From Podarcis tiliguerta (lineage: Eukaryota), in assembly GCA_965153285.1 (NCBI GenBank), contig OZ229110.1: a stretch of DNA of 64,000 nt; one strand, written 5' to 3'. Within the stretch, counting starts at the first letter, position 1, and each line of letters opens with the position of its first letter. The notes under the pieces were generated by a model. That model saw only the letters and a list, made by a program, of their open reading frames with translations, was not told the origin of the DNA and made no database searches. The translations under genes were made by a program, and so were the position numbers. Below are positions 1 to 64,000 of this stretch, piece after piece.

Positions 1-170
1 CATCTATTTCTATTTGAATCATAAATGAACTGTTTGTAAGCTGCAGCTGGTCTGGAACATTGATGCTTGTTTGAATTAAGGTGTATTTCTATATAACTGT
101 TTTCTCTAGAACCGGCATTCATTTGTTCACCTAATTATTATGGATCATCCGGATGACATCATTGCCATCC

Positions 171-1811
171 TGTATTTATGGTGGTACTCTTGTCTTTAGT
201 CAGACCTGGTTCCTGCTTATTGCAGTTCCAGGAATGGCTGGCAAAGTGTTATTAAGGTGCCTGGCGAAGGAACAAGCACAGGAGAAGATGATGTTCCTGG
301 CGATGCCCCACCTTTTCCTGGTTGTATTGCTAATGGGCTATGTGGAGAAATATATTTACCAGGACAGGGTTTGTTTTATATACAACATAGAAGAGTTGCT
401 GTGTATGGGGAGTTATGCGAAGGGTTAAGCTTGTAATATTAAGTAGGTGGTTGGCAGCTGGCAGTTAGTTGTGTAAGACCAGACTGCGAAGAGATGGGTT
501 CTTTTTATACAGAAGTAGTGGGCTGTAAAAAAATTCTTCTGATTGGCTTGCTAGGCAAAATGTTTGGGAACTTACTGGATTGGAAAAGTGGTCTGATGAG
601 AGGGAGAATGCTGTGCCATTCAAATTTGATTGTTAGAAGGGCAGGTTGGCAAATAAAAAGGCCAGTTCTACCACTGTTCAGGGAAAATGAGACTAGGAAA
701 TGCAGTGGAATAGAAGAAGGAGCTGGGTGAAAAGGCTAAATATGAAGAATACAGGAGTAAAGGCTGGGAGAAAAGGCAGAATATGATGGAAGGCAGAAGG
801 CTACTGAAGCTGGGAAATACCTGGCAGTATAGTCTGAGAGAGCTGAATTTCTGGCTTAAGCTGAAGATTGTCAGAGAGGTCATCGAAGGACTGTGAGCGT
901 TGAGAAGAGTTCAGCCAGAAGCTTCTGGAGCTGACCAGAGAGAGAAAAGCCTAGTCTGCAGATTCTTCTGTACCTGGTGGTGTTGAGATTGGCTGACTGG
1001 AGAGAAGAGAATAAAGGTACAGTGGTACCTCGGGTTAAGTACTTAATTCGTTCTGGAGGTCCGTACTTAACCTGAAACTGTTCTTAACCTGAAGCACCAC
1101 CTTAGCTAATGGGGCCTCCTGCTGCTGCCGCACCGCCGGAGCACGATTTCTGTTCTCATCCTGAAGCAAAGTTCTTAACCTGAAGCACTATTTCTGGGTT
1201 AGCGGAGTCTGCAACCTGAAGCGTATGTAACCTGAAGCGTATGTAACCCAAGGTACCACTGTATATGGCATATACATATAGGAGAAGGAACTAAGATTTT
1301 ATCATCCGTTTTATATAAGCTTCTCCATTTCCAGACAACTATAGGTCTATAGATGAAGGTAAACAGCATAGTACAGGTATATGGTGGCAGTGGTTAAAAA
1401 GTGTGAAAAGTAAGTGCCATGGTAGGAGTAAAGTAGAAACTCTTGTACACACTTGGTGAATCCGCAGCGTTAAATAGAAGCTGGTTCTCTAATATGAAGT
1501 GGACACTGTCCATGTTTTTTAACAACACTTACGGTAATTGTTGTTCCAGAATGAGTGAGGTATACACTACTGGGAATAAGCAGAGTATGACTTTAAAAAA
1601 AAGTATTTTCCATTCCTGTGGGTTTGCAACAACACAACTGCAGTTTACCCTGCAGGTCTGGGTTTGGTGCAGCCACTCCTTGACTTTGTCTTGACAAGGG
1701 GAAAGACTTGACAAATGGGTGGTAGTGGATTGGTCAGGTATAGGCAAGTGCAGCTAAAATGATGCTTGACTAGTTCAGGGGTGAAGGTGCAAATTTGAAG
1801 GTTCTGTGACA
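171..1811. mobile_element. Probable solo LTR (contains the 1020-1261 MITE)
   Basis: Begins TG (171) and ends GTGACA (1811), flanked by 4-bp direct repeat ATCC (167-170, 1812-1815). Purine-rich, LTR-like interior; no internal ORFs recognised. Confidence 0.35.
1020..1261. mobile_element. Tc1/mariner (pogo/Tigger-like) non-autonomous MITE
   Basis: Terminal inverted repeats CAGTGGTACCTCGGGTTA / TAACCCAAGGTACCACTG, TA on both sides; related copy at 41843-42043. Confidence 0.9.
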
Positions 1812-4800
1812 ATCCTAGATCTAACAAGAAAGAGAATGAGGAGAGACCTAGCTGTAAAACTAACCAAGTGTAGGAAGAAGAGTAACTGAAGCAGTCTGAG
1901 TAACCAAAAGACTAAACTGAGAAGGAAACAAAATTAACAGGAAACAAACCTAACCACAAACTTTGCTGTGGATGTTATTTGGAATGAATCATTTGTTCTC
2001 ATCATCTTCAAAGTAACATTTTCCCTTCGATTCTTCCAATTAACTGTGTTCTATCAAAAGCTCATAAACAATGCCATATAAAAATTCTGTTGAGTCCCAA
2101 GAAATATGGTTTGAGTCTTTCCAAGCATAGGGTAGCTTTACAATTAATGTGAAAAGGGCTGAATGGGAGTGAGCTTGAAGTCCGTTGTGGCTGTGTCATA
2201 GTTTGGTCGTTTTGACTGAACCAAGCTTTCACATACACCTAACTGTTCTCTCACTATTTTCAGATTCTCCTCAGCTCTTTTTTCTCTTTACATGCCCTCC
2301 AGGGAGGTTTGATGGTCCTATGCAAGCATTGCTATGAAAGTGAGCAGCTTATCAGGACACGTGGAGGCACCATGAATTCTTCCACGAATTTGTTTAATCC
2401 AGTTTTATTTTTAAACCACATTCTCCTCCCGTCCGTAGTTTCTGGGGCTTGACTTCTTTCCTTTTTCAGGCATAGTCTAGTCTGTTTCATCCTTTTTGTC
2501 AAGGTTGCTAGTGGACGTCATGTGCGTTTGTATTAACTGGCTGGTATTCAAGATGTTTAAAAGTCATCTAAAGCTAAAACCTCCCCTTTGCTGCCGTTTC
2601 TGATACAAAAGCTTTTAGTGAAGTCAACAGATGGTTTAGCGTTCAGTGAGTGCTTTTTCTTTCCTCCTTGTACTTGGCTACTGTTTTTTCTTCTCTAATG
2701 AACTTTCCGTTTAAGACTGTTTAGAAACAAAACAGTCCGTATTGGATAGCTCTGTGGAACTCTGATGGAAGCATTTAACAAATTACTTCTGAATATGAAT
2801 GAGTGTTGCCTTTTATTTCAGTTAAAAGTTATTTATAGTTTATCACGGTGCTTTTTAAATTGATTGCGCAAAGATGCTTGGCCAATAGCATGAAGAGTAA
2901 TTGCATCATGGACATTTTGAGTGCAAAAAAGGCTGCTCACTTCACATTGTCTGCTTTTGGCAGAAGACTGTGCTATGGCTTAATATGATTATTCATGGAC
3001 TTCCTTCTGGCTACATAGCCCAAATGAGTATGCTTTGTTTTGCTTTTGTTTTGTTTTAATCTAAAACAATTGTTCACATATAAATTTCAGTATTCCCCCA
3101 GCTTGCATTTCCCTTAAGTGGCTTCAGCTGAATTCTTAGAAGAGTGCCAGAAGAGGTTAAAATCCCATAGTAACTGGGATTACACCAAAGGTTCTCTGTG
3201 CTGTGAGCTGCTTTCCAGTAAGGTCATTGGTGCCTGGCTATGCTTTTAATGATCTCTACTTCTCCAGAGGCCATGCCTGATCATTGTCTAAATTGACAAA
3301 CGGTGACTTCACTGCCTGAGCTCTTCAGTTTTCCTTTGCAACATCTGCCGCAACTGCACAGCTGTGCCATATTCTGATGCGGCCCAAAGACTCTTGTTCT
3401 ATTTTGAGGTGAAGCTATTGTAAATCGCATAATGTTTAGCATAGCAAGGAAGGGAGTTTGGCCAGCGTTTTGACACCGTATGGACGATGGCGGTGTGTTT
3501 ACCCCAACAACGGTTGTCATACAGATTAAGCATATTTGAAACTCCTGTTAGCAGCGTTAAAAAAAAAGAGAAGGGAAGAAAAAGAGAAAGCGGTTGTTGC
3601 TGAGGAAATGAAAGCAATGTCTTGTTCCTACTTGTACCTACACAATGTGCCTCCATTTGCTTGGCTCAGTGTTCCTTACTTCATCTCCATAAAGCTGATT
3701 TAATGTAGTTATTTAATGTGCCAGATTAGATTCTGTGGCAGTCTAATCCAGGGGCAGCCAGCATGGTTTTGAACCACAACGCCCTTCGCCCCAGGCTATT
3801 GGCCATGCTGGCTGAGTTGTAGTGTACAGTATCTGGAGAGAACCACTTTGCTTGTTCTCTGCTCTACTCATTATGAAAGCACATAATGGTAAGCCATTGT
3901 GGTTTGGTGGTCAGAGTATTGAATTAGGAATGGGGAGACCTGGGTTCAAATCCTTACTCAGCCTTGAGGCTCAGTGGGTGAATTTGAGCTCATCGCCGTC
4001 TCCTAACTTCTGAAAATAAAATGGGGTGTGGTGGAGGGAGAAGAACAATGTATGCCACTCTAAACTTAGAGGAAATATAGGGTGACAAAGTAGAAAGGAT
4101 AAAATCTAAGGCCTTCATAGGATGGCTGATCTTACTTTCATAATTAAATATGACTCACTTTTTCTGCACTACAAAGTGCTAAGCATGATATAAATATCTT
4201 GCTTGGAAACTGCTTGGGAGATTCTGGATTTCATCAGAAACTTACCTGGTTCCTCATTGAAAAGGTCAGTCAGGGTTCACAAGTTGCACTGGAATAGATT
4301 GCTGGCCCATTTCCGCTGAGCATAGCTGCTAGGAGGTATGGTGCTCACCCTCCTAGAATATTGTCCCTAGCATTCCGGAATGCACCTGGGGTTCCATTGC
4401 CGACAAACTGATATCAAAAGGTTTCCCTAAAAGTAAGAACAAAAACAACAAAACTTTAGAATGGTGTTGGAGACATGTCCAAAAATCCACAAATGTTTTT
4501 TATTAGTGACACCTCAGTGGCAAGTAATGGCAGGCAGACAAGTTTTTCTGAAAGGCAAGTTGGCCATCTTATTGTTATCCAGTGTACAACTGCTGGGAAT
4601 TTGGTACATTCTCAGGCACAGGCTCAAGCCTCACCAGCAACCAGAAAACAAATTAAACATGCCCCAGAATACTTTGCAGTGCACAGAATGTTCTCTGGTA
4701 GATACAGCTAAGTAGCACTTTTTAGAAGTATGAAGCTTTGAGGAACCAACATAGCATGATCAGCAGTTTTGATGCCATTTTTGTAAGGTTTTTTCCATTG

Positions 4801-5025
4801 CTCATTCCATGTTCCCAGTGCTCAGCAACTATGTCTCCATATGTTGTGGCAAGAGCTTCCTTTCCCAAGAAAATGGCTTGGGTCGTTGACACGATCGCCC
4901 CTGAGCGCCCTCTCCTGCTTTGTGGAGCCTGCTTGGCTCCCTGGTATTCTCCAGAGCTTTGGACGAGGACACAAGCTCTCTGTGACTTGTTTGCAAAGCA
5001 TTTTGAAGATAAAATGACTTGTATC

Positions 5026-5393
5026 AATCAGGATCTTGACTGCTGTTACAGCAGATGAATCTCCACCCCCTGTCTCTCCCATTTCCTTATTTGTCATTCT
5101 CATCATTTCCTCTATGGGTGCCCTCTGTCTTTGAGCTCTTTGCTCTCCTACTTTCAAGGCTCGTCGGGTTTTGGGAGATGGAGGGGCTGGGATGCTTTCT
5201 AATGACACCGTGTTAGTCAGCTGCCACTCCACTTCTGCCTCTTCCTGTCCCATTATTTCCCAAATTTTCCCCTCACCTGCCTCTGAGCCGTGACACCCCC
5301 CCTCAAACCACTGTTGTGAATCTATACTGTCTTCCCTGGAAGGGTTAGGTTGGGGAGGCGGTCTCCACCATTCTTGCTGCCCAGTCCCTGACA
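5026..5393 (-). mobile_element. Probable solo LTR (Gypsy-like)
   Basis: Minus strand starts TGTCAGGGAC (5393) and ends in the degenerate inverse GATCCTGATT (5026); purine-rich LTR-like body. Confidence 0.5.
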
Positions 5394-5660
5394 GTGGGTG
5401 GCATCACTTTGCGGTGGTTCTGGTCCTACTTGGATGGTTGTTTCCAGAGGGTGATTGGGGAGTGCTCTTTGGCCCCGTGGACTCTTCAGTGTGGGGTTCA
5501 TCAGTGTTTGATTTTTATGGAAATAATGCTGATTTTCTATGACCTTTTAGATAATTTTTGTGGGAGAGGAGTTATTGGTTCATTTTTGTTTTGTGTATTT
5601 TGTGTTCTCATTTTGTATTTTTCTGTTGTGACCTGCCCTGTGATCTTTGGATGAAGGGCA
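5394..5660 (+). mobile_element. L2 LINE fragment (RT piece plus 3' end)
   Basis: Translation GGITLRWFWSYLDGCFQRV...WTLQCGV matches the L2/CR1-clade RT motif LxWFxSYL...GVPQ. Confidence 0.7.
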
Positions 5661-6078
5661 GTGTACAAATTTAATAAATCATCATTGCCATCAAGGTGGC
5701 ATACATCAGCTTTTGCTAACTTGGTGCCCTATAGATGTTTTAGAGTACAACTCCATAAACCCCAGCCTGCAAGGGTTACTGGATGTTACTGGTGAGAGTT
5801 GGTACCACGTTGGCCTGAGTCACAAGTGTGTGACCCAGTGTCATACAGTGAGTTTCATGGCCTAGTGGTGATTTGTCTCTGAGCATATATTGCCACTCTA
5901 ACCGCTACACTGTGCTGGCATGTACATCACTCTGTGGTTTGATTCATGGCACCATTCTCTTTGAAATTGCTAGTGGACAAAGAATTGGACATTGCTTACA
6001 GGAAGTAGAGCTTACTGGTGCCCTTCAGCAAATCATTCTCTCTTAGCCTAAGTCTGCTGTTGAAGTCTTCACTGATAT

Positions 6079-6645
6079 CTTCTTCTTTGGCGATCACTCA
6101 TACCAGAGTAAGATTGTCTTCCATAAACTCGGTCTTAACAGTGACTCCATAAATGACTGTGGAGGCCAATTCTGGATCCACACGTCCTTCCACAGTGGGG
6201 ACATAGGTTTCTGGGTGGGAATTCATCACGGTGAGGGTTTGCCAAATGTGCCTTCCTCTTAGCATGTTTCTTCCTTTCATCCTGAGTTTGCACATCTTCA
6301 AAGTCCATGACACCTTTGGTAAAGGCTGTTCTCCAATTGGAGCGCTTGCAGGCCCAGTGTTTCCCAGTTATCAGTGTTTATACTTCATTTTTAAAGATTT
6401 GTTTTGAGAGATACTTTAAACCTCTTTTGTTGACCACACCAGCATTATGCTTTCCATTTTTAAGTTCGGAATAGATTAGTTGCTTTGGAAGACAATAATC
6501 AGGCATCTGAACAACATGACCAGTCCAACAAAGTTGATGTTGAAGAATCATTGCTTCAGCACTGGTGATCTTTGCTTCTTCCAGTACACTGGCATTAGTT
6601 CGTCTGCCTTCCCAAGCGATGTGTAAAAAATTTTGGAGACACTTC
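6079..6645 (-). mobile_element. RTE (BovB-like) LINE 3' fragment
   Basis: Minus ORF HIAWEGRRTNASVLEEAKITSAEAMILQHQLCWTGHVVQMPDYCLPKQLIYSELKNG is typical of the RTE RT C-terminal region; short (GAA)n-like tail near 6080. Confidence 0.85.
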
Positions 6646-9600
6646 AAAATATACTTCAGCATTGGTCTAGGCATGGGGCAAAATGTGGATATTAATGCTT
6701 TAATATTTAAATGCCATGGTTTATACCACTTGTGCTTATTGTCCACGGATAATAAATCATCCCCTATGTAGATCGAATAATCATGCTTAACTTAAACAAA
6801 CCACAATGGGCGACAAACAAAGCAGATATACTCAAGAAATGCAAGTTGCTTGAGGTGACTTTCTCAACAAGCTAAGAAGCTAAATGGGAAGACTGCACCC
6901 CACGCAACACCCTGTGGAATTTTACTCAGATGTATCTCCATGTCACCAATCATCCTGTCTGTGGTACTACTTTATTACTCATAGTTGTCTGTAGCCATTA
7001 TCCAGTGGAACATCTAATCCTAAATACGCTTGCCAATTCATATGTCTGTGACGTTTGTGGAATCTCTCTACGGTATCTTATTATCTTAAGTTTTAAATAC
7101 CACACTTGTTGCTAGCCAACCTTTTTTGGTAAAGAGATGCTGTCACCCTCTTGAAACAAACAATACGTTTGAAAAGAAAATATATCTTCCAAAAGTAAAA
7201 TATAAAGTAATACAATGGTCTCAAGCTGGTTCATGGATAATGTCTTTGGGGACAGGCTCACCTTTACCCGATTCTCTGTTCAGCTTCAATACAGCAACTG
7301 AAATATTGGGAAATAGTTATTCTTTAGTCACCATGGGACGTTTCTTTTAATTGCTATGTATTGCCAGAAGTAGTTGTGAAGCTCAGCTTGCATTGTAAAG
7401 AGCAGTCCTGCTTTGTGTTTAGAGTGTTTTATTGAGAACCAGGAGGAAAAGTAAAAGACCTGGAATGGTATTGCTCAGTATTGTGTATAATGCTGAATTT
7501 CTATTTTGATGTCTTTCAACAGTGGGGTGTAAATAAATAAAAAAGATGTGACCTTCCTTTTGCCAATGCATTGTAAAAAAAAAAAGGGGGGGGGGAATGG
7601 TCCCGGTTGTTCATATATTAAGAATGCCAGAAAGAAATTTTTCACTAGGTTGTGTAGGCCTGGCTACTGTAGTCACTGGAACTAAAGTATGCAGTTCCAC
7701 CCACTTTAAAGCACAATAATTTTATTTCAGTGAAATTTGGGATTGGTAAACTTCTTTTGTGTTGCACCCAATGACTTTTCTCCTGATAGTGATTATATTA
7801 TACCATCTGGCATATTTGAGTCAGGAAACGGAAACCAGATTAGAGAAAAACATAAATGTTAATCAAAGTTGGATCTGAGATAAATTTCATACTACTCAAT
7901 GCATATTTTCCTTGTACTTATGTGCTGTGAAATCAGACATAATTAATCAAGAAGCCATTGGGTTTTTCAAAGCTTCACACTGCAGCTTGGTTTTATCTGT
8001 AGCCCAAATACATGGTAATGAAGAAGACACAATTATTGTAATGAATCTGATTTAACACATACATACTGCACATACAAATATGAGCGACCAAACTAAGGTT
8101 TCTTGAACAAGGTGTGTTTGAAAAGAAGTTGTGTGGGTGTGATAAATACTTTCAAGGAGCCTGAAGTTTGGGACAGGAAGGTTAATGAGAGGCCAGAATG
8201 ACTATAAATGTTCCAAGTCGCCAGGCACATCTGTTGTTAAAGACGTTACTGGTAAATGGCCTAAAATGGCTAGGAAATAGATACCTCTCTGAAATGTGAG
8301 AGCCAGTTTTAGCAGAAAGCAAGTCTTTCTCCCCCACTCTCTCTGAAACAGAAACACAAATTGCAGTTTTGAGTGGGGCAGAGAGAGAGGACCAGCTTTG
8401 AACTCTGGAAAGCACCTTTTGGGGACTGCCTCATTCTGCAGAACCGACAAAGGGCAATAGATTTTGCTGTTTGTGGTAGATATGCCTATTGGTGCTCATA
8501 TTCAGGGACAAATAACACAGCACCACAGCTTAAATCTGAATTCATGGCAAACATATAGAAGAACGATGCTTTGCGCCATCAAGACCCTAATATTATTGGA
8601 GCTTTCAGGCTCCACTTCTCACTTCCTGCCCATGTCTCAAACATTCTGCTCTGAACCGCAGAAACCAGAAACGAAAATCCCAAAGTTAGATGAGCACTTC
8701 CTGGTCCCCATGGCAACCATCTGCAGTTTTGCATGCTTGAATACTAGTTCTCTTTCCCCTTTTTTTCCGTGAAGCAAAGCAATATTTCTGCAAATACTTT
8801 GCTGCTGCAGTCACTTTGATGTGCCTACACATCTCTTAATTACATGGTGCACTAAGTTTTAAAATATAAAATGGTAGCCTGTCTGAGTGTGAAACCTGCT
8901 GGTTCTGTACTTAAAAAGAAAAGAAAACACAGAGGGGAAAATAACCCTCATTATTATTAACATTCAACATTCGTCATAGAGAAGAAATGTTTGCATATAC
9001 TTATTTCAAGTAACGGATGTAAAGCCAGGCTGTTGTGAATGATTAGCTCTGTGTGGTTATGTTAGCAGGGATGAAAAAGACTCTTTGGCTCTTACATTTG
9101 AGCCCTTGGTTTCTGAAAGCCACATGGCAATTTCCTAAACAAATATCACTTCTTTGTGGGAAAGTTGGGTGTACTGTATCTGTTCCCCCACGTCTGCATG
9201 CACTGAATAGTGTGGCTTCAGGCCATTGTCCCTTACCCATGATGAAAAGGAGGCCTTAAACATGTTGCTTTATGCAAACTAGATGCCATTTTCCCACATA
9301 GAAGGTGATATCCATTTAGAGTATCATCATATGGGAAGTGTCTTTAAAACAAGGGACAGAAATCTCTCTGAAAGAGAGATAGTCGCTTGGAAAGGATTCA
9401 ACTGTGTATACTTCAGCCTAAACTGCAGCTTTTCCTGAAGAAAAATAGTGGCCAAGTGACAAAGAATGGAAAATCATCAGAGGTGTTGACAGAAGTCTAA
9501 AATATTGTATAAGATAAGAAGATATGTTGTATGACTGTTGGAACTGATATGCTAAAAAAAAATCAATAAAAATGTATATAAAAAAAGAAAAATAGTGGCC

Positions 9601-11951
9601 ATTGGGAAGCTTATTGTAGTAGCATTTATAGGGTTGCTTAACAATCCCCCCAGCAGCCATTTTTCCTATTCAGCTTGCAATTTCAAGCCATTGGAGATGT
9701 GGTTGGAAGCGGGTCAGGTGGAAACAAAGACCCAATTGTTTCCTGGTTCTGCCAGGAGTGGAGCTTTTCAAATCTGTGTAGTGAAGGAACTAATGGAAGG
9801 CAGGTTCCTTCTCTAGGTGAGGGCAGAATCACTGATAATTCTCCAACTTGCTTCTGTCATATCCTGCCACCGTAGTTTCCAGCAGGCATCAGAAACACGG
9901 AGGGAGAAGAACAAGGAATGTGGCTCATGGAGGACAGAGGGATAATTGTTTCTGAGAAAAACTAGAGTTGTGGCCTGACTTCAACCATCTGGGGGACGTA
10001 GAGTTTTGTTGCTACTGTCCTCAGAGCTAAAAGCTTTTGCTCTGTGTTAGGAGTGAAATGTCAATCCGTTGCAAATTTTACTTCCAGTTCAGATAGACCC
10101 TCAGTAGGATGTGCAGCAAAATCCCTGCTTCATTCTTTGTAAGGGATTGTTACCACCACTTTGCCCAGTTCCCCTTCTTTATCAGCCGTGGGGCCTACAG
10201 CTCACTAGCAATGATCTTACAGGGCGTTCTGCTGCAGAGGTTACAGGATACAAGGCAGATAGAAGAAAAAGAAGACAGGCAAAGGCTTGGCTGCGAAGGC
10301 TTGTGCTTGTGGATTAACGATCTCCATGCTCTTTAAAATCTGAAACATGCTCAGGGGCATTTCATGGTTTCATGTTGAATCACCAAAGTCTTATGGGCTG
10401 GCCGAGATTAATGATTAGGACAATTACAGCTTGTTGTGCGAGTTTTGCCTCTCTTAAGAGCCATTATTAAACAATATTGGCTTCCAGCTATGGAACATCA
10501 CATGGTGTCAGGAAAACAACATTGCCATGCCAGTGCCTGCCAGCTATGAAGGACAAAGGAAGAAGAAAATAGCTGAGGCCCAATTTCTGATTGCGTTGCA
10601 AATGGGATGGAACACTTAGGCAACACGAGTCCATCATGCTTAATGGATCAGCAACGGACACCATTTAAGGGCATTTCTCTCAGATCACATTTGAGAGGAC
10701 TTCCCTTAGGATTTCCACTGGCCCCTACTCTTATATCCTTAACATTAGCTTTCTCTGCAAACATTAGCAGGTGATATTTCCATGCTGTGAAAAGCATTAC
10801 CCGCTCCCTACCTCTACTATAGTCTGTCTTTCTTATTAGGGAAGGAGAATATTTAGGATGGTGCTAAGGGCCTTAGAAGGACACCATTTACCTCCTGTAT
10901 GTTTGGTTGCACTATATTTTCTGACACAATGGTTTATTTGATATAAAGCCAAATTATTGGAGAAGGGCTCTAGTATTAATACTGAGAATGTAGTCAGGAA
11001 TGAAGCCATGATTTTAAAAAACCTTCCATAGAGAGGGAGAGGGAAAGTGTGTGTGTGTGTGAATCTGAGTTCCTCTCCCTCATACTATGACTGGTTTATG
11101 CCACTTGCAACCTGTGCAGTAACACTTTGCAGAATTCCAGTTAAAGGAATGCTTGACAAAAGTTGTGGACAACTGCAAATTTGGCACATGGACTAGTCTT
11201 TACTAATTGTGACTTTACTAATTGGTGAAGCACAAGTAGAGATTTATGCATTTATTTATTCCTTGGTATGCTTGACAAGGCCAGTGTTGCCTTGGAAAAG
11301 GGGGAAAAGAAACTTAAAGAATGTTGGGTAAGCATGCCCCACTTGCTCCCATGTTGGAATCCAAGCACAGTTGACATTCTGCTTGTGGAAGATGTATCCT
11401 ATGCACTTGCAAGTGCTAGTTCTCCTCATTAAATAGTGAGCGTTCCATGCTTACAAAATCCTCATAACCCACCTTTGCATTTCGGACTAATACTTATTTC
11501 AAACTTGAATGTAGATACGAACCTTGAACATTTCCTCTCCTCTTGACATGTTCTGTTCAGCTAATTTTTCTGAGGGGGGAAAAAAAAGCATTTTGAACCA
11601 ATGCCAGTCCTTAGAGAAGGTTTATGCTAATGTAAATAGATATGTTTCAGATTATATAGAAGGTATTATCAAGAGGATACTAACTCCAACATGATCCTGT
11701 CATGGAAAACTTCATTTGTAACATGAAAGAACTACTTATCATTTCCAAGGCCGGTCAAAAACATAAAATCTCCTCTGCTCCTTCCAGAACTGTATGGTTT
11801 GCTTAAAGTGCTTTTGGTTAAATAAATGGTTCGGTAATGCCAATAAAGTTTTTACTAGGATTTTGAAACAGCCAAACATCTGATATGGTATTTAAAATGT
11901 AATGGCCAGTGTCATTGTGTAATCAGTTCTTTGTTTTTCTCTAATTCACAG

Positions 11952-12117
11952 ATTTGAATATAAGTTGCAGATATGCAGGTGTTTTCCACGTTGAGAAAAA
12001 CCGCCGTTATAGCCTTTCAAGAGAAGAGGCCATTGAGCTTTGTAAAGCTCTCAACAGCACCCTTCCAACATGGGACCAGATGCAGAAAGCTTATGACCAA
12101 GGATTTGAAACCTGCAG
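11952..12117 (+). CDS. CD44: CD44 exon 2 (Link module, N-terminal half)
   Basis: cacag|...|gtagg, 166 nt. [56 protein letters not shown] aligns to human [40 protein letters not shown]...GFETCR. Confidence 0.98.
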
Positions 12118-15100
12118 GTAGGAAATCTACAGGTGTACTTTCAAAAAGTTTTGGATAGTTTGTTTTTAGGAATTGAAGTCCAGTAACATCTGAAGCGACA
12201 CCGGTTCCCCACCCCCTGCCTTAGAACAAGCCTGTAAAATAGAACAGCATAGTAATCCCACATCTTTCATTCAGCCCCAAGGGTTACATGTACCGGCATA
12301 TGCGAAAATTGTGTGTAGTCAAATGCTTGGAGCTGCCCCACGGCAAGCAGGTGAGGGGGGGGGGGAGAATATCCCCAGTACTCTCAGAGCTGGTGTGCTG
12401 AGGGGGCCTTGCCCAGCAAGCCAGGTGGAACACTTAAAAGTTCTCTTTGCAACAGGTCCACTTGGCTTACCCAGCACGAAAAGAGATTTTAAGCACTTGG
12501 CTGTGCTTGTGGGACAATGCCTGGTCAGTGCAATGGTTCTAGAAGGCTAGGGATGCTCCTGCGAGATCTCACTGAGCATCCCATAGCGTGCTGAGCAGGT
12601 GTGGCCCAGCAAGCAAGGTGGAGAGCTTAAGAGCTCTTTTTGCACTCCGTAACTCCAAGCAGACTCAGCATGAAAATAGCTTTTAAGCTCTCTTCCGCCT
12701 TGCTTGGGGACTTGTGCAATTTCAATCAGCCTGCCTTCAACTGCGTATGGCTGAAATTGCACAGGTCAGATGCATGTAAGATGCGGCATTAATGTAGCAT
12801 TACCCCATGTCAGATGGAGAGACTGATGTTTTGTTTGCCTTAAGGCCACCTAGGCAGTACCCAGCCAAGGCAAGATTTGAGCGAGCCTTCCCATCTCCTG
12901 TTGCTAATTACCCTGTTAGTCACTTTGCTGTGCCAAATATCATCATCAGCATTGCGTATAAGTACAATAAATATTTACCAGCATTCCTGCCCACCTGCGG
13001 AGATGTACGTGCCACAGGGCAGCTTCCACATTGATCTGGCAGTTGGGTTGTCTGGAAGGGATTGTTACTTACCTTGGGCAACTACATGGAAGCAGAACCG
13101 CAGCCTAAGGGCAACATATGCCTCATTAACTTAACATATTAAATTAGTTTAGGCCGTGTGTGTGGCACCATTACTAATAATTAAATTTTATGAACATGCA
13201 ACTGAGGGAAAGCAAATTGATAAAGCACCACCTTATTGTCTATAACACAACCACCTAAGTACTCCTAAGTCCATTCTGTCAAAAGGTTTAACTGCGTTGC
13301 TTTTGCATCTTTATGATGTGAATTTTATTGCTGGTTTGTGAGCTACACAGTGCTTGGACTTCTGTAAGAGTTCAAAATACGCGGAGTAAAGGCAAATTCA
13401 TTGGTATGGAAAGTAATCAGCCTAATTAGCATGGTAAGTAATTAGATTAGTTAGTTTCTGATGGTGCAATTGTTCAAAAATATTTAACTGTGTATGGAAT
13501 AAATGTCAGGCAGAGTTATTAATAGTTGCATAGTCTCCAGGAAGCATTAGCAAAAGGTCTTCACAGTCTTGTTTTCCCTAAGGGCCTGAGTTGCATTATT
13601 ATTCCTTTTTGCAGGGTATGGGATATAAATTAATGGGATAAACAGAATTATAGTAGAAAAATATGAAGGAACCATCTTATCCAAAATAATGGTCAATGAA
13701 GTTATAGAAAAGTCTCTTCAGGCACAATTGGCAAAATTCTTCTATTTTTTTAATGCTGCATTCTGGCTTTTTCCCACCCACCACCCCAAGCTGGGAGGTG
13801 TGGGGGAAAGCCCTGTTGTGTAAGTCCTCGTGCAGACTTCCGCTAGCAGGACTCATTAGTTGAATCCTGCCCAAGGAGCAAAAATGATTTAACTAATTCC
13901 TTTTTATTTATAGCCCATCCTTCCCAAGGGGCTCTGGAAAGGTTATTGGAATTCTAGATAGGGCCGGGATTGTGTGCCTTCTTGCAGTAATGGCAGTGGT
14001 GAGACTATCTATCCAGTAGATATTTTTTCCTATCTTTAAAGTATTCAGACAGAACGCATGTTCTCTTAGATCACAGCCACACATAGTAAGGATGAGACGG
14101 AACCTTAAAGATCCTTCTAAATTTCAAAACTTGGGAGACGGAGAGATTCTTTCCATAATGGACAGCTGAATATCCCATATTATGATGTATTTTCTTATGC
14201 AAGGGGTTTAAAAGATTAGTATGGTGCCTAGGCTTGTTACAGAGGATGAGACGGTTCAGGGTTGCTTTGTACATACCATGCTTAACAACCCTGGCAACTC
14301 TGTCACATCAGACATGCATTGGCTCTGAAGAAACACGTTCTAGTTTGGTAGATAGTGTTGTTGGACTCACATTGGCAACAGCATGTTTTGCCAATGTTTT
14401 GCAATGCAGTGACCTTAATAGTACAGTGGAAATAGTTATGATCAAGAATTACTCATGTTTCTAAGGCCCGGAACATGGCTCAGTGAGGAAACTGGGACCT
14501 GTGTTCAAGTTCCACAACTGGAAGGGAAAAGGTAATATCATGTTGCATGATATTACCTTAAGCCTTGCTAGTTTATGGGAGATGATTTCTGAATATTTAA
14601 CGAAATGAGTGCCTAAGGAAGGTCCTAATTCAGGTCATAATGAAAGGGTGTAGGGTGAAACAAGAAGAGTCTGGTCGGGGGGGGGGGGGCGGAGAAATCA
14701 GAGCTTCTGCACCTTTTGTGGAGCAGGGAATTTCCACAGGTTTTAAGGCAACCCATTAGAGAAGCCCTGTCATATTTTGCAGGAAACTAGTGCCACAATG
14801 CCAGTGTCCCTGTGCATTCATCTGAAAAGGGCTTCACTTTCTGCTTGAGTTGATCTGTTACTAAAAAGCCATTGCTATAGTACAGTGGCTTTACTGTACA
14901 CCTCGGAACAAAAGAAGTAACACTTTAACAGCCTGATTCTACACACATTTACTTGGAAATCAGTCCCAGGTTGACAGGGATCACATTAATGGAGTATAAT
15001 TTTCTGCACCTCAATCCTGAACCAGAAGGTTGTATCCAGCACTGCATGAACAGCATTCCACTCATGAAATAAGACGTTTTATTCTTCTCCTGTCTCTGCA

Positions 15101-16255
15101 CAAAATCAGTGCTAGCTGCTACACAACCTCTCTTTGAGGTTGTGCAGTGGACTGCAGAGGAGGGTGGGGAAGTCTGTTGCACTAGTGGGTGATAGTTGCA
15201 CAAATGGAAGAGCAGCATTCTATACAAGCCAGAGTTTCAGCAGTGGCTACCTTAGGGCCTGTCCAAATTTCTGCTTGTGCCTCTGCTTTCCCCCAAGGAA
15301 AACCCATTCTTTACCACTCAACTGGATCAAACGCTGATTGGGTTTTACGCAGGTTGATGCTTGCCTACAATGCAGCAGGTTTCAAATGGAAAACCTTTAG
15401 GACCTGTGCTTTCTATACAGAGAGTAAGCGGAAGCGTAGACGAGTCCTTAGCTGTCTCTCCCCAATCAAAAGCCATTTTTAAAAGGAGGGGGGGTGCAGA
15501 GATGTTGATTAACTTTCAATAAACATTTTCGGCAAAGAAGATTTAAAGGAAATCGGTACTAAATGTACTAGAAACTCAGGATAGTATTGCAAAATAACCT
15601 TTATTTGTTACATAATTTTATTAACCCCATGTTCCACTGAACCGGTCACTGAATCAGTTTATGTAGTTCCATATATGCTGGAAAGCCCTATGCTCAGTAC
15701 AGAACAGCAAGGGGGATGTTACTTATTTTAGCCAGCATTCCATGTGTAGATTATTGCTACATTTCAACATTTTATTGAAGCTTTGCAAAGTTTAGAGCGT
15801 GGTATGTTTTTCATCATCCTTGCTTCTCCTTCATTGTTGTGCTCTGCCCTTTCTTGCAATAACCCCGTCAGTTTCTTCTGCTGGTAAGTTAGGAAAATAT
15901 AGAGACTGGGTTAATGGAACACAGACCGGAAAGAGATCGCATGTAGCTCCCTAGTATAACCCTTTGTGTAAATATGGGGCCACTCACCCTTTAATATTTT
16001 ATCCCCACCCACCACAGTGACATCTGGAATTCAGAACACAGCAGCTTGCACAGCAAATAGCTTTAGATGCCCCAAGACAGTGGGCCTGCCAATTGTGCTG
16101 CAGGAAAATTCCTTCCCTTTCCAAATCCAATGTCCTAATGTCATTCCTAATGACCAGTACACACCTGACAAATCATTTATATTATTGTTACATCCAATTA
16201 ATCAATGACACCACCTGATAATGAATCAAGCCTTTAGTCTATCTAGCTCAGTACT

Positions 16256-16754
16256 TTCAGTAGCACCTTAGAGACCAACTAACTTTGTTATGGGTATGGA
16301 GCTTTCCCATAACAAACTTAGTCTCTAAGGTGCTATTGGCACTGTGGGTTAAACCACAGAGCCTAGGACTTGCCAATCAGAAGGTCGGCGGTTCGAATCC
16401 CCGCGACGGGGTGAGCTCCCGTTGCTCGGTCCCTTCTCCTGCCAACCTAGCAGTTCGAAAGCACGTCAAAGTGCAAGTATATAAATAGGTACCGCTCCGG
16501 TGGGAAGGTAAACGGCGTTTCCGTGCGCTGCTCTGGTCCGCCAGAAGTGGCTTAGTCATGCTGGCCACATGACCTGGAAGCTGTACTCCGGCTCCCTTGG
16601 CCAATAAAGCGAGATGAGCGCCGCAACCCCAGAGTCGGTCACGACTGGACCTAATGGTTAGGGGTCCCTTTACCTTTACCTTTAAGGTGCTATTGGAAGG
16701 AATTTTTTTATTTTGTTTCAGCTACAGCAGACTAACATGGCTACCTGCCTATGA
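16256..16754. mobile_element. Penelope-like element fragment (hosts a Sauria SINE), inserted in an older SINE-like sequence
   Basis: 13-bp direct repeat CTAGCTCAGTACT (16243-16255, 16755-16767). Inverted segments TAGCACCTTAGAGAC...GTCTCTAAGGTGCTA and CAGACTAACATGGCTACC resemble reptile Penelope remnants. Confidence 0.6.
16340..16682 (+). mobile_element. Sauria SINE (slightly 5'-truncated)
   Basis: B-box GGTTCGAATCC, (ACCTTT)n tail, 14-bp TSD TAAGGTGCTATTGG (16326-16339, 16683-16696). Confidence 0.92.
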
Positions 16755-17204
16755 CTAGCTCAGTACTGTCTAAGCTCTGTGCAGTTGCTTTCTAGAATTT
16801 CAGATAGCACTGTTTCTCAACCCTGCTACCTGGGATTTTTATTTTAAACAAGAGATATCAGAAGTACATGGAGTCAGATGCCTGCATGTTCTTTCTTACT
16901 CAAATATTGTCCCTTCCATTTCCTACAATGAGCATTTCTATTTAAAAAATAAAACAAAAGCAAAACATCTGGAACCCATTGTCATGTATACATATTCAAT
17001 ATAGCAATATTAAGAATAACAATAATATGCCCATCTGCTGCTACACCTGCTGTCTCTAGAAGAGCAGAGTTTCTGGGACTCTAACTTGGACCTTCCAAAG
17101 CATTTTTCCAAATGGTTGAATCCACTGCAGTACTATAGTACCATAATTGTTCTATAATTCATTTAAAAGATCTCGTAGAGTGCAGGATGGATCATGGCTT
17201 GAAA

Positions 17205-17242
<38 letters not shown>

Positions 17243-17273
17243 AATTATGTGGATAGAATCAGAGTCAGTCTAC

Positions 17274-17309
<36 letters not shown>

Positions 17310-17310
17310 T
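17205..17310. repeat. (CA)n and (AGT)n microsatellites
   Basis: Directly visible at ~17205-17241 and ~17273-17310. Confidence 0.95.
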
Positions 17311-17319
17311 GTTATATGC

Positions 17320-17880
17320 ATCAGACTGAGTTGCCCCAGCTACTCTGAGCGCCTTCCAACAAATTATAAAACCACAGTAAAGCATTGAGCATTAAAAACT
17401 TCCCCATACAGGGCTGCCTTCAGATGTCTTCTAAACATCAGATAGTTGTTTATTTCCTTGACATCTGACGGGAGGTCGTTCCACAGGGTGGGCACCACTA
17501 CCGAGAATATTGGAGGGGGATTTCCAGCAGGTGGCAGAGGACAGAGTAACTCCAGGAGACATAGGTGTAAAAACCCAAACTAAAACGAAGACTTTATTAC
17601 TAAACAATAAACACAAACTCTGGTGGGTGTTATTCCTGCAGGCAGGCTACAAAACTCAGCTTTTTTCCTTTAGCAACAGCCAGCTGCAGCCAATTAATCC
17701 CAGAAACTTCTTAAAGGTATACAGACATGTTTCGATGCCGAATGTCCCCTAAGAGAGAAGGCCCTCTATCTGGTTCTGTGTAGTTTCCCTTCTCACAGTG
17801 AGGGAACTGTCAGAATGTCCTCAGAGCTAGATCTCAGTGTCTGGGCTGAATGATGGGGGAAAAGATGCTCCTTCAGTTTG
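17320..17880 (-). mobile_element. L2 LINE 3' fragment interrupted by a 247-bp LTR-like insert (17508-17754)
   Basis: Matches the L2 copy at 39260-39570 (GGGCTGCCTTC...CCACTACCGAGAA|GGCCCTCT). The insert is flanked by 5-bp direct repeat GAGAA (17503-17507, 17755-17759). Confidence 0.75.
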
Positions 17881-17982
17881 GTTGATGTGGTTCCTTCACA
17901 GATGCTTTGTGGTAGTATATAATTCTGTGTACATTGGTTATATACCTAGATGCATCAATATGTTTATGCCTCTTTTTCCTAG

Positions 17983-18119
17983 ATATGGTTATATAGAAGA
18001 AAAAATTGTAGTTCCTCGACACACCCCTTATGCGCTCTGTGCAGCAAACCACACTGGGATATACGTACTTTCGTCAAATATATCCGACAAATATGATACA
18101 TATTGCTTCAATTCATCAG
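17983..18119 (+). CDS. CD44: CD44 exon 3 (Link module, C-terminal half)
   Basis: ttcctag|...|gtatg, 137 nt. (R)[45 protein letters not shown] vs human [45 protein letters not shown]. Confidence 0.98.
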
Positions 18120-18949
18120 GTATGTTTGGGTTTGTTCACATGCTTCCTAACAGAGATATTTTGCCGCCACACATGCTATGTCTCAGTTTGTTGAAATAAA
18201 TGTTATAGCTTACAAAGCAGAATATGCAGGAGACATATGCTAAAAACAGATTTTTTTGGCAAGCCTGCATAACTGCTGACACACCAAGTTGAACATATTC
18301 AACCAGTCATCATATATTGCGGCCCAACCCCTCCCCACTTTTTTGCAATTTCCAGCAGGCAACAAAAAAACCAGTATGCAGATCAGAAATGTAGAGGCCT
18401 CCTCATGCATTTGGTGTACGTCTCCACAAAAATTGCTCTAAAAATTGGACCCTACCCACTGCTTAATATATGACTGTGGCAAACCTCAATAAATGGCTCA
18501 GGCCTCAGTGTACAGCTGTCGCCATCATATCATATTTGGCTAATGAAGTCTGGTGGATGTAGGCAACTGGGGCGGGATCTCAGTGTCCTGAGAAATAAAC
18601 ATTTGCATTGCGGTCCACATGGGGCTGATATGTCCTAAGAAGCTGACATGTGGCTGAACAGTGAGAGTCCTCTCCCTCCGTCCCTCCCCACAAAATTAAA
18701 TTTTCGTATGATGCTGGCTTAAAAACCAGGAAAGGTCTAACTACAACATTCCTGAGTGTGTGGGGCAGTTAGGAAGGAGATGATGCTTCTGATACACACA
18801 AACAGTTGCAGGCCATGCAAATTTTGAACTGCTGTCAAGTTTTTAAGGATTTATCGGCTTTACGTTCTAATTATGCATCTCAGCTTCTATTTTTTAACAG
18901 AAACTCACGCTTAGCATGATTACAACCTGCATTTGTATTGGCATTGTTT

Positions 18950-18950
<1 letters not shown>

Positions 18951-18996
<46 letters not shown>

Positions 18997-19090
18997 TTAT
19001 TAATACCCTGCCCATCTGGCTGGGCTTCCCCAGCCACTCTGGGCGGCTTCCAAAAAATATTAAAATACTATAATACATCAAACATTAAAT
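18951..19090 (-). mobile_element. (AAT)n microsatellite plus L2 3' terminus
   Basis: (AAT)n followed by CCCTGCCCATCTGGCTGGGCTTCCCCAGCCACTCTGGGCGGCTT, the same L2 end as at 39260. Confidence 0.75.
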
Positions 19091-19361
19091 ACGTTTTATT
19101 ACTTCTTTGTCAGCTTCTGTGGTAGGAAAAGTGGGATATAAATTTAGTCAGTGAATGAATGAATGAATGAATGTAGTATATATGCCAATTCCAAATTCAA
19201 GACCTTAAACCTACAGGTGTGGAAGACTTACTTTTGTCCATGGGATGGTTGAGTTCTCAGCTGAAACCTGTTGCATAGCCACCGCTTTAGTGTCAGTTCT
19301 CATTTCCTTTGTTGCTTCTAACAAAAATTAACCAGATAATATTTTGCTCTCCCCTTTGTAG

Positions 19362-19433
19362 AATCAAGGGACATAGTTTGTGACCCTGTCATAAAGTTAT
19401 ACTCCATTTGGCCTGATGAAGATAGCAAAATAG
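19362..19433 (+). CDS. CD44: CD44 exon 4
   Basis: ctttgtag|...|gtaaga, 72 nt, phase 1-1. ESRDIVCDPVIKLYSIWPDEDSKI supplies the sixth Cys of the HA-binding domain. Confidence 0.93.
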
Positions 19434-20920
19434 GTAAGAACTGAATTTCCTACATCTTTGTGTTGAGCTATATTTTGCAGGCTCTGAAACAAACCTTTGC
19501 AAACTTTTAATGTGCCCATAAGAAAGCATATTCAGAAAATGTATTTGTATTTTGTATACATTTTAGAATAGAATTAGAGTTTTGTATACATTTTAGAATA
19601 GAATAACCTCCTATAGGTATTTAGTATAATCTAGTACAACTTCATGGTATCATCATCTGCCTGATTTTTAAACTATTTGTTTTCCATTTATCTGCTAGAA
19701 TTAGGCCTTATAAGATCATTCGGAGGTGATAAAAAATCAGCCATATTATTATCAAATTAAATAAGTGAGACCCTGCAGCAAAATTTTGTGTGTATAGGTG
19801 TTTCTGCCCTTTAACCTCTCTCCCACTGATTATTTCTTGGCTTAGAGCCTTTGAAGCACATGCATTAATCTCCATGTTCTTTTTGGTACATTACAAGAAG
19901 CATTTGTGCATCTTCTTCATTGATGGATGTTTATTTTAACACGCACTGCCTGCCTTGGTTGAATCCAGAGCACATTGTCAGACTTGAATAAGTCACTGTA
20001 TTGGATAGTTTATCAAACATACTGATTATCCTGTCAAGGATACAATGAAGTTGATTGTTACAGGCGGCAGACAGTTCTTGAATGTAATATTCACGAGACA
20101 CAATAATTGTTTTAATATATCTAAATAACTATCAAAACTGTCTATCAAAAGCAGTGAAGATTAGAAAGAAATAGTTTCAAGTTGTAGCAAAGCACATTTA
20201 GATTGGCCATTGCACAACGAGCAGAACAACTGGAAAATGAAGGAGCGGGTAACACCTCTTCCCCTGCGATCCTTTAAATGATAATCTGTCATGGATAGTT
20301 CAAGCCTAGCAAATTGTTCTCCAAAGGATTTTTGCTACATACTCCTTCTAACCGATTGGGTTTATGAGTCTCCTTCAAAAAGTAAGCACCATAGGGAAGT
20401 CTGCAGGTGCATGGCCTTCTGTATTGTACTTCGTTGGAAAACATTTTACTATCCTAGCAGCATATGCCATTGCATAGACAGTGCATACCACAATTCAGAG
20501 TACAAAAAAGTTCCCGCAGGGCAGAGTGTGCATGATAACCACAAAATGGCTACGTTTTACGAAGAAGAGATGACTTGTACAATGTGCATCTAACTACTTT
20601 GTACATAAAACATTCTAAAAGTGGTCAGGAGAGTATAACCACTTGTTTTCTTATATGTATGCATATGTGGAAAGGTTTTCCTCTTCATTTGGCAGGATCT
20701 TGACATTAGCCCAGTTTGGGCACAATGCTAACCACAGTTTAGGACTATGCAAACAATCCTTAGGCTTGTACACTCCAGCTTTCTCTCTCCTCCTGTATCA
20801 TGCCCATGAGGAGATTGGAAACACCCATTGCTTCTTTTTAATTAACTGCAGTTTATCATTAAGCCTAAGAAGGATAAACTGTGGTTAGTTTAAACTTAAA
20901 TTGTTTTTTAAAAACAAACC

Positions 20921-21035
20921 AGAATCAAATCATAGTTTATCATCCTGGCTTGTTTAAAAAACCATAGTTTAGTTTAGTTTAGAATCAAATCATAGTTTAT
21001 CATCCTGGCTTGTTTAAAAAACCATAGTTTAGTTT
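20921..21035. repeat. 60-bp tandem duplication inside an inverted-repeat-rich element
   Basis: AGAATCAAATCATAGTTTATCATCCTGGCTTGTTTAAAAAACCATAGTTTAGTTT present twice in tandem. Confidence 0.9.
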
Positions 21036-21285
21036 GAAAGTTCAGAGTTCCCGATTCAGATGTAACAATAAACACTGGTTGCCTCTTCATAGAACAGATG
21101 GGAGTATGTAAGTGTGACACTCACTGCTGCTTAAAACAAGGTTTGAACTTGGCTCTAAGTAGTTGAAGGCACAGGTTCTGTGGTAAGTTACCACATGGGA
21201 GATAGCACTGCAACAGGACAGCTATCTTGCTAGAAATGTACCTCTGTTCAGCTATGTTTAATTCTTTACTTCCTCTTTCCGACAG

Positions 21286-21456
21286 AAATATACAATCCTG
21301 ATGGATCACACTATATTGATGGAGAGAGATTCACAAAACGACCACCCATTACTGATGATGAAAATATTGGCGGCAGTGGTTCTGCAAATGACAGATCAAC
21401 GACAGATCCCAATGTTATCAGTCCGGGTATCTCGTCACGTTTTCCTCATCATACAG
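21286..21456 (+). CDS. CD44: CD44 exon 5
   Basis: ccgacag|...|gtatc, 171 nt. EIYNPDGSHYIDGERFTKRPPITDDENIGGSGSANDRSTTDPNVISPGISSRFPHHT vs human IVNRDGTRY...TDDDVSSGSSSERSST. Confidence 0.95.
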
Positions 21457-21627
21457 GTATCACTGGGATTTACTATTTAAGTCATGATGTGAAAAAGTAG
21501 CAACTATCAACGAGGATAATTTCCTTCTGCCATAAACAAAAGAATATTGTAAATGATTCATCTAACATAGTGCCGATAAATTCTAGAGTAGTGCCCTTGT
21601 TAGTCTATTATAGCAGAAACTAGAGTA

Positions 21628-21885
21628 CAGTGGTACCTCGCAAGACGAATGCCTCGCAAGACGAAAGAGTTTTTTGTTTTTTGAGTTGCTTCACAAGACG
21701 AATTTCCCTATGGGCTTGCTTCGCAAGACGTAAACGTCTTGTGCCTTTTTCTTAAAACCATCAATGCATTCCTATGGGAAACCGTCAATGCATTTCCTAT
21801 GGGAAACCGTGCTTCGCAAGACAAAAAATTCACAAGACGAAAAAACTCGCAGAATGAATTAATATCGTCTTGCGAGGCACCACTG
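21628..21885. mobile_element. pogo/Tigger-like MITE (second family)
   Basis: TIRs CAGTGGTACCTCGCAAGACG / CGTCTTGCGAGGCACCACTG, TA on both sides, internal GCAAGACG repeats. Confidence 0.9.
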
Positions 21886-22008
21886 TACTGCTCCAGTAAT
21901 ATAATGAAACAATGCACAAAGTTGTTCGAAGAATTCATAATGAAAACAGTATGGGTGGTAGGTCACTCATTTATCCATTATGCAACTCATTTATCTATTA
22001 TTACACAG

Positions 22009-22134
22009 ATGATGGTACTTTTACCTCAAAAGAGCCTTTTGCGGGGAAGGATGAAGATGCAACTGATGTTCCAAATACACATGATGGCCACCATGAAGGA
22101 GGACATTCTAAAGACCAGCAGCCCCAAAGTCCTA
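22009..22134 (+). CDS. CD44: CD44 stem exon S1
   Basis: tacacag|...|gtaagt, 126 nt, phase 1-1, open. DGTFTSKEPFAGKDEDATDVPNTHDGHHEGGHSKDQQPQSP. Confidence 0.88.
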
Positions 22135-22988
22135 GTAAGTGTAACAATTGTATTGGGTACATTTTATGTAAACTTTCTTGTGCTTCTGGAAGAGACAAGA
22201 ATGGAAGTCTGATGTGTGGTAGAAATAAGACTGAATAAGGATTAGTTTGCACAATCTTTATGTTGTGTAGTTGTGTACATTGTTGCAGTGGTGAGCTCAC
22301 GATCAGTGTTGCTCTTTGTCCCTAGTGTGACATGTCTGATTGGTCCAGAGGCATGATATGTCTCCCTCAAAAAGGGAGGACTGATCTCATGGTTAGTGTA
22401 TGTATGCTGATCACAAATTTATTCTACTTGTAGTGGTGGACTGTACATGGGCCTGATACCCACTCCATGAAGCAGTGCTATGTAGAATGTACAAGTTTGC
22501 CAAATCTAGCCTCTACAGGTCTGTGTTTAAAGTTGTGATTAATTAAACTATTGCATTAATATCTCCAGTGTGCTATTGTGTCAGATGTCCAAGAGTTCTG
22601 GAAATATGCAATTAGTCTCTTCAGAAAGCTGTCTTCCATTTGTGAAAGGCATTTTTCCTTTTGATACATACTGCATGAGTATGTGGTTTTCAGTTAATTG
22701 AGGCCATACTGGATATCCAACCTCGATAGCGCATTGAAAAGGTGACAGAATGGTGCTTGAGGATCCCTTTTTTCTCAGTTGGACAGTATAGAAAAACTCA
22801 AAAATATTCATTGAAAATCTAAAGGGTAGTTCTCTGGCTATTTGTTTGAATTAGAAGAAGTCTAGATTCATCTGGTCATCTCTCAGGGATGGAGAGAAGC
22901 CTCAGTTTGAGATTCTGTGATCCAGGTTTTCCTGGTAGGAGTTAAAAATGTTGCTTTCATCTTGGAGTTCTTTGTATGCACTTAATTT

Positions 22989-23001
22989 TGTGTCTCATTA
23001 A

Positions 23002-23040
<39 letters not shown>

Positions 23041-23054
23041 TGAGAGAGAGAGAG
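22989..23054. repeat. (TG)n(GA)n microsatellite
   Basis: Directly visible. Confidence 0.95.
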
Positions 23055-25513
23055 AATATGAATTCTCTGACCAGAGCCCAGATGATTTTGATATCTCTCT
23101 GGATCACCACTTTTCACATGAACTACTATTAAGGCATCATTTTCCTTTATTTGTATGATCATCTCAATACATGCAAGTTGGCCAGCGCTGCCATTTAAAT
23201 GGGCTTCTTTTGATCATTCACTGAAATGTACTTTTTAGCTGCTGAACGATGTGGTTGACATTGCAACTTTCTAGATAAACCTATTTAGGTTTACTTTGGG
23301 ACTTCTTGAAGAAATAACGAGCAAGAAGGAAATTAGCTGCATCCTAGTAATAAAAATGCATTTTAATGGTCTCATACAGTAGTGTCACAAGTTATTTCCT
23401 GCTTCTTAAAATAATGTTTATTCCCCTCCTCCCTCAGTGCAAGGTAACTCCTGATGTTGAGTAAAATGTACAATTTGCACTGGTGCTGGTGACTTCCCTT
23501 CATGTAGGCATGAAGGTGCTGGAAGGAAGATTGGTATTAGGGATGTGTGAAATATGTCCTGCATGCTGGGACAGCAAGAATTTGAGGCCAATAACTGCAA
23601 AAGCAGTGTGTTTGAATCACCAGCTTTACACTGCATGCGTATTGTCATTCATAACTGCACGATTTAAATTTTTGCATCAAAATGCAGACAGCAGTACAGA
23701 TTTGAACCAGTTTTGCCCATCACTTGTACAGTTGCCTTCACTGGAAAATCTTGTGCAATTCCCACCACAGCTCTTTCTTTTCACAGATAATAGTTGTGGG
23801 TCTGCTGCTTACATGTCATTCTAACTTGCAATAGTAGATTTGTGGAATTGGCAGCGGAGCAGAAACTTGCGAATACGTGTGCGTTTCTAATCTTGATCTC
23901 AGCTTTCTCACTTCAGGGGTGGTCTAAGGAATTATAGCGATTGGAGATTCAAACCAGCTTTTTGAGAAATGATGGCAAGTTCATAAGCCAGATACTCCCA
24001 AACTATATAAGTTCATGAAAAGGGCAAGCTGATATAAGGAGTATTACAGAGCCAGCCAATAAAACCACTTAGCACTAATCTAATTAGTCCACTAGCCTGG
24101 ACCAAACCAACTTCTTGATTTTATAAATGTATAATTAATGGTACTTTAAAATTGCTGCAGTTGTTTGATCTAGAATTGGTTATTTATTGATTTGGTTTCT
24201 TGTTACAGTTGTCCATGTTGCACATTATCACCAGGACATCATCTGTAAAATAAATAATTGTTCTAAGTTATTCTGAATTTTGAGGCTGAATAAAACAGTG
24301 GCCTTTTCTCTGCAGTTCTGCTCTATAGCTAGATCAAAGGTCATCCTGAGCCTGTTGATCTGTGCACTGGTGCAACTAGGGGTTGGGGGTCTTCCTCTTA
24401 GCTGCTTCATCCTCTTGATGCACCCCTGTTGTTTCTGGGGGTCTTTGTGTTTGCGAAACAAATTCTCCTGCCTAAGATTTCTACTTTGTCAACCGAATTG
24501 CATTCCAACCAAACACTGAATACATTCTGTTGTATGCTTAGTATGTATTTATACCATACATTTCTGTACACTAAACTTTGGTTAGATGAAACCTTAAGTT
24601 TGGGAAGAGGCTTCAGTTGACTGCTAATCCTGCTATGCTTGTGTTGCTTCTTGGGGAACGAAGCCATCTGAAGTCTAGTTCCATGCTTCATTTAAGAAGA
24701 GGCTGAATGGCCATCTCTCATGGATGCCATGGTTGCAGTCTGCCTTCAGCAGTGGGCTGGGCTATATTGCCTGCAATACCCCTTCCAATTTTGTCTGATT
24801 CTGTGAACCTAATAGATAATTACTGATTGCCAGATGATAATGAATGTCGCTGTACTGGAAATCATCCAAGAAAATGGGCAATGTTACACTCTGGGTGAAG
24901 AATAAATGCCATTCCTTGCACATGTTTTGGGAACTCAAAGCTGAAAACTAAGAATTGCCGTTCTTAGAATAAACATGAAAGCTGTCATTTGGAAAAAAAA
25001 TACATGAAAGAATTTCCAGCATGAACATCTTTGCTATATTCACTCTCACATTTTCCATTGTTCTGAAATGGAAAGATACCGCTTGGTTTGTCTTCTCGCC
25101 AGTGAGATTTTTCTTTCTTCCTCTTCACCAAGGCTTTCCCCCCTTTGGATTGCTGCTGCTTTCCCTCTTATCATTGAGAATGCTCTCCATCAGGTTTACA
25201 TCTCCTCCTCTCACAGAGTGATGTAAATGAATGGATGAGGAAATGATAGCGCTCTTCTCTTTCTCTTCACTGCCACAAAGAAAAGACCAAGACTCAGCAC
25301 TGGAACAGAAGTAAATAACGATGGAAAATGTTCAGCAAGTAACTCCTTAAACCATCCTCATAGCAGAAGAGGGAAGATCCCATGATGGGTCCATTTGTGC
25401 TCTAGCACAAGAGCACTAAATTCCAGTTTTGCTTTTCCAGTTATGGCTAAATATTCAAATGTGTTGTGGATAAAAATGAAAATCTTTACAACCCTTTAAC
25501 TTCATCATGACAG

Positions 25514-25618
25514 ATTTAGACTCACATGAGAAGCAAGAAGATCCAACAGAAGAATACAAAACACCTGGACTCGAAGGGGATAAGTATGGCAGAAAAACTC
25601 AGCTTTCTCCTAGTATCA
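25514..25618 (+). CDS. CD44: CD44 stem exon S2
   Basis: catcatgacag|...|gtaagc, 105 nt, phase 1-1. LDSHEKQEDPTEEYKTPGLEGDKYGRKTQLSPSI. Confidence 0.8.
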
Positions 25619-28600
25619 GTAAGCATAATTCTTTTTACTGGGAAAATGGCCTTGTAGATATTTTCTGAAGCTTACTCATACTTGCTTATTCTCCCAACAT
25701 ACACTCAGCCTTCACATCTTTAATTTGCACTCACATTGGTCATACCATTTAGTGTGTTATTCTGCCTTCTTTTCTCTCTGTTGGTGCCCCTTTATACATT
25801 TTCCTTATTTTGGATTATGGCCAAGCTGAGGACTATTTGCCTGTGTTGTATAAACAAACAAACAAAATCAACATTAAAGCCATTCAAGAACACAGGACGT
25901 GATCCTTCATTCTCCATTAAGAGGAAGTCCTGGTGATGGTGACAGAAGACAGATTAATGGAGTTAATCTGCCACAGCATATATCCAACCTGTTAGTTACT
26001 CTGCCATCATTACAGCTGGTGAAGTGTCAAACAATGAGAAGCGCCCTGAAAACTCTACTCAAGTTCGACAGCTTCCTGAAGAATTCCCTTCATGGTGGCA
26101 GTCGGAGGAACACAAAGAAGTGCGCAACGCAACTTCCAGGAAGGGTAACGCCTTACAAATGTTCTAGTCGGTTTGCCACCCCCCGCTCTTAAAAATGCTT
26201 GGGCAAGAAACTCATCTTCTCAATGAGAAGTTGCTGCTAGTCTTTTGTCTGCTGTGACTGAAACCAGCATTGCAGCCGCCTCCAGCACAGTGACTGTTGT
26301 GCTTGAGCACTGGCAATATGAGCGGATGCAGTCATGTGGCGGCCAGTGGCATGTAGAACAGTGCACAAGTTGACCGCAGGTCCTCTTTTCTCCAACCACT
26401 TGTACCATCGTGCGGAAGCACAAATCAGCATACTGTACTGCCAGTGGAAGTGCACAGCAATTACTATGCTGGAAGTGGTCATGTGGATTGACCTAGCAGG
26501 TTCATTGTTGTTACTTGGTTGTAGCACAGTGCAGCAATTCCTTTTGGCCAAGAAGGTATTAAATGCCTCAGCTTCGCATATGTGCCTGTGAAAAAGGTAC
26601 GCGCATACTAAGCACACACATGCATCTTTCCTTGCAATGTGCAATATGGGAGGCCTTCTGCAGCACTGTGCTCAATTCAAATATTTCTAAATAATATGGA
26701 TCATTTTGAAATTGTTTTAGATATATGCAATAATGGATAAAAGTTAGTTGTGAAATTAAGAATTAGGGTAAAATCTTTGCTGTGTAAACTAGCTTAATCA
26801 GGTATCTTCCCCATGTAGCTGGAGAAGAGGAACTAGTTCCATAGTCTTGCATTGTACTCTCTTCCATTTGCTTTGTCATTATTTTTGATAATTATAATTT
26901 AGTCATGGCTTTCTCCTTTGCACTTCTCCTCTTTTAGGCACCAATTAAAACTTCATAGCTATATTTTTCTGAGAACTGTCACAAAAGCCCGTTGACATGA
27001 AATCATTATCTTGTCAAAACATTCACCGCTGTAATTGCCATTCATATTCTGAATCCAGAAAGTCATTGTTTTGGCTTTCTTCATTACTCTTAACAATTTT
27101 ATTACACTGTGATACCTTAGCCTGGTATTATACTGAATTCTGGTATAACCTAGATGATTTTCACATTCACTGCATTTGCACATAATGATAACCAATGGTT
27201 TAGACGCACAAACCACGCACAAAGCGAAGGAAGCTTCTGTGAGTCTTGGGCATGCTTGTTTTCTACTCTCTTTCCATGTGGCAGGGAGAAGGCTTCTGGA
27301 GCATTTAGTTCCAGTTTCAAAGAATCTTAACTGATAACATATGAACCAGAGATTGGTGTAAACCAAACTCTGGTCAGTTTCTGAACAATCCAACTTCAAA
27401 CCTTGAGTCATGACCCAGGCTTGTTTAAATAACCACAGCTTCTCTTAAACCACTGTCCCTGGTTCCTACATAATGGCAAGCCAGGTTTCTCAGAAAATGA
27501 AAATAAATATTCTCCCTGTGATCAGGAAGGGGCAGAAGGAATGCACAAGCGCAAGTCTCATGGCAGCTCTTTCTTGCTCATGAATGTAGCACTAAACCAT
27601 AGTCCAGCGTTATTAGACAGTTCTGGCGTTACCATGGACCAGAAAACAGTCATTATAACTGATCTTTCTGTAGCCTATAACAAACACACAAAGCCTTGTA
27701 TTTACTTCTCCCTATTTAAGGATTCTTGACCACATCAGCTTGACATTTCTCTTTAAACCAAATCAAAGTTTCAAACAGGAATAAAAAAAATAGCAGCTTA
27801 CTGTGGCCAATTAGCAATGGGAAACGAGAGAGGCAGAAAATGGGCAAATGACTTTATGAGATCCAGTTCTCTTAGTGATCTTTTGAGGACAGTTTTGTGA
27901 GCGGTGCTTCTTGGCCTGACACTTTGTCCTATTTTTCTCTTATGCAAGGTTTAAAAAGAGGAAACTCTAAAATCATAAAAAATAATATAGTCAATAACGG
28001 GCAACCCTTTGCATACATACGTACAGAAAGGAATCCTCGTTCTTACTCTTCCCTGAGCTCATGGAAGGGCTTTTGATCCAGTGGTTGAGAGGAGGAAACA
28101 TTTGCTGATCTCTTCCACAGTGCCCCTGAAAAACAGCTCCAGAAACTTGGGGGTACCTTCCAAAACACAGTATAAGCTATTGTGGGGATGGATTGCAGGA
28201 CGAAGGGTGAATTGGGAAAAATCTTTTGCCCTCCATGTCCATTAGCAGAGGCACCTGCTGAATCAAAAGCCTTCTGTTATCATAAGTGCCCTGATTGGAT
28301 TCCACCCATTGTAAGCACAAAAATACATACGGTAAAACTTTGGTGGGTGGGTGTGAGTAAGGGCTTTGGGATTCACTAAAATGGCTTGTAGATGCACCAC
28401 AATTTAAATAAAGGGATTCAATACCCTCACTTAATTCCCCCCCCCCACTTTATTTTGCTTCCTTATTGGTTAGTATTATATTTGGCTTTATTTTATCAAT
28501 GTCCTGCTCTAAGCTAACTTCTCTCTAGTGTATAAATAAACTCTTCTGATTTTGATAAATACTACAAGGTTTTCAATTCCTGTGAGAAGTCAATGCAAGA

Positions 28601-28800
28601 ACTATAGGAACAGACCCCTCTTTCTTGAATTAAGCACCAAACGCCTAACTGTTAAGCCTCTTTCTCCCTTCCTCTTATTAATCTTATTGTTGGCAGGCAA
28701 GTTGTTTATTCAGGAAGGTGTTGATGGATAGTAGCTTAGCTGGGAAATGTTGGCTTAACAAATAAAAATATCATAACTCATTCCTCTGTTGTCTGAACAG

Positions 28801-28887
28801 CTGTCAGCCCTCATCACAACTCACATGAGAAAATGTCCACCAGTATTGATTTTAAGGAGGTGCATCATCCCACTGAAGGAACTTGGG
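28801..28887 (+). CDS. CD44: CD44 stem exon S3 (candidate)
   Basis: tctgaacag|...|gtaaaa, 87 nt, phase 1-1. VSPHHNSHEKMSTSIDFKEVHHPTEGTW; shares ACTCACATGAGAA with S2. Confidence 0.65.
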
Positions 28888-29803
28888 GTAAAAAAATTAA
28901 CTGCTAACAATCGTTTATAATGGTCTAGAATACAAACTTAGTGGTAACATCAGAAGTAGTGTGTTGATTGTAGAAAACAGCCCCTAATCCTGTAAGGATT
29001 TTTCTATTCAATAAAGCCCCACTTAGTCAGAAATCTTTGGATCTGAATATACAGTTCAGACTGAATATGCATGAATATTCATTTGGACTGAATATGTATC
29101 CTCTATTACTACATCTATGTATTGCTGAGATCCCCTGCTCTTTTAATAACTCCTCAAAGCATCCTAATATTGGGTTGCTTTGTCAATAACTTTATTTCTT
29201 CTTATCCATTGGTTGTTCTTAATGCCAGCTCCATTATTTGTGGTGGCAGTGGGATGCATAAACTGAAAATTCTCTTGTGCTGTCTCTAATCTCTGTGTAA
29301 CTGTCTCTTTTCTTATGGTAGCAAATTATACAGTAAGAATATAGCATTTCCACTGAGATTCTGATCAAATCACCCGTATTCAGAGCTCCAACTTTTCTCT
29401 AGTGGGATCCAAAGGATCTTGCAGTGCCTCCCAGGAGCATATCCTGGTGTATTGAGTGCCTTGTAAATGCTCTCTCTTCTCTTTATTATATCACTCACAA
29501 TGCCTTGTGTGGTGTTACAGTGATACAAGGCAACTGTAACCAACTCAACCGTTTTCTTGTCATGCACTGGATCATAGACACTCTTATTGATTTGATGCCC
29601 ACTGTACATTGTTGCACCGCCACCACTGGTTGGTTTATTTCCACCCAATAAATCTATTACGCATTATTAATCTCTTACTCATTATTCATCTCTAACGAGC
29701 TCTGAAAACACTACCACAAATAAGAAAGATACTTACTTTGGTGATTGGGAAATGGATAATGATATTAAAAGCTTATCGTAGGTTTACATAATCAAATCAC
29801 TAG

Positions 29804-29989
29804 ATAAGAGTTCTGAAGAACATCATGATGTTGTTGGTGATGATGATGATGATGATGGTGGCGATGATGATGATGATGGTGGCGATGATGATGATGATCA
29901 TTATGGAGAAGGGTCTGGGCACTTAAATCCTGAAACCGTTCTTGAATGGAACAGCAGTGGTGATAACGAACCTCGGCCATCAAAAACCA
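29804..29989 (+). CDS. CD44: CD44 stem exon S4 (poly-Asp, EGSG; v3-like GAG exon)
   Basis: cactag|...|gtaagc, 186 nt, phase 1-1. KSSEEHHDVVG-D6-GG-D5-GG-D5-HYGEGSGHLNPETVLEWNSSGDNEPRPSKT. Confidence 0.82.
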
Positions 29990-32272
29990 GTAAGCATTAA
30001 TTCCTGTAATGTATGCACTGCACTATAATGAAAGTCATTAGATGTGTCTCAGTAAACCATGGGATTTGGATGTATGTGTACATATTAAGCCCTCTAGAAG
30101 TAATAAATGATAATCTATAAGGAATAGTTTGCGCCATACATAATTCAGAAATACCACAACATTGAATCCAAAATTAATTTATAATGCAATTCTGGATATA
30201 ATGCAAGATTACTGCTTAATAATAGACAACACAAAGCAAAGAAGGTTTAATTGAGTACCAGGAATTATTTTACTCTGCCATTATTTCTATGCATATCCTA
30301 AGCTGGGAGCAGGACTTCGTGTTTGCATATGAGAATGGTACAATCCTATTGGCTTAGTCTGGAAATGGAAACTCGGGTGCATACTTATAAAACAAAAGTC
30401 TCATTTTGTGTTTTATGCTTGAGCTTCATTTAGCTCTGACTTGCCTTACCTCTTCGCATTGGTGTCTGTTAGGCATTTGTCCTAGGAATGCATATTATGA
30501 AACTACGCTTTCCTTGGTAAACATCCTGAAACTACTTTGGTTTCTTTTGCATTGGATTATCTCTATGATGGGGACATTGCAAAGTGTGCTGGTGCCTTCA
30601 GTTGTATTTGGAAAAGTACCATTCCTATCAGTACATTTAATCTCTAGGCTCTGACTTTTATCATTCATGTTATTTGTGCACAGGTGGTCTATGAGGTCAT
30701 ATTTATTTTGCTATGGTGAGATGGTGGTTGTTTTGTGGCGGTGGTAAAAGCTATTCTTTGGGTTTAGCAACAAGCATCAAGTTATATGTTAAACTAACAT
30801 ATGTTGTGCATATCTTCCTGGATTATTCTTTCTCTCATTGTGGAAAATGCAATTTAGTGAAATCAGTCAAGCGGCTTGTACTCATTTGTATCTATCAGAA
30901 GTGTAGTGGGTCTCATTGCATTCTATGAATCATGCATTTTGCTATAGTTCTTCCATAGTGAAGCAAAGCAAATCGTAAGTCAAAGAGTGCATTTCAAAGG
31001 AAGAAATTCTGTGGATCAAAACTTTATTTTACTGTTTTCCAACATAATTTTATACAGTAGTTGGAGACATATATTTTTGTGCCTTTAGCCACAGCCTTAC
31101 TTACTTGCTTGCTTGCTTACTTACTTACAATTTTTATTTAATAAAGCCATTGTTATCCTACACTTTACACACTTTCCACTGCATTTAAGACTGATTTTTA
31201 GGAGAAGCAGATTTGTTGCACAAGAGTGCCAAACCTGCTTTAATTGTATAACCTGAGTTTTCTGGTACATGACTAAGCAGCACCCAGGAGTAACGACAGT
31301 GTAGAAGTATCCTTACGTTTCTGTATCAAGTTGCTGTTCAAAGCACAGAACCAATCCCAGTTTTTGTTTTAATGACAACCTTTGGTTATAAGTGGAAAGG
31401 TTAGTATGCATAGCACTTGATGGTAACAGAAGGGTTGAGTTTGGATTTTTGTAATGATCTCTGAAACTCATCAGTGGTCATGATTGCAATTTTCTTCAGC
31501 AGTAGTACAAAACTAGTGGCACTATTGTGCGATTGCCCACCTGAACTTAAAATTTGTCTCTGCCACTCTGATGAAATCATTTAAAAACAAAAGTAAAATG
31601 TTAAGTTTCCAAAATTCTATTTTTCCAAGATATTTGAGGGCAATGATCCTGACATTTGCCCATTGATGTGGGTTTTCCAGAAGTGTTTGCATCAGAAAAT
31701 TCTCTAACCTAGCATATTTATTGTACTTGTGTTTAAGTAAACAGAACAAAACCTTTGAAATGTCCAAACTTTCCCAATATTACATTAGCAATTGGCAGCC
31801 ATTCATTGCCACTTAAGAAACAGAAACTAGAAAATTTTTCATTTGGGAAAATTTTCTGTCCCGTATCTTGGGTTTTGCTTGCAGATCTACTACTCTTGCA
31901 GCAATTTTCAGCCAGAGTGAATATTTGCAATCTAAAGAGGACATACTCCTGATTCATGGATGTTTATTTATTTATTTGATGGCATTCAATGGACATGTGT
32001 GAACTGTCCACTGTAAAGTATTGCATTTGATTTCAAATTGTTGTGCCTGCGATGGTGAATTTCAGAGGGTTCTCTCACACATGTAAATTTCCACTTGATG
32101 CTAAAGACGAAACGACATGGATATGTGAGCTGTGCATTAAAAATACCTGTACAATATAGATGGCTTATGTTATACCCATGTGTTATACCCAAGAAATAAT
32201 ACCAATGTTAATTGGTTGGTGGTAGTGTGGAATATAGTCAAATAAATATCAATTCAACTATTGTCACAACAG

Positions 32273-32446
32273 CTGTGGTCTCCACCGAAGATGTCAAGCA
32301 TGATGACTCGGCCCATGATTCATTTCTGTATGGTGTGCACTCTGAAAAAGACAGTGAAGTCAGATATTCAACAAATGGCACAAGGGAGGATGTGCCACCC
32401 CGAATTGTTCCTCTAGGTGATGATGAACATTATTCAACAGCTACTG
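32273..32446 (+). CDS. CD44: CD44 stem repeat exon S5
   Basis: cacaacag|...|gtatga, 174 nt. VVSTEDVKHDDSAHDSFLYGVHSEKDSEVRYSTNGTREDVPPRIVPLGDDEHYSTAT. Confidence 0.85.
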
Positions 32447-34151
32447 GTATGACTACTAAAGAAAGCATGATCTTGACACTACCTCTTTCATGTCAGCATC
32501 AACTCTCACTAGTATCAAAGTCTAGAAGTTAGTTAATAACTAGAATCATGGTGCAGTGCTACATCTGTAGTATATCTGCTACTACATCTGCAGATAATAT
32601 GCTGTGATTACTTAAAAAAAAGAAAGCAGAGCCACACATTTGAAGGCATTTCCCCCCAGATGTGTTCTGTTAAATCTTAACAAAGCCATGAAACCCAAAG
32701 CTCACGTGTTATTTGGCTTTGGCTAAGCAAGAGTGAGTCACAAATCCCAAATCTGAATTTATTTTAGACTCCAAAGTTCCCTGAAATTTGCAGAAGTTCC
32801 AAACCAACATGTCATCCCTGTCTAACCATATCTTAAAGCAGTATTTTTTAAAGTGCTGTCATATGTAACCACGTTGGCCTCAATTCAGTGCTACACAAAG
32901 GGAGTTTGGCAGTGCTAAAGTACACATAGATCAGACACGCAGCCAGTAAAAGTCGGTATAGAAACATGATGAGATTGGCCCATACCAAATCAAGTGGCCG
33001 CTGTGTTTTTCAAGTAGCCAGCGCTTGTAGACTTCACAAAAATGGCTCAGATCAGTTCCTTGTTTAGAAAGTTGGGAGCCAACATGAGCTCATTTTGTGA
33101 TGCTTCACTTTGTTTTAAAGAAAGAACTATATAAACTGCTATTCAAACACATGAAAACAGAGATCTTTTGAACCCAAGGGCATAGATTTGCCAACATTAG
33201 AGGAAGATTGCATTATTAGGGAATGAAAGATGAATAAATGGCATTTATACAAACACATACGCAACTTGCATTGCAATTTTGGTTTGGTTTATTATGGAAA
33301 TGTATTAGCATTTTCTCTTGCAGATGGGGTCTACCTTGCTTTCCTATTCCAAAGGGCTTTCTGTGGGCTTGGTGTTATTTCTCAAAATCTAAAGCATGTT
33401 CTCTTGGGCTCATCTCAGGCAGTCATCACAATGTTCAACACATTATGCTTCCTGCTGAATGCTGGGAAAAGGGTTGACTCTGAAGGAAAAATCTGGTGGT
33501 GTGGTGGTGGTACCTCAAGACGCTTCTGGCAGTTTCCTTGGATTTAAACAGCAGCACCTTTAGAACTGTATAAGGCTATGCTGAAATGGTTGAACTACAT
33601 CTGGCTCAGAATGCCAGCCAAAATATTTTTTTTCCAAGTTGATTGTGTGAACCGACATTATCTATCTGCAGCATTTGGCCTTAGTGCCTGGAACAAATGT
33701 CTAAACATATTCCAAAAAGTACAATTTCAAAGAAAAAGGAAGAAGAAAAAGAAGACAAGAAAGAGAAAGTTTATGGACTTAAGATGGTGCTGTGATTTCA
33801 GTTGTACAAAGCCTTGGCATCTATCAAAGACGTTTGATAGATCAGTTAAAGGTGCAGGCTGTTGCCACATTTTTTCTGCCTATAATACTGTTACACGCCT
33901 TTCCGCTATTCCTACTGGTCTCTGGGGCACTGTCTGGAAAATCAGCAACTTCTGATAATCGAGGTGATGACACTGGGTGGCTGTGAATTCAACAATACTT
34001 TCCCAAAAAATTATCTACTTTCCTCCTCCTCTTGCTTATGCACATAATTGAAAAAGCAAGCCATATCTAGTTTAACAAGATAAAGTGAACAATCTGGATG
34101 GTTGTTCAGCAAGCATAACACTGCAACTGATTCAAAACATCATCATAACAG

Positions 34152-34340
34152 CTGGGTCCTCCAGTGATGATTTCTTCAAGCAGGAAGACTCAACTCAGAA
34201 TCCACTAGATGGCGCTCTCTCTGGATTAGAAACTGAAGACACATTACCTACAACCACAGCTTCAGACGTATTGCATCCTGTGCTTGTTCCATCAAGTGAA
34301 AGAGAAAGAACTCCAGAGGAAGAATCTTCCCACCATACAG
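34152..34340 (+). CDS. CD44: CD44 stem repeat exon S6
   Basis: cataacag|...|gtatca, 189 nt. GSSSDDFFKQEDSTQNPLDGALSGLETEDTLPTTTASDVLHPVLVPSSERERTPEEESSHHT. Confidence 0.85.
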
Positions 34341-35569
34341 GTATCAGAACCAATAGTGAACTGTAGAATTAGATTTTCATTTGGATTGTTTGCTTTCATT
34401 TCCTGATCCAGGTTTCTGGAGAAATGGTGTTTAACCATACTTAAAAATAGAACTTTTAGTCACGGGGCGGGGGGGGGGGCGTTGTGAGTTTCCTTTATTC
34501 TTCCATATATTAGAGATGTGAGTTCCAAATTGTTGAGAGTTTTGCTTTTCGCAGCCATTCCCCCCCCCCCATAATTTTTAGTTACATTTTAAATAGATAG
34601 GTACAATCTATTATCAGTGTCAAACATACCCCAGATATGTCATACCGATAAAATTTATGTTTATACCATTTGCTAGTAAACCTATATAAATATCTAAAAG
34701 TAGACCGTACTGGACTTGATGGGCCAGTGGGCTGACCGAATATTAAGGATGTGCCGTGTGTGAGAACACAGAGGTATAAATCAAGACCACTTTGCTGTCT
34801 GGTTATTCTGAAGTTATCTGTGTTTTATCCCTGTTGTGGCAATGCAGCAGCTTGAGTTGTATTGGTTGCCAGACATTGCCACAGTATGCAAATTGAAGAA
34901 TCTGGGTTTAAGCTGATGTAAGCCTACTGAACTCAGTGGAAGTAGCTGATTCTGTAAGAAGACTGAATTTTCATCCAAGCATTTTGGCCAAATTGGTTTG
35001 TGCATTAGTCATTCTATCCATTTCCACATAGAAAGAAAAATTATATAAAATGATAAAATTATGCCTCTTCTTGCACCAACTAGTGATTAGCATGCCAACT
35101 CAAACATAGGGAGCTGCCTTATACTGACCACTGGTCCATCTAGCTCAAGATGGACAGTCTGCACTGACTAGCAGCAGCTCTGCCAGGTTTCAGACAGACT
35201 CTTTCCCAGTCCTATGTGGAGATGCTAGAGCTAGAGATTGCATGCAAAGCAGATTCTCTGCCACTGAGTCAAGCTTCTACCCCATGTAAGGTTTGAACTA
35301 TACTGATTCAAATAACCACCTCAGTACAGTGACACTTTGTTGAGGTGAGAGTTCTGACAGGCAGAATGGGCTTCCGTATTGATTTCTGTTGAGGTGGCGA
35401 CTCTACATGCATAAATAAGGTTTCCATCCTATGGTGAAACAATTGGGGAAGCCTGTTTCCATTGAGGTTCACGCACAGAACTTTCTGAGTCTCTCACTAT
35501 CTACTAAACACACGGAAATCCAAAATACTGAGTTACTGATTCCTGCATTGTTTATCATTGCTACAATAG

Positions 35570-35743
35570 TTCTAGCCTTCAATGAAAGTGCTGAACATGA
35601 AGAATCACCTCAAGATCAGTTATCCGCAGTGGGCAAAGCTGGGCGGAGTAGTGGTTCTGCCACAAACAGAACGATCCTTGGTGTCCTAGAAACACTTATT
35701 CCTCAAAGTGAGAAGCTTCATGACAATGAATCTTCTCAGACAG
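35570..35743 (+). CDS. CD44: CD44 stem repeat exon S7
   Basis: acaatag|...|gtactg, 174 nt, with an in-frame alternative AG ending 35575. LAFNESAEHEESPQDQLSAVGKAGRSSGSATNRTILGVLETLIPQSEKLHDNESSQT. Confidence 0.8.
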
Positions 35744-35937
35744 GTACTGCCTGCAGGATGTTAATGTAACCTTCCTATGTTCAGTTCTGTTTCTCTTTTA
35801 TGTCAGCGAATAGGAAGGCTTTTATGTCTCAGCGAGAAGTCCAGCCTTTATTAGAACTGTGGTCTGACGCTTCTCCATTTGGGGTGAAACATGGTCTTCA
35901 GAAACGGAAGCAATTTGTATTGTGGTAATTGCACAGG

Positions 35938-36301
35938 GGGACGCGGGTGGCGCTGTGGGTGAAAGCCTCAGCGCCTAGGGCTTGCTGATCGAAAGGTTGG
36001 CGGTTCGAATCCCCGTGGCGGGGTGCGCTCCCGCTGTTCGGTCCCAGCGCCTGCCAACCTAGCAGTTCGAAAGCACCCCCGGGTGCAAGTAGATAAATAG
36101 GGACCGCTTACTAGCGGGAAGGTAAACGGCGTTTCCGTGTGTGGCTCTGGCTCGCCAGAGCAGCGATGTCACGCTGCACACGTGACCCGGAAGTGTCCTC
36201 GGACAGCGCTGGCCCCCGGCCTCTTTGAGTGAGATGGGCGCACAACCCTAGAGTCTGTCAAGACTGGCCCGTACGGGCAGGGGTACCTTTACCTTTACCT
36301 T
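35938..36301 (+). mobile_element. Sauria SINE (different subfamily), full length
   Basis: GGGACGCGGGTGGCGCTGTGG head, B-box GGTTCGAATCC, (ACCTTT)n tail, 12-bp TSD TAATTGCACAGG (35926-35937, 36302-36313). Confidence 0.92.
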
Positions 36302-37509
36302 TAATTGCACAGGAGGAAAGCAGCAGCCCCTCCTATGTCACGGTTCTGATCCAGTTCCCCTGCCCCTTACATGGCAGCTACATTCACAGAGCTGCATCTC
36401 ACATATATTTTGGCCTTCTTACTACCCTTTAAAGTGAATTCCTAGTATTCCAGTATTAGGGCACTAAGATAATCATGGCATTCTGACAAAACCTTCCATT
36501 AATAATGGGTTGTTAGCATTCCCAATAATGGATGGCATTACCGCCAGGCCATGGAGGCCTAGCCACCAAACGGCGCCATCCCTTCTGCAGGATCCTACGC
36601 ACATTTCTCTGTCCTGCTACCTCAGTCAGTGTTAAAGAATGGTGGACCCATGTTCTTTTGCATCAGAGGCACCTAAGCTTTTTAAAAAGGTAGCTTTGAG
36701 AAGAGCCACTATTCCATTCAAACAGATAAGTCACATTTCAGCATCTGAGTAGGGCTTCATATCATATTAGTTTTATTTCATCTTGACACCACCACCCCAA
36801 TATAATTCAATCTCTGACACCAAGAATATTAGTGTCAGAGTGCTTTACACACAATTATTTTGCTTGCGCCTCTGTTGTGTAGATGCAGCCCATTACTGTT
36901 GTTTTAGCATTTCTTCAAGTAGAAAATACTCCACATTTACTGTAGATAACCAAAATTATCTACAGTATTTACTAATTTGTATTTCTATTGCCTGCTTTGC
37001 TGTCACAACATTGAAAGAACAAATTTGTTTTTACAAATACTTGGTAATTGTGCCATAAACAGCATGTGTCTATGAGGAAGTCAAAATACCTCCTTTGCAA
37101 GCTTATTTCTTTTCTTTTTTTAGAAACCTAGCTGTCTGCAAATAAGAAATGAACAAAATATGTTGTCTTCATACCATTTAACTAAAACCAAAATCATTTT
37201 ATAGCTGTGGAATACAAAATGCTTGCTTCACATGTACATAATAATGGCTAGATAAGATATTGTTTCAAAGGATTTAACTAAAATGAATTAACTGAAATAT
37301 GAACTGGTTATTTTTTTATTGAAAAATGCTTATACTAAAAGTGTAATAGAGAATCTTGACTTAGTGACAGATAAACAGACCCCTAAAAGGCACCCTTTTT
37401 TCTTGCGTGCCACCAGTGTAGTTGGATTCATATTGAACTGCAAGATGCATGTAGAATAGACAGTGGTTCTGCATATATTAAATTAACAAATACTTCACCA
37501 CAAAAGCAG

Positions 37510-37677
37510 ATAATGGGATGAAAGTTGAAGAATCCACTCAAGGCCCACCATCTCATGGCATATATCCTGAATGGTCCAATGAAGAAAGATACCCCACAAA
37601 CTCATCCAGCAAAGAGACACTACCTGAAATTATTCATCCAAGTGAAAATGAGCAAAAAAATGAATCCATTTATACAG
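37510..37677 (+). CDS. CD44: CD44 stem repeat exon S8
   Basis: aaagcag|...|gtatat, 168 nt. NGMKVEESTQGPPSHGIYPEWSNEERYPTNSSSKETLPEIIHPSENEQKNESIYT. Confidence 0.85.
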
Positions 37678-37863
37678 GTATATCTCAGAAAAGTTCTATT
37701 CAGCCCCAATCATTATTATTTCCTACGAAGGGTGTAATCCTGAAGTCAGCATGAATCAGGATTGCAGCCTTAACTATTGATAAATCCTAAGAAAATTATT
37801 TACTCTACATAACATGGGCCTGATAGTGAAAATGTGGTATTGATTCAGTCATCATTGTAGCAG

Positions 37864-38047
37864 TTGTGGTCTCCACGGGTAAGATTAACCGTGAAGACTG
37901 ATAATCATGGTATATAGATTAATGAGATCCATCTTGGTGGGAGCAATGAAAATTGATATCCTACAAAAACATCTAAAAATGGAATTATGCCTGGTCTCAT
38001 TTCAAGTGTAAACAAGCATGAAGAGGATTTGGAAATCTCTCATACTA
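37864..38047 (+). pseudogene. CD44: Decayed CD44 repeat exon psi1 (possible 15-nt microexon 37864-37878)
   Basis: Family acceptor gattcagtcatcattgtagcag. VVSTGKINRED* then, after a frameshift, EIHLGGSNEN*YPTKTSKNGIMPGLISSVNKHEEDLEISHT. Original donor lost (CATACTAGGAAG). Confidence 0.8.
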
Positions 38048-38719
38048 GGAAGAAAAAGAAAATTCGGCATTGTTAAACTTTTCTACACTTTTTAAATTCA
38101 TTTAATAAATGTATAGTCACCTTTCAAAACAACAACGACAAAACTTCCACAAGATGACTGACAAATATGTAAACTCAAGATCAAACAATAAATTTAAAAA
38201 CAATTTAGAAAACCCCAAATCCACAAGAAAATAGTAGCAAGCTTGCATAGCACATCAGTAAATTTCTAAGCAAAACAGAAATGTTTTTGAAGTCTTCTTG
38301 GGTTGAAGTCCTCTTAAAGATGAAGCCATGCATACTTCTTTGGGAAAAGAATTTGAGAAATGTGGCATGTTAGATTGGAGGTTATTGTTTCCCCAGATGG
38401 AATTTATTACTTTGTCAATGCATATGGAGTTCAGTCTTAACCTAATAATTAATACTGCTTAAGCCTTAACCTAATATTTTAATTGACTTCACCTAAAATT
38501 CTGATAGTGACCGTAAAGCTAGATAAGATGGGCATCAAATAATTATGAGGAGGAAACTGCTAACATAGGGTATTGTCTAACTAAATCAAGAGCTGATCCA
38601 CGGAAATGAATGGATTCATGTTATTCCAGTCCACTGATTTTAATGGGTCTATTCTTTATCAGGCTACCATTCGCTACCATTTGTTGTCTTTAAAACAGAT
38701 TCAGACATTATTATAGCAG

Positions 38720-38810
38720 CTGTTGGAATGAACTACAAAGATTCCTCTCATGATTCACACATGTAGGCTAGTTTATATCCTCTTGGGCAGTGAAGGCAAA
38801 TTTATTGCAG
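38720..38810 (+). pseudogene. CD44: Decayed CD44 repeat exon psi2 (5' part)
   Basis: Family acceptor gattcagacattattatagcag; VGMNYKDSSHDSHM* followed by degenerate TATCCT..TGGGCAGTGAAG (YP..W.SE motif). Confidence 0.6.
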
Positions 38811-39019
38811 CTAGAGAAAAAAACCATGAAAAGGTTTTTTTAAAAACCCACCTATTCTTGCCTTTTCTTCTTTTAGACTGGGTTACTTTAGTCTTCCATT
38901 GAGGTTGATGACCAAAGGCCTATGTTGACTTGATCTGGACAAGTATTTATAAATACTCCAGAGTCCGGCAAAATGAGTCCTATGGCAGAAAGATTTGCTT
39001 TCCCAGACAAGAGGCTTCA

Positions 39020-39164
39020 AAAGATTCATGAAGCAGAGATGGTTGTATATGATCTTGGCTGGGACAGTGACAATAAATACCTTGCAAATGCATCTAAATT
39101 TAATTAGCCACCTAGAATCATTCCTCAGAATAAAAAGTGAGTAAAAAGGAAATGCCACATACAG
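39020..39164 (+). pseudogene. CD44: Decayed CD44 repeat exon psi3 (3' part)
   Basis: LGWDSDNKYLANASKFN*PPRIIPQ, then a frameshift to KEMPHT, with the family donor CATACAG|GTAC; no family acceptor found. Confidence 0.7.
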
Positions 39165-39210
39165 GTACAGGCAGTGATTCATTATCATTAAATATTTTAG
39201 CTAAATTAGA

Positions 39211-39261
<51 letters not shown>

Positions 39262-39570
39262 CACCCCATCTGGTTGTGTTTCCCCAGCCACACTGGGCGG
39301 CTTCAAGCAAAAGATTAAAAATACATTAAAACCGTCCCTAAACAGGGCTGCCTTCTGATGCCTTCTAAACGTCAGATAGTTGTTTATTCTTTGACATATG
39401 GTGGGAGAGCGTTCCACAGGGAGGGCGCCACTACTGAGAAGGCCCTCTGCCTGGTTCCCTGTAACTTTGCTTCTCGCAGTGAGGGAACCGGCAGAAGGCC
39501 CTCGACGCTGGACCTCAGTGTCCGGGCAGAATGATGGGGGTGGAGACACTCATTCAGGTATACTGGCCCT
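39211..39570 (-). mobile_element. L2 LINE 3' end with (AAT)n tail
   Basis: Minus ORF GPVYLNECLHPHHSARTLRSS...RAFSVVAPSLWNALP is the canonical L2 ORF2 C-terminus. Confidence 0.88.
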
Positions 39571-39754
39571 GTTTTCTGTGTAGATTTTATAGCCATAGAA
39601 TACGTTTTGGATAGAGCTATAGTTCTGTCTCATCTAAAACGGCTATTGTGGTTACTGATTTCCACTTTCCATGTTAGGGTTAAGTAGAATTGCACTTAGT
39701 GAAGCGCATGTGAAATCAGAGAATTCAAAACTGACCCCGCCATCTTTGTAACAG

Positions 39755-39934
39755 CAGTAGTCTCCAGTGATAGCACTGACTATGAAGATTCCGGTCGGGA
39801 TACAATGTTGCACAGTGAGCATTCTGGACAGGATAATGAAGAAAAACATCTCACAAACACATCTGGAAATCATTTGCTGCCTGGAATTCTTCATGCAGCT
39901 GAAAGTGAGCATGAAAATGAACATTCAGACACAG
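39755..39934 (+). CDS. CD44: CD44 stem repeat exon S9
   Basis: taacag|cagtag...|gtattg, 180 nt. VVSSDSTDYEDSGRDTMLHSEHSGQDNEEKHLTNTSGNHLLPGILHAAESEHENEHSDT. Confidence 0.85.
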
Positions 39935-40414
39935 GTATTGACTGGAAAAATAGTAAAATCATTTTACTTCTTTTTTCAGTAATCTCTCTAGATAAATTAG
40001 AAGCTATCTCAAACTATGTAAAGATGTAATCCTGACTCCATTTAAATAAATGGACTTTCACTAAACACAGGAAGCATGGTGTGATGAAAAAGTATGCACA
40101 ATTTGTTTGCTGCTTGAGATTATCTCCTGCCTGAAATAACTCTTCCAAGTTGAAGCAGTCTTGAAATGGAAACATCTCCTTGGGTGTCTTCCAAGTACAG
40201 GAATTCTAATGGCTTTTAATTCTTCTGGTGTTCGATGAAAGGTACTTGAACTGTAAATCATAGTAGGTAAATGCCATCAGACTAAACGTAATTATACTTA
40301 AAAACCTGATACGATATTGATTCAATTCAACAAAACTTAGCACTTAGTAAGAACTGATGAAAAGAACGATACCTATGTAACATTTGAAAAATATTCAAAC
40401 CATCATTACAACAG

Positions 40415-40588
40415 CTGTTGCCTCCAGTGATAATGGCAAGCAGGAAGACACCACACAAAAACCACATGCAATGCATCCTGGGTGGGAAAGTGAAGATGAA
40501 GATACCACAAACACAACTATGGATAATATCCCACCTATAATTATTCTTTCAAGTGAAGGAAAGCATGAAAAGGAGACACATCATACAG
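40415..40588 (+). CDS. CD44: CD44 stem repeat exon S10
   Basis: tacaacag|...|gtacct, 174 nt. VASSDNGKQEDTTQKPHAMHPGWESEDEDTTNTTMDNIPPIIILSSEGKHEKETHHT. Confidence 0.85.
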
Positions 40589-41220
40589 GTACCTCCCAGG
40601 AAATAGAACTTTAATAAGTTTGCAGTTTTTTGTATTATTTTTCAAATGTACTGCATTGTCACCCTACTCCATTTGAAGAGCTATCCCAGCTACTCTCATT
40701 CTCTCTGCCAGTTGATAATAAAGTTCCATTCATTTGCAACAAAATAATGGTATTCATAACCCACTTAAAAGCAGGGTCAGTAATTACAGGAGATGACTCT
40801 CCATACTTAGCCTTCAAACCCAGGTGTGTGTTTTTTTATGAGTCACTGTTAGAAGGTGGGTGTATAAATGCAGAAAGTACAGAAATAAATTGCCATAACT
40901 GTGACTTTCAGGGATGACAGTGACCACTGACTTAGCATCAGTCAGATGAATGGAGTAATTTAGTGGTGGAGTAGTAAGGACAGGTAAAATACAAATAAAT
41001 CTAGGGCTGAAGGGCTACTTGGCATTACGCCTCCAAGTTACAAAAACAAAACAAAACTGTACTTGAATAGTCTTGTAGAGATACAATTTTTTTTGTGTTA
41101 AACCAATCTGTTTCATTGAAATCTTTTTAAGGAAATTCTGCCATCAACATGCCCTTTAGGGATGCTGATGGGCTAACATATGTATTATTTAGAAAGAGTC
41201 AGAAGCCTCCCAATACATAA

Positions 41221-41460
41221 CCATAGAATTATAGAGTTGGAGGGGACCCCCAGAAGCCATCTGGTCCAAGCCCCTGCAATGCAGGAATCTCAACAAAAGT
41301 TTCCACAACAGTTGACCATCTAATCTCTGCTTAAAAACCTCCAGTGAAGGAGAGTCCCTCATCTACTAAGGGAGTCCGTTCCACTGTTAGGCTACTCCTA
41401 TTGTCAGAAGGTTCTTCCTAATGTTTAGCTGGAATCTCCTTTCTTGTAACTTGAATCTAT
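41221..41460 (-). mobile_element. CR1-type LINE 3' fragment
   Basis: CATAGAATTATAGAGTTGGAGGGGACC...CATCTGGTCCAAGCCC is the reverse complement of the CR1 3' end with an (ATTCTATG)-like tail. Confidence 0.7.
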
Positions 41461-41563
41461 GTGCAGTAGAAGGCCAGGTAATGTGCCTCTCAGTAAACAA
41501 TTTCGTAATAGATTACATAAGCATTGTAATAAATGAATGAATGATCTAACTATATTGTGACAG

Positions 41564-41728
41564 CTGTGGTCTCTGATGGTGGTAGTGACCATGAAGATTC
41601 TACTCAAGAAGCACATCCTGGCCAGAACAATGAACACAGGCATCCTTCAAACACGTCAACAGATTATTTTGTACCTGGAATTATTTCTTCAGTTGAATAC
41701 GTGCATGGAAATGAAACTTCACATATAG
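41564..41728 (+). CDS. CD44: CD44 stem repeat exon S11
   Basis: gtgacag|...|gtacaa, 165 nt. VVSDGGSDHEDSTQEAHPGQNNEHRHPSNTSTDYFVPGIISSVEYVHGNETSHI. Confidence 0.85.
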   Translation: MWSLMVVVTMKILLKKHILARTMNTGILQTRQQIILYLELFLQLNTCMEMKLHI

Positions 41729-41842
41729 GTACAAGCAAGAAGAAGAAAATTCAGATATTCTCTTTGTTACGTTCTAGATGAATTAGGCTGCTGTATTGAG
41801 CTAGATAACAGGTTGCAATTTTAATCTTACTGAAATCAATTA

Positions 41843-42043
41843 CAGTGGTACCTTGGGTTACGAACTTAATTCGTTCCAGAGGTCTGTTCTTAACCTGAAA
41901 CCTTTCTTAACCTGAGGTACCACCTTAGCTAATGGAGCCTGCTGCACTGCTTGTGCGCAATTTCTGTTCTCATCCTGGGGCAAATTTCTTAACCCGAGGT
42001 ACTACTTCCGGGTTAGCGGAGTCTGTAACCCGAAGTACCACTG
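41843..42043. mobile_element. pogo/Tigger-like MITE (same family as 1020-1261)
   Basis: TIRs CAGTGGTACCTTGGGTTAC / GTAACCCGAAGTACCACTG with flanking TA. Confidence 0.88.
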
Positions 42044-42197
42044 TATAGAAATTCATTGACATTAAACAAAACAAGGAAGATGCTCGTGTCATGATAGGGC
42101 ACAATGGTCTGTAATTGACATGAGAACTGGCCATGCAATCATAATATTTAAACTTGATTCCAGCATCATTGGAATAGCAGTGGTCTATAGTTAAGGT

Positions 42198-42550
42198 GGG
42201 ACGCGGGTGGCACTGTGGGTTAAACCACAGAGCCTAGGGCTTGCCGATCAGAAGGTTGGTAGTTTGAATCCCCGCGATGGGGTGAGCTCCCGTTGCTCGG
42301 TCCCTGCTCCTGCCAACCTAGCATTTCGAAAGCACATCAAAGTGCATGTAGATAAATTGGTACCACTCCGGCGGGAAGGTAAATGGCGTTTCCGTGCGCT
42401 GCTCTGGTTCGCCAGAAGTGGCTTAGTCATGCTGGCCACATGACCCGGATGTTGTACGCCGGCTTCCTCGGTCGATAAAGTGATATGAGCGCCGCAACCC
42501 CAGAGTCGGCCACAACTAGACCTAATGGTCAGGGGTCCCTTTACCTTTAC
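42198..42550 (+). mobile_element. Sauria SINE, full length
   Basis: Near-identical to 16340-16682; (ACCTTT)n tail; TSD CTATAGTTA(A/T)GGT at 42185 and 42551. Confidence 0.92.
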
Positions 42551-42975
42551 CTATAGTTATGGTATAAGCCTTGAACATCCATTTTTCATTCATGCACACA
42601 GTAAAGCTTTTAAGTAACAATAAAATACACTGCAAATATCTAGAGATAACTTGCTATTTAGTAGTATTCCTCTATCAGAAAGTTAGAATAAAAAGAAAAC
42701 ATTCCATGTAACTATAAAGAGGAAGTGTGCATTTTTGTTTTGTTTTTGTTTTTTCATTCTGTTGATATATTCCAAATGAATTATATTCCTTTTGTGTCCT
42801 GGTTTGTAAGGAAACTAAATTTGCATTGAGATCCACTAAAATGTGGTAATGGATATCCATTAGCAATACTAATTTTAAAAAATTAAATGCGATGCTAAGC
42901 AAATCATGTGGGATGTAGTTCTGCAAATGTTACAGAACACTTAACATTAACCCAACCCAACCATCATTATCATAG

Positions 42976-43155
42976 CTGTGGGTTCCAGTGATGATATCAA
43001 ACATGAAGTTGCTACTCGTGATCCAACGGTACATGATATACATCATGAATCGGGTAGAGAAGATGATTATTCTACAAACAGCACGAAGGATGAAGTACCC
43101 ATCGAAGTTATTCCTCCAGCTGGAAACAATAACATAGATAATTTCTATCATACAG
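42976..43155 (+). CDS. CD44: CD44 stem repeat exon S12
   Basis: tatcatag|...|gtagtt, 180 nt. VGSSDDIKHEVATRDPTVHDIHHESGREDDYSTNSTKDEVPIEVIPPAGNNNIDNFYHT. Confidence 0.85.
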
Positions 43156-43415
43156 GTAGTTGTGGCAGATCCATTCTTAATTATGTGGTGATTGGTGATG
43201 GTGTGGGGAATCACATTGCTCACAACTGGATTCTTATTTTCAGTCAGTAAATATAGTTGAACATGTAAGGTGCACAAGAAATGTAATTGCATGTAAATAT
43301 GAGTAAAGCTGAGAACATTGCGCAGTGAGTTATTGGGAGGGGAGTGACTTGCGAAAGCCATCATTTTGTATTTTAACTCGTCCAAACCTAAGTTCATCAT
43401 TGATTCACCAAACAG

Positions 43416-43568
43416 CTGTCATACACAACGATCATGAAGACTCAACTCAACAACCATTACCTCCCATTCATCAGCCAGGCTGGGATTCTGAAGAAATATA
43501 TCCCACAAATACTTCTAGAGATGGTATACCGATGGGAGTTGATTCAGATAGTGAAAGCAAACAAACAG
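43416..43568 (+). CDS. CD44: CD44 stem repeat exon S13
   Basis: ccaaacag|...|gtattg, 153 nt. VIHNDHEDSTQQPLPPIHQPGWDSEEIYPTNTSRDGIPMGVDSDSESKQT. Confidence 0.85.
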
Positions 43569-44903
43569 GTATTGCGCTGAGTAATCTATTCATTTCATCA
43601 CAATGTATGAAATGAAGCACTGTTTTTGAAACAAAGCATTTGTCGTTCTTTAAATCTGTACCCCGCCTTTCCAGCAAATGGAAATGTTGATTAATGTCTA
43701 GATTTTAAGGTTGGAATTCTAACCTAAGAATATTATTTGTTCCTTTTAACATAAGGTTGCTGTTTTTGGGCAATTTGAGAGGGACTGATTCTTTGGGATC
43801 GATGTCTCATGCTCTAGGAAATCCTCTGATTTTAACTTTTGAATGTTAGCTCTAGCCTCTGAGAGTTGAAAGTGCCCTATGGGGATATTTTTAAGCAATG
43901 ATACATGACAAGGACAAGTGATTTGTTCAAAATAGGGATTAGGGCATAAATTGTACTGAGGCATAGCCTTCTGAAAATTAGAATTAAAAGTTCTCTCACT
44001 AGAGGCAAGCTTGCTATTCCTTAATAATAATAAGGAACAACTCCTGTTCTAGGAGTTGATTTTATGCAAACCCCATTTAAAGGAGATGTTCCTCCCATCA
44101 AGTTTATATAGCAGGCTCCAGAAAAAACAGGCCTGGCAATATAGACAATAGCATTCATTCCACGACACAAGAACTTGATAGTACCTGACAGATATTTCTA
44201 TGCTGATGTTTTGTTTTGTTTTGTTCTCAAGCTAGTCTGTAGGGCATAATGTCCTTTGGTTTAAATTTCTGATCATGTAGAACATAAACTGAGCTTGTAG
44301 AACATAAACAAACAAGATATACAAATATGGTTCTGAAACTAAGTCTTACATTTTAATTATTTATATCTCATTCATTATGATTATTATTTGCATATGCCAA
44401 TCACCCAGCGTCAAATAATGATGTTTGCTGTGATGATCATTTAATTATGACATGATTTATAATAAAATTAGCCCAAGTTAAAACCTGTAGAAGAGTTGAA
44501 ATGAGTGTGTGAGAAAGGGCGTGGTGAGTAGAGAGCAGAAGGTTGAAGAACGTGGGCTCTCATCCACAACTGACAAGTACTTGGCTGTAGCTCATGAATA
44601 GTTTTCTCTTCCATCAAAAGTATATAACACAAATTGTCAAGTTGATGAAATTTTCTGCATGCCTAATCAACTGTCAGTGTCAGCTGGTGATGTCAGATGT
44701 TGGATCGGAAAATAAAACCAAGGGGGAAGCCAGATCACTGTCAAAGTCTTTTGGAATTTCTGAATTGTAGCAAATCTGGCATCCCAGCATGTTGTTTGGA
44801 TAGAAATATTCTGCTGGTAGAGTAAGAAGTCAGTGGATCAGAGTGAAAAGCAGCTAATAGTTTTGCTATTTTTACAATCTCAATTCATTTACCATTGCCA
44901 TAG

Positions 44904-45050
44904 ATGTGGCCAAAGAAGATTCAACCCCAGAACCAGTGAGGCAATGGGGTCATGAAGACAAATACACGACGAAATCAACAGCAGATGTCTTAGTTCCTGG
45001 AATTGTTCCTCGAAGAGGAATAAGTCAAAAAAATAATACTGATCATACAG
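44904..45050 (+). CDS. CD44: CD44 stem repeat exon S14
   Basis: tgccatag|...|gtattc, 147 nt. VAKEDSTPEPVRQWGHEDKYTTKSTADVLVPGIVPRRGISQKNNTDHT. Confidence 0.83.
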
Positions 45051-46522
45051 GTATTCTGTAGAATGGTGGTGGGATTCCTTTTAACCCTGTCTATCTTAGG
45101 TGAGATAATCTCATGTTGTTAATTTTCATGTCTATTTTAAAACAGACACCGAAAATTAAATTGCATGTAACCTGAACTTATATAAGGTTGAGGAACAGAA
45201 ACTAAATTGTTACCTTGGCCAGGACCTTATTGGTAAAACGAATGTGTTGAAGTTGCTACTTGGGGACTGTACCATGTGGAGATCACCTCATAAAATAATG
45301 TCATAAAATCATTTGTAAGCAGTTGCAGCCTAATGACATTTCCATATCTTTGAACTTCAGTTTTGAAATTTCCCTGTCAAAATTCCTTGCTTAATATTCT
45401 TTAATTGTGGCTAAGGGAACACATGTGATTGTGATAACCATGACCATTTTGATAGCCATCAAGATTGTGAGAAGTACTTGTCTGTTTGCCAGGCACTGCA
45501 GGTTTACACAACGTAAATTTGTTGAAGGAGTATTGCATTTTGAGTTGTGATCAAATTGACTGTTTCCCAAACATATGTTATTTTTTTTGCGGGGGGGGGG
45601 GGGCGGGAGAGTATGATATGTACAGGGGAATAATTTTCTAAAACAATTTAGGTCATGATTTCTCTATTCCGTTCTCCAAATATTTGCATTTATTGTTTCA
45701 ATTATGTCATTTTGCTATCATGTGAAGCTAATGATCCTTCACAAAATGTATCTATTATGCTGTCTGCTGTTACATCTCCTACTTGAGAGCCTAGTGATGT
45801 CTTTAAATACTGTCTTTATGTCAGTATTAATGCCAAGATGTAAGGTTTTGCAGGATCCTTGCTTAAACATGGCAGTGTGTTGAAGTTTTTGGTGTACTTT
45901 AGAGACTCGTTTCCTTCCTAGTTTCAGTGGCTAGTGTTTCTTTTTAGGTAGACAATTAGAGATCTCTTAATATCTGTAGTAAGAGCTGATATATTGATTA
46001 TTCATTTCACTTTGTTGTTCCTGGCATATTCTTGGGCTTTCCAAACTGCTGGTGTGCTTTACATTTCTTTAATATTTATCTCTGTAGAGATAAAAATCGG
46101 ACTGAATTTGAGCCAGTGGGTTTGTTTAAGTTTTGAAAAAGGGAAGGAAATGACAACCCCTTACTTCCCAAGCGTGGTGCGGGTTAATGGGCTTGTTAGC
46201 AGGAGCCATGCATGAATTTTATTATTAGACAATATTTCCATGTGTACGCACACTCTAATGTGGCATCTTTTGCCAAATGGTCCTTGGATCCAATGTTACT
46301 TTGATCTGAGCTGCTTCTGGCTGTTGATCACTTGAGTCTCTGTCCATTACTACTGGAAGGTTTCATGAGCAGATCAGAAACATTGCAACCTTCCCTATTT
46401 TGTTCTTTTTAAACTTTCAGTATAGAAGGAATTTTGTAAAACAAAAAAACAAAGCGGTTTTAATTCTGCAAAGTTCAATGTTAATTGATAGTTAATAGTT
46501 AATTCAACCATCATTACAACAG

Positions 46523-46708
46523 CAGTAGTCTCAAAGGATGGAACCAAAACTGAAGAATCAACACAAGATCCACAGTTACATGGATTGCGTCCTGAATGGA
46601 GCACTGAAGATGAGCCTCTTGTAAATGGCACTCAAGATTATGTATTACCTGGAGTTTTTCCTGAAATTGACAGTGGTTCTGACAGACATCCATCATCGCC
46701 TACTGCCA
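46523..46708 (+). CDS. CD44: CD44 stem repeat exon S15
   Basis: tacaacag|cagtag...|gtaaga, 186 nt. VVSKDGTKTEESTQDPQLHGLRPEWSTEDEPLVNGTQDYVLPGVFPEIDSGSDRHPSSPTA. Confidence 0.87.
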
Positions 46709-47610
46709 GTAAGAGTTATAAATTCCAGGACCTTCAGCTAACCTTTACTTTTCCATACATCAAAATCCTGGGGAAATGTGGTGTGGAAACAAATAGATTT
46801 TAGATGGAAATCCCACTGTGATTACATTCTGTTCATTTCATGGCTTCTTGCAAAGATGCATGATCAAACTCTGATTTTAATGAATGCGTTTGCACTAGTC
46901 GAAGGAAGGTGTGTGATCGTTTCTCAACAATCTTTCTGTCTCTCCAGTTTTGGAGATTAGTTGATTTTTCTCCCTTTTCTCACTTATGGGAACTATTTTC
47001 AAATTAGTAACAGATTAATACATATTTCTATAAGTATCACTACAAACAATTACACATAGCAATATTAGCTAACGTCTGCGGTGTTTGCATGAATTTGATA
47101 AGTATATGTGGTGTTATGGAAAGGCAGTTTCACCCTGATTGCTACAGGGATACTCTTCACAGAAGAACTCAAAATACAGGGCTAAAGAATGCAATAAATA
47201 TAAACCAGCTGGAAATTTAAAAGAAGAAAGCATTTTATCATGGTTTGGAAAACTGATTTTAATTTTCATAGAGTAATGGATCCCCCTTTTCCCTTTCCTT
47301 AGCATAGCCTGCCAGTATTTTACAAGAGAAGGCTTTTTGAAATGGTTGGCAAATAAGGTGTGATAGGGAGAAACCCAAATGAAAGCTCTGAGGAAACGAT
47401 GGTTTATATGGAGCTTAAGCACTGCTGTATCCTTGTACTTTACCATTCCCGTGTCAAGGAATAGGGCCTTGTTATGAAACTCAACGCACCTGTGTTTCCT
47501 TTGACAATATCATGTATTTTTTTTGTCTGTGAAAACTCAAGGGCTCCAGATTTATATAACACAGCTCTAATGTTTTGTGAGTAATGCATGTTTGTTTGTT
47601 TTTTATCTAG

Positions 47611-47709
47611 GTGATAACCCAAATGACCCGAAGGGGTCCGGAAGAGGGACACACATTGACCAGACAGGGGAATCGCCAAAAAGTGAGCCACGAATGGCTA
47701 TCATACCAG
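47611..47709 (+). CDS. CD44: CD44 membrane-proximal constant exon
   Basis: Strong U-rich acceptor tttgttttttatctag|, donor |gttggt, 99 nt. DNPNDPKGSGRGTHIDQTGESPKSEPRMAIIP, comparable to human ...PIRTPQIP. Confidence 0.9.
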
Positions 47710-47809
47710 GTTGGTGTCTTCACTTTTACCATTTATGTTTATTATAAAGTCCTATTGGTTTGTGATTGCTCCTCTCACTGCCACCACTGGAAGTGGTGAG
47801 CCTCTAGGT

Positions 47810-48016
47810 CAGTGGTTCCCAATCTTTTTATGGCCATGCCCCACCTCAGCATCTCTAAAATCCTGATTCCCCACCCCACCCCGGTGACATATAATTCTTA
47901 TTATTTAAGAAGTGAACTCCTATTCACATGGAGGAAGCTTAAAAGGCCATTCACTGTTAATAACTCGTTCTCAAATTCCCCCGTGTGGGGCGTGTGCCCC
48001 ACTTTGGGAACCACAG
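47810..48016. mobile_element. hAT (Charlie-like) MITE
   Basis: TIRs CAGTGGTTCCCAA / TTGGGAACCACAG; 8-bp TSD CTCTAGGT / CTCTAGAT. Confidence 0.8.
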
Positions 48017-48918
48017 CTCTAGATGCTTTGCATGTAGAACTTCTTAGGTTAAATCACTGAGAAATTAAGTTAAAGGTTCAGTCTAGGCAAGACCATCACC
48101 TTACATTTCAGGATCTTCTGCCAGGCAGACAAGGAAAACACTTGGTTACATAGGCCACCAGATTCATTATAAAGTGGCTTCATTTTTGTCATGTATTTGC
48201 AAGGTCAGTGTAGCAGGAAACAGGAGGGAAAGTCTCAGGAACTTAGTTATCAGTTCTTGGGGAGCCCGGGGGCAAGTCGCTCTCACTGGTCTCCCTCAGT
48301 GTCATTGTTGCTTGTTGCCACTGCCAGACAGAGCCTGTGAGGAAGCAGGAGGCAGCAGCTACTACTGTTTCTTTTCAGCACCATCGTTGTTTGCTATCCT
48401 ATCTGGGTCAGAGATGGGGAGTCCAGGGGCGGGGGCAGGCACCTGGCTGAACCCACCTTTAAAAATAATATTGCAGCACCATGCTAGTTCCTTGCAAGTA
48501 TTTCCTTCATGCAGCCTTGTATGTGGATACACAGCCTTGTGGAGAAATCTTAGCATAACGAAGGAAGAACCTGGAAACAACCAGCAGCCATTTTCTTAGT
48601 CACAGCAGTGCTGTGTACCAGCTGTTATGATCCGGTTTCTGTATGCTTCCCACTTCTCACAAAAGAGTCTCCATACAGTTATTTTTGCCTTTTATATGGG
48701 CATGCAGGGGAGGAAAGAATATTTGTGAGCCAGACCTGAGAGGAAACCTCACTCTGTTGCTTCATACATTGAAAGAAAACAATAAGCATGGGTCCTTTAA
48801 GGAAATAAAGTGGGGTTATTAATGATACTATGTCAACTACTGTGTCAACTCTCTATCCAGATGACTAGCCAGTAAAAGTTTCCATGTTTTTTCCCCTCCC
48901 TCGAACTTCCACCCACAG

Positions 48919-48997
48919 ATTGGCTTATTGTAGTTGCTTCTCTCTTGGCACTGGCATTGATACTTGGTGTTTGCATTGCTGTGAACAGTCGAAGGAG
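48919..48997 (+). CDS. CD44: CD44 transmembrane exon
   Basis: cccacag|...|gtaagg, 79 nt. [27 protein letters not shown] vs human [27 protein letters not shown]. Confidence 0.98.
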
Positions 48998-50331
48998 GTA
49001 AGGAATGGCTTTTGTAAATTTCCACTGGTTAGTGCCAGAACTTTCTTTTAGTCTTGTTGCTGGGAAATTCCAAGATCCAAGATCTGACATCTTTAAATAA
49101 TACAAAGGAGAAAGCAGCTCCTTCTTTCAAGAGATGTCCATTGAAAAGCACACGTCAAGGCACACAATAGTGCATTTATACAAAAGTGTGGCTAGTAAAT
49201 ATTTAAATAAGTAAGCAATGAAGGAACTTCTTTATGCTTCTGAATATCTTTTAACCTTGCAACTATAATAGTTAGCTGGTAATCAGTAAGTTTAATTTTT
49301 TCTTGTTTTTATAGTGGGTGTCTGGATGGATAGATAGATGAGAGGGAGAGAGAGGTTGTCAACTATGTATTTTTAATGTGTTTTTCCCCTTTGACATGAA
49401 ATTGCACTATACAAGTATTTTCCTAAAGGATGCTCAGTCCTGCATGTGGGCATCCCATAGGCATCTAGGTGGCCACTGTGAGAGCAGGCAGGCACAGGAG
49501 GGATGGAGCTCTCCTTTCGTCCTATGCAACCAGCATAGAAACCAAGTAGGCTGCCAAAGCAAGGAAGCCCTGTCTTCTGGGCCCAGCATAGAAATGCAGT
49601 AGGTTAGAGGAGAGATGGAGCTCCTTGTCCTCCTCCTTCCAGCTCTCAGCACAATAGTAAAAATTGCAGGCTTGTAACTTTTGTGGGCTTCTTTGCCACG
49701 CAGCAAAGCACCCACCTGCCTGTAACTGTAGATGATCCTATACTGTTAACCCATTTTGAGTCATGAGCGGACAGCTCTCCACTGACTGTGGACTGAGAAT
49801 TACTACCTTGGCTGCAATCTGCATTCCAGTCCTATCAAAGTCATGTTACTTCATTGTTGTTGTTTTTATCTTATCTACCACACAGAAGGTACTTTTCAGA
49901 AGTATTTCCTGCTAGTTTGTAAGTTGATGCATGGATCTAAGTGTGGACAAAAATGTTTACTAATTAATGATAGTCTCTGACCTTTCATAGCTGCTGTTTT
50001 CTTCCTTTGTCTTGAAAGAAGCAGACAAGCACAGACCAAGCATGATCAAATGCAGATAACATTTCCTTTAAAATGGTTCAGTCTGGAAGCTATAAATCAA
50101 AATGACATCCTAACTGAAAACATAGTTTTTCTTCAAATATCACAAGATTAAATACTGCATGCATACTTGCAGGTTTCCCATAGGCATCTTGTTGGCCAAA
50201 GTTGAGGGCAGGATGTTGGACTTTTCTTATGTTTTAAAGCTTTGATTAACCCAGATAGAATCGGTGAGTTTTACTTCACTTTTTAATGTGATTGTGTGCT
50301 TTGACATCCCATGTTTTTCCCTTTCCATTAG

Positions 50332-50539
50332 ATGTGGGCAGAAGCAAAAACTTATTATCAACAACGGCAAAGGAGGCATAAATGAGAAAAACAAGGGTGG
50401 ATTGAATGGAGAAGCCAGTAGATCTCGGGAAATGGTTCATTTGGTGCATGATGAGAAGCCAGAAAACCAAACAGATGAATTCCAGGCAATTGATGAAACG
50501 CAGAACCAACAAGAAGTGGCCTTGAAGAGTGGCGTGTAA
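50332..50539 (+). CDS. CD44: CD44 last exon, coding part (cytoplasmic tail)
   Basis: ttccattag|. CGQKQKLIINNGKGGINEKNKGGLNGEASRSREMVHLVHDEKPENQTDEFQAIDETQNQQEVALKSGV* vs human CGQKKKLVINSGNG...LNGEASKSQEMVHLV...MKIGV. Confidence 0.98.
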
Positions 50540-53030
50540 GAGAGCTGCGCCAATCCAATTTCATCAGAGGTGAAGAAGCAAAAAAACAATGCACGGAACT
50601 GGGACTAGAACTCACAAATGCAATGAGCTACTGATGTCTTTGAAGCATAATTAAGCATACATTTTCTTCTTTCTCTATTTTTAATGGTCAGGTACAAGAT
50701 AAAAATGTCGTGTTTCCTCTGCTCAAGATTGCTTAATTTTGCCCGGTTCAGATGGGCGACCACCAACATCACCCGTCTCCCAATTGTGGTCTACTGTTTG
50801 ATAAGGCAGAATACCAACTTCAACTTAGTTCCCCTAACTTGTGCAGCTTTCCCCTCATTATATTGTAATGGAGTCACCAGGATCTCTAGCCAGTGCCTTT
50901 AAGGCATTAAGGTACTGAGCATAACCTTGAGGCCTAGAACCTCAATATTAATTGCAATGGGAGACTTCAGAACAGAATTCTTATTTGTCACTTAGCCCTG
51001 AAGGATTTGTCATCTTTTTGAATCTCACTCACTTCTTGATATTTGGAATTGTGTGCTGAAGTAATTGAATACAGAAAGACAAATTTATCCAAAAATTCCA
51101 GGAACGTCCAGTAACAATTTTTAATAGGGTGGAAAGGCGAGTAAGAATAAAATTGATTTTATAGCAAATAAATTTTTATTCTCTATAATCTAAATAATCT
51201 GTGATGTTGTTTTTGCATTTCAAAGTTGCATATCTATTGCATGGTTCATAGTTGGAATATTTGTTAAAAGTATTAATTCAGCTCCATTTGACTACACCAC
51301 ATTTAGATATAATGGATGTACAACAGTAGATTTTCTATGGGATCCTTTGTATGTTTCCAATGAATTGGGGGTCTGAATCGAAACCCTATATGTCTGGGTG
51401 TTGTGTCTACTTCAAATAACTCTTTCCATTTTGGAGTTCCATGCATGGCTGCCAGCCAATGTCAGAAACAGCACATGTAACTCCTAGTTAGTTAGATGGT
51501 TGGGTGGGGTGATGGCACTCATAAGTTGTATCACAGCTGCTTACTAGGAAGAAGGGGAGGCTGGTGCAGTGCAGACACACTAGCAGAGGTGCCAGATTGG
51601 CTCTGCTGGTACATTTGCACCACACTTAACTCTCCTTTCCTGAAAGCAGCAGCAATGTGGCTGATCAGAGGTCAGGTGAGTGCCATTGCTGCAACACCCT
51701 GTCTGCTACTGGTAGCTCCAAGAACCATTCAGAGGTCCAAGAACCACACATGTACAGCATTCCTTTGCATACACATTGCCCATCCTAGCAGGCCGTGTGT
51801 GGGCAATAAGTTGCTTTTGTGCATAGCAGCACTATGGTGGTGGTTGCACTCTGCTGAGAATATGTTCCTTCTTAGGAAACTAGCATGTACACAGTCCATT
51901 CGTCTCATATTACCTGAATCATATTTGCAACATGATGTTGGAGAGGGGTTTTAACCTTTCCTTCAGACACTTCATTTGATTGCACCGGGCACATAAAAAT
52001 AACCACAGCAGTCTCCATATGCCACTGAGATGAATAGCAAATGATCGCTTCCTTTCCAGTAGAAAGCTATAAATGGCCTGTTGGTTACACATGACAAATG
52101 CTATGAGAAATACAACTCACCTGTAGGACTAAGAAGAAACTAACATAAAAATCTCTGAGAAAATCAAACACAAATATTATGAAGCTGAATAACACTAAAT
52201 AGTTGCAAATATATCACCACAGTTCCTTGTTCTTCTTATGTCCAATTTTCTTAAGAGACATATTTTTTAAAAAAACTAAAAACTCCTAATTACTTCCTAA
52301 TTAACACCATGCACATTATCATACCAATGCAGAAATGTAGGCCTGTTTGTGGAAGGAGTGTTCCATGCATCAATGCTACAGCTCGGGGTAAGCATTGACA
52401 TCTGTACCACATTGTTAATCTGGATCACACTACACTGTGTAGACGAACATCAGCCCTCCACCCTGCTCTGGCTGTTTAAACATGTTTGCACCTTGTCAGA
52501 TAATAACACTACGAATTGTTTCTTATTTTATTCACCATTGCCACTGCAAAATCCTAGTTTTCTTTACAATCAGAAATGCTATGGATTCCTAGCAGCATAC
52601 CCTCTTTTTGAACCCACCTTTTAAAAGCCCCCACTCCTGTGGATTCTTTCCAAGTGGAGAGAACCATTTTTACTGTTTTAGTGTCATGTGGGAACAATTA
52701 GAATGTCATTCATTCTCTCCCTTTCCAAGGCACAGTGGTCTCAGCAGACGTCTTTTAGATGTCCTTGAGTCACTGGCAGAGGATTTTCTTCTAGCCAGCA
52801 TGTTCAAACAGCTGTGGCTTATTTATTTCATTGCTCTCCCCCCCCCCCATTTGTATCAGGGACACTGGTGGTCTCCAAAAGTTATAAACACTTACTGACG
52901 CTTGGCAGTTTTCTTCTACAGAAACGATCTCCATTGTTTTCTAAGTTGAAGCCAGATGATATTTCCTTTAAACAAAAACACCCAATATCCCTGGTCTTCA
53001 CATGAATAAAATAATAAAAGTAGTTTTCCA
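50540..53030 (+). other. CD44: CD44 3' UTR with candidate proximal and distal poly(A) signals
   Basis: AATAAA pairs at 51146/51167 and 53005/53013; the true end is not determinable without transcripts. Confidence 0.55.
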
Positions 53031-53549
53031 GCCCTTTTTTGTTCACCAACTCCCTGACTGAAGCATCACTGCTTAGGAGTTTAAAAATTGGTTTTCTGTT
53101 TCTGTGTTGGACATAATTAGCTGCTTAAGAGACAAGTCTGCTACCCAAGTGCAATGTCCTTCAGCTGCCATTGGTTCACCTGCTTTGATGTAACAGTCTG
53201 CGGTGCATGGACAGCGTTGACCTAGAAAGCACGTTGCACTGGGACAACTGGAAACCTTTGATTTTAGATTATTTATTCTCTGATCAACTTTGGTATATCG
53301 AAACCACAAAATTTAAGTAACAAGGCAAGCTTGGTTGTGTCAGACGTATGGTTTCAGACCTCTTTGCCAGAAAAGAACAGACTTCCTTAGCTGAGTCATA
53401 CTCAAAAAAACTCCCCATCTATACGTAATTTAAAATAGAGATTTACATATACTAAGTAGAAATAGTGTTGGGGAATAAAATACTTTGCACAAACACATAA
53501 CATATTCTTTTCAGAGTTGATATGTAATAATTGACACTCGCTCTAACCG

Positions 53550-56500
53550 TTAAAATTATGAATCCACATTTATTGATGATATGTACATAAAAAGTACAAC
53601 ACTTAATGAAATATTGTCTTCGCTGATTATTTCCAGTATATAAAGAATGTCCAGTTTTGTTTTATACATAAGTTACAGAAATCAGTTCACACAGTAAGAA
53701 AGTATTAAAAGCAAATACTGTAGTTACTAAAGGAGGTATAGATAAAGATTAGGAGAATTAGAACTATAAACTACAAAAAAAATATACTCAGTAAATGAGG
53801 CATTCCCATTACAATATACAAGAAAGTAACCAGAGTTAATAGAAAGTTTTCGCATCTGCATTCATTAGTCTTTACATAAAATGTGGTACAGCAACTGTAC
53901 AAGTACATCATTTCGATTCCCAGATGAACACTTTCAATCAATGTCAAAGACCAGGCTTATGGTTTCTTTTGGATGTATTCTAAATGGATCACATCACATT
54001 TCAAGGGAAGAACTGCAAATTGATGATATACACAATGGCCATGATCTCAAAGGCCCTGAGCGCAATAATTTCCCTAAACAGCACAGTCCTATACACATCT
54101 ACTCGGAAGTAAGTTCCATTGAGTTTAATGTAGCTTACCCCCCACATGAATGTGTATAGGATTTTGCCCATAGTTGCATATGAAAAAGAACACATGCACA
54201 GATCTTGAGATTTTGTGGCTTTCCCCTTTTGTTGTCTCACACACTTGTGGTCATCAGGCTCAGAGTGATTTGCCACTTCAGCAATTGCTAAAGGCAATTC
54301 ACAATAGGTAAGCTGGAATCGAAAAAAGGAATAGTTATAGAGTACTTTTAAGGCAGATGACAACTAGCTTCCGTATGGGATATTTTATCCCATGGAATAT
54401 GCCACAGTAAAGGTGCTACATTTATTGAGTGAAAGCAACAGTGAATCCTGCCAGCCTTTCCACTAGTAGCTCTTTTTCAGAGAGCTTCCTTATTATCAGA
54501 GACATTCAAATTCTTAATATATAAAAAGTATGATTACTGGTGCATGGAAATTCTGAGATACAACTGCACATAAACACAACAGGTAAAGCACACCTCAAAA
54601 ACACAGTTGTTTGTCTGTTTCCAAAACTGACATGAATGGGATTTGTTATAATTTTTCATATGCTTACTTTTGAAAAATGGAAGCAGTATTTGCCTCTGTG
54701 CTTCTGGCTAGCTGGTGTAACACAAATCTTAAGAATGATAATGTTAGGCTTGCATCCAGCATTAGATAAACCCAGAGTAGATCCATTGAAATTAATGGAT
54801 TTGGCCAATTTGGGTCCATTAATTTCAGTGTGTCTATTCTGAGTAAACTTAGCTGGAAACAGTCCAGTGTCTATAGTTAACAGGCATGTCTGTGCCTTGG
54901 TTTAAAGCAAAATGACAGGCTCAGGTTATGCAGATTCTTCAGTGGATACTGTTGTCAGTGAACAAGTGAAAGCAAATGAACATCAGAGGAATCTTGAAAT
55001 GTTGTTGGATGACAGCAGGAGTCCATGTTGCAAAGCAGAAACAGACATCGTAATTGCAAACGATAAGCATGTCATCCAAAGTAAAGAGTACAGCAAGGTT
55101 TGTTTTTACTTCTGACCAATGAGCTAACTGATGCAGCAACTTACTAATAATCATGTCTCTACATTTCCAACATATCAGGTATACAGACAAAAATATATTA
55201 ATATTATAAACTCAGAATAATATGCCTACATTAATTCTTTAATGTAGCAGTGATATTGCATTCACAGTGCAGCAAAATGAGACGGCCAGTCACATTCACT
55301 AAGTGCCAGGGATTTACAAACATACACACACACTCGCATGCTGCTGGTTAGATATATAAAAACAAAGACTAACATATGTACAATGAGTCGGCTGCAATAA
55401 AAGGTTCCAACAATTATTCAGACTTTGACATGCACCAACATGTTTATATTATCAACATATAAAACCAGTTATCTGCCTATGGAGATTATTCTGATAAATA
55501 CCTGGGGATGGAAATACTGACAAGCAGCCAACCCAACCCAAATTCTTTTCAGAACATATTATAAAGTTTCTACTCCAGCATAACTGATGTTAAATTAAAA
55601 ACCAAATGGCAACTATTAATACTGTATACACAATTTCACTGAAATTACACGAAGATAAGCTACATTATCTACACAAAGTGCGGAGAGGCACTGTTCTTCA
55701 TGCGGAAAACAACGCACCAAGACTGGTATTCATAAGAGTGTCATGCTTTGACAGCTATCATTAGTACTTTTATCTTACCACTAGCACACATTTGGCTCTA
55801 ATTACGAGAGTATTTGAAAACTCTGCTTTTAAAATAGAAGAGGATTACAAAAGAAGTTTACATTGACAACATTCTAGATCTACTGTACAGTTTGCTCACC
55901 CAAACGCAAGGCATGTACAACAGGTTTCTCTAGTTAAATATACCTGTTTCATGGATCGTTGATGGTTTCAGTACATATCCTCTGCTCTGTGTGCTGTGCA
56001 GTTGGTGTGCCAAGAGACAACATCTACACTGTATTTAAGCTGTTCCTCAGGTTTTAATAACTCTTATTTGCTCATTCAATGTGCTTGGGTAATAGCAAGG
56101 CCATAGGACTAGAGATACTTTATAATTAACTGCTAAGGAAATAAAAGAAAAACAGATCTCATTCATCCTGGTGAAAAATATACCACTTCCTTTCTTATAA
56201 ATGTCTTAAAAATCAGGAGGTATTTCTATATGTGCAAGTCGATTGACATGGTCCCATAAGAATGTTGTTTGGTCCTTTCGTACAAAGGCAAAGACATGAA
56301 ACACAGTTCTGCAGTTCCTTAGGTTGTCTGAACTTGTATAAATATCATTTTACGTGACAGACCCTGCAACCCTATGATCACTGAGGTGTTCCATGGCCAA
56401 AAAACTGATTCAATTTCACACTGTAAGGGCAAAGCTCTGCCCTCCAGAGGAAGATCCAATACTCTCCCTGATACTCTCCCTGTGGAAACCTTTGTGTCCT

Positions 56501-59500
56501 CGCCTAAAATAAATTCTTGGTCAGGAAGAAGACAAGGAAAAACAAAAGATCCATTCCAACCTCACTTCTGACTACACCAGCAAGAGCTCAGCAGGCCATT
56601 GAATGTGGCCATTTGCCTGTCTTCTGTTCCCTTCCCCCTGCATAAGAACCCACATACCTGGGAATAACCCCCCTTGAATTCAACAGGACTCACTTCTGAG
56701 TACACATGGCTAAGTTTGGGCTGTTATTCATTAAATAACTATGACCCCTTATTGGCTTTGCTGCCACCTCCTTTCTTGTACAGTATTTGTCGAGCAGCAA
56801 ACTTGTGATCTGGCTTTGAAGTGAACTGGCAAAGCCTGTTACTTTAGCCAGTCTAGAAAAGACTGTGGAGGAACTGCAGTCCTGGTCTCTGTAGGCTTCT
56901 GGCCAATCCAGCAAAAAATGTCTGTGCACATAAATAAATACAGATGCTCATCTCCTTCCACGTTATGATTCTCACCCAAGCCACTTTGAACTAGCTGGAT
57001 GCATCACTTGATGCCAATTATGGGACACCAGTTCTTATGCCTGATGGCCCATGACTACAGCTGGATCAGGGCCTACTTCAGAAGCTGCAATCCTAAAGTA
57101 CACAGACTTTGTAATCGATTCCATTGGAAACATTGGGGACAACAGGAAAATGCAGGAAGGAGAAGGGTTGGGGGACAAAATATACTGGTGAATAAATTAT
57201 TCTGGATCAGACTCTTTGTATATTGCAGGGTGGAGACCCTTCCTAATTCTCCTGGTAAAGACACCAGGTTAAGGCTGTGATTCTAAACACACTTACTAGG
57301 GAGTAAGCACTGTTTAACACAGTGGGTCTTTTGTCTGAGTAAACATGCATAGGATTACACTGTAAGTATCAAAAATAACAGATCAATCATTTGTTCATCT
57401 GATCAATCTTAAGATTATTATAACAACATAGTGTTCCATAATGAACTGCAGCATTTAAAGACACCTTTATTTCCTATTTGTGCTTTGCTTAGAGGTTATA
57501 AATAAAGTTTACAGGGTTACGTTAATTTAATATAACACAGATAATTTTTACTAATCTATATATGTTATAAGAAAATTTTCCATTTCCCCTTTAATATGGA
57601 TTCCCTGTAAATATTGTAGCTTTCTCTCTCTGTCTTATAAGGTTGTATAACAAAATATTGGTATGTCTGTAAACAGTATAAGAAAATATCAGTATGTCTG
57701 CAAATTACAGATACTAAATTTGTTAATTCAGTCTACACTGTAGTTTGTGGCTGCTGGACAAAAGGTATGAATAAATGCCTACATTAGAATTGAAGATGTA
57801 TTTAGAAGTAGAAATACATATTTTCCTCATGCATTCCATAAATTACAGTTCACACTAGGAAGGACAGGAAAGAAGGGGATTTTTGTTGTTGCAGTATTCA
57901 AAAGGAAGCTTGAAGAAGAAGCTTGGAAGAAGTTAAAAAATGGAATGTTGGAATCTACAGCACTGACTGAAAAATATCAACTGGTAATCAAGATTTGCAA
58001 ATAAGCTTTCAAAGCTGTAGAAAATCAATGAAAAAATCCCTGCGAAGCATTATGTGTTATGTACAAAATACTGTTAATGTGAAAGACTCACAGTATTAAA
58101 TTGTGTCCATGTCTTGAATAAATGTGCACAAACCCTGGTTTTAAAGACAATAGTTGAGGGATCTGTGTGCCACTGACTGAAAAGGAACTTAATTTCAAAT
58201 AATCTTCTTGTTCCAGCAATAGATCAGTTTTGAAGGAATAAATCAGATCCCTCCAGTTATTGGAATGGGGATCCCTGAATATGTAGAGGTCCTATGTGCA
58301 CATATTTGCTTTTTGCCTTTTAGGAAATACTGTAATAAACCCAGCAAAGACTGGGTTGGATAATGAATTCTCTTTATCTGCTGGTTAAGGCTGTTCCAAG
58401 ACAACTGAGAGAGTGTTGGGTGGCTTAGAGGCTGCTTTCAGTCAGCTGAAATGTAGGTAGGTTGACTTGTGTTATAACCCAACATCCAAGCAAGTGTGTG
58501 ATGCCATTCAGTGCATATTAGGCAAACTTGCAGCAACACAAAGCTTGGTCTGGCTAAGAGCTTGGCTTAGTCACATAATCAGAATGAATGTAATACTGGT
58601 GACTAGATAACTACACATGTATTACGCCGAACTCAAGCCATTTTAACCCAAATTAGTGACATAAAATGCTACCCCACTGAAGTTGTGTGGACAATAAATG
58701 GAAAACCATACGATTAATTGTGACAAATGTTGAGCAGTAACACTGGAGGACTGTCATCATTCCGTTTCATTGCTTCATACCTCCATTACATATTACATAT
58801 CATTACATATTTCATACCTCCATTACATTACATATCTCAATGAAGCTCTGCCCAGCCCACTGATTTTCAGGCATCATAAAGTTCTCTCTCCATGTAGAGA
58901 AAAGAAGAGCATTAGAGATGGAGTTACATGGCTAGAGTGGCTGCTTGAAAAAATGTTAGTAGCTGCAAGATAACAGGTATCACAACGATGAGCAAGAGAA
59001 AGAGAAGGAGCTCCAGGCCCAGGGTCATGTCTGGGGAGGAAGAGAGGGGGGGCTTTTTTTGTTTGTTTTTTCGTTTTGAGAAACTAGAGAAGTACAGGTG
59101 AGACATTTGGTAGAAGAAAAGATTAGAGGAGATACAAACGAGAGGGGAGGAGAGCCAAGGAGCTATGGGAAGAAGAGGAGAAACTCCAGTTTCTTGGGAA
59201 GAGGAGGGTTAAAGTAAATAGGAATAGGGCACAAGAGTTTGGATCCTTCCCCACACTCAATAGATTTACTTATACAAGTATGAATTACTGATTGTGTCCT
59301 ATGGAAATCCACTGAAAGCAGAACATCAACGGAATTGCCACCAGCAAAGACCAAACCTCAGCCTGCTGTCCTTGAAATCTAAGGAAGATACCCACCCAGG
59401 GGTGTATCTAGGGGTTGGTCAAGTTAAGTAGGAGCCCACCTGCCTGTCCACACACTCCCCAGGCTGCTTCTTCCCTGGTCAGGGAGACCAGGCGACATGT

Positions 59501-62500
59501 GCAGGATCCTCTTGCAAGGGTGCAAGATAAGAGGGGGATGTGTCTCCTTGCCAAGGGTGCAAGGGAGCCTAAGTACACCTGTGTACCCACCCATTAGTTA
59601 TAGTCCGAGCAGACCCATGCAAATCAATGTACTCAGGTCTGCTCTGAGTATGACTCATGTTGGATGTCACCTTATGCCATTAATTATTTTTTGAAGTCCT
59701 TAAATGGTACTAGCCAAAGAACAAAGCCAAGCCACCCAAGAGCAATACAAAATTACAACCTGGTCATCTTCTTTCAAGCGAATGGGATGCTAGAGAAGGT
59801 CTAATGCAAAGTGCTCAACATCCTTCATTTCCCTTGACGACAATGTGAGGCAGATTATCAGCATTCTGAAATCTTAGATCCCTTTTATAAAGAATCTACA
59901 AAGAGGTAAAAGCAAGGTCCTCTTAATTATGCAGATTAGCAAGCGAGACCTGAGCAAAGAAATCATTTCATCCAAAGTGCTGATGCAAAATTAGCCAAGA
60001 GAAGCAAATGAAGTGGAAATTGTTTCTCACCTGCTACTTACATAAGCATTCACCTGCCCAAGAATGACTGAAACAAGGTTTTGAGCCTAAGCAGGGAAAG
60101 CACTAAAACACACACATGCTCTTACTACACACACTCATGCTGGAAAGAGCTTGAAGTGTTGGTGAAATGTCAGGGTCTTCCGTATAACTTCCTACAAATG
60201 ATACTTTTAATTGTTTCCTGTCACTGATTCTGTCTAGATTACTATCACAAGTCTGGGCAGAAGGGACAGTTGGAGATGGGAGATTAGGTTGCAGAGATGA
60301 TTACAGCTGATTTTACATGCCCCTTGGTAGAAGCTGCATCCTAATAAGAGAGGAATGGAACATAGTATTGAAAGATGGCATGCCTCAGACTAGTAGGAAA
60401 AAGCATAGTGTGCAAATTCATGTTGAAAATATAGAACATTTGCAAGTTGAAAGAAGTGTCTATTAAAAAAAGGAATGTGCGTTAGTGTTGTGACCACTTA
60501 CAGGGTTCATTCCCCCCCCCCCCCCCGGTTTAGCAACCTAGATTCATATTGGCTAAGCAAACTATGAAATGGCAGCTAAGGATATTTAGACTTCATAATT
60601 AAATAGAAATACTTGTGGACAGTCAGTTGACCAGTTAGAGCAACAGAACTATGTAATAGCATTTATCTAGAAGATAAAATATGCAGGCCTCCAATATAAT
60701 AGTTGCTTCCCTCTCCCTGTTTTATATTGTTGGGAAAGGAGTATCGTAAGATTGAAATTCCCTGAGTTATAAAACATACAAAATTCCCTCCCTCCCCCCC
60801 CCGAGTTTTGTAAAAGGTGTTCTTTCTGTTGATATCCATTCAAAAAATCTGCACACATGCGGAATTTATCCCCATTTCAATTCGAGAACGTCTTCCTAGT
60901 TTATAAAATAAAATAAAAGCAATGGGGTATTTTTTTATTAGTGTTCCTCAAACTATTACCCTAGACAGGGGTCTGGAAATCACATTGCTGGCTCAGTACC
61001 TTGTTTGCTCATTCTAATTGTGCACTGAACAGCCGCCAAGTATAAAGTGATGTGGGGAAGAATAGAAATACGTATGTAAGCAATCCCCATGGTACCTCAT
61101 TGATGTTAACATGAGCATGTGCACAAAAGATGGGGTAGGGCCTTCAATTCTACAAAATGTATGTATTCCATGGAAAGTATAATATCAGAATAGAAAAATC
61201 CACGGGTAGATTCCATCCCTACAAGAGCACACTGCCTTTATGTCAAGGAATCAGCAGAGCTGTTTCTCCTCTCTCCCTTCAGTGTGTCAAATTAGTTGGG
61301 AATTGAAAGATATGAGCACAGCTCTCCCACACAGCCTACCCCACCCCATCTCTGGCCACTTAGTTAAATTATATGACCTCCAGAATTCAAGGTGATCAAG
61401 AAGAATGGGTGTGCAGGCTGGTTTAACGGGAGACAAAGCCAGTCCTCCTACGACCCAGCCTGCGAAGTTACGTTCATGTATGAACAGAGCAAAAGGGAGA
61501 AACATGATTCTGTTGAAACCTATGGGAAATCCTTCATGCCTGTTTGGCGAAGGATAATACTCTGTAGAAGTCTGCAGGAAGGCAAACATGTTCAGAGTGG
61601 CTCAGTTAGCAGAGCATGAGACACTTTATCTCAATATTTTTGGCTCTAGCACCATGTTGGGCAAAGATTCCTGCATTGTAGATGGTTGGACTAAATGACC
61701 CTCATTGACCCTTCCAACTCTGCAATTCTATGATCTGTCAACAAGAGATTAAATCTTTCCTGCTCCAACTTACAGATATTTCCTGTGGCAGTGTGTCCTT
61801 TTATGATGGGTTGTCAAGGAATTATTGCAGTTTGGGCATCACAACAATTACTAAATATAATTCTGTTACAATTCTGAATGGATATTCTTTACCCAAACCC
61901 ATTTGTACAAACCAAGATATAACTGACAAGATTATTACCATATCTTACGTTTCAGTTCTCTGTTCACAAGGACCAAACATATAAAACATTTTCGCCAGTG
62001 TATAAATAGCTTCCAGCTGTTAAACAATATTAAACTTGCTAAGTTTGTTTTTAGCAAAATGAATGCAAAAGATGTGATTTATTTGCAGACATTTTATCCC
62101 TAAAGAATAGCACCTTGTTCCATCCCAGGTCTCAGCGAAAGGGTGACAAGATATTACTTCTGCAGATTTTCCTGCTGAAATACCAGTGATATGCATCTAT
62201 ATGGTACTTTGACGTTGCTGGATTGAGACAGTCACATATTGCAGTCTATGTTTCTCTTTGTATGGATAATCAGAATTGTGCTAGTTGCTAGTATGAATAG
62301 CATACAATCTGGGACGGTTTATTAGCTCTGAAAACTACATATTTCACACCTAAATTTATATACTGGCAATACAGTCCATTGAACTCAATTGGAGAAAAAA
62401 TCATGGTCAAGCCATGTATACATGCTGCCCAGGGGTTAATTCATTTTTGGGGACCATGCACACAGGCATTCACACCCATCCACCACTATAAACTGCAAAT

Positions 62501-63183
62501 CATTTTTCCTATACCTTCAAGTTTTGGGTGACAAAAATGACGATATCCCCTGGGATCTGGCATGCATGGGGCTCTGGATGGTTAAAAGAACTGGGATATG
62601 ACCATCGATGTGAGGATGGCATGAATAATAGGGAACTGAGAATATCATATGCCACGTATTAATAAAGCACATATAAAACATTTACAGTGATCATATATTA
62701 CAGTCCACAGTGCTAACTGTATTTGATATGCACCAAGGTGCTGGTTGACATCTACAGCAGGAGAAGAGGCATTGCAAAAGACTGCACCCTTTACATTATA
62801 CTTAATGCTTATTAGCCAGAGTCTCACCAGCCATTGGGGCTTTCTGATCTTTCCTCTTTTGCAGCATCTACATTCTCTACGTCTTGAGTTGAACAGAGGA
62901 AGCCCAGCAAAAATACATCTCTTGAACTGACAGGGTGTCCTTCAGCCACATCCATTCAAATGGTGACACAATTGAGAGAGATGGTTATGAATTATTTGGC
63001 AAAGATGCTAAAGGAGCAATGACTTTATGAGACTGTTTCTAAGTTTCCGTTAAGAGCATTAAATAAGCGAATAGTTTTTATGCTAAATGAAGACAGTGAA
63101 AAATCTTCTTGAATCTTGATACCAGCTTTTACCACAAGACAACTTCTGGGGCTTATTAGAGGTGGACCTGGATTGTTCCTTCC
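53550..63183 (-). other. SLC1A2: SLC1A2 long 3' UTR (inferred)
   Basis: Follows the SLC1A2 stop codon. Minus-strand AATAAA at 53569-53574 is preceded by a U-rich/UGUA tract. The region is poor in recognisable TEs, and mammalian EAAT2 is known to have a very long 3' UTR. Confidence 0.6.
61595..61735 (+). mobile_element. Short tRNA-headed SINE with CR1-like tail
   Basis: A-box-like GTGGCTCAGTTAGCAGAGCA head; GACCCTTCCAACTCTGCAATTCTATGAT tail. Confidence 0.6.
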
Positions 63184-63258
63184 TTATTTCTCATGTTTCC
63201 AAGGTTCTTCTTCAACAGCATTGAAGTCTGCAGATTTGCCGTTTGTTGCCAGGGTGAC
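63184..63258 (-). CDS. SLC1A2: SLC1A2 (EAAT2/GLT-1a) last coding exon
   Basis: Minus strand tttacag|GTC...TAA. VTLATNGKSADFNAVEEEPWKHEK* vs human [23 protein letters not shown]; SLC1A2 is the known convergent neighbour of CD44. Confidence 0.96.
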   Translation of the reverse strand, partial: VTLATNGKSADFNAVEEEPWKHEK

Positions 63259-64000
63259 CTGTAAATAATTGTCATCAACACCTAACTTAAAGATCAAGGC
63301 ACTTTTGCGAGAAATGTCAAGAATTAAACAGCAAAACTGAATATTTACAAGATTTACATTAAATCTATGTGTGAAAATATACATACGTGTTTTTATTTTG
63401 TACTGAATCAGTTCTGCCCTTTCAATGTTTCTCAATCTGCAGGAAGAACTCAAAATTACAATAGTGCTCTGTCCGCAAAGCAGAATGTTGAGAAATCAGG
63501 TCTATAGGCCTGATGTGCAACACATACATATGTGAATCATACACACATACATATGCACATATGTTACAAAAAGCTAAATAGTAAACGGCAGAATTGATCC
63601 TCCACAAGGACCTGCTGGGAAACATCACTGTTCACTACTGTGTCCGATCGTGTAATGTTGAAGGTGCAGTTACAACTGAGTCAAACCATACTTAACAAGG
63701 CTGCATTTTACATACAAAACCACAAACAGCCATATCAGAGTCTCAGCTAAAGGTTCACATTTCAATGTTAACTTGATAACAATTGTGGAAGACCAAGAAT
63801 GGTAAATCATTCCATGGGAAATACTGGCTTGTAAGCAACATCTCAGCAGTCAATATTTTTTCTAAAGGAAAAAACAACAACCCCACAGCCAGCCAAGCGC
63901 CATCTTTTTCCCCCAGTGGAGATGTGCTATGCATGGCTAGATAAGCCAAAATGGCCAATGTGCTTGTTTGACTGGGCAGAAATGAACTGGACCTTTACAT

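Follow-up and report, generated by a model that had tools for sequence, protein, structure and literature searches.

Evidence for an old array of paralogous variable exons in the CD44 gene of lizards and snakes

The variable region of CD44 in the lizard Podarcis tiliguerta contains eleven paralogous repeat exons (R1 to R11), and the six for which we have RNA coverage, R5 to R10, are transcribed and spliced consecutively into mRNA with minor skipping. Comparison of the encoded units across reptiles indicates that the array is old and common to lizards and snakes, with other versions in turtles, crocodilians and birds, and is not a recent lizard invention. The explanation that we favor as a whole, and consider quite probable, is that an ancient array of R exons is spliced into CD44 as a modular stalk. 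On this reading, tandem exon duplication made R1 to R11 and was over by the time the living squamates split, and lacertids have since lost one further unit or more. Turtles, crocodilians and birds build their CD44 stalk from this unit family as well, with blocks of two to four units recently re-amplified.

A cassette of 16 exons in the CD44 gene

The gene in the window (the whole 64,000-nucleotide stretch that was analysed) is CD44, with Link-domain exons, a transmembrane exon and a cytoplasmic exon all present on the + strand (Table 1). Two exons match PF00193 and make up the single, N-terminal Link domain typical of CD44, and annotated Podarcis CD44 models match the transmembrane and cytoplasmic-tail exons with 100% identity. 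Among the matches listed for a profile of the R unit, 120 of 120 are CD44 or unnamed, every named one being CD44.

The position of the CD44 variable-exon cassette, downstream of constant exon 5 and ahead of the membrane-proximal and transmembrane exons, contains 16 exons with AG/GT borders that total 2526 nt or 842 codons. All 16 are phase 1-1 and divisible by three in length. With exon 5 and the membrane-proximal exon as the two ends, 153 ordered junctions are possible, and no stop codon arises at any of them. Because the exons are symmetric and multiples of three, any subset stays in frame. An earlier, sequence-only reading had described 15 open phase 1-1 exons of 2394 nt (798 aa); its phase and position stand, as does its claim that all are symmetric and keep the frame however they are combined, whereas its exon count and length were too low.

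Table 1. Coordinates in the window of CD44 exons, decayed unit copies and an inserted repeat
Feature	Position	Strand	Description	Evidence
Exon 2	11952-12117	+	First half of hyaluronan-binding Link domain	Pfam Xlink positions 1-47, E 2.7e-11; 100% identity to Podarcis CD44 models
Exon 3	17983-18119	+	Second half of Link domain	Pfam Xlink positions 54-92; P0001 residues 78-129
Exon 4	19362-19433	+	Constant exon	100% match to P0001 residues 124-147; strong polypyrimidine acceptor
Exon 5	21286-21456	+	Last constant exon 5' of cassette, 171 nt	Maps to P0001/P0061; AG/GT
Va	22009-22134	+	126 nt, phase 1-1	In P. raffonei models
Vb	25514-25618	+	105 nt, phase 1-1	In P. raffonei models
Vc	26016-26144	+	129 nt, short Trp-rich unit	P. 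raffonei models
Vd	28801-28887	+	87 nt, short unit	P. raffonei models; family alignment with Rhineura, Hemicordylus and turtle units
Ve	29804-29989	+	186 nt, poly-Asp run from GAT microsatellite, then acidic Ser-Gly site	
R1	32273-32446	+	174 nt	Leave-one-out E 5e-30; squamate orthologue clade
R2	34152-34340	+	189 nt	Leave-one-out E 2e-22; orthologue clade SH-aLRT 98
R3	35570-35743	+	174 nt	Leave-one-out E 1e-15; orthologue clade SH-aLRT 99
R4	37507-37677	+	171 nt	Leave-one-out E 9e-24; orthologue clade SH-aLRT 99
psiA	37842-38029	+	Unit copy with stops and frame breaks	nhmmer E 1.6e-18; stops in every frame
psiB	38699-38808	+	5' part of unit, one stop	nhmmer E 1.6e-6; translation
psiC	39026-39171	+	3' part of unit, stops	nhmmer E 1.6e-11; translation
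R5	39755-39934	+	180 nt, NAGNAG acceptor 39755/39758	Leave-one-out E 2e-38; RNA joint 39934>40415
R6	40415-40588	+	174 nt	Leave-one-out E 1e-38; RNA joints both sides
R7	41564-41728	+	165 nt, sometimes skipped	Leave-one-out E 6e-28; RNA joints 40588>41564, 41728>42976
psiD	42156-42197	+	Acceptor end only, truncated by repeat insertion	nhmmer E 0.003
SINE-like interspersed repeat	42198-42552	.	Inside psiD	Very high RNA and contig depth, both strands; loose read ends 42197/42198, 42549-42554
R8	42976-43155	+	180 nt	Leave-one-out E 5e-30; RNA joints both sides
R9	43416-43568	+	153 nt	Leave-one-out E 6e-16; RNA joints 43155>43416, 43568>44904
R10	44904-45050	+	147 nt, most conserved unit	Leave-one-out E 2e-15; RNA joint
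R11	46523-46708	+	186 nt, last unit, 3' end divergent	Leave-one-out E 5e-28; squamate clade SH-aLRT 99
Membrane-proximal exon	47611-47709	+	99 nt, phase 1-1	RNA contig runs from R10 to this exon
Transmembrane exon	48919-48997	+		100% identical in squamates
Cytoplasmic-tail exon	50332-50539	+	Includes stop codon	Mapped to Podarcis CD44 model

The R exons span 32273-46708, each 147-189 nt long with AG/GT borders, phase 1-1 and a length divisible by three, and encode a unit of about 58 codons. In leave-one-out nhmmer searches of the 64-kb window, a profile of any ten copies recovers the eleventh with E values from 1e-15 to 1e-38, and every such match lies on the + strand. Paralogy of this strength greatly exceeds chance. 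The paralogy continues into the upstream intron, where the DNA alignment extends over ~25 nt; mean pairwise identity of the acceptor flanks is 0.53 at -12..-3, 0.39 at -25..-13 and 0.26 further upstream. Neighbouring exons are thus paralogous with splice-site context in common, the pattern that defines a tandem exon-duplication array. Eleven paralogous exons with this same first and last base, derived by tandem duplication of one exon, had been proposed earlier, and the leave-one-out profiles support that proposal; the elements of its consensus (EDSTQ, PGW, TN[TS]S, PGIIP and HHT) can be seen in the R alignment.

Kinship to the unit family is graded among the exons upstream of R1. Va is possibly a distant member, scoring above 200 of 200 shuffles against the unit profile (nhmmer E 0.01, hhalign P 1.3e-3), while the kinship of Vb is marginal (score reached by 4 of 200 shuffles, hhalign P 8.6e-3). 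The score of Vc was reached by 0 of 200 shuffles, and its orthologue family matches the R-unit family with an hhalign probability of 82% (P 1.1e-5); this kinship is to the N-terminal half of the R unit, and the acceptor context CATCATTACAG is common to Vc and the R units. For Vd, a unit that no longer has its central Trp part in lacertids, the corresponding probability is 86% (P 4.6e-6). Vc and Vd are probably older, shorter Trp-rich relatives of the R unit. Shuffle scores and hhalign found no relation to the unit family for Ve or kinship to the R unit for the membrane-proximal exon. A likeness between the human v6 peptide EETATQKEQW... (human peptide table, PMC9965047) and the short Trp-rich unit HEETSTQ..WW..HKEQ..TT was seen by eye only.

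Among the R exons there are also decayed copies of the unit, at least four in number, which carry stops and are absent from the earlier description. The first, psiA, partially matches Rhineura unit 4, Varanus unit 5 and Hemicordylus unit 7, and its position fits; it is likely to be the decayed orthologue of an extra unit that other squamates have kept between their R4 and R5 orthologues. A weak 3' remnant of psiD was also seen at 42625-42706 (nhmmer E 0.096).

Splicing of the R exons and isoform models

Two stranded RNA-seq runs from one study (X23 and X24) cover R5 to R10, 6 of the 16 cassette exons. GT..AG joints R5|R6, R6|R7, R7|R8, R8|R9 and R9|R10 fall exactly at the predicted borders with 28-83 reads each (56 and 57 for R5|R6, 39934>40415), these being counts of reads inside the window that are silent on the share of CD44 transcripts without the whole cassette. 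Exon depth over R5 to R10 is 18-75, compared with 0-9 in non-repeat intron bins. Spliced reads had been proposed as the check on the predicted exons, and all six exons examined do enter mRNA, joined where predicted. Skipping was seen in a direct R6 to R8 joint that omits R7 (5 reads; ~9% in one run, 0 in the other) and in one contig that joins R10 to the membrane-proximal exon without R11. These observations hint at combinatorial use of the exons; consecutive inclusion dominates.

Such a pattern could also arise if the R exons were used essentially as one block, giving one long and one short form and not many spacers: in both runs nearly all joints are between neighbours at similar depth, and single-exon skipping accounts for only those 5 reads. 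However, the contig without R11 departs from block use, and gene models differ by single units, with P. raffonei isoform X13 modelled without R7 and R8 and the Zootoca CD44 model without R8. Up to 49 RefSeq isoforms of a turtle, which are predictions and not molecule counts, likewise speak against a single block, and we regard this reading as somewhat unlikely.

The RefSeq model of P. raffonei CD44 isoform X2 (1173 aa) contains all 16 cassette exons, and a public model therefore exists of about the size, up to ~1130 aa, that had been projected from the sequence. These exons or their orthologues are also held by other sauropsid CD44 models (P. raffonei XP_053243970.1, Chrysemys X1-X49, Alligator X13 and emu X14), RefSeq and UniProt isoforms of this kind being automated, unannotated predictions and not counts of molecules. 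Because automated gene models already hold them, the exons themselves are not new; in the literature searched we found no paper on the sauropsid repeat-exon family or on how old and how widespread it is. The RNA donors show 7 exonic differences from the window, and 5 of the 7 alter an amino acid, so that recent constraint may be weak, the numbers being very small.

The encoded stalk

The encoded cassette segment has no Cys, 21% D+E, 21% S+T, 7% His, ~7% Pro and 17 N-x-S/T sequons, with a pI of 4.5 and several acidic Ser-Gly sites. Its AlphaFold model contains no secondary structure (pLDDT 61, pTM 0.15), and the units match no Pfam family and no PDB entry. In PTS mucin domains, Pro, Thr and Ser make up most residues and usually lie in one large exon; a mucin-like (PTS) tandem-repeat domain was rejected here, given the composition and the presence of one unit per exon.

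An acidic, His/Ser/Thr-rich, N-glycosylated and predictedly disordered insert would thus sit between the Link domain and the membrane, and with that placement inclusion would lengthen the stalk by up to ~840 residues and alter its charge and glycan load. Composition and disorder prediction make it plausible that the exons act as a combinatorial spacer by which reach and glycan load are set. An acceptor context poor in G and rich in A and C appears to have been kept in all copies for >200 million years, and the weak 3' splice sites that it gives may offer a handle for regulated inclusion.

Alternatively, the units could be short linear binding or processing modules (for a co-receptor, growth factor, metal ion or glycosaminoglycan attachment) whose copy number sets valency and not reach. 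EDSTQ, PGW, the TN[TS]S sequon, PGIIP and HHT are kept in paralogues older than the squamate radiation and also in turtles, R10 is conserved nearly at the level of the Link domain (identity 100% in Zootoca, 93% in Rhineura and 80% in Python), and the His content and acidic Ser-Gly sites would suit such modules. Nevertheless, there is no known domain or solved relative, the units are predicted to be disordered, R3 and R8 drift quickly, and N-glycan sequons and splice-enhancer needs could also account for the conserved motifs. We consider binding modules unlikely, and favor the modular spacer.

Age of the array and comparison with known systems

In the unit tree (59 columns, with poorly resolved deep nodes), each of R1 to R11 belongs to a clade made up of squamates only, to which every species, from gecko to snake, contributes one unit, six of these clades at SH-aLRT 98-99 and the rest at 85-93. 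Reciprocal best matches are collinear with R1 to R11 across 13 squamates. Together, the one-to-one clades and collinear matches imply that the eleven-unit array predates crown Squamata. Constraint on the units within squamates equals or exceeds that on constant stem exon 5 and the membrane-proximal exon, with identities of 40-93%, 53-67% and 38-47%, respectively. Copies of the unit family number 4-12 in the CD44 of every sauropsid group examined, and 4-11 in that of turtles, alligator, ratites and other birds, with exon-per-unit structure outside the window species read from protein models alone. An AU test disfavours a single clade of all squamate units (p 0.031). The R11 squamate clade joins All_11, Tur_10 and the last bird units at 82-86, and R11 is a possible orthologue of the final unit in turtles, alligator and birds.

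The sequence-only reading had taken the array for an amplification confined to the lineage of this lizard and not present in that form in other reptiles, and had looked to birds and turtles for one-to-one orthologues of all 11 units as the sign of greater age. None such were found in the unit tree; turtle and bird CD44 have block amplifications of their own instead, some very recent, with identical repeated blocks in emu, ostrich and Malaclemys. Eleven clear paralogues in tandem would suit a lineage-specific origin, as would recent block amplification of R-type units in emu, ostrich, Malaclemys and alligator, but the window paralogues are only 22-32% identical to one another, whereas their collinear orthologues in other squamates are 40-93% identical, and each R unit clusters with a single counterpart per squamate, geckos included. 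With the family also present in turtles, alligator and birds, such an origin is very improbable. We give practically no credence to chance ORFs or repeat-derived sequence outside the mature CD44 message, since the frames, despite lacking a Pfam family and having weak, non-pyrimidine acceptors, show exact spliced joints in stranded RNA-seq and conservation across Sauropsida, and nearby dead copies display what decay looks like.

The closest counterpart is mammalian CD44 v1-v10, whose layout (Screaton et al. 1992, as summarised in PMC3581078) places them at the same site of the same gene, between exon 5 and the stem/TM exons. Both sets are multiple-of-three cassette exons with alternative inclusion that encode an unstructured, glycosylated extracellular insert, but there are 10 exons in mammals and 16 in the lizard, 11 of the latter being clear paralogues of a ~58-codon unit. 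In a search of 1.84 billion proteins, the lizard-unit profile gave no match named as mammalian at a library-wide E <= 0.001. Variable exons have been treated as a mammalian novelty (PMC5703972), as has exon v3 (PMC2531186), and the sauropsid array data challenge both views. We tentatively raise the idea, which we hold to be somewhat less than an even chance, that all amniote CD44 variable exons, mammalian included, come from one ~40-codon ancestor (HEETSTQ..W..W..HKE..TT), of which sauropsids made a longer, 58-codon derivative, amplified to about a dozen copies ahead of the squamate radiation, with re-amplification ongoing in ratites, turtles and crocodilians. If true, the variable cassette would be an ancient amniote feature made by exon duplication and not a mammalian novelty.

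Few alternative exons have been studied as much in cancer and immunology as the variant exons of CD44, whose origin is obscure. The CD44 of this reptile has a larger, expressed variable region with exons visibly from one unit that have been kept one-to-one throughout squamate history, providing a testable model in which the cassette originates by tandem exon duplication and then divergence. Sauropsid arrays also offer a natural stalk-length series for studying variable-region function, with the re-amplified ratite and turtle arrays as comparisons. The PEVK region of titin similarly has tandemly duplicated, symmetric, same-phase exons encoding a disordered spacer, and differential inclusion sets the length of the unstructured segment; PEVK is an intracellular elastic spring, whereas the CD44 array encodes an acidic, glycosylated, extracellular receptor stalk. 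In a comparable way, alternative exons A, B and C of CD45 (PTPRC), a leukocyte surface receptor, determine how large, how charged and how glycosylated its ectodomain is, but these three are non-repeated and N-terminal, with no paralogue array, while the array of CD44 lies in the membrane-proximal stalk.

Cassette exons and decayed copies in the window

Most of the CD44 gene lies within the window on the plus strand, exon 1 falling outside, and its variable cassette is bounded by two constant exons, exon 5 and the membrane-proximal exon (see table). Candidate exons were defined as all open AG...GT segments of phase 1-1, and two Podarcis raffonei CD44 models were mapped onto the window; window exons were also searched singly and the public P. 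raffonei models mapped back. The eleven paralogous repeat exons (R1-R11) that the sequence-only reading had placed at 32273-46708 were all confirmed, but its count of 15 cassette exons and 2394 nt had to be raised to 16 exons and 2526 nt. AG/GT borders and a length divisible by three are found in 16 of 16, and no junction-codon stop arises in any of the 153 ordered exon pairs from exon 5 through the membrane-proximal exon, so the earlier statement that any subset stays in frame is arithmetically correct. Peptides of the window exons are 93-100% identical to the P. raffonei and P. muralis CD44 models, with an exact match to neither, which makes the source of the DNA a lacertid of Podarcis type.

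Constant exons and dead repeat-exon copies of CD44 in the Podarcis tiliguerta window
Feature	Coordinates	Strand	Basis or remark
Link-domain exons	11952-12117 and 17983-18119	+	match two halves of the Pfam Link domain
Exon 5	21286-21456	+	upstream bound of cassette
Membrane-proximal exon	47611-47709	+	downstream bound of cassette
Transmembrane exon	48919-48997	+	100% identical to annotated Podarcis CD44
Cytoplasmic-tail exon	50332-50539	+	100% identical to annotated Podarcis CD44
Dead copy psiA	37842-38029	+	unit DNA profile, E 1.6e-18
Dead copy psiB	38699-38808	+	unit DNA profile
Dead copy psiC	39026-39171	+	unit DNA profile
Dead copy psiD	42156-42197	+	unit DNA profile; cut by SINE-like insertion 42198-42552

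When each repeat exon in turn was left out, a DNA profile of the other ten copies recovered the eleventh in the 64-kb window (E 1e-15 to 1e-38), each time on the plus strand. The copies also resemble one another over the donor's first six bases and over some 25 nt of upstream intron, where mean pairwise identity is 0.53 at -12 to -3, 0.39 at -25 to -13 and 0.26 further out. Tandem Repeats Finder reported no unit-scale DNA repeat in the window because divergent introns separate the copies; a Pfam search of the repeat units gave no match, nor did the unit profile against PDB, even at E 10. The same DNA profile also finds stop-bearing copies that were absent from the earlier list (psiA to psiD). 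At 37864-37878, psiA shows a conserved acceptor, 15 nt and then a strong donor, GTAAGA, making a possible in-frame 15-nt microexon that is present in neither of the two mapped P. raffonei models. The element that interrupts psiD sits directly after the acceptor end of that dead exon; RNA and contig depth over the interspersed repeats at 41842-42552 is very high on both strands, and a related SINE-like ORF lies at 16264-16485.

Among the five further variable exons (Va-Ve), Vc and Vd are members of a shorter Trp-rich unit family, of which turtles have at least four units upstream of the long ones. In profile-profile comparison the short family is collinear with the N-terminal half of the long unit (probability 82-86%, P 1e-5 to 5e-6). 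Va is possibly a member of the unit family and the relation of Vb appears marginal, while sequence comparisons revealed no relation to the repeat unit for Ve, exon 5 or the membrane-proximal exon, the 'PHHT' ending common to exon 5 and the units being not significant. Vd (28801-28887) has 87 nt in lacertids and is missing the central Trp-containing part kept by Rhineura, Hemicordylus and turtles; the lacertid exon is a short unit with an in-frame internal deletion. Within Ve (29804-29989), a GAT/GGT coding microsatellite (29825-29898) codes for a stretch of Asp interrupted by Gly, different in length and pattern between the window and P. raffonei; after it comes an acidic Ser-Gly site (GEGSG) resembling a glycosaminoglycan attachment site.

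Age and spread of the repeat-exon array

Searched against 1.84 billion representative proteins, the eleven-unit profile gave 51 matches. All named ones are sauropsid and nearly all are annotated CD44 (Podarcis, Salvator, Gekko, Vipera, two turtles, Alligator, emu, ostrich, Falco, Anser and Pseudopodoces), one being an 'uncharacterized protein' of the bird Neopelma, with 4-11 matched stretches per full-length CD44 and 2-4 per named fragment. Searching for homologues brought up long CD44 isoforms (900-1265 aa) from squamates and turtles, and among the matches listed (120 CD44 homologues) all were squamate or turtle. Units were then excised from the CD44 protein models of 23 species, where exon structure rests on those models: every squamate has 8-12, turtles 8-10, the alligator 11, ratites 8-10 and other birds 3-4.

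The sequence-only reading had one exon being amplified in this lineage, which we reject. Pairing R1-R11 with the units of 13 squamates by reciprocal best hits gives a collinear order, and a maximum-likelihood tree built on 97 units places every one of R1-R11 in a clade restricted to squamates, where each species contributes one unit and the gecko is usually represented (SH-aLRT 98-99 for R2, R3, R4, R5, R10 and R11; 85-93 for the others). By these comparisons the 11-unit array is older than crown squamates. Squamates also have an extra unit between the orthologues of R4 and R5 (unit 4 of Rhineura, unit 5 of Pogona and of Varanus) with no live copy in the window; psiA lies at its position and matches it in part.

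The opposite alternative, an ancestral sauropsid array with one-to-one orthologues of all 11 copies in birds and turtles, was not found either. Clustering across groups is seen only for the last unit, which unites lizards, turtle, alligator and birds (at 82-86, short of decisive), and by an AU test a single clade of all squamate units is disfavoured (p 0.031). Turtles, the alligator and ratites instead have unit amplifications of their own. A two-unit block is repeated at least four times with 100% identity within species in the CD44 models of emu (P0008, residues 322-901) and ostrich (P0009, residues 208-706), the versions of the two species being different, and the Malaclemys protein model (P0126, residues 525-1013) has a four-unit block twice at 100% protein identity. 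Such identical blocks point to very recent amplification or concerted evolution in ratites and turtle. The history falls between the two alternatives, with a unit family that goes back to the sauropsid ancestor, a squamate set that is old and stable, and amplification that continues in other lineages.

Splicing of the cassette and the segment it encodes

Reads from two stranded RNA-seq runs under the same species label were mapped to 39700-45100, a region that covers R5-R10 and gives no measure of the share of CD44 message without the whole cassette. GT..AG joints lie at the exact predicted borders (39934>40415, 40588>41564, 41728>42976, 43155>43416 and 43568>44904), each supported by 28-83 reads; depth is 18-75 over exons and 0-9 over non-repeat intron bins, and exonic reads have a single strand orientation throughout. 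The array of duplicated symmetric exons is ancient, and R5-R10 are spliced into CD44 mRNA. Presence in spliced RNA, set beforehand as a test, is therefore borne out for six exons; for the remaining ten the evidence is public models, P. raffonei X2 (1173 aa) having all 16 and X13 (1059 aa) being without R7 and R8. Five reads from one run join R6 straight to R8, skipping R7, and in one contig assembled from run X1, R10 (45050) is joined to the membrane-proximal exon (47611), so the last unit, R11, is also optional. Alternatively, the exons may for the most part be used together as one block. At R5 there is a NAGNAG tandem acceptor (cag|cag, 39755/39758), where P. raffonei X13 and X2 differ by one Ala.

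Every RNA read differs from the window at exonic sites 39923, 40578, 41610, 43044, 43103 and 43487, and the run X1 contig alone at 40544; five of these seven differences change an amino acid (5:2, too few to build on). Read identity to the window is mostly 95-99%, so the RNA came from another population or from a close relative.

All repeat exons have acceptors poor in G and rich in A/C, with the consensus CAACCATCATTACAACAG. This context occupies the 25 nt upstream of R1-R11, Vb, Vc and the dead copies (for example 40390-40414 and 46498-46522), has a composition of A 38%, T 30%, C 26% and G 7% with YCAY-like repeats, and stands in place of a polypyrimidine tract; pyrimidine content is 0.47-0.63 at repeat exons against 0.74-0.84 at exon 5, the membrane-proximal exon and the transmembrane exon. 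That an intronic motif persists in paralogues predating the squamate radiation (>200 million years) argues for a functional splicing signal, through which the repeat exons would be co-regulated.

The cassette's 826 residues include no cysteine (Asp+Glu 21%, Ser+Thr 21%, His 7%; pI 4.5) but carry 17 N-glycosylation sequons, most units having one of them at a conserved place. A mucin-type PTS domain was rejected on residue composition, and a folded domain on AlphaFold2 modelling of the unit alignment, which gave no secondary structure (pLDDT 61, pTM 0.15). The cassette would rather make up a stalk, disordered, acidic and glycosylated, that stands between Link domain and membrane and to which each further included exon would add length, negative charge and glycans. 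Unit identity across squamates is 40-93%, with conservation at least equal to that of stem exon 5 and the membrane-proximal exon and, for R10, close to that of the Link domain; the conserved motifs may serve in binding or processing and not as filler.

Comparison with known CD44 variable exons

Automated RefSeq models already contain these exons; our literature search found no paper on a CD44 repeat-exon family, no link of CD44 variable exons to exon duplication and no description of reptile or bird variable exons. What the sequence-only reading had observed is real, and its interpretation was partly right, correct in proposing a modular, expressed array built by duplication and wrong about age and lineage.

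The human v6 peptide EETATQKEQW... (PMC9965047) resembles, by eye only, the short Trp-rich unit HEETSTQ..WW..HKEQ..TT, which we regard as a lead and not a result. The v3 exon has been described as a mammal-only trait (PMC2531186); given its putative glycosaminoglycan site, Ve may be a functional analogue of it. Within mammals Cd44 is stated to have gained no fewer than nine exons that depend on Esrp (PMC5703972). The cassette in the window is the counterpart of mammalian v1-v10 by position and design; as an expressed sauropsid cassette, it means that a large CD44 variable region exists also outside mammals.
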